This document shows, one piece after another, positions 1-64,000 of a DNA stretch of 64,000 bases. The notes beneath the pieces were generated by a model that did no database searches, was not told where the DNA came from, and worked only from the letters and a program-made list of their open reading frames with translations. The position numbers and the translations under genes were made by a program. The stretch's first letter is position 1; every line of letters starts with the position of its first letter. This DNA is from Candidatus Moanibacter sp. (GTDB lineage: Bacteria; Verrucomicrobiota; Verrucomicrobiia; Opitutales; UBA2987), in contig CBDCEW010000100.1 in assembly GCA_965215885.1 (NCBI GenBank), forward strand, positions 96,001-160,000, written 5' to 3'.

Positions 1-249
1 CGGTCCCTTTGGGATGGGGCGGCATTGAGGATATTGCGGCGCGCCTTGCACTATCCCCAATCCCGGCATGCCGGGACATACGTAACCATATTTACGAGTT
101 CGAGTACTAAGTCTCGATTTTGAGGAAAAATCAAAAAAATGTCTACAGATGTGTCGATTTGCCGGCCTCTCGTTCGACCCATGGATAGAGCTGGCCTAGG
201 TGGCCATTCTCAATTAGAAACAGATCAAAATAACCATCAATAAAACAAA

Positions 250-588
250 ATGAATAATTATCTCATTCTCGTACGCGGCGGAAACCCCGGTTTCGAAAAA
301 CTGGACGAAGCGGGCCAGGGAGCCATTTACCAAAAGTGGGGCGCCTTCATGGGCAAGCTCACCGAAAAGGGCGCGTGGGTAGCCGGCGCGCCTCTCGAAA
401 GTACAGGTCGGCTTCTCTGCGAAAAGAGGGAGCCTATGGAGGGAGTGGTCGGCGAGGACGACATTTCGATCGGTGGCTACCTGATTCTCCAGGCGGAGAA
501 CTACGATGCTGTCCTCGAATTGTGCGACGATTGCCCAAGCTTCGAGATCGGCGGAAAACTCGAAATTCGCCAGGCCGGCGAAATGTAG
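250..588 (+). CDS. YCII-related (YciI family) protein
   Basis: 112 aa ORF; NYLILVRG...WGAFMGKL...G.PL...IGGYLILQAENYD...CP...GGKLEIR pattern typical of YCII proteins. Confidence 0.8.
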   Translation: MNNYLILVRGGNPGFEKLDEAGQGAIYQKWGAFMGKLTEKGAWVAGAPLESTGRLLCEKREPMEGVVGEDDISIGGYLILQAENYDAVLELCDDCPSFEIGGKLEIRQAGEM

Positions 589-802
589 TCCACCGCAAGG
601 AGGGCGCGGCCGGTGGCTCTTCATCAGGGTTGCACCGGCCGCGAATGGACCCAAGTGCTCTGCTGGCGAGAGAAAGGCCACTCCTTGTATCACCCCTTTT
701 ACTCGGAAATCACAGCTGGGGGTAAATCCGGCTTCCCGCCCTCTAGTTTCATCTGGAAACCGGAATAAATTATCATCAGGCGTTTTGATAGTAGATGGCA
801 GG

Positions 803-1582
803 TTATGTCGTCGGCGGTTCCGCTTTCATAAAATTATTGTAGCGGAAATGGTCCTCGCCGCGGACCAAAATCGTTTTTGCATAATAGTCCGTCCCTGACT
901 CCTTCACCCCGTCCGGATCGAATCTGACCTCGGGCGTTGTGAATCGTACGGCGTATGCCAGTCGCGGCGTTTCACTCGAGTTGGCGTCCGAGCTGTGCAG
1001 CATGGCCTCGTTAAAAAATACGACGTCGCCCGGGGCCATTTCGAGGTCCAGAGCGCTGGATTCATCCACCTGGTCGGCGGTTAGACCGTGACCGAAAGCG
1101 CTGTCCCGGTCGAGCGGCTGGTATTGCTCGTCCAGCCACTGCCTGTGCGAACCTGGAATCAATCGCAAGCAACCGTTTTCTCGAAAGGTCGGCCCCAAGG
1201 CGACCCAGGCCGTTAGATTGATTCTCGGTTCCATGGGCCAGTAGGTCCCGTCCTGATGCCAAGGGATGAATGTGCTATTGTGGGGTTCTTTATACCAGAA
1301 AACCATGGCCCAAAGCACAATATTCGGGCCCAGTATTCCCTCGGCATGGTCGAGGATTTTCGGGTGCGTCGCCAGCTCATGGGCCCAACGAAAACGTAGA
1401 TTAAAGCCACTCCCTCGCTTATCAGTTGGGCCAGGCGAAGCCTCGGACTGCCCGATCGCCGCAAAGAAAGCCTTACGTCCGGCGGCGGCCTCTTCCTCGC
1501 TCAGCATGGGCACCGGGCCGGTGTAACCTGCCTCCCGGTATTGGTCAGCCGAAAAGCCGCCTGATGGATTATTAGCTTTCAT
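803..1582 (-). CDS. Phytanoyl-CoA dioxygenase (PhyH) family Fe(II)/2OG dioxygenase
   Basis: WHQDGTYW (HxD), GCLRLIPGSH, distal LHSS; start placed at ATG 1582. Confidence 0.85.
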   Translation of the reverse strand: MKANNPSGGFSADQYREAGYTGPVPMLSEEEAAAGRKAFFAAIGQSEASPGPTDKRGSGFNLRFRWAHELATHPKILDHAEGILGPNIVLWAMVFWYKEPHNSTFIPWHQDGTYWPMEPRINLTAWVALGPTFRENGCLRLIPGSHRQWLDEQYQPLDRDSAFGHGLTADQVDESSALDLEMAPGDVVFFNEAMLHSSDANSSETPRLAYAVRFTTPEVRFDPDGVKESGTDYYAKTILVRGEDHFRYNNFMKAEPPTT

Positions 1583-1811
1583 CGTTAACAGCCACACCGA
1601 GCGTTTCAAACACCGCCTTCCACCGCGCGGGGTGGCTCTCGTGGATGATTTCAGGTTCGAATCCCAAATTCAAATAGGTCTTAACTGCCGGCAGGCGCCA
1701 GTCGTCGGTGCAAAGATTGTAGCCCGCCGGCAGTTCAACCGGCGGCAAAGCGTCGAGTCGATTGCAGCGCATCTTCAATTGCGGCCTTTTTTTGAGCTGC
1801 TGTGTCTTCAT
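1572..1811 (-). pseudogene. GNAT acetyltransferase remnant with internal deletion
   Basis: N-terminal RPQLKM...LPAGY joined directly to C-terminal TDDWRLPAVKTYLNLGF; catalytic core absent. Confidence 0.6.
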
Positions 1812-1820
1812 GCAAAGCCC

Positions 1821-2162
1821 TCAAAAATCGTTGAACACATTCACCGGCCCGCCCTTCCGAATCGATTCCCATGCTGCCACCCCAACGGCCACCGACTTGG
1901 CCCCCTCGACCACATCCGGCGTCGGTTGGAGGTCACCCTCAAGGCATTGCTGGAAATGCCGCATGTAGCGGATCACCAGTTCACGATAGTCCGTCGTCCA
2001 GAAACCAATGCCAATCTGTTTGGCGTACGGTTCCAGAACCTCAGCTCGTTTCGCGCAGATACCCCGAAGCTCGTATTTCAGGTCCGGCACATCCTTCAAC
2101 AAGGTCATGGTTGAGCCCATGTTGGTCGGATTCATGCCGATGACGCCCACTCCGATGCCCAT
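1821..2162 (-). pseudogene. Gfo/Idh/MocA oxidoreductase remnant with internal deletion
   Basis: Rossmann start (IGVGVIG...WTTDYRELV) fused to the typical C-terminus (HFQQCL...EGAKSVAVGVAAWESIRKGGPV); only 113 aa. Confidence 0.7.
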
Positions 2163-2199
2163 ACGTCCTCCTCCCGTTTTTGCTGCCTGTCCGGTCCGT

Positions 2200-3225
2200 T
2201 CAGAACCACGTGACCGGCTCGACTTTGCCCGATCTCAGCGACTTCATGGCAGCATCGCAGACTGACACATTCCGCGCGCCGAAGGTGGAATTCATCCAGT
2301 TCTCCCGCTTGCCGTCCAACACGTCCAGAAAGTCCCGGACGGTCAGGTTCCAGCCGTGGCGTTTCTGAATGTTGTTGGACTGCGGCAACAGCTCGGGCTC
2401 GGACGTGCGTCGAAGCAGTTTGCCGTCGACCAACGTCCCGTCGGTGCCGTAGGCCTCAAACATCCTGCCAGAGCCGACGCCATCGCCGCGATTGCAGCCG
2501 CTGGTGACGAATACCTTTCCGATCGCCCCGCTCTCGAACTTCATCGAGACAAGGAAGCAGTCCTCGATGGGCATGTTGGAGCCCGATAGACGATTGCCGC
2601 AGCAATAAACCTCCGTGACGGGGTCGTCTTCCATGACGTACAGAACCATATCCAACCCGTGGCAACCGCCGCCGAATAGAATGTTTTGAGGGTTATCCTT
2701 GTCGATCCGCCACGGGGTTGGACACTTGCCTTTCTCGTCGTACCAGTTCCACATGTCGTGAATGTAGAAGCCCGCCAGGTAGAAGATCTTGCCTATCCGC
2801 CCCTCCCTGGCCGCCTGCATCATGGTGCCCCAGGGATGGGAATACCGCATTGTGTAATCGACCATGATGATCTTGCCGGTGCCCTCTTCAGCCTCCAGGA
2901 GCTTTTTAGCGTCTTCCACGCAGGTCGCCAAGGGCTTTTCAATGAGCACGTGGCAGCCCGCCTCCAAGGCGGCCAGGCACTGCGGGCCGTGCAGGTGGTC
3001 CGGCCCGGCGTCGACCACGACGTCCGGCTTGCAGGATTGCAGCACCTTCAAATAGTCAGTGCCAATGATAGCGTCGGGATACTCCCCTTTCAGTTGCTCG
3101 ATGCGTTCCTCTCGCGTTTCCACGAAGGCCACCGGTTCGGCCCGGCCGTCTGCCTGCATCTCGTTCATTACCGTGGTGCCGGCGCTGCCGGTTCCAATAA
3201 TCAATGCACGGTACTTATCGCTCAT
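2200..3225 (-). CDS. Gfo/Idh/MocA family oxidoreductase
   Basis: GTGSAG dinucleotide-binding motif, HVLIEKP, GGCHGLD; 341 aa. Confidence 0.9.
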   Translation of the reverse strand: MSDKYRALIIGTGSAGTTVMNEMQADGRAEPVAFVETREERIEQLKGEYPDAIIGTDYLKVLQSCKPDVVVDAGPDHLHGPQCLAALEAGCHVLIEKPLATCVEDAKKLLEAEEGTGKIIMVDYTMRYSHPWGTMMQAAREGRIGKIFYLAGFYIHDMWNWYDEKGKCPTPWRIDKDNPQNILFGGGCHGLDMVLYVMEDDPVTEVYCCGNRLSGSNMPIEDCFLVSMKFESGAIGKVFVTSGCNRGDGVGSGRMFEAYGTDGTLVDGKLLRRTSEPELLPQSNNIQKRHGWNLTVRDFLDVLDGKRENWMNSTFGARNVSVCDAAMKSLRSGKVEPVTWF

Positions 3226-3248
3226 ATTCTCTGTTCCATTCTCAGTCG

Positions 3249-4844
3249 TCAGTAATCGTCAACCAATTGCGGATCGATGCCAGGCATCGTATCGAGTTTC
3301 CAAATATCAACGGGGACGTCGTTTTCCTGACGCGCCCCGGGAGTGCTGCGTCCGTCGGCGACATATCTCTTGAGCAAAGCGAGCAGCTCTTTGGCCTTGT
3401 CCCGGTTCTCGGTGTGCAGGTTGTGCGTCTCACCCGGATCGGCCCTCATGTCATAGAGTTGAACGAGGGGTAAACCCGCTTTGGCAGCGTCGGCGTCGTC
3501 GTGAGTCCAGCCGCCTGATCCAGGGCAAAGCACCAGCTTCCAGCGGCCGTCACGAATGGCGAACTTGCCCGCAATTGAATGATGCACCACTGTGATGCGG
3601 CCAGTTGCGCCAGTTTCGCGGAACAGTGGCATCATGCTTACGCTGTCCTCGCCTGCGTCATCCGGAAGAGTGGCGCCAACGATTTCGGCGACGGTCGCCA
3701 TCAGGTCGGAGAGGCACACAATGTGGTCGCATTCAGTTCCGGGCCGAATAACGCCGGGCCATCTGGCTACACACGGAATACGGTGACCCCCATCCCAAGC
3801 GTCTGATTTGTAACCTCTGTAGGGACCGCTGGGGAAATGCCCCTGCGCCTCCATCTCTTTTGCCCCAATGTAAGGGGCGCAGCCGTTGTCGCTCGTGAAG
3901 ATAACGAGAGTGTTGTCCGCCACGTTGTATTTTTCCAGCGACCGCAACACGCGACCGAATACGTCATCGGTCTCAATCACCAGGTCAGCGTAGAGGTTGT
4001 TCAGACCGCTCTTGCCGATCCACGGCCTGTTGACCGACAGCGGCGTGTGCGGCGAAGTCATGGGCAAATAGAGGAAGAATGGCTCGTCTGCCGCCGCCAG
4101 GTCTCGGATGTAATCGTCCGCCTTCTTGGCCCAGGTCGGCAGCAGTTGCTCGAAATGCCAGTAAGGCATGGCCGGCCCCGAGTAGCTGGCCAGGTTATCG
4201 CCGACCAGACGGGACGGCAGGAACTCAGATGGAACGCCGACGGTGCGGTCGTCTTCGATGAAGCAATAGGGAGGCCAGTTGGGGATGTCCACGCCGAAGT
4301 AATAGTCGAAGCCGCGCGTGGTTGGCCCACCGGTGGTTGGTTTCGAAAATGCGTTTTGCCAACGTGCCTGTTGTTCGGGCGTAGCTTCCAGGTCGTCATC
4401 AGCTACCTGTGTTGTATCCCGATGACGCTGGAAACCCCTAGGATGAAAATCCTCCGCGTTCGCCTCGAAATCCCATCCCTGTCCCAAATGCCATTTGCCG
4501 ATGCAGGCGGTGTGATAGCCGTGCTGTTTAAGCAACTCTGGTACGGTGAGGCGATCTGCGGCAATCAAGGGATCTCCGTAGAGGCCGACAACCCATTTCT
4601 GCAGGTTCGAGCGCCAATTGTAACGTCCGGTCAGCACGCTGTAGCGCGACGGCGAGCATACTGCCGAACTAGAGTGTGCATCCGTGAACATCATACCCTC
4701 GCTGGCCAGGCGGTCGAGGTTCTGGGTATGGATCTTCCCCTCGGGATTCAAGCACGAGGCGTCGCCGTAGCCCATGTCGTCGACGAAGAAGTAGACGATG
4801 TTTGGTCTGCTTGATTGCGTTGCCAAATCCCGATACACGCCCAA
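3249..4844 (-). CDS. Arylsulfatase (formylglycine-dependent)
   Basis: PNIVYFFVDDMGYGD, CSPSR motif, GKWHLG, FTSDNG, GGHRIP; true start may be TTG 4826. Confidence 0.92.
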   Translation of the reverse strand: MGVYRDLATQSSRPNIVYFFVDDMGYGDASCLNPEGKIHTQNLDRLASEGMMFTDAHSSSAVCSPSRYSVLTGRYNWRSNLQKWVVGLYGDPLIAADRLTVPELLKQHGYHTACIGKWHLGQGWDFEANAEDFHPRGFQRHRDTTQVADDDLEATPEQQARWQNAFSKPTTGGPTTRGFDYYFGVDIPNWPPYCFIEDDRTVGVPSEFLPSRLVGDNLASYSGPAMPYWHFEQLLPTWAKKADDYIRDLAAADEPFFLYLPMTSPHTPLSVNRPWIGKSGLNNLYADLVIETDDVFGRVLRSLEKYNVADNTLVIFTSDNGCAPYIGAKEMEAQGHFPSGPYRGYKSDAWDGGHRIPCVARWPGVIRPGTECDHIVCLSDLMATVAEIVGATLPDDAGEDSVSMMPLFRETGATGRITVVHHSIAGKFAIRDGRWKLVLCPGSGGWTHDDADAAKAGLPLVQLYDMRADPGETHNLHTENRDKAKELLALLKRYVADGRSTPGARQENDVPVDIWKLDTMPGIDPQLVDDY

Positions 4845-4895
4845 CGCTTAGCGTAGCCGCGAGGGCGCCAGCCCGAGCTTGCTACTGCGTTTGGT
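4839..4895 (-). other. attC site
   Basis: Minus strand ACCAAAC...imperfect palindrome...GTTGGGC directly upstream of the sulfatase. Confidence 0.65.
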
Positions 4896-5117
4896 TCTAA
4901 GTTTGTTGTTGATTGTTTCGCCCACAATTTTCGATCTTCCTCAGCTCTGTAATTCTGTAAATTCTCAATCACAAATTCGGTCGCTCTTCGGCGTTGGCTA
5001 TGGTTGGCCACAAGAGATCACAAAGAACGCAAAAGGAAAAGGGTTTTCTGTTCTCTGCGTTCTTTCCCGTCTCGGCAGAGCGTAGCGTAGACGGATGTGG
5101 CCATTCCTGTTTTCGAC

Positions 5118-5176
5118 TTAGAACGTCACGGGTGACGCATGTGGAACGTCGCGTCGCCTCCGCCGTTTGGTTCGCT
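5118..5176 (-). other. attC site (59 bp)
   Basis: AGCGAAC-caaacggcggaggcgacgc...gcgtcacccgtgac-GTTCTAA just after a stop codon (5181). Confidence 0.7.
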
Positions 5177-5365
5177 GCTTCTACTGCTCTTCCAACCACT
5201 CGTGTCCGAGCCGTGTGGTGCCATCTTGAAGGATGAAGGGCATGTAGCCCTGGCCAGGATGAAGCGAATTGCTATCGGTGCGCTCCCTGCCTGCGGTGAT
5301 GAAACGGCCCTCAACGAGGTGCCAGAGCAGCCAGCCGATCCCGTGCCGATATGCATCCGAATATC

Positions 5366-5959
5366 TCAATGTGTTGCGCTGTCCCCCCAAATCTCTTTCA
5401 AGCGCCGATCCCGACCACAACCCCAACGATAATATCGATAGCGAACAGGGCTTTTTTTGTAATAATCCTGATGGTGACTCTCTTCACCCTTAATGGGATA
5501 GAAGGTTGATGCGTTTAAAATAGGCGTAACAACCTTTTTGTTGGGGAATCGCTCAACAACCTTCTTTCGAGACTGTTCAGCCAATTTCCTTTCCTCTTCG
5601 TTTGCGACAAAGATAGCACTCAAATAACTCGGACCCTTGTCGCAAAACTGCCCTGTTGCATCGAATGGGTCGATTTGAACCCAGTAATAATCTAACAGAT
5701 CTTTGTAACTGATTTTTTTGGGGTCATAAGTGATTTCGACGGCTTCATAATGACCTTCGTGGTTACCGTTGTAAGTCGGATTTTTGATTGTTCCACCCGT
5801 AAATCCCGAAACCACATCGATGACACCTTCAAGTTTCTCAAAATCTGCTTCCATACACCAGAAGCAACCACCCGCCAACACAGTTTTTTCCGCCACAGCG
5901 TTAGAAACACAGATCAGTAAGCCGATCGACAAGATAAATGCACATTTGTTTTTCATCAT
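5366..5959 (-). CDS. msrA: Peptide methionine sulfoxide reductase A with N-terminal signal peptide
   Basis: AGGCFWC, EAVEITYDP, GQFCDKG, HQDYYKK motifs. Confidence 0.93.
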   Translation of the reverse strand: MMKNKCAFILSIGLLICVSNAVAEKTVLAGGCFWCMEADFEKLEGVIDVVSGFTGGTIKNPTYNGNHEGHYEAVEITYDPKKISYKDLLDYYWVQIDPFDATGQFCDKGPSYLSAIFVANEEERKLAEQSRKKVVERFPNKKVVTPILNASTFYPIKGEESHHQDYYKKSPVRYRYYRWGCGRDRRLKEIWGDSATH

Positions 5960-5999
5960 GTTCGCCGTTCGTTAAGTCGCTTTGCCTTGTTGGGTTCAG

Positions 6000-6257
6000 T
6001 CAGACTTGGACAACTTCTGTAATCCGGACCTCCTTGACCGCATGATCGAGCCAGTAAGAGAAGAGGAATTCATCGATTAGGATATTCTCGATGAGTCTTC
6101 CCGATTCATCCGAGAGCTGATAATCGCTGATTTGGAAAGGATGAGCAGCGATTCTATCGGCGAGGTCTAATACTTTTCTCTGTTTCTGTTTCGGCAGTGT
6201 TATAAGAAACGACGCGGCTTCCATTGAAAGATGGCTTCTATATTCGGGTTCAGTCAT
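6000..6257 (-). CDS. Putative RelE/ParE-like toxin
   Basis: 85 aa, overlaps the upstream small gene; ends FSYWLDHAVKEVRITEV as in RelE-fold toxins. Confidence 0.55.
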   Translation of the reverse strand: MTEPEYRSHLSMEAASFLITLPKQKQRKVLDLADRIAAHPFQISDYQLSDESGRLIENILIDEFLFSYWLDHAVKEVRITEVVQV

Positions 6258-6453
6258 GCCCCAGCTCACTTCTGAGCTCTCCTGTACCCTTCTTTTTTCC
6301 TTCGGCCATCTCATCGAGCCGCCGAGCAGTCTCCTTTTTCCACTCCGGCGTATCCTGACCCAGTTTTATCAGAAAAGCTGAGATCTCACGTCTCTCGGTA
6401 TCAGAGAGACTTGAAAGCTGCTGTTTTAAGGCGAGAAGTGCCGTTCCGGTCAT
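6250..6453 (-). CDS. Putative antitoxin
   Basis: 67 aa helical protein (WKKETARRLDEM); promoter-like TTGACG...AAGAAT upstream; coupled to the toxin-like gene. Confidence 0.55.
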   Translation of the reverse strand: MTGTALLALKQQLSSLSDTERREISAFLIKLGQDTPEWKKETARRLDEMAEGKKKGTGELRSELGHD

Positions 6454-6483
6454 AATTCGATTCTTCCTTTTCTTGGTGAGACG

Positions 6484-7584
6484 TCAATACTTGGAATTAT
6501 CGTGAAAATTCCCGCAACCTACTGTCGCCCACGGCATCATTTCTGTCTGAATCGGTTTTCCTTCTTTTAGCGCCTGGGCGCACGTCAAGTTCAAGTAATG
6601 GTCCTGTGACGCTTCGGCCAGCGAATAGAAAGTTTCTCCGGTGTCTACATATTTGGCCATGTTGGTCAGACAGGTGGCTATTGCAATCTCATCGTCGGTG
6701 AGCGGAGCCGGTGCGAATGGAATCTTGTAGGCCCATTCATCGCCGATCTGGATTCCTTTGAAGTAAATTCCTTCCAGGTTCCCATCGACGCCGGCTGCGT
6801 GACGGACGAACTCAAGTTTGACCGGCGTCAGGAAATCTTTCAGGCAGGTGAGCTCCTTGTTGACAATCTCGCCGCGCACGCCGCGCACAAGCACTCGCTC
6901 ATTGCGTATCCAGGAGAAATACTGATCGCCCGTGAAGTCAAACACACCGAGTTTGTCCCCAAAATCGAAATGGAAAAACTGTTGCGCCGAATCGCGGATT
7001 TCTTCTTTGTCCGGCGGACCACGGCGGTCCGGTCCGGCTATGAGCGGCGATTTGAACGCGTATCCGGTGATGGTGCAGCATTCACACGTGATTCCGAGCA
7101 ACCGCCGGATCAAGCTTATGCCGTGATATCCGTGCGCTGCAGAAACCTGAGCCTGCGAAACAGCGCCGAGTTTGCCGCTTTGGGCTACGGCAATGCGTGC
7201 CGCATGATGCGGCTGCAAGTGGTATTGTTCGGCAACCTGAATCCTCGCTCCCAGCTTGTTCAGGGCCACCAGTCCTTCGACATCCGGAGCCGGCGGCGTT
7301 TCAGAGAGCACCGGTATGTCCCGCTCAGCGAGCAGCTCGATAACTCCCGGATTGACGGGCCATGGCACACTGGTCACCACAAAATCGGACTCGGTGTGGC
7401 CGATCAATTCTTCCGCTGACTCGAACGTCTTCACACCCCATTGCTGTGTAAGTTCCGCTCGCTTTTCCGCGTTCCGCGAAGTCACTCCTGTCACTTCAAA
7501 CCGGTCCGCACATGCACGTGCGATTCGCAGGTAGAATTCCGCGCGCCAGCCCGACCCGACAATTCCGAAGGCAATTTTGTCCAC
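6484..7584 (-). CDS. Gfo/Idh/MocA family oxidoreductase
   Basis: FGIVGSGWRAEFY, VLSETPPA, AHGYHG; GTG start overlaps the upstream stop. Confidence 0.88.
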   Translation of the reverse strand: MDKIAFGIVGSGWRAEFYLRIARACADRFEVTGVTSRNAEKRAELTQQWGVKTFESAEELIGHTESDFVVTSVPWPVNPGVIELLAERDIPVLSETPPAPDVEGLVALNKLGARIQVAEQYHLQPHHAARIAVAQSGKLGAVSQAQVSAAHGYHGISLIRRLLGITCECCTITGYAFKSPLIAGPDRRGPPDKEEIRDSAQQFFHFDFGDKLGVFDFTGDQYFSWIRNERVLVRGVRGEIVNKELTCLKDFLTPVKLEFVRHAAGVDGNLEGIYFKGIQIGDEWAYKIPFAPAPLTDDEIAIATCLTNMAKYVDTGETFYSLAEASQDHYLNLTCAQALKEGKPIQTEMMPWATVGCGNFHDNSKY

Positions 7585-8663
7585 TATTTTTCTTTCTGCT
7601 TCAGTTTTCTTCCGTCTCTGCACCCGCCCTTGCCGGAGTAGGGCATACCCGGGTCCCAGTCGGATGGCGCGGGCGGGTTAAACGTGTCGAGTGGAAACGA
7701 GACTGCGCAACGGTAGCGACTGGATAGGTATGCCGCTTCGCATACCTGCAACGACATGAGCGAACTCTCCGGCACTCTGTAATCCGTGGTCCCGTTGTCC
7801 ATATCTACGGCCATGTTTTCGAGGTAGATCTGATGCTTGTTTATGGCGGCCTCCGGTTCAGGTGCGATGAAGACGCCTTCGGGATGTTCCGGATTCAGCA
7901 GCTTGTAACTCTGTTCGCCAAAGGCATATTCGATGAAGCCTTGAGTGCCCATTATCCTGAATATGGTGCATTCTCCATGGTCCATGATCGAAATGTAGTC
8001 CCCGGTCTGTTGAACACAGCGGATTCCACTCTCCGTTACGACGTAAGTCACCCCCTCAGTTTCTACCTGCATGCCGTCTCGGTAGGTGCGTGTCGAACAA
8101 TCGCAAGCCGCCAGCACGTGATCGATAGGTTCATTGCCAGTGAGGGTAATGAAATAATTGATCCAATGAATGCCTGCGTTGATGATATCCCATTTGTCGC
8201 ATTCAATCTCGACGAGTCGTAGATCGCCCACTGCGCCATGTTTGCACTTCGCGATGATGTCCTTGCCGCAACCGTCCGCGATCATGTTGTGGGGAACGAC
8301 CATGGGAAGATTCCTGCCCTCAATACGTTCCAGAATTTCGGCGCCCGCTTCCGCAGTGTCGCCGAGCGGCTTCTCGACCAGTATTCCTTTCAACGGTAGT
8401 ATCAAAGCATCCAGTGTAATCTCGCGATGGGAAGGGGCCCAAGTGGACACACACACCACCTCTGTCGGGCATTCGGCCAACATCTCCTTGTGGGACGTGA
8501 ACGTGCGAATCCCCGGGTACATCTCTTCGATCACACGACACACTTCCGCCCGCATGTCGCATGCGGCCACAAGTTTGTAACGCTCCGAGGCAGCTAGGGC
8601 GTTCAGGCTCAGACGCCCGCCAGTCCCTGCACCCACCACACTGGCCGTGTAGCTATCAGTCAT
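7584..8663 (-). CDS. Gfo/Idh/MocA family oxidoreductase
   Basis: VVGAGTGG, GILVEKPLG, NAGIHW; 359 aa. Confidence 0.9.
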   Translation of the reverse strand: MTDSYTASVVGAGTGGRLSLNALAASERYKLVAACDMRAEVCRVIEEMYPGIRTFTSHKEMLAECPTEVVCVSTWAPSHREITLDALILPLKGILVEKPLGDTAEAGAEILERIEGRNLPMVVPHNMIADGCGKDIIAKCKHGAVGDLRLVEIECDKWDIINAGIHWINYFITLTGNEPIDHVLAACDCSTRTYRDGMQVETEGVTYVVTESGIRCVQQTGDYISIMDHGECTIFRIMGTQGFIEYAFGEQSYKLLNPEHPEGVFIAPEPEAAINKHQIYLENMAVDMDNGTTDYRVPESSLMSLQVCEAAYLSSRYRCAVSFPLDTFNPPAPSDWDPGMPYSGKGGCRDGRKLKQKEK

Positions 8664-8688
8664 ATTGCATCCTTTACTGCTATCGTTT

Positions 8689-8753
8689 CATCGAACGCCG
8701 CAATCGGCGCGCGCCGTACGTGTTTAGCGTGATGGCAGATGCATTAGTTCGAT
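8689..8753 (-). other. attC-like site (right half clear, left half overlaps a dispersed repeat)
   Basis: ATCGAAC...cgcgcgccgattgcggc-GTTCGAT about 25 bp before the Gfo start; 8716-8758 recurs at 54216-54258. Confidence 0.5.
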
Positions 8754-8997
8754 GTTGGAAGCAAGGGGTCAAGCCTTAGAAGTGTCTGTTTTTCGGGGTC
8801 AGCTGCCTCAATCCTGCCGTACGGCAGGACCCTAAGCCTGCGAAGGGCGGTTTGTAAGGCCTGACCCCCTCAGCGAAGCGGAAAAACAGCCACTTCTTAA
8901 GGTCATGACCCCGAACGGCGAATAGTTCCGCAAGAACTTTAAGACCATAAGCCATCGCGCTATACACGTACCACGCCTCAGTGCGCGGATCGATTCC

Positions 8998-9090
8998 ATG
9001 CCAAGAACGCTTCGTTTCGAATATGCCGGTGAGGTATACCACGTCAATAACCGTGGCAACTGTTGCAGCCGGACCTTCGAGAAAGGGGCT
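8998..9090 (+). pseudogene. REP-associated tyrosine transposase (RAYT/Y1) N-terminal fragment
   Basis: MPRTLRFEYAGEVYHVNNRGN is the typical RAYT N-terminus; GGGGTCA/TGACCCC motifs nearby (8765-8910). Confidence 0.7.
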
Positions 9091-9399
9091 CCTAAGACTC
9101 GTATCAGAAATGTCCTGTTAACTCCCGATCCCTTACATGAATCCGGGGATGACGAAGCGGAGGCATTCCGGGCGAAGCGGGTTCAAATGACACGGCCGGG
9201 GTCAACACCGGTAATGATGGAAACAGACCGGAGGTCTAGTAGCCAGCGTTCTCCGGTGAAGCGGCCTTGATCGGAAGCGCGTTGTCAAGCGTCGACTGCA
9301 TCCGTCTTGTGCTGGCAGCGTACGGTACGCGTTGCAAGCTCGGCAGGCATTATGGCCGATGGCTCCTCCTGCGCTGGCCGGAGTTGTCTGAGACGGCTG

Positions 9400-9690
9400 G
9401 TTCGCACTCAGATTCTTGCGTATCAGAACAGATACTATCGATGGGTCTCGCTCCAAGATGATCGTCTCTTCGGTGATCTCGAATCCGCATTTTCTGTAGA
9501 ATCGCAATGCTCTTTCATTTGTTTTGGTAACGTATCCTTCCATCGATCGCATTCCATTCGACGATGCCCAACCTGTAAGGCTGTCCATTAGCAATATCGC
9601 AGCGCGTGTTCCTCTATACTTCGGATCTACCCAAACGCCGTTGACCACTGCTACTCCTTTTCTCTGCTTGTGCTTTAAACTTCCCCCGAT
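9400..9690 (-). pseudogene. 5'-truncated GNAT acetyltransferase cassette gene
   Basis: VWVDPKYRG...NERALRFYRKCGF motif A; N-terminus missing; followed by the left arm of an attC (TGCGAAC, ~9400). Confidence 0.65.
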
Positions 9691-9753
9691 TCCGACCGTC
9701 AGCGAGGAGGCGCGCCAATAGGCGTTACCTCGCGCGCCTGGTGTTCTCTACCT

Positions 9754-9835
9754 TTATTTTTCAAGTAATTCACCTTCCACGTATTGGTGAATCAATCCGG
9801 AGATCAAAGCTTGGTAAGGGATTCCTTTCTGGACC
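9754..9835 (-). pseudogene. C-terminal fragment of a CopG/BrnA-like antitoxin
   Basis: KGIPYQALISGLIHQYVEGEL; fused directly to a half attC. Confidence 0.6.
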
Positions 9836-9892
9836 TCCTTTTTGCAGTAGCAAAAAGCGGGACAAGCAGGGTTGTCCGTATTGATCGCATTG

Positions 9893-10282
9893 TTAGGCAA
9901 CGCCGATCGCAGATGATATTGACCATAGCAAAAACCCACCAAACGCGACTCCGAGCAAACATGGAAGGCGAATTGCCCACTGCGGCCAAGTAGCTAAGTA
10001 CTCTATGAATTTCTCAAGACGAGGAACACCAACAATGGGAAGCGTAATGGCCGCTAGTAAAATTAACGCTGCAAGTGCTTTGAATATTGTAGGAGTGTAG
10101 CAAACTGGGGCAGTAAGCCAGATCAATGCGGCTAGCAGCAGGCGGACGGCGACTGCTGTCCAAAGCCCGAGCCCTCCGGACATGAATCCGCGAACCAGCC
10201 CAATTAGTCTGTGCGGCAGCAATATCCCGTACATAGAGAAGACGACAATTACTACCGAAAAGATCGCAAGTGCTATAGCCAT
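9893..10282 (-). CDS. Small integral membrane protein (cassette gene)
   Basis: Four hydrophobic segments; cassette starts GTTAGGC (10306) and its stop lies within GCCTAAC (9898-9892). Confidence 0.75.
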   Translation of the reverse strand: MAIALAIFSVVIVVFSMYGILLPHRLIGLVRGFMSGGLGLWTAVAVRLLLAALIWLTAPVCYTPTIFKALAALILLAAITLPIVGVPRLEKFIEYLATWPQWAIRLPCLLGVAFGGFLLWSISSAIGVA

Positions 10283-10299
10283 TGACTGATTATTAAGCT

Positions 10300-10362
10300 G
10301 CCTAACGTTGAAGCACACTCGCGGAGGCGTAAGCCGAAGTTGAGTGGTCCGATTTGTTGGCC
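10300..10362 (-). other. attC site
   Basis: GGCCAAC...cactc...gagtg...GTTAGGC; R'' complements the cassette start GTTGGCC. Confidence 0.85.
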
Positions 10363-10616
10363 TAATAGTGGTATTTGAGCTGAGCCAGGTAGATGGAATC
10401 CTCCCTGAACTTGTAGACCATTCTGTGTTCCTCCGTGATTCTCCGGGACCAATATCCGCTCAGCGCATGCTTCAGCGGTTCCGGCTTTCCCAATCCATCC
10501 GTCGGATTTCGTTTCGTGTCCTTGATCAATGCGTGAATCCTCCTCAAAGTCTTCTTGTCGGTCTTTTGCCACTCAAGGTAGTCCGACCAAGCATTCTCCG
10601 AGAAAATCAGCTTCAT
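10362..10616 (-). CDS. yoeB: Txe/YoeB family toxin
   Basis: AWSDYLEWQKTDKK...GLGKPEPLKH.LSGYWSRRITEEHRMVY...YHY. Confidence 0.95.
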   Translation of the reverse strand: MKLIFSENAWSDYLEWQKTDKKTLRRIHALIKDTKRNPTDGLGKPEPLKHALSGYWSRRITEEHRMVYKFREDSIYLAQLKYHY

Positions 10617-10864
10617 TCGCTGATCTCCCGCTCGGTACCCTTCCCTTCTTCAAGTTCCGCGATCGATTCAAGCAGTCTGCTGGCGTTCTTGGGGCTGCGA
10701 AGAAGGTAAGCCGTTTCCTGCAGGGATTCGTAATCGTCGAGTGACATCATCACCACCGAAATATCTTTTTTCTTGGTGATGATGACCGGATCCCTATCAG
10801 AGACTACCTTTTCAATCGTCTTAGCCAGATTCTCTCGAGCCGTGGTATACGTGATCGCATTCAT
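10613..10864 (-). CDS. yefM: Phd/YefM antitoxin
   Basis: ITYTTARENLAKTI...ETAYLLRSPKNASRLLESI; own promoter-like TTGACT-N16-CATGAT inside the cassette. Confidence 0.95.
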   Translation of the reverse strand: MNAITYTTARENLAKTIEKVVSDRDPVIITKKKDISVVMMSLDDYESLQETAYLLRSPKNASRLLESIAELEEGKGTEREISE

Positions 10865-10912
10865 ATGCCCAGGATCATGGACATGTTTTGGCGGAAGTCA
10901 ATCTCCTATCAT

Positions 10913-10975
10913 GGCCAACGTCCGAGTTCACGGTCGGCGAGGGGATGGCCGGTCCTGCGGAACGATTGGTTTGGC
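10913..10975 (-). other. attC site
   Basis: GCCAAAC...GTTGGCC downstream of the PhyH gene. Confidence 0.75.
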
Positions 10976-11002
10976 AGCTATTCGTTGATTGGCGGTCCGT
11001 GC

Positions 11003-11698
11003 CTACTCAACCGGGAAGAAATGGGAGACAATACCGATTCGCGGCTGGTCGGTTTGATTGCCGGACGAACCGTGAATGCACAGACTGTGATGAAATGCGG
11101 CGTCACCGGGAACCAAGCGGGCATACACCACCTTGTCCAAAGCGGGATCCGGTACCTCGCACGCACGGTGAATTTCATACTTACCCACCACATCCATGTG
11201 GGGGTTAATACCCGTCCGATGGCTACCCAACACATATCCCACGGAGCCGTTTTCGGGATAGCACTCGGTCAACGCGATCCAACAGCTAATGCCGGCTGCA
11301 CTCGCACGTTGACCCTGCCAATAGTGACCGTCCTGGTGCCATTGCACTCGGGCATTGTGATGTGCCGGTTTGGCAATTACCTGCCCATAGGAAAAACGCA
11401 ACGGATAGCCGGTTAGATACTCAGCCAACTGCTGGGCTCGGGAGCGGGAGGGATGCTCAACCAATTCCGGAATCGGACCATCGTCCGTAATTGCAATCTG
11501 CTGTTGACGACCGTGTTTTATATCCTTGTTTCCCTCTTCTCCGAACCCTACATGTCCAAGTTCACCATCTAAGGCCGGACGCAGCAGTTTTAAAAGCTCG
11601 AGGGCTTCATTGTCACTGAGGAGCTTTTGAAAAAACACAAAACCACTGTCTTTGTACCGTTGGCGAAGGGCTGGATCAGGATTGGCAACGGGGTTCAT
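11003..11698 (-). CDS. PhyH family Fe(II)/2OG dioxygenase (cassette gene)
   Basis: WHQDGHYW, YVLGSH, IHGS; followed by an attC. Confidence 0.87.
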   Translation of the reverse strand: MNPVANPDPALRQRYKDSGFVFFQKLLSDNEALELLKLLRPALDGELGHVGFGEEGNKDIKHGRQQQIAITDDGPIPELVEHPSRSRAQQLAEYLTGYPLRFSYGQVIAKPAHHNARVQWHQDGHYWQGQRASAAGISCWIALTECYPENGSVGYVLGSHRTGINPHMDVVGKYEIHRACEVPDPALDKVVYARLVPGDAAFHHSLCIHGSSGNQTDQPRIGIVSHFFPVE

Positions 11699-11709
11699 TT
11701 TGGACTACT

Positions 11710-11828
11710 CCTTTAAACGCCACTTGCCGGTATAGCCGCAAGTCCGCATCAACGTAAACTTCACCCAATCCGCCTTTACCAAGTGGTCGGATATTCTCCT
11801 GTTTCGCGAGTGTCTCACCTGCTTTCAT
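11710..11828 (-). pseudogene. Hanks-type Ser/Thr kinase N-terminal fragment
   Basis: IRPLGKGGLGEVY...LYRQVAFK = glycine-rich loop plus VAxK subdomain II. Confidence 0.65.
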
Positions 11829-11875
11829 GTTTTGTTTGTTTATCGTTAAACGATACGATGAAGCGCGCGCCAGCG

Positions 11876-11936
11876 CGCGGACGTCGGCGTTCACGCGCTC
11901 CGCTTACCGCGTCGGCGTGCGACGCTTTGTTCGAGC
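11876..11936 (-). other. attC site with mutated R' core
   Basis: GCTCGAAC 4 bp after the sulfatase stop matches the cassette start GTTCGAGC; R' reads GTCCGCG. Confidence 0.7.
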
Positions 11937-11940
11937 CCGA

Positions 11941-13383
11941 TTATTTCCATATTCCGGTAATCTCTTGGAACTTATTGATGGGACTATAGGGATCGGGGTA
12001 ATCTTGCCCCTCGTGACTTCTTCGGCAGGATTCAACGAACCGTGATAGTTTCTTCCTCATGTCACGGGCACGGTCCGACTTCTGTGCAACGATATTGGTT
12101 GTCTCTGCAATATCCGCATCGAGGTCGAATAGCATGTCCTCGTGACCGTCCGTGGACAGATTGGTCAGGAACTTGAATCTGCCATCTACCAAGGCGAGCG
12201 TCGGGGCCCCAAACATGGCTGCTTCAGATTCAAGGAAACGATAGGGAATGGGGCAGGGCCGTTCCAAACTCCGTCCTTCAATCAAGGGCATGAGACTGAT
12301 ACCGTCAATCGGACGGTCATCGGGCATGTTGTATCCAAGAAGTTCAACGATCGTGGGGAAGTAGTCGAGCGTGCTACACGGCATTTCGTATTCTGTTTTT
12401 GGTGCTACAATTTTGAGCCATTTCAGGAGTGCTGGCACGCCAATGCCACCGTTGAAGAGGCTACGCTTGCGTCCGCGGAGTCCACCGGTGGTCCCACGAT
12501 TGCGGCCATTGATGGAGAGGTCTTCGCCTCCTTCCGGACCGTTGTCCGAGCAGAACCAAACCATTGTATCTTTGTCGATCCCAAGTTCCTTCAAGGTCCC
12601 GTTCAGTCGTCCGACCTGTTCGTCCATGGCGGTGATGCAGCCATAGTAGTGCTGTTCGTCTTCGCTGAATTCGGAATACATTGCCCGATACTCCGGTCCT
12701 GCCACGACCGGGGTATGGGGCGTGTGGAACCAGATGACAGCCAGGAAGGGAAGATGACGTCCCGCGCATTCCTCAATGAACGGGATGGCCCGGTCAATGA
12801 TCACGCGCGAATCATCACCTCCCAGGTTGTCACGGACGATACAGCCATCTTGGTCCCAGTAGTGGGTGCCGAATGGAGTTGCCGGTTCTCCCCATCGATA
12901 ACCATTCCTTCCCATCTCATGGGGAGTCATCATGGGATCCCATGTCGGCACCTTCGCTTCCGTTGAGAAACAGACATCAAAGCCGTGCAACCATGGTGGG
13001 GAAAGCTCTTCCCTGTGATCGGGTCCACCCCGAATGCTGTCTCTCACAGTGGTTGTCATTGTGCCCAGATGCCATTTCCCGAAGTGACCCGTGCGGTAGC
13101 CTGATGACTTGCAGACACTGGCAAGTGAAATCTCGTTAACAGGCAAGCGCCCTTGGTTAGCGTGTGTCACCCCATAGCGGGAGTAATGGCGACCTGTCAG
13201 GCAGGTCCCACGAGTGGGGGAACACACCGGTCCCCCCGCAAAGAACCGCGTGAAGCGTGCACCTTCCGAACGCATGGCATTCAGGCAAGGTGTTCGAATG
13301 ATTTCATTACCGTTGAAACCTGTGTCTCCGTACCCCAGGTCATCGCACATGAGGAGTACTATGTTTGGTTTGTGCTGCTTCAT
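11941..13383 (-). CDS. Sulfatase (cassette gene)
   Basis: PNIVLLMCDDLGYGD, CSPTR, GKWHLG, FCSDNG; attC on both sides. Confidence 0.93.
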   Translation of the reverse strand: MKQHKPNIVLLMCDDLGYGDTGFNGNEIIRTPCLNAMRSEGARFTRFFAGGPVCSPTRGTCLTGRHYSRYGVTHANQGRLPVNEISLASVCKSSGYRTGHFGKWHLGTMTTTVRDSIRGGPDHREELSPPWLHGFDVCFSTEAKVPTWDPMMTPHEMGRNGYRWGEPATPFGTHYWDQDGCIVRDNLGGDDSRVIIDRAIPFIEECAGRHLPFLAVIWFHTPHTPVVAGPEYRAMYSEFSEDEQHYYGCITAMDEQVGRLNGTLKELGIDKDTMVWFCSDNGPEGGEDLSINGRNRGTTGGLRGRKRSLFNGGIGVPALLKWLKIVAPKTEYEMPCSTLDYFPTIVELLGYNMPDDRPIDGISLMPLIEGRSLERPCPIPYRFLESEAAMFGAPTLALVDGRFKFLTNLSTDGHEDMLFDLDADIAETTNIVAQKSDRARDMRKKLSRFVESCRRSHEGQDYPDPYSPINKFQEITGIWK

Positions 13384-13393
13384 CTACCTTTCG

Positions 13394-13450
13394 CTCGAAC
13401 GCTAAGGACAGGTGCGGCTTCAGGCGTTACCTAAACCGCTTAGTTAGGGG
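13394..13450 (-). other. attC site
   Basis: CCCCTAAC...aggt...acct...GTTCGAG; R'' matches the cassette start GTTAGGGG at 16286. Confidence 0.8.
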
Positions 13451-13614
13451 CCGATCTTCATATATTTTGGTTTCCTGTCGAGCTTCGAATCTCTAAGAGG
13501 ATCTTCGCCCTAATCTCCGTCAAAAGGGGCAATCGGTTCGTGTAAATCTCGTAAACGACCGGTGAACTGCCCTATGGATCGCGGCATGCGCGAGGATCCT
13601 GGCAGTGTCCGGGT

Positions 13615-14951
13615 TCAAGAGGCTGCGAGCGGTTCGCCTGTTCGGGGCGGCTTCCAATTCGCCGGAGCGAGTTCGGCGATCTCGGTGATGTTCATGTCCG
13701 GCAATCTTTTGAGGACGTCAGTGAGGTAAGCGGATGGTTCAATTGCGTGCCGCCGGCAACTCTCAATGATCGAGTAAATTACGGCGCTTCTCCAACCGGC
13801 CTTGGGGTGGCCGATGAACATCCAGTTTTTCTTTCCCAGGGCGGTCGGCCGGATAGCATTCTCAATGAGGTTATTGTCGATTTCAACCTTGCCATGCTCG
13901 AGGTAGCGCTTGAGTGATTCCCACTGGTTCAGAGCATACTCAACGGCTTCACCCATTTTGCTCCGCGGCAAGGCCCGCCGTTTGAGTATAGGCAAGGCTT
14001 TGCCCAAGCGTTCCACGATCCCAAGCGTTCCACGATCATCCGACCATGGCTTTTCCGGTAGGCTTCGCGCAAGGCGTAACCGTCGGTTTGGAGCAACCCT
14101 TCGTATCCGTTGAGGAACTGCTCGAGACATTTTACCCCACGGCCTGTGTGCCAGTCGTAGAGCACCTCGCCGCCGGGTCGCCCGTAGACCCCCAGGTATC
14201 CTTTCCTGCAGCCCTCTTTCTTGCCTGCGTCCGGATCCAGGTAGCGGATGGGCGTTTCGTCCGCCTGGATGTAACCGCCCTCGAACAATTGTAAGCACAT
14301 GTAGTTGTAGATGGGTTTTAGCCATTGCGCTACCTGGTGGATCCAATCGAGCATGCTCTGGCGCGCCACCCTTACTCCGTAGCGTTCCCGGAAAATCTTC
14401 TCCTGCCGATACAACGGCAGGTGATCGACGTATTTGCTCAGTAATATGTGCACCAAAAGCCCCACTCCAGGGATCCCTTTTTCAATCAGCCGCGATGGTA
14501 ATGGCGCCAGCACGGGAGGTTCCTGGGGCTTTTCGCGAGATACATATTTGCGCCGTATATAGCGCCGCCTGATAAATCGGGCCGGGAGCAAATCTAACTC
14601 TTCAGTGACTTCCTCACCGATCAACCGCCACTTTTGCGGTTCAACCTTCACCGCTTCGGGTTCGATTACGATCTCTTCGACTTCCAGGTGCTCGGGCAGA
14701 CGCTGTCGCCTCGCCCCAGCTCCTTTGCGCGCCTTCGGCTCGGGTGGTGGCTCTGCCGTTTGCTCAGCGGGTTTGTTTTCCTCGGCCTGCTCCAGCCCGG
14801 CCAGGAGCAATTCCAGCTGTCCCGGATCGATCCGCTCGCTTTGGTTGCCTCCAAAGTAGCGCTTAATGAGCCAGCCGATCTTCTGACGTAAAAGCCGATT
14901 CTCCTCTCGGAGTTGCTCCAGCTCTGTTTGCAAAACCTCGACTTCAGGCAT
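13615..14951 (-). pseudogene. tnpC: IS66 TnpC transposase, frameshifted and internally deleted
   Basis: KYVDHLPLYRQ, ADETP, LQTDGY in one frame; IDNNLIENAIRP in another; short tandem duplication at 14003-14037. Confidence 0.85.
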
Positions 14952-15018
14952 GAAAACAATACTAAACTAACGGTAATAAGAAAAGCACTACTTTTTCAAA
15001 AAAATCACTTTTTTTGAC

Positions 15019-15369
15019 CTAACGCTGATACCAGGGCCGGATCTTCCCCTCCCTCAGGTCGATCCCGTTCAAGAGCATGCTCAACGCTTCAGGGCGCAAT
15101 GGAAGCTTCTGATCTTTCAAGTCCACTCCCTGCGGCCAGCTGAACCGACCCTTCTCTAATCGCTTTGCGAAAACCCATAACCCCGTGCCGTCCCAATACA
15201 GAATCTTGACCCGGTCCCGGCTGCGATTGCAGAAGACAAAGTCCGCTCCGCTCAACGGGTCTTCCTTGAGCTGATTGGCCGCCAGGGCGTAGAGACCATT
15301 AAAGCTCTTTCGCAGATCCGTTACTCCCACGGCCAGGAAAACCTTCATCGTTCCCGGTAAGCTCAGCAT
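15019..15369 (-). CDS. tnpB: IS66 accessory protein TnpB
   Basis: TDLRKSFNGL, FCNRSRDRVKILYWDGTG, KRLEKGRF. Confidence 0.92.
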   Translation of the reverse strand: MLSLPGTMKVFLAVGVTDLRKSFNGLYALAANQLKEDPLSGADFVFCNRSRDRVKILYWDGTGLWVFAKRLEKGRFSWPQGVDLKDQKLPLRPEALSMLLNGIDLREGKIRPWYQR

Positions 15370-15728
15370 CCCGATTCCCTCAACGCCTTCACCAGACTCG
15401 CCACTTGTTCCACCGCAACACCGCAGTCCACCTCCACCCGTATCGGGTCCCCTAAGACGATCTCGATCCGATCCTCCGTGACCGCGCTGCTCTGCACCGT
15501 AACTTCGGCAAACCGCGCCCCCGCCGATTTTACCCCGCTGCTTCTGTGCCCGGCCCGGTCCTTGCGCAGCCATCCCATAAAGGTCATATACTTGATACCG
15601 TGCCGCTGGGCAAACGCCCTCTGCGTCTGATTGCTGCGACGGTATGCGCTTATCAGTCGCCTGCGCTCCTGCCGACTTCGTCGAACGATTCGCTTCGACC
15701 GTGTCCGCCCTCTCGTTTTTTCTCCCAT
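15363..15728 (-). CDS. tnpA: IS66 accessory protein TnpA
   Basis: HTH-like SNQTQRAFAQRHGIKYMTFMGW, FAEV; first ORF of the element. Confidence 0.8.
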   Translation of the reverse strand: MGEKTRGRTRSKRIVRRSRQERRRLISAYRRSNQTQRAFAQRHGIKYMTFMGWLRKDRAGHRSSGVKSAGARFAEVTVQSSAVTEDRIEIVLGDPIRVEVDCGVAVEQVASLVKALRESGC

Positions 15729-16007
15729 CCCATAATCATATCACGGTCGGCATCTTTGCGCTACAAGGTCGTTGCCCGGTCGCTTACTAAATCTCGACGA
15801 TTGCGTATGTTCGATCCGCGATGTTTTGCTGAAACTGCATATTCTTATCGCCGGTGACAAATACGTCGAAATTCCCTTCGATTCGTCTCAAGAGGACCCC
15901 GTTGCTTATTCCGGACCACCCCAGTTCGTTAATCGTCTTAGTTTCGAATTCAGCAAGCAACTCGGAGAAAAATGATATAGGCAGATTCTCGTCGATAAGA
16001 ATCCGCA

Positions 16008-16211
16008 TCAATCTTCCCTGGCCAGCCTAAGAAAGGCGTCTGCGTCCTCTTGCGATACGCTCGGGAATTCCGCTAGAAATTTCTCAAGCGTGCTACCATC
16101 GTCCAGATAATCGAGCAACGTTTGAGCCGGTACACGCGTGCCACGAAACACCAGCGTTCCGCTAAGTACTTCAGGATCAGAATGTACTGGACTGTGGATT
16201 AAAGTTACCAC
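16008..16211 (-). CDS. DUF433 antitoxin
   Basis: DPEVLSGTLVFRGTRVPAQTLLDYLDDG...FPSV. Confidence 0.9.
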   Translation of the reverse strand: MVTLIHSPVHSDPEVLSGTLVFRGTRVPAQTLLDYLDDGSTLEKFLAEFPSVSQEDADAFLRLARED

Positions 16212-16279
16212 GAATCCATTAAATGCTTTTCAGACAATCGTTCAATGCCCAATGTTCGCTCAATTTTCATCTCTCCCAC

Positions 16280-16305
16280 CCCTAACGTCAGAACTGAGCG
16301 AAGCG
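16280..16305 (-). other. Right half of an attC site
   Basis: cgcttcgctcagttctgac-GTTAGGG fused to a truncated ParE gene. Confidence 0.6.
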
Positions 16306-16312
16306 GCCGGCC

Positions 16313-16417
16313 AACCTCGTTCCGGAACCGCAACCCCAGACCTGGCTCTTGAGACTCGTAGTAGGCCACCGATTCGACGAACTCCTGCTCCGCCTCCTCG
16401 AGCGTGATCAGCGTCAT
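16313..16417 (-). pseudogene. 3'-truncated ParE/RelE toxin
   Basis: EAEQEFVESVAYYESQEPGLGLRFRNEV, then runs into the half attC. Confidence 0.8.
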
Positions 16418-16647
16418 CTCCTAAGGCGGAGGTCGATCTCTCCAAGGACAGCGGCAAAAGGGCGTCCTTTGGCTAGTCCCGCATCAATCTTGTGGATGCG
16501 GCGTTCGATCTCCTCCTCCCACGCGGCCTCAGCTCCAACGTCGCCAGATGCTTCCGCCTTCTCCAAAAGCGTGCGTACCAACCGTAACTGCTCGCCCTGA
16601 GGCAGGGTTAGCGCCTCATCCGCGATCTCGGCGAAACTGCGACTCAT
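16414..16647 (-). CDS. Addiction module antitoxin component
   Basis: EALTLPQGEQLRLVRTLL...AWEEEIERR. Confidence 0.85.
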   Translation of the reverse strand: MSRSFAEIADEALTLPQGEQLRLVRTLLEKAEASGDVGAEAAWEEEIERRIHKIDAGLAKGRPFAAVLGEIDLRLRR

Positions 16648-16693
16648 AGCGCAAACCTATCAGTGAACTTGATATTGTCGAGGGGCTTTTGCT

Positions 16694-16752
16694 GGCGAAC
16701 GCTACTCCTCAGGCGCGGCCTTCAGGACGTCGCCTGCAGGAGATTGTTGGGC
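16694..16752 (-). other. attC site (59 bp)
   Basis: GCCCAAC-aatctcctgcaggcgacgtcctgaaggccgcgcctgaggagtagc-GTTCGCC; close relative of the site at 28701. Confidence 0.9.
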
Positions 16753-16784
16753 AGGCCTGTGTTGGCGACTCCGTGCCTCTGAAT

Positions 16785-18035
16785 CTACCCGTGAAACGAA
16801 GAACCTTTTGTATGATAGACCACCTTGTTGCGGGTGATGCTGTTATTGTTGTTACGAGTGATGATTGGGGTCTCGCGCCAGTTGTAATAGGTGCTTACTC
16901 GACTTAGGGGCAGGTCTAGCAGCAGTTGAACCATATAGGCGACAACACCATTGTTGTGTTTGCCCAACCAGGTCTTGCCATAGAAGTTGGTTTCGTCGTC
17001 CCAGTTGTTGAGAAAGGGCATGAAGGTCTTCGAAGTGTAGTGATCAATCTCATCACCCCGATACTCACGCAGTTCCGGGTATTGCCGGTAGATGCAGCAG
17101 AGCGGGTGCATCTGGTTGAAAGCTGAACAGCCGCTCCCTTCAAAGCCGCCCTTCTCGGTGGCACCACTGAGATGGTAGTCGATAATGTTCTTCGGTTCGG
17201 GAATCGGCCAGTCGAACTGCGCATAGGTGCACAGAATCTTCATGTTGCCGCTGGTGCGGTTGATGAAGTCAGCCTCCAGGCCGCCCCAGTAGCCTTTGCC
17301 CTCCTGGTACTGGCCATCAACCAGCTCCTTCACGTAGTGATAGCTTCCATCAAAGGGCTCCTTGCCGGCCTGGCGTTGTCTGGCCATATGCAGATTAAGT
17401 GCATGTCCAATCCGACCACACGCAGAGTACGGGCTGTCACGCCATGGCAGGCTGTTGAAATAGGTGAGCGTTGATTCCCGCGTCGTCAGATCAGGTTCAA
17501 CACTACCCGGACTGAGTGACTTCAAAAACGACTCATCGCTTCGGGGACGCGGGAATTCCTCTTTATTCATGAAGATGCGGTTGCGTACGATCCAGTCGGC
17601 TTCCCGTTCAAGACCAAAGGCCTCGAGTTCTTCTATCCACTGTTCCAGGATCGCGTCTTCCTTCTTCCGCATGTCGGGATCGTCTGCATCCAGCCACGGC
17701 GGAATGAACCCGAGCGCCCGAAGTTCCGCATAAAACGCCAGTGGATAGTTGGGCGAGGTATAGGCACCCTCATCCATGTGATGCACCTTGCCGCCCGGTT
17801 CATTGGCAAAAAGCCACGATCCTTTGCGAACTCGCGTTGCTTCAAAGAAGCTCCACGACTTTTCAACGCGTCCGGCGATTTCGGTGAAGATATCCTTTAG
17901 CCCTTTGCGTCCGCAGCCGGGGCAGTCAGCCGGATCGGCTTTGGGGATACCGAGCACGTCACGGCAGTCTGGACAGAAATAGTAGACCCGGCTGCGGGGC
18001 CACTGGTCGGGAGGTAGGACTATGTGGGACATCAC
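16785..18035 (-). CDS. Hypothetical protein with N-terminal zinc ribbon (cassette gene)
   Basis: 416 aa; CPDC...CPGC; cassette start GTTGGGC matches R'' GCCCAAC. Confidence 0.8.
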   Translation of the reverse strand: MMSHIVLPPDQWPRSRVYYFCPDCRDVLGIPKADPADCPGCGRKGLKDIFTEIAGRVEKSWSFFEATRVRKGSWLFANEPGGKVHHMDEGAYTSPNYPLAFYAELRALGFIPPWLDADDPDMRKKEDAILEQWIEELEAFGLEREADWIVRNRIFMNKEEFPRPRSDESFLKSLSPGSVEPDLTTRESTLTYFNSLPWRDSPYSACGRIGHALNLHMARQRQAGKEPFDGSYHYVKELVDGQYQEGKGYWGGLEADFINRTSGNMKILCTYAQFDWPIPEPKNIIDYHLSGATEKGGFEGSGCSAFNQMHPLCCIYRQYPELREYRGDEIDHYTSKTFMPFLNNWDDETNFYGKTWLGKHNNGVVAYMVQLLLDLPLSRVSTYYNWRETPIITRNNNNSITRNKVVYHTKGSSFHG

Positions 18036-18061
18036 GCGTCTCGTTTCATCTCTCCAGTCTC

Positions 18062-18140
18062 GCCCAACGCCAGGCGCAGCGGCATTTTTGGAGCGCGGAA
18101 CGCACGGAAAAAATGTCCGACTGCCGCCACTTGTTATGAC
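18062..18140 (-). other. attC site
   Basis: GTCATAAC...gcagtcggacatttttt...aaaaatgccgctgc...GTTGGGC. Confidence 0.92.
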
Positions 18141-18164
18141 TGGCGATCAAAGTCAAAACCAACC

Positions 18165-18743
18165 TTAGTCTTCCCAAACATCTATGCGAGGTAGGCCGAG
18201 TTCGTCTCTGGCTTTGTCAACAACGCTCTGAATGAAGCGTGTTTTTGCTTTGGTATAGGCAAGTGAATCTTCTGCGTATGTATTAGCAAGCTCATCTTTT
18301 AACTTCCCATAGGCGTTAACTTCTTGCGGATGCTCGAGTAAATAGTCACGCATAAGGCGCTCATTGCGTTCATCCCAGGTTGACAGTTCGACGATATGCA
18401 GGTGGAAAGTTTGGCTGCTTGCATCTTGCCTGCGTAAAAAGTGACGATTAGGCATGCCCGTTTCGATGATTTGGTAACCATAGTTGCTAAGCTGTGGCAG
18501 AAAGCTATCAAGCTCGTTAAGACTATGAACCGCAGCCATCATGTCAATGATAGGTTTAGCTCGTTGTCCTGGAATGGCTGTACTACCAACATGTTCAAGC
18601 TCGATGAAGTGGATTTCAGTGTTGGCTAGTAAACATTCACGCTCCGTAGAAAAAATCTCTACCCATTGAGGACTATAATCAACGATTTCGACGTCGTGAC
18701 TGTTTAGCTTAGGTCCGTTGATCATTACGTTTCCCAGAGTCAT
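18165..18743 (-). CDS. GrpB/UPF0157 nucleotidyltransferase-fold protein (first cassette at attI)
   Basis: EHVGSTAIPG..AKPIIDMM, FHLH, MRDYL, YTKAKT. Confidence 0.88.
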   Translation of the reverse strand: MTLGNVMINGPKLNSHDVEIVDYSPQWVEIFSTERECLLANTEIHFIELEHVGSTAIPGQRAKPIIDMMAAVHSLNELDSFLPQLSNYGYQIIETGMPNRHFLRRQDASSQTFHLHIVELSTWDERNERLMRDYLLEHPQEVNAYGKLKDELANTYAEDSLAYTKAKTRFIQSVVDKARDELGLPRIDVWED

Positions 18744-18790
18744 AACAATATATTATGGCAGGATTTCCTCGCAGGGAAAAGCGAAGAAAT
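18739..18790 (-). other. attI site of the truncated integrase
   Basis: G|TTATGAC core (18746-18739) without an attC palindrome, upstream of and divergent from intI; complements the first cassette's R'' GTCATAAC; outer limit approximate. Confidence 0.75.
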
Positions 18791-18973
18791 CATCGCATAA
18801 CTTCATTACTCTGATGTACAGGTAAGCCGTTAGGGGTCAACGGCAAAGCGGAAAAAACCGCGCAATAACCGTCCAGAAAGAACGAAGTATAGTAGGCAAA
18901 ACTCGACGAAGTTCGCTTCGCATTTTCTGAAAAATTTATTGACGAGCCAGATTAGGTGAACATTATTTCACTT

Positions 18974-19306
18974 ATGGAACGCAAGCATGGAACAATACGT
19001 GACCGAATGCGCGAGAAGATGCGAAATTCGTACATGAGCATCCATACCGAAAACGCGTACCTCGGTTGGTGCGGGCGATATGTGCGATTTCACGTCGGTC
19101 GATCGCCGAGTCGGATGGGCGCGACAGAGGTTCAGGCCTTTCTCAATGATCTGACCGTTCACGGCCGGGTAGCGGCGAAAACCCGGAATCAAGCCCTGTG
19201 TGCCATCGTCTACATGTATAAGCAGGTACTTGGACGCGAAATCGGAAAAATCGGAGAGCTGGAGCGCGTTCGGACTCCGAATAAACTGCCTGTAGTATTG
19301 AGGTGA
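18974..19306 (+). pseudogene. intI: Integron integrase, N-terminal third only
   Basis: TENAYLGWCGRYVRFH...EVQAFL...[17 protein letters not shown]...LPVVL, near-identical to the 32290 gene; no catalytic domain. Confidence 0.92.
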
Positions 19307-19309
19307 ATC

Positions 19310-19570
19310 TGAGAGGGGCAGACTGCGAATTTCTCGGTGGAGAAGAGGCTTTGATGGCGTCGGGAATGGGACGGACTGCTCGGTAGGGCATCCGCCCATT
19401 CAGGGGTTGAGAGCTTGGGTGTCTTGCCTGGCACAACCTCCCTGCTGGAGGGCAGAGTGATTCACCCGAATATCCGTGAGAGTTTCGGGTTAAGGTAATC
19501 GGTAAGCGTCCGGAGGAACGCAGAAGATAACATGGGTTGTCAGCCCCGAGGTCCAACTCTCTGCGACGCA
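19310..19570 (-). repeat. ~260-bp diverged direct repeat, copy 1
   Basis: Aligns by eye with 23185-23440 (e.g. gagagcttgggtgtcttgcct, ggtaatcggtaagcg, agaagataacatgggttgtcag). Confidence 0.85.
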
Positions 19571-19747
19571 TGTGAGAAAAATCGAAGAATTCGCAGTCTG
19601 GTACCCTTGCGACGCCCCATAAAATGGTTATCACGCAAAACACAGGCAACCCCCGGCGCGCCGTTGTCCAACAATCCCGATGAAGCTAGCGCTTAGAGTT
19701 ACCCACATCCCTTATCTTGTTGGGTGGCTCCTCCAATGTAGTCGGGG

Positions 19748-20146
19748 TCACGACACTTGCTTCATTTCCTTTGCCCCAACCGGTAGGATGAAGCCCGACC
19801 CTTGCGGAGCATCCCCGGCCTTAAGGACAATCTGCGGCCACCACCTGACAAGCTCGGAGATTTGCTTCCAGTAGCTCCTTTCCGCCCAGCCCTTTCCGAG
19901 AAAGAAGGCCGTTAAACCCGACTCTAGCCAAGCTTGGCGCTCGTGCTTTCCACGTGTGATTCGGGGGTCGCCAGAGACGATTACCCAGTCACCCTCCTCT
20001 GCGAGAGTCGCCAGCCATTCTTGATCGGGAGTGTCGCGTCTGAACATTTCCGACAGGTGGGCTATTTCGAGGTGCTGCGGCTCTGCGAGAACCCGTAGCG
20101 CCCTCGCGAATCGCGGACTGATACAGTTATCGAGAAACAGTCTCAC
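19748..20146 (-). CDS. VapC45-like PIN toxin
   Basis: MRLFLDNCISP...DTPDQEWL...IVSGDPRI. Confidence 0.8.
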   Translation of the reverse strand: MRLFLDNCISPRFARALRVLAEPQHLEIAHLSEMFRRDTPDQEWLATLAEEGDWVIVSGDPRITRGKHERQAWLESGLTAFFLGKGWAERSYWKQISELVRWWPQIVLKAGDAPQGSGFILPVGAKEMKQVS

Positions 20147-20838
20147 GCAGCAAGGCTTGCCTCAAAGTCCACTGCATCGCGTGCGGATTTTTGGGAAACC
20201 TCGTACCATTCGGCTACGTGTTCAACAGACGGGTCCGTTCGATAGGCGTTGTAGAGCACACGCGTCGGTACTCCCTCCGGCGAAACAATCGGTGCGCCGA
20301 AAGAACGGCCAGGATCCACTAAGACAGCGCGATCCTCGCCTAAGGGCCGCCACTGTGAGGGTTCGTCGTGCTTATCAAACTCGATTCCAGTATAGAGAAA
20401 CGGCGAAATTACTTGCTCGAAGGCATACTGGCTTTCAACGAGATCAAGCAGGAGCTTATCTCCACTAGGCTGGATCAATTCAGCTAGAATGGTCCGACCG
20501 TCGGTCTTGAAAAGACGGGTCGAGAATGGACGACGTCGGCCGATTAGTTCCCTTGCGCATTCCGAGGCGATACGAATCGATCGCCAGCTAACGCCATGCT
20601 CGCAAAAGGCATTGAGAAAACGAATCTCCATGAGGTCTAAGAAGTCGAGGGCAATTGAACCTTCGATTCGCTTGACGGCGGTTGCGATTACGGGTGGGGA
20701 GTAATGCTGCTCCCCAGCGTAGCGGTAATGGTAACCGCCAGTCCAGCGACGGATCCGCGCCGAAGGAACTCGTGTGAGTCTCTCGGCTTCGGCCACGGTA
20801 TAAAGACCGCGTCCAACTAGCTCAAAGGTCGCAGCCAT
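20143..20838 (-). CDS. VapB45-like antitoxin (HTH + DUF433)
   Basis: GLYTVAEAERLT...FLDLMEIRF...DPGRSFGAP...GVPT; overlaps the toxin start. Confidence 0.82.
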   Translation of the reverse strand: MAATFELVGRGLYTVAEAERLTRVPSARIRRWTGGYHYRYAGEQHYSPPVIATAVKRIEGSIALDFLDLMEIRFLNAFCEHGVSWRSIRIASECARELIGRRRPFSTRLFKTDGRTILAELIQPSGDKLLLDLVESQYAFEQVISPFLYTGIEFDKHDEPSQWRPLGEDRAVLVDPGRSFGAPIVSPEGVPTRVLYNAYRTDPSVEHVAEWYEVSQKSARDAVDFEASLAA

Positions 20839-21091
20839 AACACGGTTCTTTCAAATGATAACTGGTGTATTCGAGCACTTTCAAGATACGTTTTTTCAAA
20901 ACGTTAGTGTATTTCTGGTGCGAATTCATGGCAAGAGCAGCAATTTTGTTCCGATCGTCCGAAATTCGACGAACAAAGTGAGGGCCGCAATCCGCGGCTG
21001 CAGCGCGCGGATCAATGTTTCCGAAAGTTCTGCATTATCCCGGCCGAGGAGCATGAAGTCAATGATAGTTACCGAAGATTCAGTGATTTGG

Positions 21092-22985
21092 CACGGTATT
21101 TTGATTCTCGGAGCATTAGGTGATGATATTGATGGCCTTATGTAAGTTAAAGACGAAATCATCACAGAGTGCGGGAGTGGATTCAGCGCCCATGGAAGAC
21201 TTGAGGCTGAGAACCAGTTGCCTGCATGCAGCAAGAATTCTGGCTGCGTTATGATTACGGATCATACATCGATCTTCATCGAAGAAGCGATCCCTGGGGT
21301 AATGATTTTTATTTTCGATCGACCAATGGTTGCGAATTTTCGAGAGGAACTGTTGAGGGCTCAAATCGGCGGGATCGAGACTGCTTACGTAGTAAGAGCG
21401 TTCAGAGGAAGGTTCAGCTTTGTTTGGATAATGGAAGGTGCGTTGCACACAGGCGAACTGGCGGGCATGGGGCAGGCCGGCAGAGGGAGCGCTTAGAGAA
21501 TGGGTTGCTATTTGACGTATTTCGAGTCGCCCATGGTCATTGTCCACGGTTTGGTGGAGAAAAAGGGGGTGGAGCTGAAGAGATTCTGAGCGTATTGATG
21601 CATGTTGGGCTGATTGTCTTTAATTTGAATAACATAGTCAGCACTGAGTTCTTCGACGACGATGTGGGCAGTTTCTTTTTGATTATGCATGGCGTCGAAG
21701 GTGAAGGTGGAGCCGTCCAAAATGGGCATCTTTCGCAAGAGAGTCTGGGCGGCGGTGATCGCGTTGGATTTATCGGCGGTAGCGACTTGGGCTAAGGTTT
21801 GAGCGCTTTGGTGATCGACTGCGGCCACCAGGTGCAGAGCCTTTGATTCTTCGGTGTTTGTGCCTTTGAGGGTCTTGCCGTCGACGGCAATATCGCGGGG
21901 CAAACAGCCGTCTTGTAAGCAGATGAATTCGGTGAGGGTTTTATCGAAGAGCTCGGCCTTTACGTTTTGCAAGACCCGATAGAAGACATCATAGCAAGGG
22001 GCCTTATAGCGGCCTGTTTTGGGGTTTTTCCAGGAGCGTAAGGCGCGCAATTGGGCTTGATTGAGATGATGGGCCAGGCGCACGATGCCCTTGAGGGTCT
22101 GTTTGCCGCACATCGTGCCGAGCACAATCATGCTCAGGACCGTGGCGAGCCGATATCTAAGGCCCGCTTTACGACGGAAGTCTTCTATCTGATTGAAGCG
22201 TTCCCACAGGCTGCTCATCTGTTCCACTTTGAGGCAGACCGCATGGGAGTTATCGGTTTCATTGAGCGCCTGGCTCTGTGCCGCGGGCAATGGCCCTGAA
22301 GCGCGCAAAAGCTCAAGGGCATTAGCCTTGAGGGGTTTGACCCAGATCTGCTTGGGACGCTCATGGCGTTGATAGAAATCTTCGCGTTGGCGGCCATATC
22401 CCGCGCTCAAGCCCAAGGGCGTCCACCCGCTCGCTTCGTAGCAAGTGCCCCGGTGAATCTGTGGGTCCACGAACGTTTCCGCTACTAAGGGACGATAGCC
22501 AAAAGCCTCCTGCCAGTGATCGGCTAAGACTCTCAGGCACATACCCAACGTCTTGGAGGCCAAATTTGCAAGATCCACCCCGGGCAAAATCAGAAAACGC
22601 CGGTTCTGTACTACCAGTTTCAATCGTGCATGCCGTTGCGCCCCGTCCCACCCGATCCATTCGTCTCGATCCTTCAGCCGGTAGGATGCGGCCCCCCACA
22701 AGAGCAGGCCCATCCATTGCCCGTCGATCTGCGCCACATAGCGCAGGGTCTCTCCTGCGCTGCCCGCACTGTGTAAATAATGATGTTGTTTCAATAGATC
22801 ATTGAATCGCTCCTGCTCTTCGGGCAGGACCAGACGCAGAGTTAAACGATCTATCGAAGGATTCAGTTGGTAAGATTTTTTGTCTTTCATCCCATCTTAA
22901 CATGACTGATTCCCTCGGGTTTGTTTAGCTCTTTTTTTATCTTCTTGCTTATCAGCTAGTTGCTTCCTGGAATCCTTTTACCCTG
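21092..22985 (-). mobile_element. ISAs1 family element, copy 1 (1894 bp)
   Basis: IRs CAGGGTAAAAGGATTC / CACGGTATTTTGATTC; 10-bp TSD AGTGATTTGG (21082-21091, 22986-22995). Confidence 0.93.
21116..22890 (-). CDS. DUF4338-fused ISAs1 transposase in two frames (-1 shift near 21560-21569)
   Basis: HHYL...RFLILP...NLAS...ETFVDP...GTCY (DUF4338); AVDGKTLKG, TFDAMH, IKDNQP; second frame HGRLEIR...RNHWSIEN...FDEDR. Confidence 0.88.
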
Positions 22986-23184
22986 AGTGATTTGGCAAAT
23001 TGTGTTTCTTACAGATGTCACAATAGACAGAATTCCGTCTATTGTCATGAAAAAGATGTCGAGTGTGCTGAAAACGGTGTTTCGCAAGCAGCGAATCGGA
23101 CAGAATCAGACTGCGAGTGTTAGAGTAAAGGAATCGAAGAGGGTCCAGGAATCGAGAGGGAATCGGAGAGGGGAATCGAAGACG

Positions 23185-23440
23185 GTCAAACTGCGAATTG
23201 TTGTGTGGAGAAGACGCTTTGAAGGCGTCGGTAACGGGACAGACTGCCGCGGTATGCCATCCGCCTCGTTCAGCTCTTGAGAGCTTGGGTGTCTTGCCTT
23301 GCACGACCTCCGTGGGGTAGGGCAGGGCGATGGAACCGAAAATCCGTGAGGTTTTTGGGTTGAGGTAATCGGTAAGCGCACTGAGGAACGTAGAAGATAA
23401 CATGGGTTGTCAGGCTCGGCGTCTAACGCCCTGCGACGCC
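23185..23440 (-). repeat. ~260-bp diverged direct repeat, copy 2
   Basis: Homologous to 19310-19570; GTTAGAC core near its 5' end on the minus strand. Confidence 0.85.
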
Positions 23441-23597
23441 TTCCCGTTTAGTCAAGACTTAACTCCCGACCCCATTTCCGCCCCTGTGTTTATAGTTGCC
23501 ACTAGAAACTCGTAATCACGCCCGTATTCGACCGACTGAACACTCATAAGCGACCCCAGCTGTAATCCCGCGAGAAGAAGGTATTCCATATTATGTT

Positions 23598-23721
23598 GCC
23601 CAACGTTGAGTCATCCTACGCCTGACCGGGCGCGCGCTCCGACTTCTGGGTTGATCGTTGAATGGTCATGGTGGGTTGAACTCGCGGCGGGTCAGGCGTT
23701 AGGATCGACGTCTTGTTCGGC
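23598..23721 (-). other. attC site (124 bp)
   Basis: GCCGAAC...cctaacgcctgacccg...cggtcaggcgtagg...GTTGGGC. Confidence 0.9.
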
Positions 23722-23734
23722 TTTTCTCTACTAC

Positions 23735-24202
23735 TCATAGTGAAAGCTTTAGTCCTTCGTGGGTCACTACGAATCCTAATGATTCGTTGAACTTCTTGGC
23801 GTCTGGCCGAGACTTATCCGTGGTGAGTTGGATCAAGTGGCAGCCCTCCTCTTTAGCGCGACAAATAGCTTCTGAAATCATGAGTCGGCCGATTCCTTGT
23901 GAGCGATGCCCCGAATCGACTCTGAAACCTTCGATCAATGCTCTCCTACCGCCCCGAAAGGTTAGATATGGAATGAAAGTGAGCTGCAGAACTCCGACTG
24001 CTCTGTTCTCAGACACCGCCACTAGTAGCTCATTAGCGCCGCTTTCAGAGATCTCGTCGAAGGCACTTCCATATGAGGTAGGAAGAGGCTCGTCGAAACT
24101 CTCTCTCGTGCGACCGAGCTTATCGTCCGCGAGCATCCGAACAATGCATGGCAGATCCGCTTGGATCGCCTCTCGAATCGCTATCGTTGGTGGAGAGCTC
24201 AT
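23735..24202 (-). CDS. GNAT acetyltransferase (cassette gene)
   Basis: LADDKLGRTRE, VGVLQLTFIPYL, RSQGIG, QLTTDKSRPDA. Confidence 0.9.
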   Translation of the reverse strand: MSSPPTIAIREAIQADLPCIVRMLADDKLGRTRESFDEPLPTSYGSAFDEISESGANELLVAVSENRAVGVLQLTFIPYLTFRGGRRALIEGFRVDSGHRSQGIGRLMISEAICRAKEEGCHLIQLTTDKSRPDAKKFNESLGFVVTHEGLKLSL

Positions 24203-24213
24203 CTTATTTTCTC

Positions 24214-25788
24214 GCCGAACGTTAAAGGCCAGATACGCGACAAATGACAAACAAATTAAAAAAATCGCCTCGTCAGCAGAATCTGTGGGTTATTTCGGGT
24301 TCAGGCAAGTCGCCCATGGTATGAAATAGGGCGATCTTAAGCACTTCGAAGCTCTTAAAGCCGTATGCTTTTCTGATAGTGAGATTTATATTGCGGTTAA
24401 AGCCCTCCACAATGCCGCAGGAAAAGGCCTTTTTGGCCCGAAACCAGTTGAGGATGAGCGGCTCGTGTTTGCGCACCGAGCGCACGAACCTTTTGATCGG
24501 TTTGAGGCGCGAACGCATGGCGCGCGTGCACCATTTTTTCAGATACCATTGGGCCCAGTAGGGACTTTTATAATGCCACAAGAGCTGAAAGCTCTCCTTT
24601 AGTAGATAGGCCCGCACGCTCTTCAGATCGTATTGGAGCACCTCCTTGAGGCGGATCTGTTGGGTGGGGGTGAGATTTGCGGATTTTTGAAGAAACAGTA
24701 TTTGCTTTTGACCAGCACGTTGATGTAGCCGTCCCGTTGCAATCGCCTGGCTTCCGCAGCACGAATCTCATTGAGGGCCTTGTTCAGGTTGGCTACCAAG
24801 TGGAAGCGATCGAGGATGTGCAGCGCCTGGGGTGCCTTTTTCTTGATCACTTTGAGGTAAGGCTTCCACAGATCCGAGCAGACGTAGAGGATCTGGCTGC
24901 TCTTTTGCGCTCCCAATTCCCAGAAAAAACGCAAGAGCGATTTTACGTTGCGCTTATTGAATACGCCCAATAGCCGCCGCCGCCCCTCGTCAAGCTGGTA
25001 GACCACGGTGAGATAGTGATGGCCTCGATGATACTGCACCTCATCGACTCCGATCGCCTCAATCCCGCTCATATCGCGCCGTTTGAGCCCCCAACGCACC
25101 ATCGCCTCGACCGACTCGAAGACGTTGCGCCAGTTTGCGAAAAACCCTTGCCGTCTCTTCCCAGCTCAAGCGCCTCGCCCACTGGGCCAGAAAATTGCAT
25201 TGGCCAACTCAGATGACTCTTGCCCTTGGCCCAGGGCACCTCTTCGACCTTCACCCCGCACCGCCGGCAATTGACCCGCCGCATGCGGTAACGAAAATAC
25301 ACCTTCATCCCCCACAAGGGCACAAATTCAAAATGCCTCGCCTCGCTCATGTGGTCGTAGCCGCTGGCCGTCCGGCCACACCCCGAACAGCACACCCGAC
25401 TATTCTTGCGCGGCTCAATCTGCACCACAATCGCCTCCACCGATTTCACCATTTCCATACTCGCCTTTGCGTAAACAAAGCTCTTTAGCAATTCAGTAGC
25501 GTTTTGATGAGCACTGGGTCCTCCGTGTTCAGGATGTATTTTCGGTACTACTTTCATCCTCGGAACGGCCCGGTGCTTCAACCTTTCAATCCCATATGCA
25601 AAGAAAACACCGACCAGCCCCTCCGGCTGTGGAGGAGCGGGATTCAGGGCAGCGCCCTGACTTCTCCTTGTGCTCACCGACTCTATTTCCTCTTGTAAGC
25701 GACGTTACCCACCCACAGATTCTGCTGTAGACCCAAAAAATCTAAAACAAGAACCTTACACCGCGTTATCTGGGCCGACTTGTTAGGT
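24214..25788 (-). other. attC site split by ISL3
   Basis: Left arm ACCTAAC...ccagataacgcg (25788-25735) and right arm cgcgtatctgg...GTTCGGC (24266-24214). Confidence 0.85.
24267..25734 (-). mobile_element. ISL3 family element with multiply frameshifted transposase
   Basis: IRs share CAGCAGAATCTGTGGGT; 8-bp TSD AAAAAATC; CSGC/CRRC zinc finger, IGVDE, LDRFH, VEGFN..I...RKAYGF spread over three frames. Confidence 0.92.
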
Positions 25789-25795
25789 ATTTCTT

Positions 25796-26122
25796 TTAAT
25801 CGATTAATGAATATGTTAAACAATCATACTTATAATTCGGATCAATTCTCATTACCGTTTCCGATTTCACAAGATCTTGCAAAGAGGTTAAGTCGTACGG
25901 GTTCTTTTTCGCCTTAATGTCATATTTCTCAAATTCACATAATTTATCAAATCCTATGTTAGTATCACCATATTTGCGCTGTAATGGATATTCATTCTTT
26001 TTTAGTTTGTTCTCAAATTTCAGCAATAATTCCATACTAGATGCGGCACACGATTTAGGAAACCATTGTTGATGGTAAGGAAGAATAGTATTTATGAAAT
26101 TATCTAGTTTATTTTTGTTCAT
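25796..26122 (-). CDS. Low-GC hypothetical cassette protein (possibly internally deleted)
   Basis: AT-rich 108 aa ORF between attC sites; start core GTTAGAA does not match end core ACCTAAC. Confidence 0.55.
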   Translation of the reverse strand: MNKNKLDNFINTILPYHQQWFPKSCAASSMELLLKFENKLKKNEYPLQRKYGDTNIGFDKLCEFEKYDIKAKKNPYDLTSLQDLVKSETVMRIDPNYKYDCLTYSLID

Positions 26123-26198
26123 TTCTAACGTTCAAGTGATTGTATGGATGCGAGGAGCGGAGCGACGAACAGCCATTACCATGCACGCCTTGTTAGGC
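26123..26198 (-). other. attC site
   Basis: GCCTAAC immediately after a stop...cgtcgctccgctcctcgc...GTTAGAA. Confidence 0.8.
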
Positions 26199-26934
26199 CT
26201 ACATGACTCTTCGCCTTTGAAACGCTTTTACATCGGCGGCAGAAAGCTGAAACCATTCGCCTTCTAATCGCTTTTCCCTAAATCGGTTGTGCCAGTAGGC
26301 TTCAATGCCAACCGGATCGTCAGTTGAAATGACATGAACCTCTTCAGTCTTGTAGGGCATCTGTGTTTTAATCTCTTTGTAGCGCCTCGCAGCGTCCGTG
26401 CTTCTTCCGGATTTTGTAGGATTTGCCGTGCTTCAATAGGTAGACGTGCCCTTCCTCGTTTCCGATTTCCCCGGTTGAGCCAATTGGCTCTTTCCTGCTT
26501 CTCAGTGACTCGCGAGCAGACAGCAGAATCTCGGTCACATCCGAAGAGCCCTCGTGGGATTCACAATAATCCAATATCCGGTCGATCATTTGCGCTTTTT
26601 TGCCGAGGTGTCGGGCGATCGTAACATGGCTCGGAAGTTCGTCGTCTTGCCGCTTTCGAAGTTTTAATTCCGGTTTCGTCGGGAGGTGCCCGAGTTCCCT
26701 GGTAAATTCGACGATCTTAGAAATCATCCATTCTTGATCGAGCGGCTCGGCACCGAAGTGGTTGGGAGCGAATCCTGCTTCTATCTGAGCATCAGACCAT
26801 TTCGCCCAGTATATTCCATACCAATCTTCCTTCCGAATTCCCGTTTCCTCACGGAACCGGTCGATCCCGAGCGGCCTACCATCGTTCTCTATGGCGGTTC
26901 GCTTGATGGCTGAAAGGATATATTCTTTATCCAT
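26199..26934 (-). pseudogene. GIY-YIG (T5orf172/MUG113-like) nuclease with homing-endonuclease-associated repeats, frameshifted
   Basis: WAKWSDAQIEAGF repeat, GHVYLLKHGKSYKI, then a shifted frame ...TDDPVGIEAYWHNRF...GEWFQL. Confidence 0.8.
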
Positions 26935-26945
26935 TTCGTTTTTGT

Positions 26946-27029
26946 GCCGAACGCCACCATAACCGACCGGAGCACGCAGTGCGGAGGTCCAGCCAGCTTT
27001 GCTGGCGATGGTTGATGGCTTTGTTAGGC
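26946..27029 (-). other. attC site
   Basis: GCCTAAC-aaagccatcaacc...ggttatggtggc-GTTCGGC. Confidence 0.85.
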
Positions 27030-27037
27030 AACACCCT

Positions 27038-27460
27038 CTACACCCTAAACGTTCTAATTCGATCCGGTTTTAGGTTTAGGACACGGAGCACTTCTGGGTT
27101 ACTACGCCAGAACTCAAGAGTTTTCTGATTTCCTTGGTTGGACAAATCCCAGTACTTAGATGACAATTTTTCCACCAGCTCGATCCCACCTTCTTTGTGA
27201 ATTGAAGCTAGTCCATCAAACGCAACCCAACCCTCCTGCTCGCCAACATTATTGATGACGAGTACAGATATTGATGGGTTGACGCGTATTCTAGCCAATT
27301 TTGGTGAGGTCTTATTCGAAAACATGAAAACCGACTCTCCATCCCATTCAAACCACACAGGGACAGAAATTGGTGCACCGCTCTCTGAGAGAGTCGTAAT
27401 GATTGCGTATCGCGGCTCCGAAAGAAAACGGTCACGTTCCTCAACTGTCATTTTTGCCAT
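27038..27460 (-). CDS. Pyridoxamine 5'-phosphate oxidase-like (split-barrel flavin/F420-binding) protein
   Basis: ERDRFLSEPRYAIITT...P.SVPVWFEWDG...SPKLARIRVNP; RBS AGGAGG. Confidence 0.85.
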   Translation of the reverse strand: MAKMTVEERDRFLSEPRYAIITTLSESGAPISVPVWFEWDGESVFMFSNKTSPKLARIRVNPSISVLVINNVGEQEGWVAFDGLASIHKEGGIELVEKLSSKYWDLSNQGNQKTLEFWRSNPEVLRVLNLKPDRIRTFRV

Positions 27461-27482
27461 TGAAATTCCTCCTATTCTGACT

Positions 27483-27633
27483 GCCTAATTCGGCGCTCAC
27501 CAACTTCGCGCTGGACTGTAGCAAGCTTGCTTGCGGAAGGGAAGCGGGAATGTTGGTGCAGTGTCCTGGTTCCGCGGTGCGCGTAGCGCGACGCGGGAAC
27601 AGGACACTGCACGAAGTGAGCGCCGAATTCCTG
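27483..27633 (-). other. Branched attC-like site with non-canonical AAT/ATT core (ORF-less cassette)
   Basis: CAGGAAT-tcggcgctcac...gtgagcgccga-ATTAGGC; both half-cores match the neighbouring cassette ends. Confidence 0.65.
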
Positions 27634-27654
27634 CGGAGGAGCGAAGCGGATCCG

Positions 27655-27717
27655 CAGGAACGTTAAAACTCTCACACGACGGCGCTAGCCGGCGTTGTGA
27701 GCAGTGCTTGGTTAGAC
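27655..27717 (-). other. attC site
   Basis: GTCTAAC...ctcaca...tgtgag...GTTCCTG. Confidence 0.85.
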
Positions 27718-28080
27718 ATTTTTGATTGCTTCAGTAGCGAAATGTGTCGCGAGTCGATTGATAACTGAAAAGACCAATGATCCTCCCTTCGAGGATATGA
27801 CGGTCTTAATTTTGTTCCATACTTTATCATCCCTTATTTTTCCAAGAAACTCGTGACCCTCCCAAGTGAGCTCAAATGGTATTACGTAGATGACTCGATC
27901 ACTCGTGCTCGATGTAACTGGTTCGCACCTCAATAAACCTGCATCATGGAGCAGTACAAGATGAGTCTTGATAGTGAATTCTTCGTACCCCTCAATTGGT
28001 GGCACGTCAATACGTTCGGGTGTTTCCCTTTCTTCGAAAAAGAGGAGTAGTTTTCGAACTAGCTCAAAGTCTCGTTTCAT
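27712..28080 (-). CDS. DUF2513 family protein (cassette gene)
   Basis: MKRDFELVRKLLL...HLVLLHDAGL...LTWEGHEFL.KIRDDKVW. Confidence 0.88.
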   Translation of the reverse strand: MKRDFELVRKLLLFFEERETPERIDVPPIEGYEEFTIKTHLVLLHDAGLLRCEPVTSSTSDRVIYVIPFELTWEGHEFLGKIRDDKVWNKIKTVISSKGGSLVFSVINRLATHFATEAIKNV

Positions 28081-28087
28081 AATTTTG

Positions 28088-28211
28088 GTCTAACGTACCA
28101 GCCCACCCACAGACGGGCGAGAAGGCGTGCGGCGAACTATTTGAAAATGAACTTGCAAGAAATTTTGAAATCAATGCCGTCCGTCTGTTGGCGTGCCGCG
28201 TCTTGTTAGCC
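28088..28211 (-). other. attC site (124 bp)
   Basis: GGCTAAC...cagacgg...ccgtctg...GTTAGAC. Confidence 0.88.
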
Positions 28212-28553
28212 AATTAGAGTTTTGAGATTTTGAACAGCCTTTTCATACCTCTCTTCATCATAAGCTTCCGTAAGGATGGATTCCGCGCTTGCTGCCTCTA
28301 CGAGTTCGAGAACGTGGCTTGCCAGTTGCTTGACCGATTCTTCGGTTTCCTTGAGTTTCTTGAACTTTATGTCCAACAATTTTCCAGCCGTTAGTCTTTC
28401 AAGTGTTCCGTCGAAGAATATGAGTCCGAACACCACAATCGACAATACGATAAGCGCGAGAAACGTGGCTTCTCCGACAATACCCTTCACGATCAATATG
28501 GACGATCCAGACACGCCTAGGATCAGGAGAGTTACTGCTATGGTTCTTTTCAT
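28206..28553 (-). CDS. Hypothetical 2-TM membrane protein (cassette gene)
   Basis: 115 aa, two hydrophobic helices then a coiled-coil-like tail; stop inside R''. Confidence 0.75.
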   Translation of the reverse strand: MKRTIAVTLLILGVSGSSILIVKGIVGEATFLALIVLSIVVFGLIFFDGTLERLTAGKLLDIKFKKLKETEESVKQLASHVLELVEAASAESILTEAYDEERYEKAVQNLKTLIG

Positions 28554-28700
28554 TTTCGCGGGGTTGTATTGGTTATGCTCTCTTCCCTTTCGGGTGATAG
28601 ACTCGGCAATTCGTTGGTTGTACGAGCTCTTATCCTTTCCCTTCGGGCTGATCGATTTGGGTTTCTATTAGGTTTTCGGGAAGGTAACTGGATTTTTGAT

Positions 28701-28759
28701 GGCTAACGGTATGAATCAGGCGCGGCCTTCAGGCTGTCGCCTGAATTCGATTGTTCGCA
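28701..28759 (-). other. attC site (59 bp)
   Basis: TGCGAAC-aatcgaattcaggcgacagcctgaaggccgcgcctgattcatacc-GTTAGCC. Confidence 0.88.
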
Positions 28760-29891
28760 CTCGTTCTCCGTGGTCCGGTGAGCCGATTCGCCATTCGATG
28801 CGTTCGACATCCCAGTCACGGTCAGGCGGCTTCACGCTCTCAAACCCCCAGAACTCCGTGGTAGGTTCCCCGGTCTGCGGCTCGCCAAACAGAGGGTCGT
28901 ATGGCGAGTAGAGCGAACCGAAGCGGAATACATGGTCGCCCTTTTCCATTGGCACGAAGTGTATCCCATCTTCCGACCAGTGTATCCACCGCTCAACACC
29001 TTTGCCGAAGTTGGGAATCATGAGCATGCCGTGCTTGTAGCGCCAACAGAAATGGCCGTGGCCTATCAGAAGCGGATTGCCTTCGTACTTCCGGTAGGGC
29101 CCTGTTAGGGTGTCGGCGATCGCCAGCCCGTTCTCGGTCGGCACGCCGTTGCGAATCCCCTTGTAGTACATGAACCATTTGCCGTCGAGATACACGTGCC
29201 TCGGGTTCAGAACTCTGTCACTGTCCCAGCGCTTGCCGTCCATCGCGGGTTCCACCAATACATCGACTCCGGGTGGCAGTGCCCACGGCCCGGCCGGCGA
29301 GTCGGCAACCAGGCAAGAGATGCCGACCATCCGATGCCCGTACTTCTCGATGTTGGTCGACCACACTTCAGTAAATAGATGAAACCGGCCTTCGTGGAAG
29401 ACGACATTGGGCTGTTCTAGCAGGAGGTCGTAACACGAGCCTTCCGGACCAAGGGGGAGATGGCCATGTGCCGTCCACTGGTGCGTATCCTCCGAGGTCA
29501 GATACAGGATCCGTGACGAGTCGGGTCTGAAGTCGCGACCTTCCGGCGTCTTGAAGAAGTCGGGATTTGCCCAGTAATGCGCCTCGGCGCACTTTGCGCG
29601 ATCAAGATCGATCATCCACATATGGTACTTGCCACCGTGGTAGACGACCCGAGATGGATCCGATTGCCAGTTATTGAGATTCAGGTTGACGTTCTCGGGG
29701 TTGCTAATCCAGCTGAGATTGCTGGATGTTCGCGTCTTCCTGATGCTCTTGAGCTCCGGCGGTATCGCATATGTACCTTCTGCTGCACGAAAGTAGATTC
29801 CGTCCTCGTCCAGAGCTCCTCTATTCGCTGCTCGGTCCATAGTCCGTCTGTCTTCTCTGTTGCGAACGTCGAAGCTACGAATCGAGGGCAC
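28716..29891 (-). CDS. GH117/GH43-like five-bladed beta-propeller glycoside hydrolase
   Basis: SDPS..YHGGKYHMW, TSED..QW, ADSPAGPW, WDS..V.NP, MYYKG, GLAIAD..TGPY, WSEDGIHF; ORF reads into the attC; 5' end may be clipped by an IS remnant. Confidence 0.7.
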   Translation of the reverse strand: MPSIRSFDVRNREDRRTMDRAANRGALDEDGIYFRAAEGTYAIPPELKSIRKTRTSSNLSWISNPENVNLNLNNWQSDPSRVVYHGGKYHMWMIDLDRAKCAEAHYWANPDFFKTPEGRDFRPDSSRILYLTSEDTHQWTAHGHLPLGPEGSCYDLLLEQPNVVFHEGRFHLFTEVWSTNIEKYGHRMVGISCLVADSPAGPWALPPGVDVLVEPAMDGKRWDSDRVLNPRHVYLDGKWFMYYKGIRNGVPTENGLAIADTLTGPYRKYEGNPLLIGHGHFCWRYKHGMLMIPNFGKGVERWIHWSEDGIHFVPMEKGDHVFRFGSLYSPYDPLFGEPQTGEPTTEFWGFESVKPPDRDWDVERIEWRIGSPDHGERVRTIEFRRQPEGRA

Positions 29892-30149
29892 CTCTGGTGC
29901 CGGCGATTTCGTAAGCTGACTTGCAAGACCCCATTCGAAAAGCCTTTCGAGCGGGCGGTTTAAGGTTCTCCGCCACGGGCGGACCAGCCTATGGCTGGCA
30001 GGTTTCGGGTTTTAGGCTGCCGGCGCTGCCGATGAGCAGGTATTGAGCGGCCATCGGCGTGGCTTGCTGCACAATACGTATATTTGCCGCTGTCTGGAGG
30101 CATACTCATCCCGTGGTGCTTTTTTCTCTGAGCTTCAAAGCGGTCAGAT

Positions 30150-30248
30150 TCAGGCTGCCTGTTCCAGTTCCTCCCCTCGGCGTTTCTTCATCAGTATGAT
30201 GCGGCAGAAGTTGTAGGCCAGAACCTTCTCGAGCAGTTCATCGCCTAC
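30150..30248 (-). pseudogene. C-terminal fragment of a DDE transposase
   Basis: VGDELLEKVLAYNFCRIILMKKRR...QAA*, cut by the ISAs1 copy 2 end. Confidence 0.5.
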
Positions 30249-30249
30249 C

Positions 30250-32143
30250 CAGGGTAAAAGGATTCCAGGAAGCAACTAGCTGATAAGCAAGAAGATAAAA
30301 AAAGAGCTAAACAAACCCGAGGGAATCAGTCATGTTAAGATGGGATGAAAGACAAAAAATCTTACCAACTGAATCCTTCGATAGATCGTTTAACTCTGCG
30401 TCTGGTCCTGCCCGAAGAGCAGGAGCGATTCAATGATCTATTGAAACAACATCATTATTTACACAGTGCGGGCAGCGCAGGAGAGACCCTGCGCTATGTG
30501 GCGCAGATCGACGGGCAATGGATGGGCCTGCTCTTGTGGGGGGCCGCATCCTACCGGCTGAAGGATCGAGACGAATGGATCGGGAGGGACGGGGCGCAAC
30601 GGCATGCACGATTGAAACTGGTAGTACAGAACCGGCGTTTTCTGATTTTGCCCGGGGTGGATCTTGCAAATTTGGCCTCCAAGACGTTGGGTATGTGCCT
30701 GAGAGTCTTAGCCGATCACTGGCAGGAGGCTTTTGGCTATCGTCCCTTAGTAGCGGAAACGTTCGTGGACCCACAGATTCACCGGGGCACTTGCTACGAA
30801 GCGAGCGGGTGGACGCCCTTGGGCTTGAGCGCGGGATATGGCCGCCAACGCGAAGATTTCTATCAACGCCATGAGCGTCCCAAGCAGATCTGGGTCAAAC
30901 CCCTCAAGGCTAATGCCCTTGAGCTTTTGCGCGCTTCAGGGCCATTGCCCGCGGCACAGAGCCAGGCGCTCAATGAAACCGATAACTCCCATGCGGTCTG
31001 CCTCAAAGTGGAACAGATGAGCAGCCTGTGGGAACGCTTCAATCAGATAGAAGACTTCCGTCGTAAAGCGGGCCTTAGATATCGGCTCGCCACGGTCCTG
31101 AGCATGATTGTGCTCGGCACGATGTGCGGCAAACAGACCCTCAAGGGCATCGTGCGCCTGGCCCATCATCTCAATCAAGCCCAATTGCGCGCCTTACGCT
31201 CCTGGAAAAACCCCAAAACAGGCCGCTATAAGGCCCCTTGCTATGATGTCTTCTATCGGGTCTTGCAAAACGTAAAGGCCGAGCTCTTCGATAAAACCCT
31301 CACCGAATTCATCTGCTTACAAGACGGCTGTTTGCCCCGCGATATTGCCGTCGACGGCAAGACCCTCAAAGGCACAAACACCGAAGAATCAAAGGCTCTG
31401 CACCTGGTGGCCGCAGTCGATCACCAAAGCGCTCAAACCTTAGCCCAAGTCGCTACCGCCGATAAATCCAACGCGATCACCGCCGCCCAGACTCTCTTGC
31501 GAAAGATGCCCATTTTGGACGGCTCCACCTTCACCTTCGACGCCATGCATAATCAAAAAGAAACTGCCCACATCGTCGTCGAAGAACTCAGTGCTGACTA
31601 TGTTATTCAAATTAAAGACAATCAGCCCAACATGCATCAATACGCTCAGAATCTCTTCAGCTCCACCCCCTTTTTCTCCACCAAACCGTGGACAATGACC
31701 ATGGGCGACTCGAAATACGTCAAATAGCAACCCATTCTCTAAGCGCTCCCTCTGCCGGCCTGCCCCATGCCCGCCAGTTCGCCTGTGTGCAACGCACCTT
31801 CCATTATCCAAACAAAGCTGAACCTTCCTCTGAACGCTCTTACTACGTAAGCAGTCTCGATCCCGCCGATTTGAGCCCTCAACAGTTCCTCTCGAAAATT
31901 CGCAACCATTGGTCGATCGAAAATAAAAATCATTACCCCAGGGATCGCTTCTTCGATGAAGATCGATGTATGATCCGTAATCATAACGCAGCCAGAATTC
32001 TTGCTGCATGCAGGCAACTGGTTCTCAGCCTCAAGTCTTCCATGGGCGCTGAATCCACTCCCGCACTCTGTGATGATTTCGTCTTTAACTTACATAAGGC
32101 CATCAATATCATCACCTAATGCTCCGAGAATCAAAATACCGTG
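30250..32143 (+). mobile_element. ISAs1 family element, copy 2 (1894 bp), no target duplication
   Basis: Near-identical inverted copy of 21092-22985 (one visible W>R change at ~30585); flanks ATCGCCTACC and GTGCAATAAC differ. Confidence 0.93.
30345..32119 (+). CDS. DUF4338-fused ISAs1 transposase in two frames (-1 shift near 31666-31675)
   Basis: Same motifs and same CCCCCTTTTT junction as copy 1. Confidence 0.88.
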
Positions 32144-32289
32144 GTGCAATAACCGTCCAGAAAAAGCGAAGCATAGTAGGCAAAACTGTAGGAAGATTGC
32201 TTCGTTTATTATGATAAACTATTGACCATCGAGGGATAGGTGAACATATTTTCATCTATGAAACTTGAGAAAGGATCAATCGGGAGCGT

Positions 32290-33222
32290 ATGCGTGAGAA
32301 GATTCGAAATTCGTATATGAGTATTCATACGGAAAACGCGTATATCGGCTGGTGTGAGCGGTATGTACGATTTCACCGCGGTCGAGCACCAAGCCAGATG
32401 GGGGCAACCGAGGTGCAAGCCTTTTTAAACCACCTGACGGTTCGCGGTCGGGTCGCGGCGAAAACGCGGAATCAAGCACTGTGCGCCATCGTCTACATGT
32501 ATAAGACGGTACTTGGGCGTGAAATCGGAAAGATCGGAGAACTGGAGCGTGTTCGGACTCCGAACAAGCTGCCGGTGGTATTGAGCGACGAAGAGGTTCG
32601 TCGCCTGTTTCTGGGGCTCGATGGAATCTATTTGCTAATCGCTAAATTGATGTATGGAAGCGGGTTACGAATCTCTGAATGCGTCCGGTTGCGCGTCAAA
32701 GACCTAGATTTCGGAATGCGACAGATAATCGTGCGCGATGGAAAAGGCCGCAAGGATCGCATTACGCTATTACCGGAAACCCAACGCGCTCCGTTACAGG
32801 AGCATCTCTCGTTTGTTCACCTTCAACACGAAAGAGACCTTAAGAATGGGAATGGTGACGTCTACCTGCCGTTTGCTCTGGCAAGAAAATATCCGCGCGC
32901 GCTGCGTGAGTGGTGCTGGCAATATGTATTTCCGGCGAAAGAGCACTCACACGATCCTCGAAGTGGAGCTTATCGCCGGCACCACATCAGCCCAAAGGCG
33001 GTACAGGACGCATTTCGCCGGGCACTGAAAGCAACGGGCATCGCTAAACCCGCGACCCCGCACACTCTGCGTCACAGCTTCGCCACTAGGCTGCTTGAAA
33101 ACGGATACGATATTCGAACCCTTCAGGAGCTGTTGGGACATTCTGATGTTTCCACGACGATGGTCTACACTCACGTGCTCAACCGAGGGGGGCGTGGAGT
33201 CGTAAGTCCGGTGGATCTGTAG
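32290..33222 (+). CDS. intI: Integron integrase (tyrosine recombinase)
   Basis: [19 protein letters not shown], IntI-specific insert ([12 protein letters not shown]...WCWQYVFP...RRHH), [25 protein letters not shown]. Confidence 0.97.
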
Positions 33223-33465
33223 GGCACAGAGATTATGATCGGCCGATTCACAATTTGGCTCTAATGTGAAAATCGGGCTCCTATCGTAATTGCTCGTATT
33301 TCTGTCGCGGCTAACCTGGAAATCTCACGGATTTCCGGTTTAACGGCGAAGTCGAATTGTGATTTTCTGATTTTCGATTACGTAAACCTGCTTTAGACTG
33401 CATTTCAGAAAATCACGAGTCGACTTCGCTTGCTAGTCCGCTTATTTTTCGAAGTGAGCGGACTA

Positions 33466-34506
33466 ATGAAAGCCTATCAATTGCATGGCCCGAGAGATCT
33501 CCGCCCCGCCGAATTGGACAATCCCCGGCCGGGGCCGGGGGAGGTGCGGGTGCGGGTCGAGCGTGCCGGAATCTGTGGTTCGGATGTGCATTACTACCTG
33601 CACGGGCGGGCGGGGGACTTTGTCATGAAGCGGCCCTTTGTGCTCGGGCACGAGTTTGCCGGGGAGGTTGCGGAAGTAGGGGAGGGCGTGCGCGGTCTCG
33701 AGCCCAGGATGCGGGTGGCGGTCGATCCCTCGCAGGCCTGCGGGAAGTGCCGTTACTGTCGGAAGGGCCGGTATAACCTGTGCGAGGATATGCGTTTCTT
33801 CGGATCGGCGAGCCGCGATCCCCATATCGATGGAGCATTCGCGGAATCCATTGTGGCGCCGGCTCAAAACTGCCACCGCATCGCGGACAGTATGAATTTT
33901 GGGGAAGCGGCCATGCTGGAGCCACTCCCAGTCTCGCTTCACGCTGTCAAACGAGCCGGAGATGTTGTGGGGTCCCGGGTATTGATCATGGGCGGCGGGC
34001 CCATCGGGCAACTGGCGGCGCTCTCGGCGCGCGCACTGGGGGCGGGGCAGATCGTAGTCAGCGACCTGGACAGCTACCCCCGCGAGTTTGCCCTCGAAAA
34101 CGGAGTGGATGCGGTACTGGACGCCGCCGATCCGGAGGCGGCAGGGCAGGCGGCCGATCTGGCGCCGGGTGGTTTCGATTGTGCGATTGAAGCGACGGGG
34201 GCGAGCCAGGCTTTGGCTTTTGCGATCAACGCAGTGGCGCCGGGCGGCACGATCATCCAGGTGGGGACGCTGCAATCGGACGCTGTTTTGCCGGCGAATT
34301 TGATCATGGCCAAGGAGCTCGCGGTCCTGGGCTCCTTTCGGTTCGCGCATATATTTCCTGTCGCCCTCCAGCTCGTGGCATCGGGAAAAATCGACGTGGT
34401 TCCCCTGATCACCAGGACATATCCTTTCGCCGAACTACCCGATGGCATGGAGTTGGCATCCTCGAAGGATAAGGTCATTAAGGTGCAGGTGGAGTTGGCC
34501 CCATAG
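33466..34506 (+). CDS. L-idonate 5-dehydrogenase-like Zn-dependent dehydrogenase
   Basis: GICGSDVHYY, GHEF, C..C..C...C zinc loop, FFGSASRDPHIDGAF, GGGPIG, GSFRF. Confidence 0.85.
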   Translation: MKAYQLHGPRDLRPAELDNPRPGPGEVRVRVERAGICGSDVHYYLHGRAGDFVMKRPFVLGHEFAGEVAEVGEGVRGLEPRMRVAVDPSQACGKCRYCRKGRYNLCEDMRFFGSASRDPHIDGAFAESIVAPAQNCHRIADSMNFGEAAMLEPLPVSLHAVKRAGDVVGSRVLIMGGGPIGQLAALSARALGAGQIVVSDLDSYPREFALENGVDAVLDAADPEAAGQAADLAPGGFDCAIEATGASQALAFAINAVAPGGTIIQVGTLQSDAVLPANLIMAKELAVLGSFRFAHIFPVALQLVASGKIDVVPLITRTYPFAELPDGMELASSKDKVIKVQVELAP

Positions 34507-34565
34507 TCTCAAACGCCTTCGCGAGTGCTCTTCATCACTTCTCGACTTTTTGAAACATTGGGGCG

Positions 34566-35501
34566 ATGAATTACAACCCTCTTGGTAAAACAGGCTTGCA
34601 GGTATCGGTGCTGAGTTTCGGCGCTTCCTCGCTCAGCAATGTCTTTCACGAGGTCGACGAAGCGGAAGCCATAAAGGCGGTTCACACCGCACTCGACCTC
34701 GGTATCAACACCTTCGATGTTGCGCCGGCTTACGGTGGTACGGTGTCGGAGACCGTTCTCGGGAAGGCGCTCAAGGGAATCTCCCGCGACCGCTACTTTC
34801 TCTCCACGAAGGTTGGCAAATATACCGACCCCAATCAGTACGGGAACGACGTTCTCGATTATTCGAGGGAACGCATTCGCCGGTCGCTGGATGAGAGTGG
34901 TGCCCGTCTCGGAACCGACTATTTCGACATCATTCACATCCACGACATCGAGTACCAGGATCGCAAGCACACGGAGTGGGCGCTAAGCGAGGGATTCGAG
35001 TCGGTGGCCGAGTTGAAAGAGGAAGGGCGCGTCGGCGCGGTGAGCTTCGGGATCTATCCCATCGATCTCTGGCACCGCATTCTGGAATCCCTACCGGTCG
35101 ATGCCGGACTCGTTCACAACCACTACTGCCTGCACGATACCCGGCTTCTCGAACTTCTGCTCGTTGCCGGAGCGAAAGGCATCGGGCTCATTAATGCTTC
35201 GCCCTTCGGGAGCGCCCTCCTCACCGACCGGGGTCCGGCCGACTGGCACCCGGCCAACGCCGAACAGCGCGCGGTCTTCAAGCGAGCAGCGGAGTTTTGT
35301 CGCGAGCAGGGCACCGATATCAGCCAGCTGGCGATGCAGTTCTCGAGCCAGAACCCGGAAATTGCCACAACCCTGTTCAGCAGTTCGAACCCGGCCTCGG
35401 TGAAGCGGAACGTCGAGTGGGCGCAGGAGCCGTTTGACCCGGCGTTGTTGACGGAGGTACAGAAGATATTGGAACCGGTGCGGAACGTGGACTGGTTTTA
35501 A
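34566..35501 (+). CDS. Aldo/keto reductase (L-galactose dehydrogenase-like)
   Basis: LGKTGLQVSVLSFGAS, FDVAPAYG, STKVG, IHDIE. Confidence 0.88.
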   Translation: MNYNPLGKTGLQVSVLSFGASSLSNVFHEVDEAEAIKAVHTALDLGINTFDVAPAYGGTVSETVLGKALKGISRDRYFLSTKVGKYTDPNQYGNDVLDYSRERIRRSLDESGARLGTDYFDIIHIHDIEYQDRKHTEWALSEGFESVAELKEEGRVGAVSFGIYPIDLWHRILESLPVDAGLVHNHYCLHDTRLLELLLVAGAKGIGLINASPFGSALLTDRGPADWHPANAEQRAVFKRAAEFCREQGTDISQLAMQFSSQNPEIATTLFSSSNPASVKRNVEWAQEPFDPALLTEVQKILEPVRNVDWF

Positions 35502-35949
35502 CTGACTGTCGGATTTAGCCTCGGAATTCTTTGAGCAGATCGGGTGCAACCAAAAGAGATCGGAGGAACCGCAGATGCACGCAGATGGACGCGAATGGAG
35601 AAGGAGACTCATACTTCCTTGGTAACCTTGTCGCAAACCTTGGCGCAAACCTCGTCGAACGTAACCCATTGCTCACCATAAGACTTCGGAAACAATTTTG
35701 CTAAAAAAGGACAACGTTACGAGGGATTGTAGCACGAAGCGCTCTTGGTATAACGGTGCATTCGTGGATCGCGGCCGATTTCCCCACCGACATCTTCCTA
35801 AAGCAGCCGTCGATCGCAACTAAACTAGAAGGCGGATAAGAAACAAAGGGGTCACAGAGCCCCACCGAGAAGCACAGAGGCACACAGAGATGACATAGCT
35901 GACCGATTTCAGTGCGAAGTTACGATTGTGCTTTGGCTCGGGAAGGGGT

Positions 35950-36333
35950 TCAAGCTACGGTGACACCGACTCTACGTTAACCCGTCGTTTCGATAGCAAT
36001 CGATGACAAAAGTCGGATATCGCCTTAGCAGTAGAAAGTTGGGAAGAGTCGACTTCGCCTGCTCTGCCGTGCGGCAGAGTGGAAAACGGTCAATGAAGCG
36101 TTTGCGAGAGCGTTTTCAATGTTAACAGAAATAAAGGTACACTCTTGCAAATGCTTCATTGACCGTTTGAACCGCGCTCCGCGCGAGGCGAAGTCGACTC
36201 CTCCCAACTTTCTATACCTCCAACTTACATTCTCCGTGGTGCTCTGTGCTTCTCTGTGGTGCTCTGTGGCCCCCGATTTAGTTATGATCTAACCGTTTGT
36301 TCCTAGCCTACGTAAATGACATATCTAGGCAGT
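35950..36333. repeat. 384-bp direct repeat, copy 1, containing a ~183-bp palindrome (36032-36214)
   Basis: Matches 36713-37096 with one visible mismatch; nested inverted repeats tagaaagttggga...tcccaactttcta. Confidence 0.95.
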
Positions 36334-36571
36334 CCGGCAGCTCCGCTGTGCGCCCTTCAAAGAACCTGCGATCTTCCAATCGAAGTTTCTTCTTCTCACG
36401 CGCATGGGCGTCCAGATCCTTCTCGATCGCCTCGATGATTTGCGGCGCGAACCCGGCCAATTCTTCAACTTCATCCAGAAAATCACGGAAATCCGTGTCT
36501 GGAACCGGCAGAATGAGGTTGCTAAGGGGCGTCTTATCGCTTTTGTTCTCCTCTGTCGCACATGTTGGCAT
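36334..36571 (-). pseudogene. Probable transposase N-terminal fragment
   Basis: DFRDFLDEVEEL...IEKDLDAHAREKKKLRLEDRRF, cut at the repeat boundary; family not certain. Confidence 0.45.
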
Positions 36572-36712
36572 GTTTAACTCATTTCTTAATCTTAGGTTGC
36601 TAAACACTAGCATGTTGCGACACTTTTTATCAAGCCACAAAATGATTTTTCTCAAGTTTTTCTTGCGCCTTTTGCGCCTCTTTGCGGCCAATCAGTAGCT
36701 TTTCGGATAAGG

Positions 36713-37096
36713 TCAAGCTACGGTGACACCGACTGTACGTTAACCCGTCGTTTCGATAGCAATCGATGACAAAAGTCGGATATCGCCTTAGCAGTAGAAA
36801 GTTGGGAAGAGTCGACTTCGCCTGCTCTGCCGTGCGGCAGAGTGGAAAACGGTCAATGAAGCGTTTGCGAGAGCGTTTTCAATGTTAACAGAAATAAAGG
36901 TACACTCTTGCAAATGCTTCATTGACCGTTTGAACCGCGCTCCGCGCGAGGCGAAGTCGACTCCTCCCAACTTTCTATACCTCCAACTTACATTCTCCGT
37001 GGTGCTCTGTGCTTCTCTGTGGTGCTCTGTGGCCCCCGATTTAGTTATGATCTAACCGTTTGTTCCTAGCCTACGTAAATGACATATCTAGGCAGT
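36713..37096. repeat. 384-bp direct repeat, copy 2
   Basis: Offset 763 bp from copy 1. Confidence 0.95.
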
Positions 37097-37108
37097 TTGC
37101 CTAGGCAC

Positions 37109-38872
37109 TTACTCCAACTTCCGGATATACACATAGTAAGGCGCGATCGTATTCTCCCGGTCGTTGTGAAAGGCGGCGACGAGGTGGTCGGCACCCGCTT
37201 CCAGTGCCAGTTCGAAAACGACGCTGTCGTCGTTCGGCCCAATTTCGCGGTGATGGCTCTGCCCGCCGACGGTCACCTGCGCCCAGCGGATGTCCATCGC
37301 CACGCCGCCGGTGTAGTGGGGGAATTCTTTCTGCTGGATGCAGTCGCGCCGCCAATCCACGTCATCGCCGTCGATACCCGCCGCGATGGCGTGGCCGGCC
37401 TCCATCGGCCACCGCCGTAGCTCAATTTCGTAGTTGCCGGGTGCTTTGACATCGATCTCCCAGTGGCCGCTGACAATGAAGCCCTGCCTGACTTGGGCGT
37501 GATTAAATGCAGTGGCGCAGGCTTCGTTTCGGATATCGTGCGTGGTGATCTTGACCGGCTCGTTGTCCCGGCCGATGGCGATGGGGATATCCCGATCAAA
37601 CTGCTCGCTCACGAGTTCCCACCACTCCTCGTAGGCTTCCCGGAGCGATTCGACGACAGTAGGGTTTGCGTCGGCGACGTCGTGCCGCTGACCCGGGTCG
37701 TCGCGCAGGTTATAGAGCTCCATTCCGTTCAGAAGACGCCACTTGTCCCGCATTACAGAGCTCTTCCGCCACTTCATCGGACGCGCGATGCGTTGCGTGT
37801 CGCTCACGACGACTCTTTCATTCCAATCGGAGCTTGATTCGTCTCGGAGCAGCGGCAGGAGGCTTCGCCCGTGAAAGCTTCGTTGTTCGGGGATCGACAG
37901 GTCGCAGAGATCGAGCATCGTGAGCATGAAATCGACATAGCTGGTGAGCGTCTCGCAGTCTTTGCCACCGCCGATACCGCCGGCCGGATACCGTATCAGA
38001 AACGGCACGCGGTGGCCGCCTTCATACGGGTGACCCTTCTTCCCGCGCATCCCCGCGTTGAAGCTCCCCGACCCCTCGAGAGGGAATCCCTCCCCATCGA
38101 GATCCACGCCGGTGGCGGTTCCGTTGTCGGTCATGAAGATGAGAATGGTGTCATGGGCGATCCCAAGATTCTCGAGCCTGGCTTCGAGAACTCCAAAGTT
38201 CTCGTCGATGTTTTCGATCATCCCGTAGAAGCGCGCCCGGTCCTCGTGTGGGGTGGAGGATCGATACGGCTCGACGTAGCGGTCTTCGATGTTGAGAGGG
38301 CCGTGGGGCGCGTTGGTTGCGATGTAGCAGAAGAACGGCTCCGAGGCGTGCTGTTCGATAAACTTCATCCCCTCGCGGAAAAACACGTCGGTACAATACC
38401 CTTCGAACTTTTCGGGCTCGCCGTTGACATAAAAGGTGTCGTCGAAGTAGTCGTTGCCCCACGGGTCACCGGTACTGCCGATTCCTCCCCCGGTGTGGTA
38501 GACCGACCGGTCGAATCCGCGTTCTTGGGGCCGATAGGGCTGGCTGTCGCCCAGGTGCCACTTCCCGAAATGGCCGGTGGCGTATCCTGCCTCGCGGAAG
38601 GCGTCGGCCAGGGTCCATTCGTCCTCCCGCAGGAGCGACCGGCCGCCGATCGTGTGCCATACCCCGGCGCTGTTGCAGTAGTGCCCGGTCAACAGGCCGG
38701 ATCGAGTCGGCGCGCAGGTCGTGCCGACGTGATAGTCGGTGAAACGAAAAGCATCACCGTGAAATCGGTCGATGTTAGGCGTACGGATCACATCGTTTCC
38801 GTGGCATCCGAGATCGCCGTAGCCCTGGTCGTCCGTGAGGACGAATACGAGGTTGGGTTGTTTTCTGTTCAT
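37109..38872 (-). CDS. Arylsulfatase
   Basis: PNLVFVLTDDQGYGD, CAPTR, GKWHLG, FMTDNG, YEGGHRVP; start placed at MNRKQPN. Confidence 0.92.
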   Translation of the reverse strand: MNRKQPNLVFVLTDDQGYGDLGCHGNDVIRTPNIDRFHGDAFRFTDYHVGTTCAPTRSGLLTGHYCNSAGVWHTIGGRSLLREDEWTLADAFREAGYATGHFGKWHLGDSQPYRPQERGFDRSVYHTGGGIGSTGDPWGNDYFDDTFYVNGEPEKFEGYCTDVFFREGMKFIEQHASEPFFCYIATNAPHGPLNIEDRYVEPYRSSTPHEDRARFYGMIENIDENFGVLEARLENLGIAHDTILIFMTDNGTATGVDLDGEGFPLEGSGSFNAGMRGKKGHPYEGGHRVPFLIRYPAGGIGGGKDCETLTSYVDFMLTMLDLCDLSIPEQRSFHGRSLLPLLRDESSSDWNERVVVSDTQRIARPMKWRKSSVMRDKWRLLNGMELYNLRDDPGQRHDVADANPTVVESLREAYEEWWELVSEQFDRDIPIAIGRDNEPVKITTHDIRNEACATAFNHAQVRQGFIVSGHWEIDVKAPGNYEIELRRWPMEAGHAIAAGIDGDDVDWRRDCIQQKEFPHYTGGVAMDIRWAQVTVGGQSHHREIGPNDDSVVFELALEAGADHLVAAFHNDRENTIAPYYVYIRKLE

Positions 38873-39248
38873 CTTAATCGATCGTCCGACGCAGTATTCT
38901 TTGTCGCGAGCTTCGTCGCAAGCTTTGTCGTCAACTTCGTCGGTATCGGCAAGAGAGTCCCACCCTATAATGCAGATATACGATTCAATCGTAAATTGCA
39001 CATATGATTTCTGCGGTCGTTTCGTTCTCACGATCGGTGGAATCTGAATGGAGATGGGATTCAACTTACAACCTGCCTTCCCACGTTGTTCCCGCTCGGT
39101 ACGTGTTTAGCGCTATTTGAGCGCTATTTGAGGCTGCCCCGGTCTTGCGCCCATCGTTCTGAATTTCGGTTGGCCCGCAAATTGCGTGGAGTTCTCTGGT
39201 TAGAGCATGAAGAAAATGGGGAGCAGAGGGAGGGCACTGGAGTCGTTG

Positions 39249-41066
39249 TCAGGAGGCAATCCGATGGGGTTGCGGGTTTAAGGATTGATCCTGGCGATTA
39301 CAGACTTCGAAGAGTTCCTCAAGGAAGTTTTCTTTTCGCAGGAGCTTTTTGGGCAATCGACCCACGGCGAGGGTTTTTCTGTTCGCCCGCCAGTGACTGA
39401 AGGGGGGTGCTTTCTGTGCAGCCTGGGCAAGCTTTTGGGGCAGATTATCGATACTGCCTAAAACCAGCTCCACATAGCGGGGATTGTGTAAGTTGGCCAG
39501 GAGCATGTATTCTTCGGGGAGCGCTTCAAAGTCGCGCGTCAGATTTTTGCGCCCGTGGGTTTGACGGCGTTTGCGCTTGGAGGTGCGCCAGGTGCCTTCC
39601 AGCTCATTGGTCGTGCGTACGCTGTCTGGATGGGCCGGTGGGGGAAGCAGCCGCTGCCAGTATTTGTCCAGATGAGTGACCACGGTGCGGTAGAGTTTGG
39701 CTTTCGAGGGGTTGGTCAGGGAGGCGCCTTTTTGGCGATATTGGGCACGCAGCAACTGGAGAGCCTCGGTGAGCTCAGCGGCTTGTCCTGCTTGCAACAG
39801 ATAAGGGTCGCTTAAAGGGCAGGGGCCGCTGGCGCTGAGCCAAAGGGCATCGCGCAAAGCGCTGAAAATGCAAAAAGCGTTTTCATAGATAGTAGCGGCT
39901 TCGATGACGAGGGCATCAGCCAGATACTGCTTCAACCCGGTCGAAAGATGAAAGAAGCTTCGCAGAACAGAGCAACTGGCAGGAGCGCGGGCAAGCCACT
40001 GCTCCAGGGCGGCATGGGCGCGCACGACCCGCCGATGCCAATAAAGCAGGTAAGGATCGAAGGGAAAGCCCTGGCGGTGACCGTCGCAGGGATAATCCAA
40101 AATCCACAATTGCAGGGCCATGAGCAGTTCCCGTGCAAGGGTGGGATCGAAGGGCACTGCGAGCGCTTTGGCGGTGAGCAAATCGGCCAGGACGAGGGCG
40201 TGTTTTTCACGGAGGGCGTCACGGAGCTTTGCGGTGATGTGTTTGCGTTGCTCGCGCATGCGCTCCATGAGCTTCAATTGCCGCAAGCGCCCGTTGAGCA
40301 TCTGCTGGGGTTTTCGATAAAGCTGTTCGCCCACATTGCGGGCGAAATGATAATGGCAGACGCCATGGGGGGCCTGGAAGGTTTCGCTCTCGCAGGCCTT
40401 GCTGATCTGAGCGCTTAAATCATGATAGACATGGTGGGGTTGGCCAAAAGCCCGGGCCGCCCGGGCAAAACAGCCACTGATCGTTTCGCTCTGTTCGGAA
40501 GGCATTTTCCAGCTGCCCAAAAGGATCCCTTCGTCGGCTTCCTGAACAGCGAAGAAAACCGGCGTCTGCGGTTCCACGGTCCCATCCACCAGCCAGCGCA
40601 GGCAAGGGCGAGCGCTCAGGTAATCTTTAAGCACCGGAGCGGCCGCGGCGTGCAGCCGACCCAGATAAAAAAGAAACTTCTGCTGCATCTCATAGAGGCT
40701 GCTTTGAGCAATCTGCAGCTGCCCCGGGCCCTCGCGCAGTTCCCTGTGCACCTCTTTGAGGGTGGCGCTTTCGCACAAACATCGCTTGCCCACATAGGCA
40801 ATCAGATCGTAAGCGTAGCGACTATGCGAGGGCACGATCTGTTCCAGGCGAGCAGAACGGTAGCTGTTGCGGTGGCTCCCTTGCCCCTGCTCGCGCACAA
40901 CTTCCACCGCCTGGAAGCATCCATAGGAGAAACTGACCACCTTGCGGCGCAGGGTCTTGCGCACCTCTGAAGGACCCTCTTCGTCCTCCCGGGCATCGAA
41001 GCGATAACTCGTTTGCGCAGGCACAGCCCCCACCGTTTGCAGGGCCCGTTCAGCCTCTGCCCGCAA
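39249..41066 (-). CDS. DDE-type transposase (ORF B)
   Basis: VDGT, HDLS, CHYHF, RTTNELEG motifs resembling MULE/IS256-like transposases. Confidence 0.75.
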   Translation of the reverse strand: MRAEAERALQTVGAVPAQTSYRFDAREDEEGPSEVRKTLRRKVVSFSYGCFQAVEVVREQGQGSHRNSYRSARLEQIVPSHSRYAYDLIAYVGKRCLCESATLKEVHRELREGPGQLQIAQSSLYEMQQKFLFYLGRLHAAAAPVLKDYLSARPCLRWLVDGTVEPQTPVFFAVQEADEGILLGSWKMPSEQSETISGCFARAARAFGQPHHVYHDLSAQISKACESETFQAPHGVCHYHFARNVGEQLYRKPQQMLNGRLRQLKLMERMREQRKHITAKLRDALREKHALVLADLLTAKALAVPFDPTLARELLMALQLWILDYPCDGHRQGFPFDPYLLYWHRRVVRAHAALEQWLARAPASCSVLRSFFHLSTGLKQYLADALVIEAATIYENAFCIFSALRDALWLSASGPCPLSDPYLLQAGQAAELTEALQLLRAQYRQKGASLTNPSKAKLYRTVVTHLDKYWQRLLPPPAHPDSVRTTNELEGTWRTSKRKRRQTHGRKNLTRDFEALPEEYMLLANLHNPRYVELVLGSIDNLPQKLAQAAQKAPPFSHWRANRKTLAVGRLPKKLLRKENFLEELFEVCNRQDQSLNPQPHRIAS

Positions 41067-41083
41067 ATCATGTAACAGCTCCG

Positions 41084-41821
41084 CTACCGCGATCGGTCCG
41101 GTTTTTTTTTGAGCGAGTAAAACGCCATCACCCGCTCAATTTGCTCCCCGCTCAGCTCTACTCCCTGCTCTTGCATAAGCTCGACAAGCTCCTTGACCCC
41201 GGCCTCGGGATGGCCGATACAGGCGACCAGCAAAGCGATCACGACCATCGTTTCGAGCCCTTCGGGAGCTGCCTGCAAAGCGCCCCCGGGGTCCCCTGCC
41301 TGAACTTGTGCCGCTGTTCTTCGCCCTTGCCGCCGCTTTTTCTGTTCGGCCCCGCCCTGTTCCCCGGCCGAGACATACACGCAGTGACGCCCTTCATAGT
41401 ATCGACTCAACCGCTTCTTTCTACAAAGCACGCTTATGGGGTTGTGCACCCGTACCCCAAGGAGGGTCTCCAACTCAGCCACCGTGTAGCCGCAAAGCGA
41501 AGCTCCCACCACCGCCTCCACGGTCTCCTCCAAGGTGCCGTGGCGCGAAAAGCGCCCCTTGCGAAAACGCCACAAACCGGCCCCGTCAAAGCGCGGAATG
41601 TCTTTCAAGCTCAGGTAGCCACAATTGGCATTGTAACTGGAGTAATGGCCATATTTTTGCAAAGCCCGATAGACCGTTCGCCGCGACACCCTCTGCTCCT
41701 TCATCAGCCTCCACACCGTGCTTACCCGATCCCGCCGTACCGCTTCGACCACCTCCCTCTCTTTACGCGAAAGCTCTTCTTGCATGCACCGGCACAGTAT
41801 GGAAAGGAGGCAAAACTGCAA
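41084..41821 (-). CDS. IS ORF A, DNA-binding; probably fused to ORF B by a -1 frameshift
   Basis: YSSYNANCGYLSL..IPRFD..GLW...FSRHGTL; ends at an A9 run whose -1 frame is open into ORF B. Confidence 0.7.
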   Translation of the reverse strand: MQFCLLSILCRCMQEELSRKEREVVEAVRRDRVSTVWRLMKEQRVSRRTVYRALQKYGHYSSYNANCGYLSLKDIPRFDGAGLWRFRKGRFSRHGTLEETVEAVVGASLCGYTVAELETLLGVRVHNPISVLCRKKRLSRYYEGRHCVYVSAGEQGGAEQKKRRQGRRTAAQVQAGDPGGALQAAPEGLETMVVIALLVACIGHPEAGVKELVELMQEQGVELSGEQIERVMAFYSLKKKPDRSR

Positions 41822-42334
41822 ACTCTATTTTACATACAATGCCAATACCAACTTTCTCCAGCTCCCTTCGCTTCTACTCAATTGCCACCAGAAATCAACT
41901 CCCCGTTCAAAGCGCTTTTGTAACTGATTAATACTCAACAAGTTTCTAACTGAAAACAAACCTGCAGGAAAAGCTCTCTACCTCTAACGAACCCACACAC
42001 AACAATCGTTGAAACTCCATTCTGGCATACTATGTAATCAATAGAATCTTGCAAGTGCCTGAATAACATTTACTTTGGGTTCTCCAACCCAATTTCGTAA
42101 TTATGGGTCTTGTGCCGGGGTGTCGCGCGTTCCCTGCTATAAACCGTGTCTCTACCAACCCCTCCGCCCGTCCTTTTTCGCCTCAGTCCCGGCGTGCCGG
42201 GACTGAGGCGAAAAAGGACGGGCGGAGGGGTGCGCGGTGGAAATCGCGTATTGTAGCTGTATACCGTGCGCCACCCCGGCACAAGACCGGGGCAGCCTCA
42301 GAAACGCTAAACAGGTACTGGGTCCGACAGATCC

Positions 42335-42880
42335 CTAGTCCGTCCGCTTTTCAAAAAAGAGAATCTGAATAATGTAGATGGTTATTCCGACGGAGATTCC
42401 ACTGTCGGCGAAGTTAAAGGCGGGCCAGCGGTAACCGGGAAGGTGGAAGTCCAGAAAATCGATCACGAAACCGAGGTAAATTCTGTCGACAAGGTTGCCC
42501 ACGATTCCCCCACAGAGGAGGCCGAAAGGGATTTGCCTGGACCTGCTTTTCAATCCAAACTCGTTACGATAGTAGTAGATAGCGCCCAGCGCGATCAGGG
42601 CAAGAATCGCTAAGGCGCTGCCATAACCGGCAAGAATCCCCCAGGCCGCGCCTGTATTGCCGACGTTGGCAATGTAGAAAAATCGGGGAATGATCTCTAT
42701 GCCTCCATGAGGCCAGTAGGTTCCTGGGGCAAGTCCGGAAAATCTGAAGATCCAGAGTTTCGATAACTGATCGAGAGCCACGACAGCCAGCGCAACGATA
42801 TAAAAGGGGAGATAGCCTTCCAGTCCCGGCAAGCCGGGATCGGGCTTTATGCCTCTTTCGAAAGAGTTACTCGGTTTCAT
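42335..42880 (-). CDS. lspA: Lipoprotein signal peptidase II (N-terminus supplied by a repeat)
   Basis: LDQLSK, NTGAAWG, GNLVDR, VIDFL, WPAFNFADSGI; in the ileS-dksA-lspA run; alternative ATG at 42943. Confidence 0.92.
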   Translation of the reverse strand: MKPSNSFERGIKPDPGLPGLEGYLPFYIVALAVVALDQLSKLWIFRFSGLAPGTYWPHGGIEIIPRFFYIANVGNTGAAWGILAGYGSALAILALIALGAIYYYRNEFGLKSRSRQIPFGLLCGGIVGNLVDRIYLGFVIDFLDFHLPGYRWPAFNFADSGISVGITIYIIQILFFEKRTD

Positions 42881-43224
42881 TCCGATCCCGGCTAGCAGAC
42901 TGTCGGACTTTATGCTTCTTTCGAAGGATTTGCTCGGTTTCATTCCGACAGGCTGCTAGAATCAAGAAAATGAACCTGAGATTTGTGGGGAAGGGTACGA
43001 ACTGTCGCACAGTGGTTTCGCTATGGGCCATTTTGACCCGATCAACCCGCGAGCGAAAATCTCTCATCATCGGATTCGTAGTCAATGAAAGAATAGATAT
43101 GACAATATGTCTCAAATCTCAGGTTCATTTTCTTCCAAGCAATCTGTCGGTCTCATCTGGGTCAAAATATCGATCTGGCATTCCCGGCGTGCCGGGATTA
43201 GGAATGCTAAGTCCGACAGATTCC
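42824..43224 (-). repeat. Composite palindromic element, copy 1
   Basis: Modules with IRs ggaatctgtcgg/ccgacagatt, aagaaaatgaacctgagatttg/caaatctcaggttcattttctt and ctagcagcctgtcgga/tccgacagtctgctag; homologous to 62460-62801. Confidence 0.88.
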
Positions 43225-43258
43225 TGGCGCACCGAAGATAGAGCTCGTTCCTGCAATT

Positions 43259-44491
43259 TCAGTCTGATGTATCCGCGTCGGTAAACGGCACGGTAGCTGC
43301 CACGCTGGAATCGATGAAAACGCCTTGGCGGCTTACCTTCTTCCCGCTACTCGATTCGAATTTTTTCTGACCCTCTACCGAGAAACGGGTAAAAGGCACC
43401 GCATCCAGTCGCTCGCGGTTGATTGGTTTACCGGTAATCTCACAAATACCGTAAGTGCCTTCAAAAATCCGGTCGAGGGCCTCTTCAATCTCGAAAAGCG
43501 CCTCCTGTTCACTTGAGACGAGGCTGAGGGCAAAATCCCTGTCGAAGTTATCGGTTCCGAGATCGGCCATATGTTGGCTGTAGCTTGAGAGGTCGCCCGA
43601 ATCTTCTTTGGCGGAGCGTTTCAATGTATCTTTAGTGTGGAGATCGAGGCCGGATTGAACATGCCCGCGCAGGGCAATGAGTTTTCTATAGTACTTGATG
43701 AACTTTCTGGGAACGCGATCTATTTCCCCAGCTCGAGTGTTCCGTTTGGCGTCGGGATTGAAGCCGAGGATGTCGGTTATGGAAGCGGCCCCAAGCCGCC
43801 GGTGTGCTGTTGGAACGGCTTCTTTGACGACCTGCTTTGATGTCTGCTTAGAGGGTGTTCCAGTCTCGTCGGATTTCCCTTTCTTCTTTGCTCTCGACTC
43901 TCTCTTTTTCAGTTCTTTCGAGCGGGATCTCAGGACATCACGCACATCTTCGAGAGAGAAAACGATGGGGGTATGTTTCTTGGAGGGTAATTTGAAGACG
44001 GCTGGAGTATGCTTTGGCCTCTTGACATGTGCGCTAAACATCTGTGTGTCCCTTTCCTTCTTGGGAGCACCTTTCTTAGTCTTCCTTTTCTGGGCGCTTA
44101 GGTTCGGCTTCATTCCCGATTTTCCGGTCCGGGTCTTCTTCGTTGCAGTCTTCTTTGCCGCACTCTTTATCGTTTTCTTCACGGCGGTCGTCACAGCCGG
44201 CTTCCGCTTCGTGCGGGTGGTGGCAGGTTTCGATTTCGCGGCCACATGATTTATGGCCTTTGGGACGGGCTTCTTCGGAGAAAGAGTTTTTCTTTTAACC
44301 GTTTTCCTATTCACTTCCCTTTTCGCCGCCGTCTTTTTGGCGGCAACTTTGGTTTTCTTTGCAGTCACTACGCCCTTCTTGGAAGTGCCATGAACGGTGG
44401 TTTTACTTTTCCCCCCGGGAGTCTTTTTCGCGACACGCTTTCTCTTATTCGATGAGTTGGAAGTTCCTGGCTTTTTTTTCGTAGGCATCAT
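43259..44491 (-). CDS. TraR/DksA family regulator with a long Lys/Ala-rich histone-like N-terminus
   Basis: HMADLGTDNFDRDFALSL...EIEEALDRI..GTYGICE.TGKPI..ERL.AVPF. Confidence 0.88.
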   Translation of the reverse strand: MMPTKKKPGTSNSSNKRKRVAKKTPGGKSKTTVHGTSKKGVVTAKKTKVAAKKTAAKREVNRKTVKRKTLSPKKPVPKAINHVAAKSKPATTRTKRKPAVTTAVKKTIKSAAKKTATKKTRTGKSGMKPNLSAQKRKTKKGAPKKERDTQMFSAHVKRPKHTPAVFKLPSKKHTPIVFSLEDVRDVLRSRSKELKKRESRAKKKGKSDETGTPSKQTSKQVVKEAVPTAHRRLGAASITDILGFNPDAKRNTRAGEIDRVPRKFIKYYRKLIALRGHVQSGLDLHTKDTLKRSAKEDSGDLSSYSQHMADLGTDNFDRDFALSLVSSEQEALFEIEEALDRIFEGTYGICEITGKPINRERLDAVPFTRFSVEGQKKFESSSGKKVSRQGVFIDSSVAATVPFTDADTSD

Positions 44492-44515
44492 TACGTACGG
44501 TTTAGGTTGAGACGA

Positions 44516-47311
44516 TCAATGATTGAGCAACGGGCAAGGAATGCGAGGGCAGAAGCCATCGGCTCGTCCGTCACTGGTTTCTTCGGGCACCCATCGCCAG
44601 CACCGGGGACAGCGAAGTCCTTCACACTTTTGTGCTGATACCTCGATACCATGATTGGCGGAGTTGTCGGTGTTGAGGGAGACTTGAGAAACTATGAAGA
44701 GTTCCGGCAAAATGGCCGCGTGCTTCACGAGAAGTTGAAAGAGCTCATCTGTGTCGTTGCCCACCAGGTTGACCGCCGCCTCCAGAGACTGACCAATAGT
44801 CTTCTCCTGCCTCAGTCTCTCGAGCTCATCGTTTACCCTGCCGCGCACCTTTAGAAGGCGGTCAATTTGCGAGCAGGTCCCTGAATCAAACCATTCCTCG
44901 CGCGCTTCCGGGAAAGGTTGCAAATGGATCGAACCGTCGCCACAGGCCCGGTTTGACCGTGCATAGGAATACGCTTCGTCGGTAGTAAAAACAATCACTG
45001 GGGCAAGCAGACCGACGAGCGTCTCAAAGCAATGGCTGATGACGGTTTGCGCGGACCGCCGCTCCATCGAATCTTCCTGAAAAGTATAAAGTCGGTCCTT
45101 TAGAATATCGTGATAAATTGCCGAGAGAGTGACGGTGCAATATCGGTTAACGATCTGGTAGACCCGCTGGAATTCGTAACTCTCATAGGCCATTCTCGTT
45201 TCCACAACCACTTCCGCCGTCTTGTGAAGCGCCCATGTATCGATGGGAAACAGTTCACTGAGCGACACCGAGTCCTTCTTTGCATCGAATCCGGAAAGGT
45301 TACCGAGTTGGAATCGCAGAGTGTTGCGTATAGTACGGTAAGTCTCGACTACGTGCGAGATGATCTCTTCCGATACCCGGACGTCGTTGCGGTAATCGAC
45401 ACTCGCCACCCAGAGCCGGAGAATGTCACTACCCATTTTCTCGATTAGTTCGAGAGGTGAGACTGAATTGCCAGACGACTTGCTCATCGCTTTACCCTGC
45501 CCATCGAGGAGAAAACCGTGTGTCAGGACGGCTTTGAAAGGAGCGCGGTGGCGAGTGCCGATGGAGGTGAGGAGGGCGCTCTGGAACCAACCCCGATGTT
45601 GGTCGCTCCCTTCAAGATAGAGATCAGCGGGAGAGGAGAGTCGGGAATCCTGTTCGAGGCTCGCTACGTGGCTGGCCCCGGAGTCAAACCAGACATCGAG
45701 AATATCGTTCTCTTTGGAAAAGTCCTCTCCGTTGCACTCCCCAGTTGATTCGTAAACGAAGTCGTCCGGTAGAAATTTTTCGACCGGATCCCGAAACCAG
45801 CAGTCCGTCCCCTCTTTACTGACAGATTCTATAAATGCATCAATAATGCCTACATCGAGAATGGATTCTCCGGTTTTATTCGATCGGATGGAGGGAATGG
45901 GTACGCCCCATGAACGCTGTCGGGAAAGGCACCAATCCGGGCGATTTTCCACCATATTTCGGATGCGTTCGTACCCCCAGCGGGGAATCCATTGAACCGC
46001 GTTGTCAATTGCGTCGAGGGCCTTTTCACGAATGTCGCCTTCGCCCAACTCCATGAACCATTGTTCGGTGGCGCGAAAAATCACCGGTTCTTTGCTCCGC
46101 CAGCTGAACGGATAGTCGTGGATCACCTTGCCGGATGCAAGGAGGAGGCCTTTGTTACGAAGCAGATCGACAATCGTTGGATTGGCGTCGAAGACAAAGA
46201 CACCCTCCATGGCGGGGAATTCTCGTGTAAAGCAACCCTTTTCATCGACCGGTACGACTACTGGAAGACCGTAGCGGCGCCCGATATCGAAATCTTCGCA
46301 ACCGTGCCCGGGGGCCGTATGAACACAGCCGGTTCCCTGTTCGAGGGTAACGTGGTCACCGAGCATAACAAGGCTCGTTCGGTCGTCGAAAATGGGATGG
46401 GAACATTGCGCTTTTTCCAGTTCCTGCGCCTTAAATCGAACCGCAATCCGACCTGATTCGATGCCGCAAGAATCCATGAATGCTTCAGCCAGATCCTCGG
46501 CTACAATCGAAGTCCGGCTGTCGTGCTGAAGGGCGACGTAGTTGTGGGTGGGATGAAGAGAGATGCCCAGATTGGCGGGCAGGGTCCAGGGGGTGGTCGT
46601 CCAGATGACAATGGATACATTGTCGAGGCCTTTTAGAGAGGGATATTCTTCCGAATGAAGTAGCGGAAAACTGACAATTATGGAATCGGATGTGCGGGGA
46701 TGATATTCAATCTCGGCTTCGGCAAGAGCGGTACGAAAGAGAGGATCCCAGTGGACGACCTTGAAACCTTTCCGGACGAGCCCTCTTTTTACGAGGTCGC
46801 GAAAACATCTCAGAATGCCCGCCTCATATTCGGCATCGAAGGTCCGGTAGGGCGCGTCCCACTCCCCCAGGATTCCCAGGCGCTTGAATTGCTCACGTTG
46901 AATGCCGATATATTTTGAAGCGTAGTTGTGGCAGGATTTACGAATCTCGACCGGCGCCATCTCGTGTATTTTGGGGCCGATTTCCTTTAGCACCTGCTGC
47001 TCGATGGGTAGCCCGTGACAGTCCCAACCTGGCACATAGGGGGTGCGGAAACCACACATCGACTTGTAGCGGAGGACAATGTCTTTGAGAATCTTGTTTA
47101 AAGCGTGCCCCATATGAATGTCGCCGTTAGCGTAAGGGGGGCCGTCGTGTAAAATGAAAGTCCTGCCTTTTTCGCTTTTCTGTTGAATCCTGTCGTAGAG
47201 GCCTATCGATTCCCAGTGAGCGAGTCTTTTCGGTTCACGCTTTACCGAGTTTGCCCGCATCGGAAAGTCGGTTTCCGGGAGGTTCAGGGTCTCTTTATAA
47301 TTCTGGGCCAT
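44516..47311 (-). CDS. ileS: Isoleucine--tRNA ligase
   Basis: LHDGPPYANGDIHMGH, GWDCHGLP, WTTTPWT, DWCLSRQR, EGSDQHRGWF, AMSKS, C-terminal CPRCW. Confidence 0.98.
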   Translation of the reverse strand: MAQNYKETLNLPETDFPMRANSVKREPKRLAHWESIGLYDRIQQKSEKGRTFILHDGPPYANGDIHMGHALNKILKDIVLRYKSMCGFRTPYVPGWDCHGLPIEQQVLKEIGPKIHEMAPVEIRKSCHNYASKYIGIQREQFKRLGILGEWDAPYRTFDAEYEAGILRCFRDLVKRGLVRKGFKVVHWDPLFRTALAEAEIEYHPRTSDSIIVSFPLLHSEEYPSLKGLDNVSIVIWTTTPWTLPANLGISLHPTHNYVALQHDSRTSIVAEDLAEAFMDSCGIESGRIAVRFKAQELEKAQCSHPIFDDRTSLVMLGDHVTLEQGTGCVHTAPGHGCEDFDIGRRYGLPVVVPVDEKGCFTREFPAMEGVFVFDANPTIVDLLRNKGLLLASGKVIHDYPFSWRSKEPVIFRATEQWFMELGEGDIREKALDAIDNAVQWIPRWGYERIRNMVENRPDWCLSRQRSWGVPIPSIRSNKTGESILDVGIIDAFIESVSKEGTDCWFRDPVEKFLPDDFVYESTGECNGEDFSKENDILDVWFDSGASHVASLEQDSRLSSPADLYLEGSDQHRGWFQSALLTSIGTRHRAPFKAVLTHGFLLDGQGKAMSKSSGNSVSPLELIEKMGSDILRLWVASVDYRNDVRVSEEIISHVVETYRTIRNTLRFQLGNLSGFDAKKDSVSLSELFPIDTWALHKTAEVVVETRMAYESYEFQRVYQIVNRYCTVTLSAIYHDILKDRLYTFQEDSMERRSAQTVISHCFETLVGLLAPVIVFTTDEAYSYARSNRACGDGSIHLQPFPEAREEWFDSGTCSQIDRLLKVRGRVNDELERLRQEKTIGQSLEAAVNLVGNDTDELFQLLVKHAAILPELFIVSQVSLNTDNSANHGIEVSAQKCEGLRCPRCWRWVPEETSDGRADGFCPRIPCPLLNH

Positions 47312-47461
47312 TTTCAGCGCCTTCGGAAATAAAAGCGCCGAAACAATGGAAACTTCATTATCCAAGTCAAGCTAAGACCTTCCAGGTTGACTCCCCATCA
47401 GGATACGGGGATACCATGTGCGAGGATGTTTAAGAGGTTAATTCCGACAGATTCCTAGGCC

Positions 47462-48484
47462 GTGGCAGAACTCCTAAGCCAATTTATGGAAGGGCAGTCG
47501 CTACTCGTCCTGCTACTTCTGATCGCCTTCCTTATCTATATCCTGGGAAGGGGAGCGGAAATGCTGGTGGAAGAAGCGGCGTCGCTCTCCAGGAGTTGGG
47601 GTGTGCCCGAGGTGCTGATTGGGGCGACGATCGTGAGCTTGGGTACTACACTGCCGGAGGCGGCCGTTTCGGTGCTTGCAGCGATACAGGGTAATCCTGA
47701 TCTTGCCTTGGGAAATGCGGTTGGTTCGATTATCTGCGACACGGGCCTGATTCTCGGAATTGCAGCGGTAATATCGCCCCTTCCTCTAAGGAAGAGTATA
47801 GTGAATCGACAGGGGTGGATACAATTTGGCGCGGGAATACTGCTCGTCCTGTCCAGTATGCCCTATTCCTCTATGCGGGAGATTACCGTAAGTGGCGGGA
47901 ATTTACCGCAGTATATGGGCTTCGTCTTTCTTCTTCTGCTGATTGTCTATATCTCGATTTCCATCGGTTGGGCGAGGAGCGATTCAGGCCCGGAAGCAGG
48001 TAGAGAGAGAGCTGAATCTAAGAGGGGGAAAAGGCCCTCGCTTGTCCTGGTCAAACTGATCGTTGGGATTACTCTTGTCGTCGTATCTTCCACGATACTC
48101 ATTCCGGCGGTGGAAGAGACGGCGGTTCGGCTTCATGTTCCGGACAGCATCATAGCTGCAACCCTGGTCGCTTTTGGGACTTCCCTGCCGGAGCTGGTTA
48201 CTGCTATGACTGCTTTGCGAAAGGGGCACGGGGAACTGGCGCTGGGAAACGTAATCGGAGCGGATATCCTGAATGTGCTATTTGTCGCCGGTGCGGCGGC
48301 TTCAGTGACGCGCGGTGGATTGGAGGCGACGCCGGAATTCTTCACCTTTCTCTTTCCGACCATGTTGTTTATACTGGTTGTCTTTAGAATGGGAATATTT
48401 TTCTCCAAGGATAAGTTGGGGCGTCCTTTCGGCGCTATCCTGCTCGTGAGTTACGTTTGTTATTTGTTATTAAGCGTTTTTTGA
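47462..48484 (+). CDS. Calcium/sodium antiporter (YrbG/CaCA family)
   Basis: Two alpha repeats GTTLPE and GTSLPE; GNAVGS, GNVIGA. Confidence 0.92.
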   Translation: MAELLSQFMEGQSLLVLLLLIAFLIYILGRGAEMLVEEAASLSRSWGVPEVLIGATIVSLGTTLPEAAVSVLAAIQGNPDLALGNAVGSIICDTGLILGIAAVISPLPLRKSIVNRQGWIQFGAGILLVLSSMPYSSMREITVSGGNLPQYMGFVFLLLLIVYISISIGWARSDSGPEAGRERAESKRGKRPSLVLVKLIVGITLVVVSSTILIPAVEETAVRLHVPDSIIAATLVAFGTSLPELVTAMTALRKGHGELALGNVIGADILNVLFVAGAAASVTRGGLEATPEFFTFLFPTMLFILVVFRMGIFFSKDKLGRPFGAILLVSYVCYLLLSVF

Positions 48485-48601
48485 GAAATTTAACTTGGAA
48501 ATACTCCGTCCCGGCACAAGACCGGGGCAGCCAGTAATCGAAGGCATGATGCTAAACACTTACATGCCGGGACGGACCGCTGACTTGAAACTATTGTTAT
48601 T

Positions 48602-50173
48602 ATGTCCGACAGGCAGGTAGCGCTCATAATTCGGGACGGCTGGGGTGAGAACCACAATGCCGAGCACGATTCGTTTAATGCCGTCAAGAATGCGCGCACG
48701 CCGGTTTCGGATAGGATTGGGAAAGCCTACCCGCGCACTGAAATCATGGCATGTGGGCTGGATGTGGGATTACCGCAGGGTATCGTGGGAAATAGTGAGG
48801 TGGGGCATCAGAATATCGGAGCGGGCAGGATAGTAGACCAGGAGATCGTTCGTATCAGCCGGGCGTTTGCTAAGAGTGAGGTTCGTGCGAGTCCGGTAGT
48901 GGGCGTCTGTCTGGCGAGACTCAGGGAAACCGAAGGGAGCCTACATTTAATGGGATTGGCGTCGGATGCGGGAGTTCATTCCATTCTGGAACATTTATAC
49001 GGCCTGCTGAGGATCGCTCGAGCCGATTCGGTTCGGAAAGTCCTCATCCATATTTTTACCGATGGTCGCGATACAACACCCCAAAGCGGAATGGGGTATG
49101 TCCGGCAAATCGAAGAACAATGCCGTGAGATCGGCGTTGGGCGCATCGCCACCGTGTGCGGCAGGTATTGGAGTATGGATCGGGACCGGCGTTGGGATCG
49201 GATCGAAAAGGCCTACGCGTGTCTGACCGGAAGGAAGGCAGCAGCAGTCGCTTCGAGCGGTGAGGCGGCGGTGCGTCACTACTATGATAACCCCATTGGG
49301 GGGTCCCTTCGCGGCGACGAGTTCGTCCTCCCCACTTGGGTTGTTGACCAGGATGATAAGCCGATAGGAACGGTAAAAGACGGGGATTCGGTGGTTTTCT
49401 TTAACTTTCGCGGTGACCGACCCAGGGAGCTGACACGTGCGTTTATGGAACCGGCATTCGATAAATTCGAGCGAGGGAGAAAACTCGACATTTTCTTCGC
49501 CACCCTGACAGAGTACGAAAAGGGACTGTGCCCCAATATTATCTTTCCGAAGCGTCCTCGCATGCCGAATATTCTCGGTATGTATCTAAGCGATCTCGGA
49601 ATAAGACAATTTCGCTGTGCTGAAACAGAGAAGTACCCCCACGTCACCTTTTTCTTTAATGACTATCGGGAAGAGCCCTTTTCGGGAGAAGATCGAAGGC
49701 TCATACCGAGCCCGAAAGAGGTGGCGACTTATGACCAGAAACCAGAAATGTCGGCTCGTGGAGTTTGTAAAGCGACGGTAGATGCGATTTTACAGGAACG
49801 GTACGGCCTCGTTGTGGTCAATTTTGCCAATCCCGACATGGTGGGACATACCGGTTCGTTTGAAGCCGCCGTCCAGGCTTGCGAAACGACCGACGATTGC
49901 CTGGGTGATATTCTTCTGGCCCTTGAAAAAGTGGGAGGTTGCGCCATCGTCACTTCCGATCATGGCAATTCAGATCAGATGTGGGATCCCGTCACCAATG
50001 GTCCGCATACTGCGCATACCCTCAACCCGGTCGAGCTGGTTATTGCGGGCGAAGGCAGTGAATCGCTTAGGCTTGTGGATCGAGGTTGTCTCGCCGATAT
50101 CGCGCCCACGCTTCTCCGGTTGATGGCTATTGAGAAACCGGACGAGATGACGGGTGAGTGTCTGATTGTGTAG
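48602..50173 (+). CDS. gpmI: 2,3-bisphosphoglycerate-independent phosphoglycerate mutase
   Basis: [43 protein letters not shown]. Confidence 0.97.
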
Positions 50174-50189
50174 GGGGATCGAAAGAGTT

Positions 50190-50660
50190 CGGGGCAAGGT
50201 TTGCGACGAGGTTTGAACAAAGGTGATCAGTGCCTTTCCTTTGATTTTCTCTTCCATTTACGCGGGACCACCCGAAAGGGAAACCTTGTCGCGAACCTTG
50301 TCGAATCCATTCTGACCGGCTCATGGCAGGCCGTGATCTCCCGTGGAACTTGCTCTTCCCGAATTTCGACTACGATTAGGACGACGAATTTCGATTAAAA
50401 TCCGATTTAAATTCCACTCGAAGGTCGTCGTCATAATCGTAGTCGTTGGTCGGAAGTTTGGGCAGTGTCCCCGTCGTTGCCGACGCGGCTACCAGACTTG
50501 CTCTTTGTCGTAAGCTTCGTCGTAAACTTTGTCGAATTTCGACTACGATTATGACCACGATTAAGATTGGGGGGATTTCCACTCGCAAGTCGTAGTCGTA
50601 ATCGTCGTCGTCGGGCGTATACTGGTTCCCGACTTTCGATTACGATTAATATCACGAATT
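50190..50660. repeat. Cluster of short imperfect repeats between convergent gpmI and ffh
   Basis: cgacaaggtt/aaccttgtcg and cgactacgatta/tcgtagtcg units in both orientations; similar units at ~35620, ~38900 and ~52110. Confidence 0.7.
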
Positions 50661-50691
50661 TAGATTGGAGGTGGGGGAATCGATAGGATAA

Positions 50692-52062
50692 TCAGAAGCC
50701 TGGTGAGCCCGGGATACTGGCGCCTATACCAGGGAAACCTGAGCCGGCGTTGGCCTGAAGGCGCTTCATCATTTTTGATCCCTTGGCGCCTTTCATCTTT
50801 CTCATCATTTTGCGCATCTGGGAAAACTGCTTTATGAGAGTATTGACATCGCGTACCTGGACACCGGCGCCTGAGGCGACGCGAAAACGCCGGCTACCAT
50901 TGAGGATACGTGGATTTTGGCGTTCCCGAGGAGTCATGGAGAGAATAATTGCTTCAGTATGCTTTATTTGGTTCTCTTCTTTTTCGCCGATATCGATTCC
51001 ATTCATACCAGGTAGCATCTCCATGAGAGAACCAAGTGGACCCATTTTTTTGACCTGCTGCATTTGGGCGAGAAAGTCTTCAAGAGTAAATTCGGCCTTG
51101 CGCATTTTCTCCGCCATACGCTCAGCTTCATCCTGATCGATAGTCTCCTGGGCCTTCTCGACAAGTGAAACAACATCGCCCATCCCGAGGATTCTCGACG
51201 CGATGCGGGCGGGATGAAACATCTCGTAGTCAGCGGTCTTTTCGCCGGTCCCGATAAACTTGATCGGGACATTGGTGATCGCTTTCATGGAGAGAGCCGC
51301 GCCTCCTCTTGCGTCGCCATCGAGTTTTGTGAGAATAGTGCCGGTGAGATTCACCGCTTCATGGAAGGACTTGGCGATATTCACTGCCTCCTGGCCGAGA
51401 GCGCTGTCGGCCACCAACAGCACCTCGTCTGGAACTACGGTCTTCTTCAGAATCCTTATTTCTTCTATGAGTTCATCATCGACGTGAAGACGTCCCGCGG
51501 TATCAAAAATAATGGCATCGGCCCCCTGTTTCCTGGCTTCCTTTAGAGCGTTCTTCGCGATCGTGGATACTTTGCTTTGTGATCTCTCCGCATAGGAGAG
51601 CAATGCCTCCTCACGGGCCAGAGTTTCAAGCTGGTCGATTGCGGCGGGACGGTAGACGTCGCAAGCGACGAGGAGCGGAGAATATCCTTTTTTGTGTAGA
51701 AACCTGCCCATTTTCGCCGCGCAGGTTGTCTTCCCCGAACCGTGGAGACCGACCAGCATAATGCGGAGCGGGCGCTTATCGATCAGATTGCTACTACCTT
51801 CGCCGAGAAGTTTTACGAGTTCGTCGTGAATGATCTTTACGACCATCTGACCCGGCGAGACCGACTTCGTTACGTCCTTGCCTACACATTCACGTTTGAC
51901 GTTCTCAATGAACTCACGGGCAACACGGAAATGAACGTCGGCGGATAATAGGGCGGTTCTAATTTCTTTGAAGGCTTCCGCCATATTCTCTTCGCTCAAT
52001 CTTCCTACTCCGCGAAGGTTGCGCAGCGCTTTGCCGAGACGTTCTGATAGTGCTTCAAGCAT
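50692..52062 (-). CDS. ffh: Signal recognition particle protein
   Basis: [43 protein letters not shown]-domain. Confidence 0.98.
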
Positions 52063-52184
52063 AATCCGGGATTTCGCAGTACCCTAACGCAGCGTAGCCG
52101 CAACCAATCGACAAGGTTCGCGACGAGGTTGGCTCCTCTGGATTCCGCCAAAGTGGACTGTCGGACTCTAAGTCCGTCAGATTC

Positions 52185-52799
52185 CTAGCCACGGGCGGCG
52201 GCGTAGTTTGCCTCAGCCTGCTCCCAGTTGACAACGTTCCAAAAGGCGGCGATGTAATCGGGACGACGATTTTGATAGTTCAGGTAATAGGCATGTTCCC
52301 AGACATCGAGTCCTATCACTGGACTGCCGGAACCGTCCATGAGTGGGCTATCCTGATTCGGTGTTGAGGTGACGGCGAGGGAACCATCGGACTTTACGAT
52401 GAGCCAGGCCCAACCGCTCCCGAATCGAGTGGTGCCGGCAGTGGCAAACGCTTCTTTGAAAGCGTCGAAGCCCCCTAACTGAGCGTCAATTGCGGAGCCC
52501 AGGGATCCGGAGGGCGCGCCGCCGCCGGAACCGAGCACTTTCCAAAAAAATGAGTGATTGGCGTGTCCTCCGCCATTGTTGCGAACAGCCGTACGGATGC
52601 TTTCAGGAACGGCGTCAAGATTGGAGATTAGTTCATTGACGTCCTCAGGGGCATCGTGGTTAGCACCGGAAAGCGCATTATTGACGTTAGTAATATAGGT
52701 GTTGTGATGCTTTGAATGATGAATTTCCATGGTTCGCGCATCGATGTGCGGTTCCAGAGCATCGTAAGCGTAGTCTAAATTTGGAAGTTCGTATGCCAT
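52185..52799 (-). CDS. sodA: Mn/Fe superoxide dismutase
   Basis: [30 protein letters not shown]; the GGG and NQD features suggest the Mn type. Confidence 0.93.
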
Positions 52800-53029
52800 T
52801 ATTTTATTCCCGGTTTAAGATTAATTGTTGATTCTGATGGAAATTGACTCCCCTGTTTATGAAATGTCCAAGCTAGGAATCTGTCGGACTAAGTATCAAA
52901 AAGGGGATTTCCCCGTCCGTCAACCCCTCCGGCACGAATCAGGCAGGTTTTATTGAGAATTCAATGGAATCGAGTACCCGATTAGAGGAACGCGGGAGTG
53001 TTTCTACGTATTGGCGGGGTAATTTTGAC

Positions 53030-53150
53030 GGAGAGCACGATTATTAACCACGTCAGCAGATCGAACAGGTTCCACGTTCATCCATCGTGACCTATCGAGA
53101 ACGAGGACGACCTGCGAGCGCACGTCCAGCCAACAATAATCGTAGTCCTA
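53030..53150 (-). ncRNA. Candidate rod-shaped structured RNA (6S-like); strand uncertain
   Basis: Nested pairings acgattatt/aataatcgt, gcaggtcg/cgatctgc and cgttc/gaacg separated by internal loops, in the tadA-sodA intergenic region. Confidence 0.4.
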
Positions 53151-53155
53151 CCAAC

Positions 53156-53734
53156 CTAATCAGAACCAATGCGGCGTCTGTGGGAAAAGAACGTCTGGAT
53201 CAAATCGCGGCATTCCTCCTCAAGGATTCCCGATGTAACAGTGGTGTGATTGCGGAGAGCAGGGAGCTGATTGATATCAGTGGCGCCACCAAGGCAGCCC
53301 ATATCCGGATCGGGCAGGGCATATATGACTCGCGACATGCGTGCCATGATAACTGCTCCTGAACACATGGGGCACGGCTCTTTAGTGACATAGAGATTTG
53401 CTCCGGTGAGACGCCAGTCCCCTAAATAGCGGCTGGCCTGCGTGATAGCGAGGATTTCCGCGTGGGCCGTCGGATCTCCCGTGGATTCTATGCGATTATG
53501 CTCGGAACCGATTACCCGGCCGTCATATTCTATAACCGCTCCCACTGGAACTTCCTCTTCCATCCACCCGTCGATGGCTTCATTATAGGCCAGTCGCATG
53601 AAGAATGTATCGTCTTTTCGCAGCTGTGACGGAAATACCTTCTGAAATGGGCAGTGCAACGGCGCACAGTAATTCTTCGAGTAATGAAAAAAGCGAGTAG
53701 AAAAGTCTACTGCGGCAAGATTGTTATTGAACAA
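53156..53734 (-). CDS. tadA: tRNA adenosine deaminase (true start probably further downstream)
   Basis: EVPVGAV, PTAHAE, LYVTKEPCPMC. Confidence 0.88.
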   Translation of the reverse strand: MFNNNLAAVDFSTRFFHYSKNYCAPLHCPFQKVFPSQLRKDDTFFMRLAYNEAIDGWMEEEVPVGAVIEYDGRVIGSEHNRIESTGDPTAHAEILAITQASRYLGDWRLTGANLYVTKEPCPMCSGAVIMARMSRVIYALPDPDMGCLGGATDINQLPALRNHTTVTSGILEEECRDLIQTFFSHRRRIGSD

Positions 53735-53864
53735 TCGAAAATGAGGGGCAACGGTAGTTTCCGAATGTTTGAGCGAGAGCTTAGGTAGGAGATATAGGGA
53801 GCAGATTTAACTCTCATGAGAGCCGGCTCAAATGTCCCGTTAAGAGCGAGTATATTACAGATGT

Positions 53865-54140
53865 ATGCCAAACAATGATGCAGTAGAGATTGAAGGGAAG
53901 ATTGTAACTGTGCTTCCTGGGACGATGTTTCGCGTGGAACTTGAGAACGGTCATCAGGTTCTCGCCCACATTTCAGGAAAGCTGCGAAAACATTTTATCA
54001 AGATCACGGTAGGCGATACTGTAAAAATGGAGATGAGCCCTTACGACCTCGATAAAGCGCGGATTACCTATCGATTGAGGAATGCGCGGGCGAATCGCAA
54101 TGTTCCCATCCGGAGTTACGGGCCTCGCCGTCGGCGATGA
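53865..54140 (+). CDS. infA: Translation initiation factor IF-1
   Basis: [36 protein letters not shown]. Confidence 0.97.
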
Positions 54141-54251
54141 GGCACTGGTATTGTATCCGGAGCCGGCCCACCCGCGAGATTTACTCCTGATGGCCGGCAG
54201 AGCATTCCGTACCGGGTACGCGTTTAGCGTGATGGCAAATGCCTTAGTTCG

Positions 54252-55322
54252 ATGTTGGTCAGAAATCGGCACAAGCGACTCTATTTGGGCGGACTGGTGC
54301 TATTATTGCTTATCCTTGCGATTTGCTCTTTTGCAGTCGGCCCGGTTCGGATAAGTTTCCTTCAGATAACGGCGCTTGTGGGATCGCGATTGGGTTTGCT
54401 AACGGGAGGGGTCGATTTCTCCCCCTATAACGAAGAGACGCTCTGGTCCATTTTGTGGTCAATCCGGTTGCCTCGAGTTTTGCTCAGCCTGTTTGTAGGT
54501 GCGGCTCTCGCGGTAGCCGGTGCCGGCATGCAGGGGCTCTTCCGAAATCCTTTGGCCGATCCCTCCTTGATCGGCGTATCCGCGGGGGCGGCTGTGGGCG
54601 CAGTCTTTATTATTGTTTTTCGTGACAGCATTGCGGGATGGTCGCTACGATGGTTAGGGGCATTCGCGGTACCAGTCTTTGCCTTTATTGGAGGTGTCGC
54701 TACCACCTATCTGGTGTATCAAATTTCTAAGGTAGAGGGGAGGACGGTTGTGGCAACGATGCTGCTCACCGGTATCGCTATCAACGCCCTGGCAGCGGCA
54801 ATAATCGGATTTATCCTTATCACTTCGAATAATGACGAACTGCGAGAATTCACTTTCTGGTCACTGGGGAGTTTAGGTGGCGCCACTTGGAAGAGTCTAG
54901 CCGCGGTTGCTCCCTTCCTCCTCATCCCGCTGAGTGTCTACCCCTTTTTCTGGCGGGCGCTGAACGCCTTTCTCCTCGGCGAAGCGGAAGCCTTTCATTT
55001 GGGAGTCGATACGCAGCGGACGAAAGGCGCGCTCGTCTTTCTCAGCGCGGCGATGGTGGGCGCGACCGTTGCGATTTGCGGGATCATCGGTTTCGTCGGA
55101 TTGGTTATTCCCCATATCGTGAGGATATGTATCGGCCCCGACCATCGTTTCCTTATTCCGGGGAGTGCGCTTCTCGGTGCGGTCCTCCTTCTGGGGACGG
55201 ATCTAATCTCGCGTCTGGCGATGGCACCGGGTGAACTGCCGATTGGGATTGTGACGGCGCTGTTAGGGGCTCCCTTTTTTCTTGGATTAGTATACTACTC
55301 CCGGGCGCGAATCTGGAGTTGA
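54252..55322 (+). CDS. FecCD/HmuU family iron-heme ABC permease
   Basis: IRLPR, QGLFRNPLADP, GEAEAFHLG, IGFVGLVIPH, ELPIGIVT. Confidence 0.93.
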   Translation: MLVRNRHKRLYLGGLVLLLLILAICSFAVGPVRISFLQITALVGSRLGLLTGGVDFSPYNEETLWSILWSIRLPRVLLSLFVGAALAVAGAGMQGLFRNPLADPSLIGVSAGAAVGAVFIIVFRDSIAGWSLRWLGAFAVPVFAFIGGVATTYLVYQISKVEGRTVVATMLLTGIAINALAAAIIGFILITSNNDELREFTFWSLGSLGGATWKSLAAVAPFLLIPLSVYPFFWRALNAFLLGEAEAFHLGVDTQRTKGALVFLSAAMVGATVAICGIIGFVGLVIPHIVRICIGPDHRFLIPGSALLGAVLLLGTDLISRLAMAPGELPIGIVTALLGAPFFLGLVYYSRARIWS

Positions 55323-55342
55323 GTACAGAATTGAGCGGGTAA

Positions 55343-56128
55343 ATGCTGGAAGCCGAAGAGATTGTATTCCGCAGAGGCAGACGGACGATTCTGGACAGGG
55401 TTTCGGTTCGGATCGAAACCGGAAAAGTGACGGCGTTGGTGGGGCCGAATGCGGCCGGAAAATCGACATTGCTCAAAATGCTCACGGGAGAGTGGAGACC
55501 TTTGGAGGGTTCTATAACCCTGGAGGGACGCGCACTCAACGAGTGGACGGCGAGGGAGCTTTCGCGGATCCGGGCGGTGCTTCCGCAAGAATCGGAGCTT
55601 AATTTTCCATTCCGCGCCATTGATGTGGTATTACTCGGCCGATTGCCCTACTCGCATCGCACTGAAACGGGGCGGAATTATCAGATCGCGAATGCCGCTC
55701 TCGAGAGTGTGAATATGTTGGATCAGCGGGATTCTCTCTACACTACGTTGTCGGGCGGGGAAAAACAGCGTGTCCAGACTGCCCGTGTTCTTGCCCAGAT
55801 TTCGGGAGACGAGAATGGTCCCTCCAGCTATCTGATGCTTGACGAACCGACCAGCAGCCTCGATCTCTCCCACCAGTTCAAGATACTTCGCTCCGCTGTT
55901 GAGTTTGCCAGCAATGGCTCGGCTGTTTTCGTCATCCTTCATGATTTAAATCACGCTTTGCGCTACTCGGATTCGGTTCTCGTTATGGATGGCGGCAGGA
56001 TCGTTGTGGAAGGGCCTCCCCCGGAAGTTCTGAAACCGCAACTCGTCGAGAGGGTATTCAATGTGAAGGCGCGAATCATTGAGGATCCTTTGTCCGGCCG
56101 CCCCTCGATCGTGACCGATCCTGTCTGA
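55343..56128 (+). CDS. hmuV: Heme ABC transporter ATP-binding protein
   Basis: GPNAAGKST, RAVLPQ, LSGGEKQRVQ.ARVLAQ, LDEPTSSLDLSHQ, LHDLN. Confidence 0.85.
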   Translation: MLEAEEIVFRRGRRTILDRVSVRIETGKVTALVGPNAAGKSTLLKMLTGEWRPLEGSITLEGRALNEWTARELSRIRAVLPQESELNFPFRAIDVVLLGRLPYSHRTETGRNYQIANAALESVNMLDQRDSLYTTLSGGEKQRVQTARVLAQISGDENGPSSYLMLDEPTSSLDLSHQFKILRSAVEFASNGSAVFVILHDLNHALRYSDSVLVMDGGRIVVEGPPPEVLKPQLVERVFNVKARIIEDPLSGRPSIVTDPV

Positions 56129-56173
56129 AAGATAGCCGTTCGAAAGTTTCTCGCGGATTCTTGAACTCGAATA

Positions 56174-56201
56174 TTGACATGAGGCGGTTTTCCAGTAATA
56201 T
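56174..56201 (+). promoter_or_regulatory. Sigma70-like promoter
   Basis: TTGACA-N16-TAATAT. Confidence 0.5.
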
Positions 56202-56303
56202 GCGATAGTAGTTCTCAAAGAAGCTTTACACACTATAGAATTTGTTCATAACAATTTGTTAACTTTCTGTCCCCCGACAGAATCAGGTAGTAGTAGTAGT
56301 AAT

Positions 56304-56333
56304 AAAAGCCGCCAACTTCGGTTGGCGGTTTTT
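56304..56333 (+). terminator. Intrinsic terminator
   Basis: aaaagccgccaac-ttcg-gttggcgg followed by a T run. Confidence 0.8.
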
Positions 56334-56343
56334 GTTTGCAACG

Positions 56344-56799
56344 GTGAGAGCGGTCATACAGCGAGTCAGTAAGGCATCGGTAGCAATCGACGGCGAAGTT
56401 ACAGAGTCAATTGGTAAGGGGTTCCTAGTCTATCTCGGTATCGATTCAGAAGATACGCGGGAGGATGTGAAGTGGCTGAGCGGGAAAATTCCTCAAATTC
56501 GTGTTTTTCCCGACAGTGCCGGATTAATGAACCGCTCTCTACTCGACTGCGGCGGTGAAGTCCTGGTAATTAGTCAATTCACTCTATTTGGAAGTCTGAG
56601 AAAGGGAACTCGCCCTTCCTTCAACCGCGCTGCATCACCGGAAGTAGCTGTTCCAATTTACGAAGCCTTCCTACTATCGCTTGAGGAGCAACTTGGAAAA
56701 TCCGTTGCAAAGGGCGAATTCGGCGCTCTCATGAGAATTGAATCGATAAATGAAGGACCGGTTACGTTGTTCATTGATTCCAAGAACAGGAAACTGTAG
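56344..56799 (+). CDS. dtd: D-aminoacyl-tRNA deacylase
   Basis: RAVIQRV, ISQFTL, GTRPSF, GEFGA, NEGPVT. Confidence 0.95.
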   Translation: MRAVIQRVSKASVAIDGEVTESIGKGFLVYLGIDSEDTREDVKWLSGKIPQIRVFPDSAGLMNRSLLDCGGEVLVISQFTLFGSLRKGTRPSFNRAASPEVAVPIYEAFLLSLEEQLGKSVAKGEFGALMRIESINEGPVTLFIDSKNRKL

Positions 56800-56825
56800 C
56801 CCACTTTTCTCACCAGACATAGAGA

Positions 56826-57362
56826 ATGAAAGGTAAAGTCTTGGGCGAAGGCTTTTTTGATCGGCCTACATTGACGGTGGCGCGCGAGTTGATTGGAAAG
56901 AGACTCTGTCGTAGAATTGACGGGCGCTGTGTGAAAATTCCCATTATGGAGGTTGAGGCCTATGATGGAGTTAAGGATAAGGCATCGCACGCCCACCGCG
57001 GTATTACGAAACGGAACGCAGTGATGTTCGGTCCGGCCGGCTACTGGTATGTCTACCTTTGCTATGGCATTCACTGGCTTCTCAATATCGTGACCGGCCC
57101 TCGAGAATATCCGGCGGCAATACTCATAAGAGGCGCGGGGGAGTATAGAGGTCCCGGACGATTAACTAAGGCATTGGAGATCGATAAGAGTCATGACCGT
57201 TTGTGCGCCAAACCGCATAGCGGTCTATGGGTGGAAGAGGGTGGCCTAAGGTTACTTTCGTCAGCAATTGTGCGGAAGCCACGGATTGGGGTGGACTATG
57301 CTGGACTCCAATGGAGCCGTAAGCCATACCGGTTTTCGATTACTCGCGGACATATTTGTTGA
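56826..57362 (+). CDS. mpg: DNA-3-methyladenine glycosylase
   Basis: VARELIGK, EVEAY, DKASHA, YVYLCYGIH, GPGRLT, PRIGVDYA. Confidence 0.92.
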   Translation: MKGKVLGEGFFDRPTLTVARELIGKRLCRRIDGRCVKIPIMEVEAYDGVKDKASHAHRGITKRNAVMFGPAGYWYVYLCYGIHWLLNIVTGPREYPAAILIRGAGEYRGPGRLTKALEIDKSHDRLCAKPHSGLWVEEGGLRLLSSAIVRKPRIGVDYAGLQWSRKPYRFSITRGHIC

Positions 57363-57690
57363 AGAGCGCGGCATAGTCTTCCCGCACCGGGCTGAAGACA
57401 TCAAGGACCGTCGCCGGACCATCCACGGGTTTGGCGGAGTGGGGAGTGAGGGACGGAATTATGAACATCTCCCCCGGTTCGCATATACGCGTGTCTTCAC
57501 CGATGGTCAGCTCCATCTTCCCTTTCAGAAGCATTCCGGCCTGCTCATGCGGATGCTTGTGGAGAGGAATGACGGAACCCTCGTCCAATTCGAGGTAGGA
57601 CAGCATGACATGTTTGCCATACGGTGTGCGCGCCCTTGCCCCCGGCGCCAGTTCTATCGGTTCGTAGTCGTCAATATTGATGAATGGCAT
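57340..57690 (-). CDS. Cupin domain protein
   Basis: PLHKHPHEQ...IIPSLTPHS...DVFSPVREDY. Confidence 0.9.
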   Translation of the reverse strand: MPFINIDDYEPIELAPGARARTPYGKHVMLSYLELDEGSVIPLHKHPHEQAGMLLKGKMELTIGEDTRICEPGEMFIIPSLTPHSAKPVDGPATVLDVFSPVREDYAALFNKYVRE

Positions 57691-57749
57691 AGCATTCTCT
57701 TTCAAATTAGTGATAATCTCAAATTAGGAATCTGTCGGACTTTTGGCAC

Positions 57750-58577
57750 ATGATGAATGACAAGAACGCAAATCTCGAAGACGCTTCAATCCCGATACCT
57801 CTACAGGAATATCTGTTCGATCTTCAAGGTTATCTGAATCTTCACAAGGCCTTGACGGTTGAAGAGGTTGGGAGAATCAATCTCGAAATCGATACCGTGC
57901 CTCGTTTGCAGCGAGGAGAATGGCACCGCAATGTTCGCCGCCGCGACCAGCGCGAAGATCTAGGCGTCAATCTCCAGCAGGTGCTCGAACTAGGCGGTCC
58001 GTTCGAAGAGCTGATTGACCATCAGTCTTGGATCGATCTCGTTTTGCGCTTCGTGGGCGGAGACGACGGACTCCAACTCGCTGAGAATTTTGTAAATTTG
58101 AGGGGGCCGGGTGAGGCCATAGGATTACATTCCGGGGCCCACAAGAGGCGCATTCGTACGTGCTATCGCTATCACAACAGCCAGTTTCGTTGTGGCCAGA
58201 TCAATATCCTGGTCGCGCTCACCGACATCGGTCCCGGTGACGGCGCAACCATGGTAATCCCGGGAAGCCACAAATCAAATATCATACACCCCCGGTTGGA
58301 GGAACCCCAGCAACTTTCAGGTTCCGTCGATGAAGTGGAGGGTGCGATTGAAGTTTACCTCGAAGCTGGAGACGCCCTCTTATTCGTTGATTGTCTCGCC
58401 CACGGTTCCGCCAGGCGCGTGAATGAAGGGGAGAGGCGCATCTTAATCTATCGTTACGGTCCACAATGGGGTAATTACTTCTCAGGCTATCAACCATCGG
58501 AGGAATTGTTAAACCGATTGAACGTGCGACGGAGAACGATCGTTCAGCCAGTACCCCCGATCCGACCTCCGAATTGA
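57750..58577 (+). CDS. PhyH-like Fe(II)/2OG oxygenase with an HxG motif
   Basis: YLFDLQGYL, LHSG, GATMVIPGSHK, LAHGS, RRILIYRY. Confidence 0.82.
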   Translation: MMNDKNANLEDASIPIPLQEYLFDLQGYLNLHKALTVEEVGRINLEIDTVPRLQRGEWHRNVRRRDQREDLGVNLQQVLELGGPFEELIDHQSWIDLVLRFVGGDDGLQLAENFVNLRGPGEAIGLHSGAHKRRIRTCYRYHNSQFRCGQINILVALTDIGPGDGATMVIPGSHKSNIIHPRLEEPQQLSGSVDEVEGAIEVYLEAGDALLFVDCLAHGSARRVNEGERRILIYRYGPQWGNYFSGYQPSEELLNRLNVRRRTIVQPVPPIRPPN

Positions 58578-58581
58578 CGGA

Positions 58582-59610
58582 TCAAAAGTTCCCATCTCGT
58601 TGTTCGAACTTGGTCGGCTTGTTCCAGATCTTCCCCTTCTCAAGCAGCCAATGGGCGGTCCAGGAGGCCATATCATCGATACTTACTCGAGGCCGGCCGA
58701 ACAGTCTATGCGCTTTTTCAGCGTTATTGAGCCATGCTGTATCCGCTTCCTGACCGGTGTAGACAGGTGCCTTTTCGAATATCTTCCCGAATTTCGAAGC
58801 GAGTTTGCGCACGGAGAGAGTATCCGGACCCGTCACATTAATAATAGACGGCGGAGATCCGGCATTATCCAGAGATTGGATGGAGTGCGCGATCGCGTCG
58901 CTCTGCCAGATGAGATTCACATATCCCATCGTCACGTCGACGGGTTCACCGGCCAGAACCTTTGTCGCGATATCGACTAATACACCATAATGAAATTCAA
59001 CGGAGTAATTCAGCCGAATAATTGAACAATCAGTGCCGAATCTTCTCGAGGCGTGGACAAACTGTTCCTCACGATGAAGACACGAGCGCGCATAAGCTCC
59101 AACAGGCTCAGGAGGATCCGTTTCCTTTGACCCTCCCGATTCGATCGGCACGAAGGGATACACGCAGCCGGTGGAAAACGCCACAATACGGGCATCCTTG
59201 AATTTTTCCGCCACCAGCTTCGGCGCCTGAACGTTCATCCGGTCAAGTGATTCGGGCGAAGACGAGGAGCCGAACTTTTTCCCAGCCAGAAAGAAAAGGA
59301 CGGCACAATCGGGTAGAGCCTCGACCTCTTCCGGGATGCTCAAATCACACTTCACAGTCGCAATGTCGCAGTCCTCGAAATCCTCGCGAGAGTGCAAACT
59401 CTGAAACCTCGATACCGCCACGACCGAATTCGATTTATTGAGTTGCCGCAGTGCATTGCTCACCGTCATCGCCAGGTGCTTCCCAATCTTACCGCCCGCG
59501 CCCAGAATGCAAATTTCTCCTTTCACGTCTCTGAGTGCGTTCAAAACTCCCGCACCCGGTTGACTCAAGAAAGCGTCAACCTCCTTTTCCGTGTAAGGTA
59601 GTGTGATCAT
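58582..59610 (-). CDS. NAD-dependent epimerase/dehydratase family protein
   Basis: ILGAGGKIG, AGKKFG, FSTGCVYP, YARSC..RE, RLNYS. Confidence 0.85.
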   Translation of the reverse strand: MITLPYTEKEVDAFLSQPGAGVLNALRDVKGEICILGAGGKIGKHLAMTVSNALRQLNKSNSVVAVSRFQSLHSREDFEDCDIATVKCDLSIPEEVEALPDCAVLFFLAGKKFGSSSSPESLDRMNVQAPKLVAEKFKDARIVAFSTGCVYPFVPIESGGSKETDPPEPVGAYARSCLHREEQFVHASRRFGTDCSIIRLNYSVEFHYGVLVDIATKVLAGEPVDVTMGYVNLIWQSDAIAHSIQSLDNAGSPPSIINVTGPDTLSVRKLASKFGKIFEKAPVYTGQEADTAWLNNAEKAHRLFGRPRVSIDDMASWTAHWLLEKGKIWNKPTKFEQRDGNF

Positions 59611-59725
59611 ATTTGTGAGAATTTTCTTTCCGCTCCGCGCGGAGCAAGCGCACTGTATAGCTACCTGGGGTTGGAAATGGTTTCAAGCCTTAGAAGGTTC
59701 GTATTTGGCGCGATTGCTTATGTTC

Positions 59726-59872
59726 CTAAACATCTTGCACCTTTTCCAACTGCTCCTCCAGAGCCGGAATCAATTTCCGGGGTAGCGGCACCGTCCGGTC
59801 TTTGCGGCCCTTCCCGTTGTGGACGGTCGATATCGCCTCGTCGAGGTTCAGGTAATGGCACTCTCCGACTGC
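59726..59872 (-). pseudogene. intI: Integron integrase internal fragment (not in the ORF track)
   Basis: Hand translation VGEC...LDEAISTVHNGKGRKDRTVPLPRKLIPALEEQLEKVQDV* aligns with ISEC...[31 protein letters not shown] of the 32290 gene. Confidence 0.75.
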
Positions 59873-60093
59873 TGCACTGCCTTGGCCTGCATCAACTTCC
59901 GCGTCTTAGGTCTAAGGGAAAATCCAAGAAACTCTACTATCCTGATTTTAGGAGGGAACTCAAGTTAGTAAACCGGACCAGCACTTACCAATTTCATTGA
60001 CAGCATGTTCCGGCTCCGGGAATAGTGCAGAAACTGCTCAATCACTTGTTAGGCTGACATGGAAGATCTACTAAATGGGATGAGAGGAAGACT

Positions 60094-61161
60094 ATGAAAG
60101 GCGTTGTCTATCTGGGTGAGAGCGAAGTTGAGGTTCGGGATTTTCCTCAGCCAGAACCGGGTTCAGGGCAAGTAGTCGTTGAGATGAAGGTTGCCGGTCT
60201 TTGCGGCAGCGACTTGCACAAATATCACAGCAGCCGCATATGGGCTCAGGAACGAAAAGGGATGATCTCTGGACATGAGCCTACTGGTGTTGTTGCCGAA
60301 GTGGGGCCAGATATTGACTATCCTTCCGTCGGGGATCGGGTCTGCGTTTATCACCGGGTAGGATGTGGGCGTTGCATGGATTGTCGTTCGGGTAATGCCG
60401 CATTTTGTGATGATGTGAGAGGGGCTTTTGGCCGAACGCAGGATGGTTCTCATGCTGACTATATGCTCACGGATGCTCGTTATTGCCTTCCCTTACGCGA
60501 TGAACTTTCTTTTGCCGTGGCCACGCAGCTTTCGTGTACGGCCGGCACATCATTCTCTGCGTTGCGCAAAATCCCGGCGCACTCGGGAGATACGCTTGTG
60601 GTCTTTGGTCTGGGGCCAGTTGGTCTGTCTGGATTGTTGCTGGGGATGGGGATGGGGTATCGCGGGATTGGCGTAGATATTCACCCTTATCGGATTGAAC
60701 TTGCAAAGAAGGTGGGAAAGGGGGTGGTCATCAACGCCTTGGAAAATGACCCTGTTGAGGCGATTAGAGATTTAACCGGGGGCAAAGGTGTTGGGGGTGT
60801 CCTGGAGTGTTCGGGAAGCCCGGTTGCTCGAAGGCAGGCCGCATCCGTTGCCACTCGTGGCGCCACGGTTGTGTATGTCGGCGTTGGGGAATCAGATCTG
60901 GCAGTCGATTTTGGCGATGTTTTTGAGAAAGACCTCACAATTAGGAGTAATGCGGTTTTTTCCATTGCTTCCTATTACGATGCGGTCGAATTCTTGCTCA
61001 AACACCCTGTCCCTCTGGACGACATCGTTACCCAACGTTTCACTATTGACCAAGCAGTTGAAGCCTTCTCGCTCTTTGACACAGGGGAGACAGGTAAGGT
61101 GATTTTTGAGTGGGATGATGAGGGGAGGGCCGAGATGACACCCGATGGTATTATTAAATGA
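60094..61161 (+). CDS. Zn-dependent alcohol dehydrogenase (putative cassette gene)
   Basis: GLCGSDLH, GHEP, CGRC..C...C, GLGPVG; GTTAGGC core at 60048-60054. Confidence 0.9.
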   Translation: MKGVVYLGESEVEVRDFPQPEPGSGQVVVEMKVAGLCGSDLHKYHSSRIWAQERKGMISGHEPTGVVAEVGPDIDYPSVGDRVCVYHRVGCGRCMDCRSGNAAFCDDVRGAFGRTQDGSHADYMLTDARYCLPLRDELSFAVATQLSCTAGTSFSALRKIPAHSGDTLVVFGLGPVGLSGLLLGMGMGYRGIGVDIHPYRIELAKKVGKGVVINALENDPVEAIRDLTGGKGVGGVLECSGSPVARRQAASVATRGATVVYVGVGESDLAVDFGDVFEKDLTIRSNAVFSIASYYDAVEFLLKHPVPLDDIVTQRFTIDQAVEAFSLFDTGETGKVIFEWDDEGRAEMTPDGIIK

Positions 61162-61262
61162 AAGGAAATTGCTTTTTTGCGACTAAGCCGCTGAGGTGGG
61201 GGGTTTAAAGCTCCATACCGACGGCAAAACCGTTCAGACGGAACGCAGCAGAACAAAGCTCT

Positions 61263-61377
61263 GCACCAGACCGCTGCACCAACATTCCTGATTCTCCTCC
61301 GCAAGCAACCTCCGCTTGCTATCGAGGTCAAGAGTTTGCCACGATCCAGCAGAAAGTTGGTGATCGCCAAATTAGCC
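61263..61377 (+). other. Degenerate attC-like element related to 27483-27633
   Basis: ctgcaccaacattcc...ccgcaagcaa...tccagc...aagttggtga.cgcc.aATTAGCC. Confidence 0.55.
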
Positions 61378-61481
61378 AGAAACAAGGAAGCAAAGGTTGG
61401 GATCTAATGCCTGAGTTTCCCGTCGACGCTCCAAAGGCCTGCAAGTTCAGAACCCCCATGCTCTCGGGCCGAACGCTAGCG

Positions 61482-62516
61482 TTAGCCATCGGTTATTGTG
61501 CTATTATTATCGATCGCACGGCAGAATAGAGCCCAGTCGATATTTCCGCCCGATAGAATTAACCCCACTTTCCTTCCCTGCATCTTGTCTTTTTCTTTCA
61601 GGAGGGCAGCGAGGGGACATGAACCCGCACCTTCAGCTATGTTGTGAGTGTCGGTAAAATAGTATCCAATAGCGTCTAGAATTTCCTGCTCATTGAGCGT
61701 CACAATTCGCGAGACCCCTTTTAGAATACATTCGAATGCTTGTTGATTAGGAATACGTACCGCCACTCCATCCGCTAATGTATCAGCAGAGGTAGTTTCT
61801 CTGAGTTGAACATCCTCAAACGAAAGGGCGTAGGCTGGAGCATTTTCTGAAACAACGCCGACAACTTCAGTCTTAAGATTCAAGGCATTTCTGGCGGCGA
61901 TCATACCACATATCCCGGAACCCATACCGATCGGCACATAAACCGTATGCAGATCGGGAACGGTTTTGAGCAACTCAACGCTATAGGTACTAACTCCTTG
62001 AACCAACAGAGGATTAAACGATGGAAACAAATGGTGTCCACGTTCTTCAGCGAGCCTTTGAGCATAGATAAGAGCTTCATTAAAGTCCCGTCCGTGTTCA
62101 ATGAGTTTAGCACCGTAGGCCTGCATGGCTCGGTTTTTCTCGTGACTATTTCCGTGCGGAACCACGACAGTTGCTCGTAGCTTATGCCTGCGTGCGGCAA
62201 GAGCGACGCTTTGGCCATGATTCCCTCGGGTTGCGGCGATGACTCCATGTATATTTTTATTATTCTTAATTAGATTTTCGGTATACCAGACCCCACCTCT
62301 GACCTTAAATGCTCCCGTAGGTAAATGATTCTCATGTTTAACCCACACTTCACATCCGCATCTTTTGTTCAGAAGCGGCCACGAAATCTGAGGAGTTGCA
62401 CTCAGATATTTGTAGATAACCGATGCCGCTGACTCAATGTCAGCTATTGAGAAATCTAGTCCCGGCAAGCCGGGATCGGACTTTATGCCTCTTTCGAGAG
62501 AGTTATCCAGTTTCAT
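61482..62516 (-). CDS. Threonine/serine dehydratase (PLP-dependent); N-terminus supplied by a repeat
   Basis: KHENHLPTGAFKVRGG, ATRGNHGQS, VPIGMGSG, ADGVA, LSGGNID. Confidence 0.9.
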   Translation of the reverse strand: MKLDNSLERGIKSDPGLPGLDFSIADIESAASVIYKYLSATPQISWPLLNKRCGCEVWVKHENHLPTGAFKVRGGVWYTENLIKNNKNIHGVIAATRGNHGQSVALAARRHKLRATVVVPHGNSHEKNRAMQAYGAKLIEHGRDFNEALIYAQRLAEERGHHLFPSFNPLLVQGVSTYSVELLKTVPDLHTVYVPIGMGSGICGMIAARNALNLKTEVVGVVSENAPAYALSFEDVQLRETTSADTLADGVAVRIPNQQAFECILKGVSRIVTLNEQEILDAIGYYFTDTHNIAEGAGSCPLAALLKEKDKMQGRKVGLILSGGNIDWALFCRAIDNNSTITDG

Positions 62517-62801
62517 TCCGACAGGCTGCTAGAGACAAGAAAATGAACCTGAGATTTGCGGGAAAGTGAACGAATTGTTGCAGAGCAGGTTCGCTATGGG
62601 CCATTTTGACACGATCAACCCGCGAGCCACAATCTTTCATCATCAGATTCGTATTCGAGGACGGAATAGATATGTCAATATCTCTCAAATCTCAGTTTCA
62701 TTTTCTTCCAAGGAATCTGTCGGTCTCATCTGAGTCGGAGTGTCGATCTGTCACCGTGAAATCTACACCACGGAGAAGCTAGGAATGCTAAGTCCGACAG
62801 A
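62460..62801 (-). repeat. Composite palindromic element, copy 2
   Basis: Same module order as 42824-43224, with the last two modules collapsed into one; outer IR cut by the IS110 end. Confidence 0.88.
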
Positions 62802-62852
62802 AAACTGAGGTAGTCCGTCAAGGGATTTTTTGAGTTTTTTCTCATGTTGTGT

Positions 62853-64000
62853 TTACAAGGCGTTGGCATTTGCTTGCTGAAGTCTTTTCCACACCGGTGA
62901 ACCGGTGCGTTGGAGCGATTGGAGATACTTTTGCTCATCGTAGCGTTCGCTATTTTGCCAACAGCGAAACAGAATGCGGGTCCACTTGAGAGCGAGGGCA
63001 CGAAGAATGGTTTGGCGGGGTTTGCCCTGTTCTTTTTTGATCTGGTAAAAGGCCTTTGCCCAGGCACAGTTTCGGATCGAATGTTCGGCAAATTCAACGA
63101 AACTTTGCCGCACGAAGGTAGGAGCCGCCCACCGCCAGTTGACCATTCGTTTCGGTTGTCCGGTTCTTTTGTCCTGCCCGCTGTTGATCGTGACCGGAGC
63201 GGATCCATTCCACTGGGTCATGTTCTGGGCCGTTTCGAAGTGCGAACGATCGGTCCCGAACGCGCACAGCAACCGGGGACTCATGACCTCGCCGGCTCCG
63301 GGAATGCCACTGAACACGGCTGCATCGGGATGGCTTCTGAATAGCTCCCTGATACGCTTCTCATACGCTTTGATCTGCGGGCACAGGGTCAAAAGCTGTC
63401 CGGCCAACGTCTGTGCTTTTCTGCTGGATGCTTCAATGATGGCTGCATCTTCGGTCAAGGCTCGTGCGTTACCGATCAATTCGAGACGCTCCTGGATTTT
63501 GGCGTCACTGCGACAGTTGTGCTTATAGAAGAACTTTCGCAAGACACCCTCCGATGCTCTGTGCAGCTTCTTGAGGGTCGGCCAACGCAATATAAAGTGC
63601 AGGCACAGGCCACTGCCTAGATCATCGAACAATTTCAAGACCAAAGGGTTATATTGCTTCAGACAACTGCCCAACTGCTGTTCGAGGCTGGTAGCCTGAT
63701 CGACGAATCCACGGCGGTCCTCGCACAACAGGTTCAGCTCCCGTGTTTGGGCCGTGTCAGGTATGAAACATTTGGTAAAAAGCTCGGGATGTTTGAGGAA
63801 AAACTCCGCGTGTATTTGCGCATCGACCGGGTCGCTCTTGGCCCCTGATGGATACAGCGCCCGGCGATAATCCTTCGCCCTGGCCGCATGCACTGGATAG
63901 ATATCGACAAACTCCAAGCCCATCAGAAAGTTGATCAACCCTCCTCGCTTCTGGTCCACCACCATGGCCATGCGCTTGCCCACGCTGGCATACTTTTCTC
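62853..64000 (-). CDS. IS110 family transposase/recombinase (5' end outside the window)
   Basis: KSDPVDA, IPGAG, GSAPVTINSG, WAKAFY, ILRALALKWTRILF; element end near 62802 with an outward TTGACG (62821-62816). Confidence 0.92.
   Translation of the reverse strand, partial: EKYASVGKRMAMVVDQKRGGLINFLMGLEFVDIYPVHAARAKDYRRALYPSGAKSDPVDAQIHAEFFLKHPELFTKCFIPDTAQTRELNLLCEDRRGFVDQATSLEQQLGSCLKQYNPLVLKLFDDLGSGLCLHFILRWPTLKKLHRASEGVLRKFFYKHNCRSDAKIQERLELIGNARALTEDAAIIEASSRKAQTLAGQLLTLCPQIKAYEKRIRELFRSHPDAAVFSGIPGAGEVMSPRLLCAFGTDRSHFETAQNMTQWNGSAPVTINSGQDKRTGQPKRMVNWRWAAPTFVRQSFVEFAEHSIRNCAWAKAFYQIKKEQGKPRQTILRALALKWTRILFRCWQNSERYDEQKYLQSLQRTGSPVWKRLQQANANAL

Follow-up and report, generated by a model that had tools for sequence, protein, structure and literature searches.

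In the 64-kb window (the whole stretch of DNA that was analysed), large enzymes occur as integron cassettes, and we consider it probable that these were captured horizontally and subsequently domesticated in a sedentary chromosomal integron. The window derives from an Opitutales-like genome that carries an integron array and is available as a 105-contig assembly with 5.5% contamination; Verrucomicrobiota are listed among the integron-bearing phyla in previous work (PMC8618304). All open reading frames and protein families named in a preliminary description of this DNA were recovered, each at its position.

The integrase gene (intI, 32290..33222, plus strand) encodes a protein of 310 aa that matches TIGR02249 with 431 bits as compared to a cut-off of 265, and its R-K-H-R-H-Y residues, which we take to be the catalytic pattern, are intact. 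About 11 N-terminal residues may be missing from this protein; an ATG upstream at 32258 is out of frame. No attI site was seen adjoining this gene, which is separated from the array by an insertion sequence and a MITE, the former being a multi-copy ISAs1-type element (30260..32143, plus strand). The array itself is repeat-rich. A 324-bp multi-copy element (29926-30250, minus strand; 197 blastn matches for a query spanning it) cuts the left arm of the att-like site that precedes the first enzyme cassette (29861-29925, minus strand), and no promoter-like site was found in 29800-30350. A second, truncated intI (18974..19300, plus strand; 91% at the amino acid level over 98 residues) lies beside a putative attI-like stretch (about 18791-18860) that heads the left array. 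With its IntI divergent from a one-strand array, its attC R and L boxes, its toxin-antitoxin (TA), GNAT and unknown cassettes and its IS insertions, the locus resembles sedentary chromosomal integrons as well as CALIN/SALIN arrays. A difference lies in the cargo, which includes sulfatase, glycosidase-like and FAD-oxidoreductase genes of 1.1-1.9 kb.

For identification of attC sites we used a home-made model, R1, rather than that of IntegronFinder. For its training we took attC sites belonging to other cassettes in the genome, 19 of which were left after removal of five rows (one tRNA-like by eye, four misaligned) from a first alignment, A1, of 24 sites; six window sites belonging to the training set were excluded as tests. 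The training sites covary, with 92.9% of the inner-helix cells paired, a value reached by none of 500 shuffles. R1 returned 15 matches in the window, all of them on the bottom strand and inside 4839-29929, revealing a one-strand array of sites with a covarying L-box stem and extrahelical bases. Held-out sites scored 33.4 bits (following the GH117-like gene), 36.1 bits (4839-4900), 32.0 bits (13394-13449) and 25.4 bits (following the PhyH gene). The att-like site at 29861-29925 reached 16.3 bits. R1 misses the attC of a sulfatase cassette on contig C4 of the same genome; Rfam gave no matches, and a free scan for AAC...GTT hairpins was dropped as too noisy. Most attC sites of the window are decayed. 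Eight large cassettes have complementary cores of 7-8 bp, namely the 480-aa sulfatase, the GH117-like (GH) gene and a 416-aa gene in the window, a GH gene on C105, the C4 sulfatase, a sulfatase and a FAD-oxidoreductase in genome G513 and a FAD-oxidoreductase in genome G085. A 7/7 core match on its own can be due to chance, since 122 out of 3369 control genes have one.

The GH117-like gene (probably 28716-29840) is a true cassette of 1160 bp (28708..29867, minus strand). Its start core GTTCGCA is complementary at 7/7 positions to its own R'' TGCGAAC, and its own attC (28701-28759) is canonical and folds better than shuffled sequences (z -3.65). At E 2e-17 to 2e-11, the best PDB matches of the protein are enzymes of the GH117 (3,6-anhydro-alpha-L-galactosidase) type. 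Of the presumed catalytic residues, Asp in the RDPS motif and His in the GHE motif align, whereas the Glu following this His does not. Pfam yields a weak GH43 match below the cut-off. Next to this cassette, two small ones (115 aa; DUF2513; 27662..28707, minus strand) form a block that is present as a 99-100% identical copy in the C4 array, and the two copies start to diverge at GTT cores on both sides. The third large cassette of the window (1368 bp; 16701..18068, minus strand) has 7/7 cores and an attC of 40.8 bits that is 78% like the GH attC; its 416-aa protein is of no known family, without a match in Pfam and with a weak lead in the Atlas.

Relatives show that the GH gene is mobile as a cassette. 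A version with 82% amino acid identity is the first cassette of a second integron of this genome, where it has a different attC loop and a different neighbour, and the gene is also a cassette in the metagenome contigs L015 and L019. The copies share a common GH core in separate arrays and have three different attC loops. In L015, the cassette is solitary in an ordinary chromosome context, with G|CT as the reconstructed target. In a tree of 17 rows, from which near-duplicates and fragments were omitted, the four cassette copies and one attC-less copy form a clade with 100/100 support. An attC is lacking in the sister genes of this clade (70-74%), which is nested within non-cassette genes of 70-77% identity. 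A single origin of the GH cassettes is compatible with the data (p-AU 0.23) without being demonstrated by them. Cassettes nested within non-cassette genes, together with three attC loops, might reflect repeated acquisition or swapping of attC sites. A search of 300 further genomes belonging to the order did not recover the gene; two loci with 27% identity (L036, L037) lie outside the R1 scan. As a side observation, a URO-D gene follows the GH cassette and an attC in L019, but its cores mismatch.

The 480-aa sulfatase (Pfam Sulfatase, Cys-type CSPTR; gene 11941-13383) is likewise a true cassette, the own attC of which is now decayed. The cassette comprises 1549 bp (11852..13400, minus strand), begins with GTTCGAGC and finishes with GCTCGAAC. 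These ends form a contiguous 8-bp complement, as expected from the preliminary description, in which complementary cores of the excisable type had been reported; with GTT/AAC fixed, the probability of such a match by chance is about 4^-5. The cassette begins at a crossover provided by the attC of a preceding, IS66-interrupted TA cassette (13394..13449, minus strand), which does not fold better than shuffles. At the other end we find a fused attC (11845..11935, minus strand), consisting of the sulfatase's own site (11876-11935) and the orphan right half of another attC (11845-11875). The own site scores 16.6 bits (E 0.16) and has GTC in place of the GTT core, and neither this site (z +0.25) nor the fused 91-mer (z +0.91) folds better than shuffles; an intact attC with GTT core, pairing L boxes and a recombinogenic fold is thus not present. 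The adjoining PhyH dioxygenase gene (11003-11698) is probably a cassette as well (932 bp; 10920..11851, minus strand). Its own attC (10913-10975) is partly decayed, has cores matching at 5/7 positions and folds like shuffles (z +0.08).

The relatives of the sulfatase point outside the genome. Other sulfatases of its own genome share at most 30% identity with it, as compared to 70-81% for proteins found in different samples and taxa. No close relative of the sulfatase or the GH gene was present in eight genomes of the same family, and none of PhyH in 250 genomes. None of its seven genomic relatives (46-74%) has an attC, and those with 73-74% identity are located in tandem sulfatase clusters; searches for the sulfatase gave one irrelevant locus in genome contigs and three distant loci in viral contigs. 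In sequencing run X11, from another study and ~96.5% identical, the sulfatase and PhyH genes are still joined and have other neighbours on both sides, which suggests, from this one other strain, that they may move together. The breakpoints do not coincide with G|TT, since the upstream attC (13394-13448) is retained, while divergence beyond PhyH starts at 10978; therefore, this rearrangement need not be the work of IntI. Holes in the coverage of X11 do not signify absence.

Two further enzyme loci had been described as starting directly after GTT cores. This holds for the second sulfatase (3249..4845, minus strand; real start probably the TTG at 4826), which lies behind the attC at 4839-4900. 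No own attC was found downstream of this gene in the window, and it joins the next Gfo gene directly. However, its orthologue (78-81% identity) in G513, a genome of another family, is a complete cassette. It is flanked by the attC of a TA cassette and by an own attC, which scores 39.7 bits and has a fold z of -3.86, and both genes share the 5' core GTTGGG-. For the Gfo/Idh/MocA pair (6484-8663), the claim stands for a half-site only. The pair is part of a 3.57-kb segment (5125..8696, minus strand) that also contains a TA-like pair and msrA and begins at the GTTCGAT of half an attC (8690-8710). We do not accept the apparently perfect ATCGAAC/GTTCGAT match as a full attC, since a multi-copy repeat with 46 blastn matches in the genome contains its left arm; R1 gives no match at this site. 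No own attC directly follows the pair, the next full site (5118-5176, cores 6/7) lying past the TA and msrA genes. The Gfo pair may be a former cassette; GfoB has one relative (57%, in 1 of 350 genomes), with no attC beside it.

How much such cassettes contribute to enzyme families is a separate question. According to the preliminary description, the integron samples and shuffles paralogues for oxidative catabolism and for that of sulfated carbohydrates, which are putative substrates here, and could drive the sulfatase, Gfo and PhyH expansions; in a strong form of this view, it would actively excise, duplicate and reshuffle resident genes. Sampling from outside is borne out by relatives that are cassettes elsewhere, enzyme cassettes being present in G513, G085, L015 and L019. 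Shuffling of paralogues is not, since the best paralogues in the genome are 30-36% identical. The proposed driving role is not supported by the counts: strict cassette signatures were found in 2/55 sulfatases, 1/43 Gfo genes (probably by chance) and 0/37 PhyH genes of this one genome, and 7/7 cores alone are not enriched in the three families (p 0.14, 0.21 and 0.75, respectively). Moreover, in 29 further genomes from the order, the 48 ORFs next to the best attC include no member of these three families and no GH gene. An expanding role of the integron would nevertheless agree with the occurrence of the GH family in two integrons, with a third sulfatase as a C4 cassette and a fourth amid attC remnants, and with 5/139 strict signatures in the pooled families versus 15/3369 in other genes, although these families were picked post hoc and window genes are included. 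As domestication erases attC sites, old captures would also be invisible. On balance we regard it as improbable that the integron has driven the expansion. Enzyme cassettes make up a few percent of the large enzyme families of the genome, and their effect on family size is small. Two Gfo candidates elsewhere were discarded: C90 Gfo adjoins an attC but precedes lpxB and failed the complementary-core test, and the match of C69 Gfo is isolated and probably due to chance.

Alternatively, the enzymes could be resident genes that never travelled as cassettes and became att-flanked through insertion of small cassettes at neighbouring secondary (attG) sites. Such insertion is documented (bioRxiv 10.1101/2022.09.11.507474), and this genome indeed has lone attC sites between ordinary genes (Gfo-attC-lpxB, ribH-attC-esterase). 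Sulfatase 3249 at the array end without an own attC, the Gfo pair behind a half-site and the tandem clusters harbouring the 73-74% relatives of the 480-aa sulfatase would also fit, and for the Gfo pair specifically this explanation may apply. However, it does not account for cores complementary over 7-8 bp, for a GH core shared between separate arrays or for the complete G513 cassette with the matching 5' core, and it sits poorly with the absence of close relatives of the 480-aa sulfatase and the GH gene from all eight same-family genomes; as a general account we consider it unlikely. Chance motifs or an assembly chimera are very improbable. Chance 7/7 cores do occur in control genes and the array is rich in repeats, but all 15 R1 matches are confined to the array and to a single strand, other genomes harbour intact cassettes from these families, and independent runs yield contigs that span 4780-8773 (X3) and 11718-13448 (X11). 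As regards the segments of the sulfatase, the GH gene and Gfo-msrA, the run data contradict this explanation.

According to the favoured reading, horizontal capture followed by domestication, the cassette pool of the integron would include full-length single-gene enzyme cassettes of 0.9-1.9 kb, which IntI-type recombination at G|TT, with IntI as the presumed agent, would import from outside the lineage. We observe the cassette anatomy, cassettes of the same gene families in further arrays and in other genomes, and recent exchange of cassettes between arrays. After insertion, small deletions and insertion of repeats, MITEs or IS elements would erode the attC sites and fuse neighbours, i.e. sulfatase with PhyH, the Gfo pair with TA and msrA, and sulfatase 3249 with the downstream Gfo/PhyH genes. 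The fused genes would then become chromosomally fixed; damage to the sites is observed, whereas the chronology of these steps and the loss of excision are presumed. For none of the enzyme cassettes did we observe excision, a circle or an empty site, and GC and GC3 do not clearly separate the cassette enzymes from the host. On this reading, the integron is a minor entry route for new, unrelated enzymes and not an engine multiplying resident paralogues.

Integrons normally carry short genes for defence or resistance, and the findings depart from cassette catalogues, in which cargo is short and strongly depleted of carbohydrate functions. In these papers, the median cassette length is 402 nt and depletion is strongest for carbohydrate metabolism (odds ratio 0.158; PMC7370490), the median for chromosomal integrons is 362 bp (PMC5371416), and long cassettes are viewed as a probable sign of strong selection (PMC7370490, PMC5371416); here, full-size sulfatase and glycosidase-like cassettes are present. 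Catabolic enzymes as integron cassettes are also known from the Sydney Tar Ponds, where cassettes for aromatic breakdown were PCR-amplified and where the authors raise the idea of a shift of arrays towards specialised catabolic ones (PMC2669170). The present cassettes differ in carrying sulfatase and GH117-like genes, are seen in their genomic context and have non-cassette relatives with 70-77% identity, and the steps of their fixation are visible. Fused cassettes are described for class 1 integrons (blaOXA-10/aadA1, blaGES-1/aacA4; PMC8876359), unlike those here, which are chromosomal and catabolic. Attachment-site loss by slippage and cassette domestication are described in bioRxiv 2022.09.11.507474. 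Solitary GH (L015) and FAD-oxidoreductase (G085) cassettes and attC loss agree with that account, to which the window adds natural large-enzyme examples and L015 a G|CT target versus the GWT consensus.

The sulfatase repertoires of the PVC group have been ascribed to rearrangement and horizontal transfer, integrons being unmentioned there (PMC4807772); the present locus names one vehicle for such transfer and displays steps of fixation. The literature searched, which ended short of the supplementary catalogues of PMC7370490 and PMC10661359, contained no paper on sulfatase cassettes. Cassette and non-cassette relatives are close enough for comparison of junctions, which bears on cassette birth. 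It is conceivable, albeit doubtful, that Verrucomicrobiota integrons tap a pool of large catabolic cassettes recently made from ordinary cluster genes, and that capture with attC erasure may have supplied a hidden share of the sulfatases. If so, matched sets of donor genes and cassettes would offer a natural way into the question of how cassettes arise.

Further observations concern the enzymes themselves. The FAD-oxidoreductase cassettes of G513 and G085 measure 1.75-1.85 kb, and that of G085 is solitary amid ordinary chromosome genes; a FAD-oxidoreductase in L076 is a fragment only. RNA run X7 contains contigs on the sulfatase, Gfo and the 416-aa gene, but its IS66 depth mirrors that of DNA runs and X7 is thus no evidence of expression. 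No signal peptide was seen by eye in the sulfatase, and no anSME gene above the cut-off in the genome, which does encode an FGE-sulfatase domain protein (284 bits). The sulfatases carry CSPTR and CSPSR motifs as well as PF00884, i.e. the C/S-x-P-x-R signature and the Sulfatase domain of S1 formylglycine-dependent enzymes, and their PDB matches are a mixture of aryl-, steryl- and carrageenan sulfatases (E 1e-51 to 1e-44).

The source genome comprises 6.36 Mb in 105 contigs; the best named matches to its Ffh protein, at 66-69%, belong to Coraliomargarita, Oceanipulchritudo and an Opitutales bacterium, and by these matches Opitutales (Verrucomicrobiota) is its most likely order. An attC model (R1) was built from an alignment of 19 sites, taken as bottom strands, that belong to other cassettes in this genome, five of the 24 initial rows being left out; it is home-made and distinct from IntegronFinder, and its E-values are rough. 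The inner helix of the training sites is 92.9% paired, with both-side changes in 14 of 15 pairs, and their covariation score was reached by none of 500 shuffles. R1 detects 15 sites in the window (six of them training sites), all on one strand and none outside the cassette array, which extends on the minus strand from 29867 down to ~4845 and comprises TA pairs, GNATs, msrA, GrpB and IS elements along with the enzymes of the preliminary description. The latter had placed large catabolic enzymes on cassettes, and held-out scores for the flanking sites proposed there are 36.1 bits upstream of the second sulfatase (3249), 33.4 bits for the own site of the GH117-like hydrolase (28716), 32.0 bits upstream of the 480-aa sulfatase (11941-13383) and 25.4 bits for the own site of the PhyH dioxygenase (11003). 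The own site of the 480-aa sulfatase reaches only 16.6 bits, and the site upstream of the Gfo/Idh/MocA pair (6484-8663) gave no match in the window scan.

Among the enzyme cassettes, the GH117-like hydrolase is the cleanest case. Its gene is indeed followed by an attC site, completing a cassette of 1160 bp with 7/7 matching cores and a canonical hairpin (z -3.65 relative to shuffled sequence). A second integron, on contig C105, carries a copy at 82% as its first cassette, with the same core but a different attC loop and downstream neighbour. Metagenomes contributed 23 loci with relatives, and in two of the 21 scanned for attC, L015 (83%) and L019 (80%), a site lies directly 3' of the gene; L015 presents a solitary cassette that immediately follows an ordinary gene for an 812-aa protein. 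A 17-row tree unites the four cassettes in a 100/100 clade with locus L016, where the gene resides without attC in a dehydratase-GH-sulfatase cluster, and the sister genes at 70-74% in this set have no attC. A single origin of these cassettes is neither established nor rejected (p-AU 0.23); their four attC loops are of three different types.

Complementary cores also bound the 480-aa sulfatase as claimed: an 8-bp complement was found across 1549 bp, so the gene arrived as a cassette. Its own attC has a GTC end in place of GTT and is fused to the right half of a different attC; with or without this extension, it showed no better folding than shuffled sequence. Judged by the loop pattern of sister sites, the fusion is consistent with recombination between two short repeats, one at the end of an attC and one where the loop of a later attC begins, a deletion that would have taken out a cassette. 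Following fusion, the sulfatase and PhyH are predicted to act as a single unit; PhyH is followed by an attC, as described, but lacks the strict core/L-box signature. In run X11, from a separate study, one contig spans 11718-13448 with 60 differences and an overlapping contig spans 10978-11746, both running into other sequence beyond, which shows that the pair is retained amid different neighbours. Since the X11 breakpoints are not at G|TT, they reveal array plasticity rather than IntI action. The best paralogue of the 480-aa sulfatase inside the genome is at 30%, and relatives are absent from 8/8 same-family genomes. Proteins at 70-81% occur elsewhere, two of them in Verrucomicrobiota and Chloroflexota MAGs, and the relatives of this sulfatase are thus foreign. 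None of seven genomic relatives (4/60 and 3/400 searched) has attC beside it, and two at 73-74% lie inside tandem sulfatase clusters.

Sulfatase 3249 begins, as had been noted, at a GTT core, here that of a convincing attC, but has no attC of its own and adjoins the next Gfo gene. Five relatives were found in 300 genomes. The closest (78-81%), in genome G513 of another family, is a complete 1663-bp cassette from GTTGGGT to ACCCAAC (attC 39.7 bits, z -3.86) with a TA cassette upstream, which makes a one-time cassette the best interpretation of sulfatase 3249; the four relatives at 53-61% have no attC adjoining the gene. The next cassette in G513, which encodes IntI, carries an FAD-dependent oxidoreductase (1853 bp, cores 7/7), and a 1747-bp cassette in genome G085 carries a member of the same Pfam family. 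A GTT core does precede the Gfo pair, but only within the right half of an attC, the left half being replaced by a multi-copy repeat. The 3.57-kb segment up to the next attC holds the pair, a TA-like pair and msrA, in identical order in run X3; the only relative of the pair in 350 genomes (57%) has no attC beside it. A cassette origin is plausible here. Contig C4 provides a third sulfatase cassette of the genome (1452 bp, cores 7/7, attC z -2.0), missed by R1. The 1.37-kb cassette at 16701-18068 (attC 40.8 bits when held out, 78% like that of the hydrolase) encodes a 416-aa protein without a Pfam family and with two paralogues in the genome at 32-35%; a weak Atlas lead points to prenyltransferase-like repeats. 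Side observations include a bacterial nitric-oxide synthase oxygenase gene with a strong attC directly 3' (genome G055, L080 260-1441), a partial aminoglycoside 3-N-acetyltransferase-like ORF in a C105 array cassette (L006 12312-12947) and, between two weak attC sites on C105, a 635-aa prolyl oligopeptidase gene (L046 5779-7686), possibly another very large cassette.

It had further been proposed that the integron drives expansion of the sulfatase, Gfo and PhyH families, which our data do not support. A genome-wide scan returned 64 attC-like sites. A strict signature, requiring 7/7 cores together with L-box pairing, was present at 2/55 testable sulfatases, 1/43 Gfo and 0/37 PhyH genes, as counted by a test that is blind to wholly erased sites and misses the window PhyH and sulfatase 3249; it was also present at 2/4 GH117-like genes and 15/3369 other genes of at least 200 aa. 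Among other genomes of the order, 41/120 have R1 matches, and the suggested survey for attC-flanked enzymes covered 48 ORFs next to the top-scoring site in 29 of the 41; two of these ORFs encode FAD-oxidoreductases, whereas sulfatase, Gfo, PhyH and GH genes were absent. By these counts, large catabolic cassettes recur, but as a minority.

Cassettes have a median length of 402 nt and an odds ratio of 0.158 for carbohydrate metabolism (PMC7370490, whose accessible text does not contain the word 'sulfatase'), long ones are rare and how cassettes arise is largely unknown (PMC5371416). Catabolic (PMC2669170) and fused (PMC8876359) cassettes are on record; further integron literature includes PMC8618304, PMC10661359 and PMC8352920. 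Sulfatase expansion is covered in PMC4807772, with no occurrence of 'integron' in the accessible text, and sulfatases have been placed in a genomic island rather than the super-integron (PMC3091676). Mobile elements generally carry CAZymes and affect sulfatases, the available part of that account drawing no tie to cassettes (bioRxiv 2025.02.12.637893). Across the main text of mostly non-subscription papers, we found no integron cassette described as carrying a sulfatase or GH117-like gene. We regard the system as machinery of a known kind, in which the cargo is unusual and well supported and domestication can be seen. Domestication, attG and SALIN are treated in bioRxiv 2022.09.11.507474. Single attC sites lie immediately 3' of ordinary genes at C90:93211-93272, C105:288752-288821 and C47:12987-14478 (L043, L044, L047), namely at a Gfo gene before lpxB, at ribH before an acetylesterase gene and, three of them, among phosphatase, methyltransferase, HAD and NUDIX genes; they are possibly attG scars or cassette-genesis intermediates.

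Two small cassettes (27662-28707) have 99-100% copies in the C4 array, with divergence starting at the GTT cores, which argues for recent site-specific exchange between both arrays despite the possible N-terminal loss in the window IntI and its separation from the array. Mobile elements have also left their marks. A 324-bp non-coding element with many copies (29926-30250) cuts att sites and also occurs near attC on C18; two inverted copies of a multi-copy ISAs1-type transposase gene with an N-terminal DruA-like domain (21508-22890 and 30345-31727) bracket part of the array; an ISL3 element (24214-25790) is inserted in an attC loop, leaving both halves; and IS66 (13545-15790) lies inside a TA cassette, of which run X3 has an IS-free allele.

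An IS and a MITE lie between the array and the integrase gene intI (32290-33222; TIGR02249, 431 bits), whose product may lack ~11 N-terminal residues. A second copy of intI, at 18974-19300, is truncated. A GAAC-N4-(G/T)TTC box is present in the promoter regions of all three intI copies (window 32241-32254 and 18957-18970; L006 ~15100-15112) and is a perfect palindrome in the C105 copy. This box is closer to the Gram-positive-type LexA box than to the Verrucomicrobia motif. Within the C105 array, a group II intron-like sequence of reduced size additionally occurs twice in tandem (L006 10440-11900).

Follow-up and report, generated by a model that had tools for sequence, protein, structure and literature searches.

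Comparison of relatives points to a mobile family of gene-less, cassette-like elements with a natural ATT core in integron arrays

A cassette array of Candidatus Moanibacter sp. holds a 172-nt unit without a gene that ends in an ATT core, and its relatives, judged by their sequences, form a real, mobile, gene-less and cassette-like family in which this core occurs naturally. The unit lies in the 64,000-nt stretch of contig CBDCEW010000100.1 that was analysed here as a whole (the window). Its parts, its neighbours and a second, damaged family member are given below by window position; a downward arrow marks the crossover throughout.

32290..33222, plus strand: integron integrase gene intI, full length, divergent from the array
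27655..27717, minus strand: canonical attC of the upstream DUF2513 cassette, with AAC, 5 nt and an L'' with an extra G on one side and L', 6 nt and GTT on the other; crossover G at 27661
27489..27660, minus strand: the 172-nt unit without a gene; it starts just behind the upstream crossover G and closes with its own crossover A
27628..27660, minus strand: hairpin H1, 10-bp stem, pairing the start of the unit with its own R''; predicted R-box arm in the excised circle
27616..27633, minus strand: outer R'' CAGGAAT (27633-27627) and left arm of the outer stem, recognized by pairing and covariation
27556..27612, minus strand: side arm B-H2-B', with an inner AAC at 27571-27569 and an attC-like L'' with an extra G at 27559
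27501..27555, minus strand: variable X arm, with an extended -10-like TG-n-TACAGT at 27523-27515 that faces the next cassette
27487..27500, minus strand: outer stem, right arm, together with the non-canonical core A↓TT, whose crossover A is at 27489
26946..27488, minus strand: downstream PPOX/pyridoxamine-oxidase-like cassette, starting with TTAGGC; gene at 27460-27038, R'' GCCTAAC at 27029-27023
61263..61377, plus strand: decayed right half of a family member, off-array; it seems to be joined to an ordinary attC's left half

The unit stands between two ordinary cassettes of an intI-linked array, 4.6 kb from the integrase gene, whose product scored 431 bits against TIGR02249 (cut-off 265) and aligned over its full length with VchIntIA (PDB 2A3V, E 9e-83). 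Each motif that the original prediction had quoted for the unit was found in its place on the minus strand. The left end reads G↓TTCCTG, with the G at 27661, and the right end A↓TTAGGC, with the A at 27489; TTAGGC is complementary to the R'' of the PPOX-like cassette, in keeping with the proposal that the site behaves as a recombination junction. The DUF2513 cassette recurs on another contig of the same genome (C4) with a different cassette next to it, and in an RNA run (X8) with yet another neighbour, and the left boundary of the unit is therefore a real cassette boundary. Moreover, run X3, which belongs to another study than run X1, gave a contig that crosses the whole unit with no differences inside it. 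One RNA contig jumped from 27416 to 27651, with a depth of 2.7 and a side of 28 bases, which is too weak to use. No ORF of at least 70 aa was found in the unit, which is overlapped by short ORFs only, and the lengths of its relatives differ out of frame.

The array runs on the minus strand and is broken up by insertion sequences. Two ORFs for an ISAs1-like transposase, copies inverted relative to each other and each with a Druantia DruA-like domain (PF14236) at the N terminus, lie at 21508-22890 (minus strand) and 30345-31727 (plus strand); one of them separates intI from the first cassette and covers the place where attI would be expected. A fragmented ISL3 transposase (24273-25780) comes straight after an R''-like CCTAAC and apparently splits an attC. 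Inside the array there is also a second, truncated 5' fragment of intI (18968-19306) with its own promoter/attI-like region; the repeat before this fragment recurs at about 23380-23440, possibly reflecting tandem or duplicated integron platforms.

Folding the bottom strand had been proposed as a check on the branched site, and the unit was found to fold far beyond chance, at -68.3 kcal/mol (z = -10.65), a stability that 0 of 200 shuffles reached; all folding energies given here are predictions for naked DNA at 37 °C. The fold combines an outer inverted repeat of 14 bp (27629-27616 with 27500-27487) with a 13-bp inner stem in the side arm (27612-27600 with 27568-27556). In the outer register the spacer is fully paired and there is no extrahelical base.

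Searches of related genomes, GTDB contigs and metagenomes yielded relatives from 18 genomes or metagenomes, ranging from 49 to 173 nt and built on a common plan. On the left, the crossover is followed by H1, the outer R'' (AAT, ATT, AAC or ATC), a 5-nt spacer and GCTCAC; then come the optional B-H2-B' arm and the optional X arm; and on the right GTGAGC, a 5-nt spacer and the core. The B-H2-B' arm is absent from L042 and from two minis of L037, all of them array-borne. The element was found in 1 of 8 other genomes of the same taxonomic family, in 8 of 301 genomes of the Kiritimatiellae class and in 5 of 401 genomes of the phylum, with one carrier genome belonging to both of the last two sets. 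A BLAST-type search of 301 genomes of the source genome's own class gave, besides the source genome, only two short and weak matches. The family is therefore patchy. Searches of viral contigs and of plasmids gave 0 matches to the element. The first searches were anchored on the X arm and some later ones on the left part, while the right core was absent from every search pattern. Some genomes and samples contributed several loci, and the p-values given below are overstated as a result.

Two loci were dropped as duplicates (L075 of L043, L076 of L030), and one from Leptolyngbya (L017) as a chance match within a gene. The 'simple' forms L016, L019 and L038 were considered as a separate ancestor and rejected, as they resemble H1/H2 hybrids that arose by deletion or assembly collapse. 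Similarly, we rejected the left part as an independent inverted mini-attC, since its L pairing is good in the window copy only.

The 6.4-Mb source genome carries about eight copies, most of which are decayed right halves off arrays. The copy at 61263-61377 lacks H1 and the left outer arm. It does end in A↓TTAGCC, as originally described, but the gene that was said to start after it is not a real one: the frame is a 40-aa ORF overlapping the end of a convergent gene, and downstream we found neither an ORF of at least 60 aa nor a GGCTAAC. Elsewhere in this genome, one family copy is split by an insertion sequence of about 1.9 kb (C105:280354-282429), and a right half stands back to back with an inverted left half of the G↓AT type, followed by the same insertion-sequence end (L008, C101:98801-99046).

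We then compared the ends of the family members. Among 30 right ends, a set that leaves aside the decayed L077, L078, L010 and dispersed source-genome halves, the core is ATT in 25, GTT in four and ATA in one. Downstream sequence sufficed for 28 right ends, and in 13 of them the exact complement of the first seven bases after the crossover was found beside a stop codon, that is, as the R'' of the next cassette; permutation gave a mean of 1.1, and 0 of 10000 permutations reached 13. The other 15 of 28 showed no exact match under this strict rule. At the left ends (n = 33), the preceding base is G in 29 and A in four. A simple detector called an upstream attC at 24 of these 33 ends but at only 7 of 495 control positions. 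On inspection, two of its calls were spurious and three sites had been missed, giving 25 attC sites, one attI-position site (L040a, which follows a divergent integrase gene at its 5' end), six sites off arrays and one contig edge, so that about 26 of 33 left ends fall at attC/attI crossovers. As judged from these ends, the boundaries of family members in arrays are IntI crossover positions. The flanks also show that insertion takes place between R and WT (G↓TT, G↓AT, A↓TT) without duplicating the target, the sites being attCs, the one attI position and a few places in chromosomes.

Several flanks and neighbours of the relatives had features of their own. The sequence AAT[CA]ACTT precedes the crossover in three left flanks (L002:1677-1690, L040:2667-2680 and L044:1544-1557); it may be an attI consensus, since L040 adjoins an integrase gene, in which case L044 would represent an attI with A↓TT. 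In L049 (about 1420-1477), an ordinary attC with an AAC R'' has A for G at the element junction, possibly by heteroduplex repair or by preference for a mutant site. A different gene-less element, a fully paired stem with an ATC/GTT core, lies just 5' of a mini member in L037 (about 1770-1880) and may represent a second family. L038 (about 1530-1640) contains, in reversed orientation and after the AA of the downstream R'', a sequence which we take to resemble a group II intron 3' end. A probable IS91-type element in L018 (about 3215-3560) carries a SAM-like phage-integrase gene that runs up to the upstream attC AAC; the MAG is labelled Chloroflexia, which may reflect misbinning or transfer.

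The outer 14-bp stem is conserved by compensation. In alignment A1 it is 96.9% paired, as against 20-46% for slid controls; 219 of 228 cells in the 19 complete elements are Watson-Crick pairs, and three pairs are doubly compensated (0 of 500 shuffles). One relative has AAC/GTT in place of AAT/ATT, which is a compensated core. Moreover, element start and R'' go together, TT with AAY in 16 cases and AT with ATY in 10, with none discordant; the start was found by complementarity, yet it coincides with the base after the crossover. Both the start of the element and its first base are thus reflected in the internal R''. As the original prediction supposed, branched units with an ATT core and no gene do form a natural family: its members sit at crossovers, match the next R'' and covary in the outer stem. 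Homologs that carried GTT or lay mostly outside arrays would have spoken against it, and we found GTT in 4 of 30 right cores and intact copies largely within arrays.

The unit offers a second register. An inner AAC/ATC with an extra-base L'' and an imperfect spacer is present in 17 of 19 elements. In the window copy this register is about 24 kcal/mol worse than the outer one (inner fold P about 1e-17), and L042 and the two L037 minis, which lack it, still lie in arrays, with an exact downstream R'' in two of three. We therefore favour the outer register as the candidate working site, even though it has neither an extrahelical base nor an unpaired spacer. Loss of all extrahelical bases has been reported to lower VCR2 recombination 50-fold and to leave attCaadA7 and attCoxa2 largely unaffected (PMC5027507).

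Evidence of movement came from several carriers. In one Pontiella MAG, four near-identical copies stand before four different cassettes. A 49-nt member lies at A↓TT inside a relE-like gene with no residue lost, the two pieces corresponding to residues 1-21 and 22 onward of an intact homologue, and the member in L050 lies at A↓TT directly after a tRNA-like gene. Targets of the A↓TT type account for 3 of 6 insertions off arrays as against 1 of 26 in arrays (Fisher p = 0.015), with an off-array sample of six, two of which share an attI-like motif. In the experiments of Frumerie et al. (PMC2811028, Table 4), compensated ATT x ATT recombined at the wild-type level and ATT x GTT at 0.003 of that level; the same work describes GAT as well tolerated and an identical first base as necessary in IntI partners. 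For canonical cassettes inserted off arrays, the consensus is GWT (bioRxiv 2022.09.11.507474). Our analysis suggests that the natural pattern, with its A↓TT targets off arrays, fits this first-base chemistry of IntI.

An IntI above the cut-off was found in 11 of 13 carrier genomes, compared with 80 of 151 in the background (p about 0.02-0.04). However, two carrier MAGs have no detectable intI, and one of them holds the relE insertion, which weighs against a clean IntI case; and the majority of insertions in arrays are at G sites, for which data on IntI1 indicate a penalty of about 300-fold. Among the contigs of eight runs we found no circle junction and no empty site, which for contigs is not proof of absence. 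Many of the integrases in the 80 of 151 Kiritimatiellae-class genomes have long N-terminal extensions (frames of 430-580 aa).

The predicted folds differ between the free and the integrated forms. For 16 of 18 elements, all three core positions on the bottom strand of the circle are predicted to be paired with P ≥ 0.9; the two failures are GTT-ended members with an ATT R''. In the integrated form the first core pair never exceeds a predicted P of 0.59, with H1 competing, and in 13 of 13 cases the upstream attC has a lower predicted R-box probability when the element is present than when the site is emptied in silico.

Taken together, we consider it probable that the 172-nt, gene-less element with an A crossover is a selfish mini-cassette moved by IntI, with a circle predicted to pair with itself as a dumbbell. 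In the circle, H1 and the outer stem would form one continuous R box, a paired spacer and an L box, with no extrahelical base. IntI would place this circle into attI or attC sites with G↓TT at the cost of the first-base mismatch, and into chromosomal A↓TT sites at no such cost. After integration, H1 is predicted to compete for the R boxes of both the unit and the upstream attC, and together with the element's A it may then hinder separate excision of the neighbouring cassettes. The extended -10 motif before the crossover would transcribe the next gene, as optional cargo and not as the core function.

A bolder version would make the family a viroid-like ssDNA dumbbell parasite of integrons. H1, the outer stem and the upstream attC, as three adjacent stems, would pre-fold into a four-way structure like a Holliday junction, which IntI could resolve without a first-base swap, so that the element would escape the identity rule on excision. 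Its orthogonal A core would let it colonise chromosomal A↓TT sites, while excision of both neighbouring cassettes would be switched off and promoters seeded. We regard this full combination as doubtful.

The X arm allows a different view of what the element is for. Of the 19 complete elements, 14 carry the motif TG-n-[TC]A-nnn-T at a distance of 22-26 nt before the core, as against 6% in the background; this count is biased because the first searches were anchored on the X arm. In the dispersed right halves of the source genome, [TC]A-nnn-T is kept in seven of seven, with variable middle bases. These halves persist 5' of genes, and gene-less cassettes with promoter activity have already been published (PMC6557892; bioRxiv 2023.11.21.568050). 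The family could thus consist of promoter cassettes that benefit the host and are moved by IntI, whose -10 drives the next cassette and whose ATT locks promoter and gene together, so that the pair moves jointly between the GTT sites on either side. However, left-anchored searches gave the motif in only 4 of 7 complete elements and in none of the minis, and no full -35/-10 pair was matched in the window. We therefore see the promoter role of the X arm as a plausible secondary function, and the host-beneficial cassette as possible but somewhat unlikely, behind the IntI-moved selfish mini-cassette.

The element could also be the non-autonomous passenger of an enzyme other than IntI (IS110/IS1111, IS91, IS200-type HUH or a reverse transcriptase) that targets the attC crossover base. 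It is hairpin-rich, has off-array copies and, in the carrier of the gene-internal insertion, occurs with no detectable intI; an IS110 gene lies 1.5 kb from the copy at 61263, and attC sites here do draw parasites, such as the presumed group II intron end of L038 and the ISL3 piece after an R'' at about 25780. But no terminal inverted repeats or target duplications were found, several members combining a left G↓AT with a right A↓TT, and the flanks vary on both sides except for R↓WT, the consensus of IntI secondary sites (GWT; bioRxiv 2022.09.11.507474). Moreover, the start and the first base covary with the internal R'' in just the way they do in a cassette. Such an enzyme thus appears improbable.

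Slightly less probable still is a fused relic of two tiny ordinary cassettes, in which the true attC would be the inner AAC register, inactivated by a G-to-A change and carried along passively. This would account for the inner AAC/ATC with its extra-base L'' and imperfect spacer, for H1 and H2 loops like those of ordinary attC sites, and for the GTT at the end of four relatives. It does not agree with the recurrence of the same ATT-ended sequence before many different cassettes, four of them in one genome, with the members of L042 and L037 that do without the inner register and yet lie in arrays next to a matching downstream R'', with the negligible probability of the inner fold in the window copy, or with compensation in the outer stem.

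A structured non-coding RNA, with hairpins selected as RNA, is highly improbable: the top-strand RNA fold is strong (z = -10.4) and 18 of 42 consensus pairs show a double change, but Rfam gave 0 families at the gathering threshold and only sub-threshold matches to miRNA hairpins, the two inner arms vary or can be absent altogether (49-173 nt), one stem is complete only across the circular junction, and the wobble asymmetry of 3 to 3 favours neither strand. Of the earlier suggestion of a selfish or RNA-encoding empty cassette, the selfish part is likely, whereas the RNA part found no support in either Rfam or the wobble count.

We further compared the family with known systems. It resembles the attC sites and cassettes of sedentary integrons in its crossover position, in an R'' that matches its own start, in 5-nt spacers, in loop motifs and in its association with intI. 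In contrast, its first base is A in 25 of 30, the terminal structure branches, the working register contains neither an unpaired spacer nor an extrahelical base, and the cassette body amounts to no more than a hairpin of 20-35 nt. The complete attC entries that we examined in the curated IntegronFinder file all end in a GTT core (PMC4889954, supplement 4), and Frumerie et al. called the conservation of the GTT triplet absolute (PMC2811028). The conserved AAC/GTT triplet is replaced in most of the family, and the extrahelical base and unpaired central spacer are missing from its outer register, so the family is not an ordinary attC.

Like the ORF-less promoter cassettes of Vibrionaceae and Treponema, as these are described, it has no gene and a promoter-like motif towards the next cassette; the family itself is nearly all recombination site, with a non-GTT core and an optional promoter motif. 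Off-array insertion at a three-base core, including gene disruption, is shared with the attG secondary insertions and SALIN, although the targets of the family include A↓TT (3 of 6) and those of canonical cassettes follow GWT (bioRxiv 2022.09.11.507474). The engineered attC-ATT mutants (PMC2811028) have the same compensated AAT/ATT core and the same partner preference set by the first base, whereas the family is natural and spreading and its array insertions are mostly at mismatched G sites. Other unusual cassette sites, those derived from attI as described in PMC12901181, differ from it.

MITEs, REPs, IS1111-attC elements and group IIC-attC introns are likewise small, hairpin-rich and non-coding or attC-associated, but the family sits at the R' crossover and has no terminal inverted repeats, duplication, tetranucleotide or intron domains. 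Its inverted repeat begins about 30 nt inside the left end, with G↓AT on the left and A↓TT on the right, which sets it apart from a MITE. REPs carry a GTAG/GGAG tetranucleotide at the hairpin foot and occur in many intergenic copies; here there is no GTAG/GGAG end, and copies number about eight in 6.4 Mb. Neither an intron domain V nor an Rfam family was found in the unit. We found no published description of such an ATT-core family in a literature search that covered a minority of the subscription journals.

The GTT triplet has been treated as the one invariant of integron sites, although in laboratory work nothing beyond a shared first base of the two partners proved to matter, and the ATT family departs from it. 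In surveys that rely on GTT, units of this kind could be merged with the following cassette. The family is a natural experiment on the first-base rule, with a compensated A core that spreads and finds A↓TT targets off arrays, and it provides ready substrates for IntI acting across a first-base mismatch and on sites without extrahelical bases or an unpaired spacer. It also suggests that minimal selfish cassettes exist in integron arrays, where they could lock neighbouring cassettes or supply promoters.
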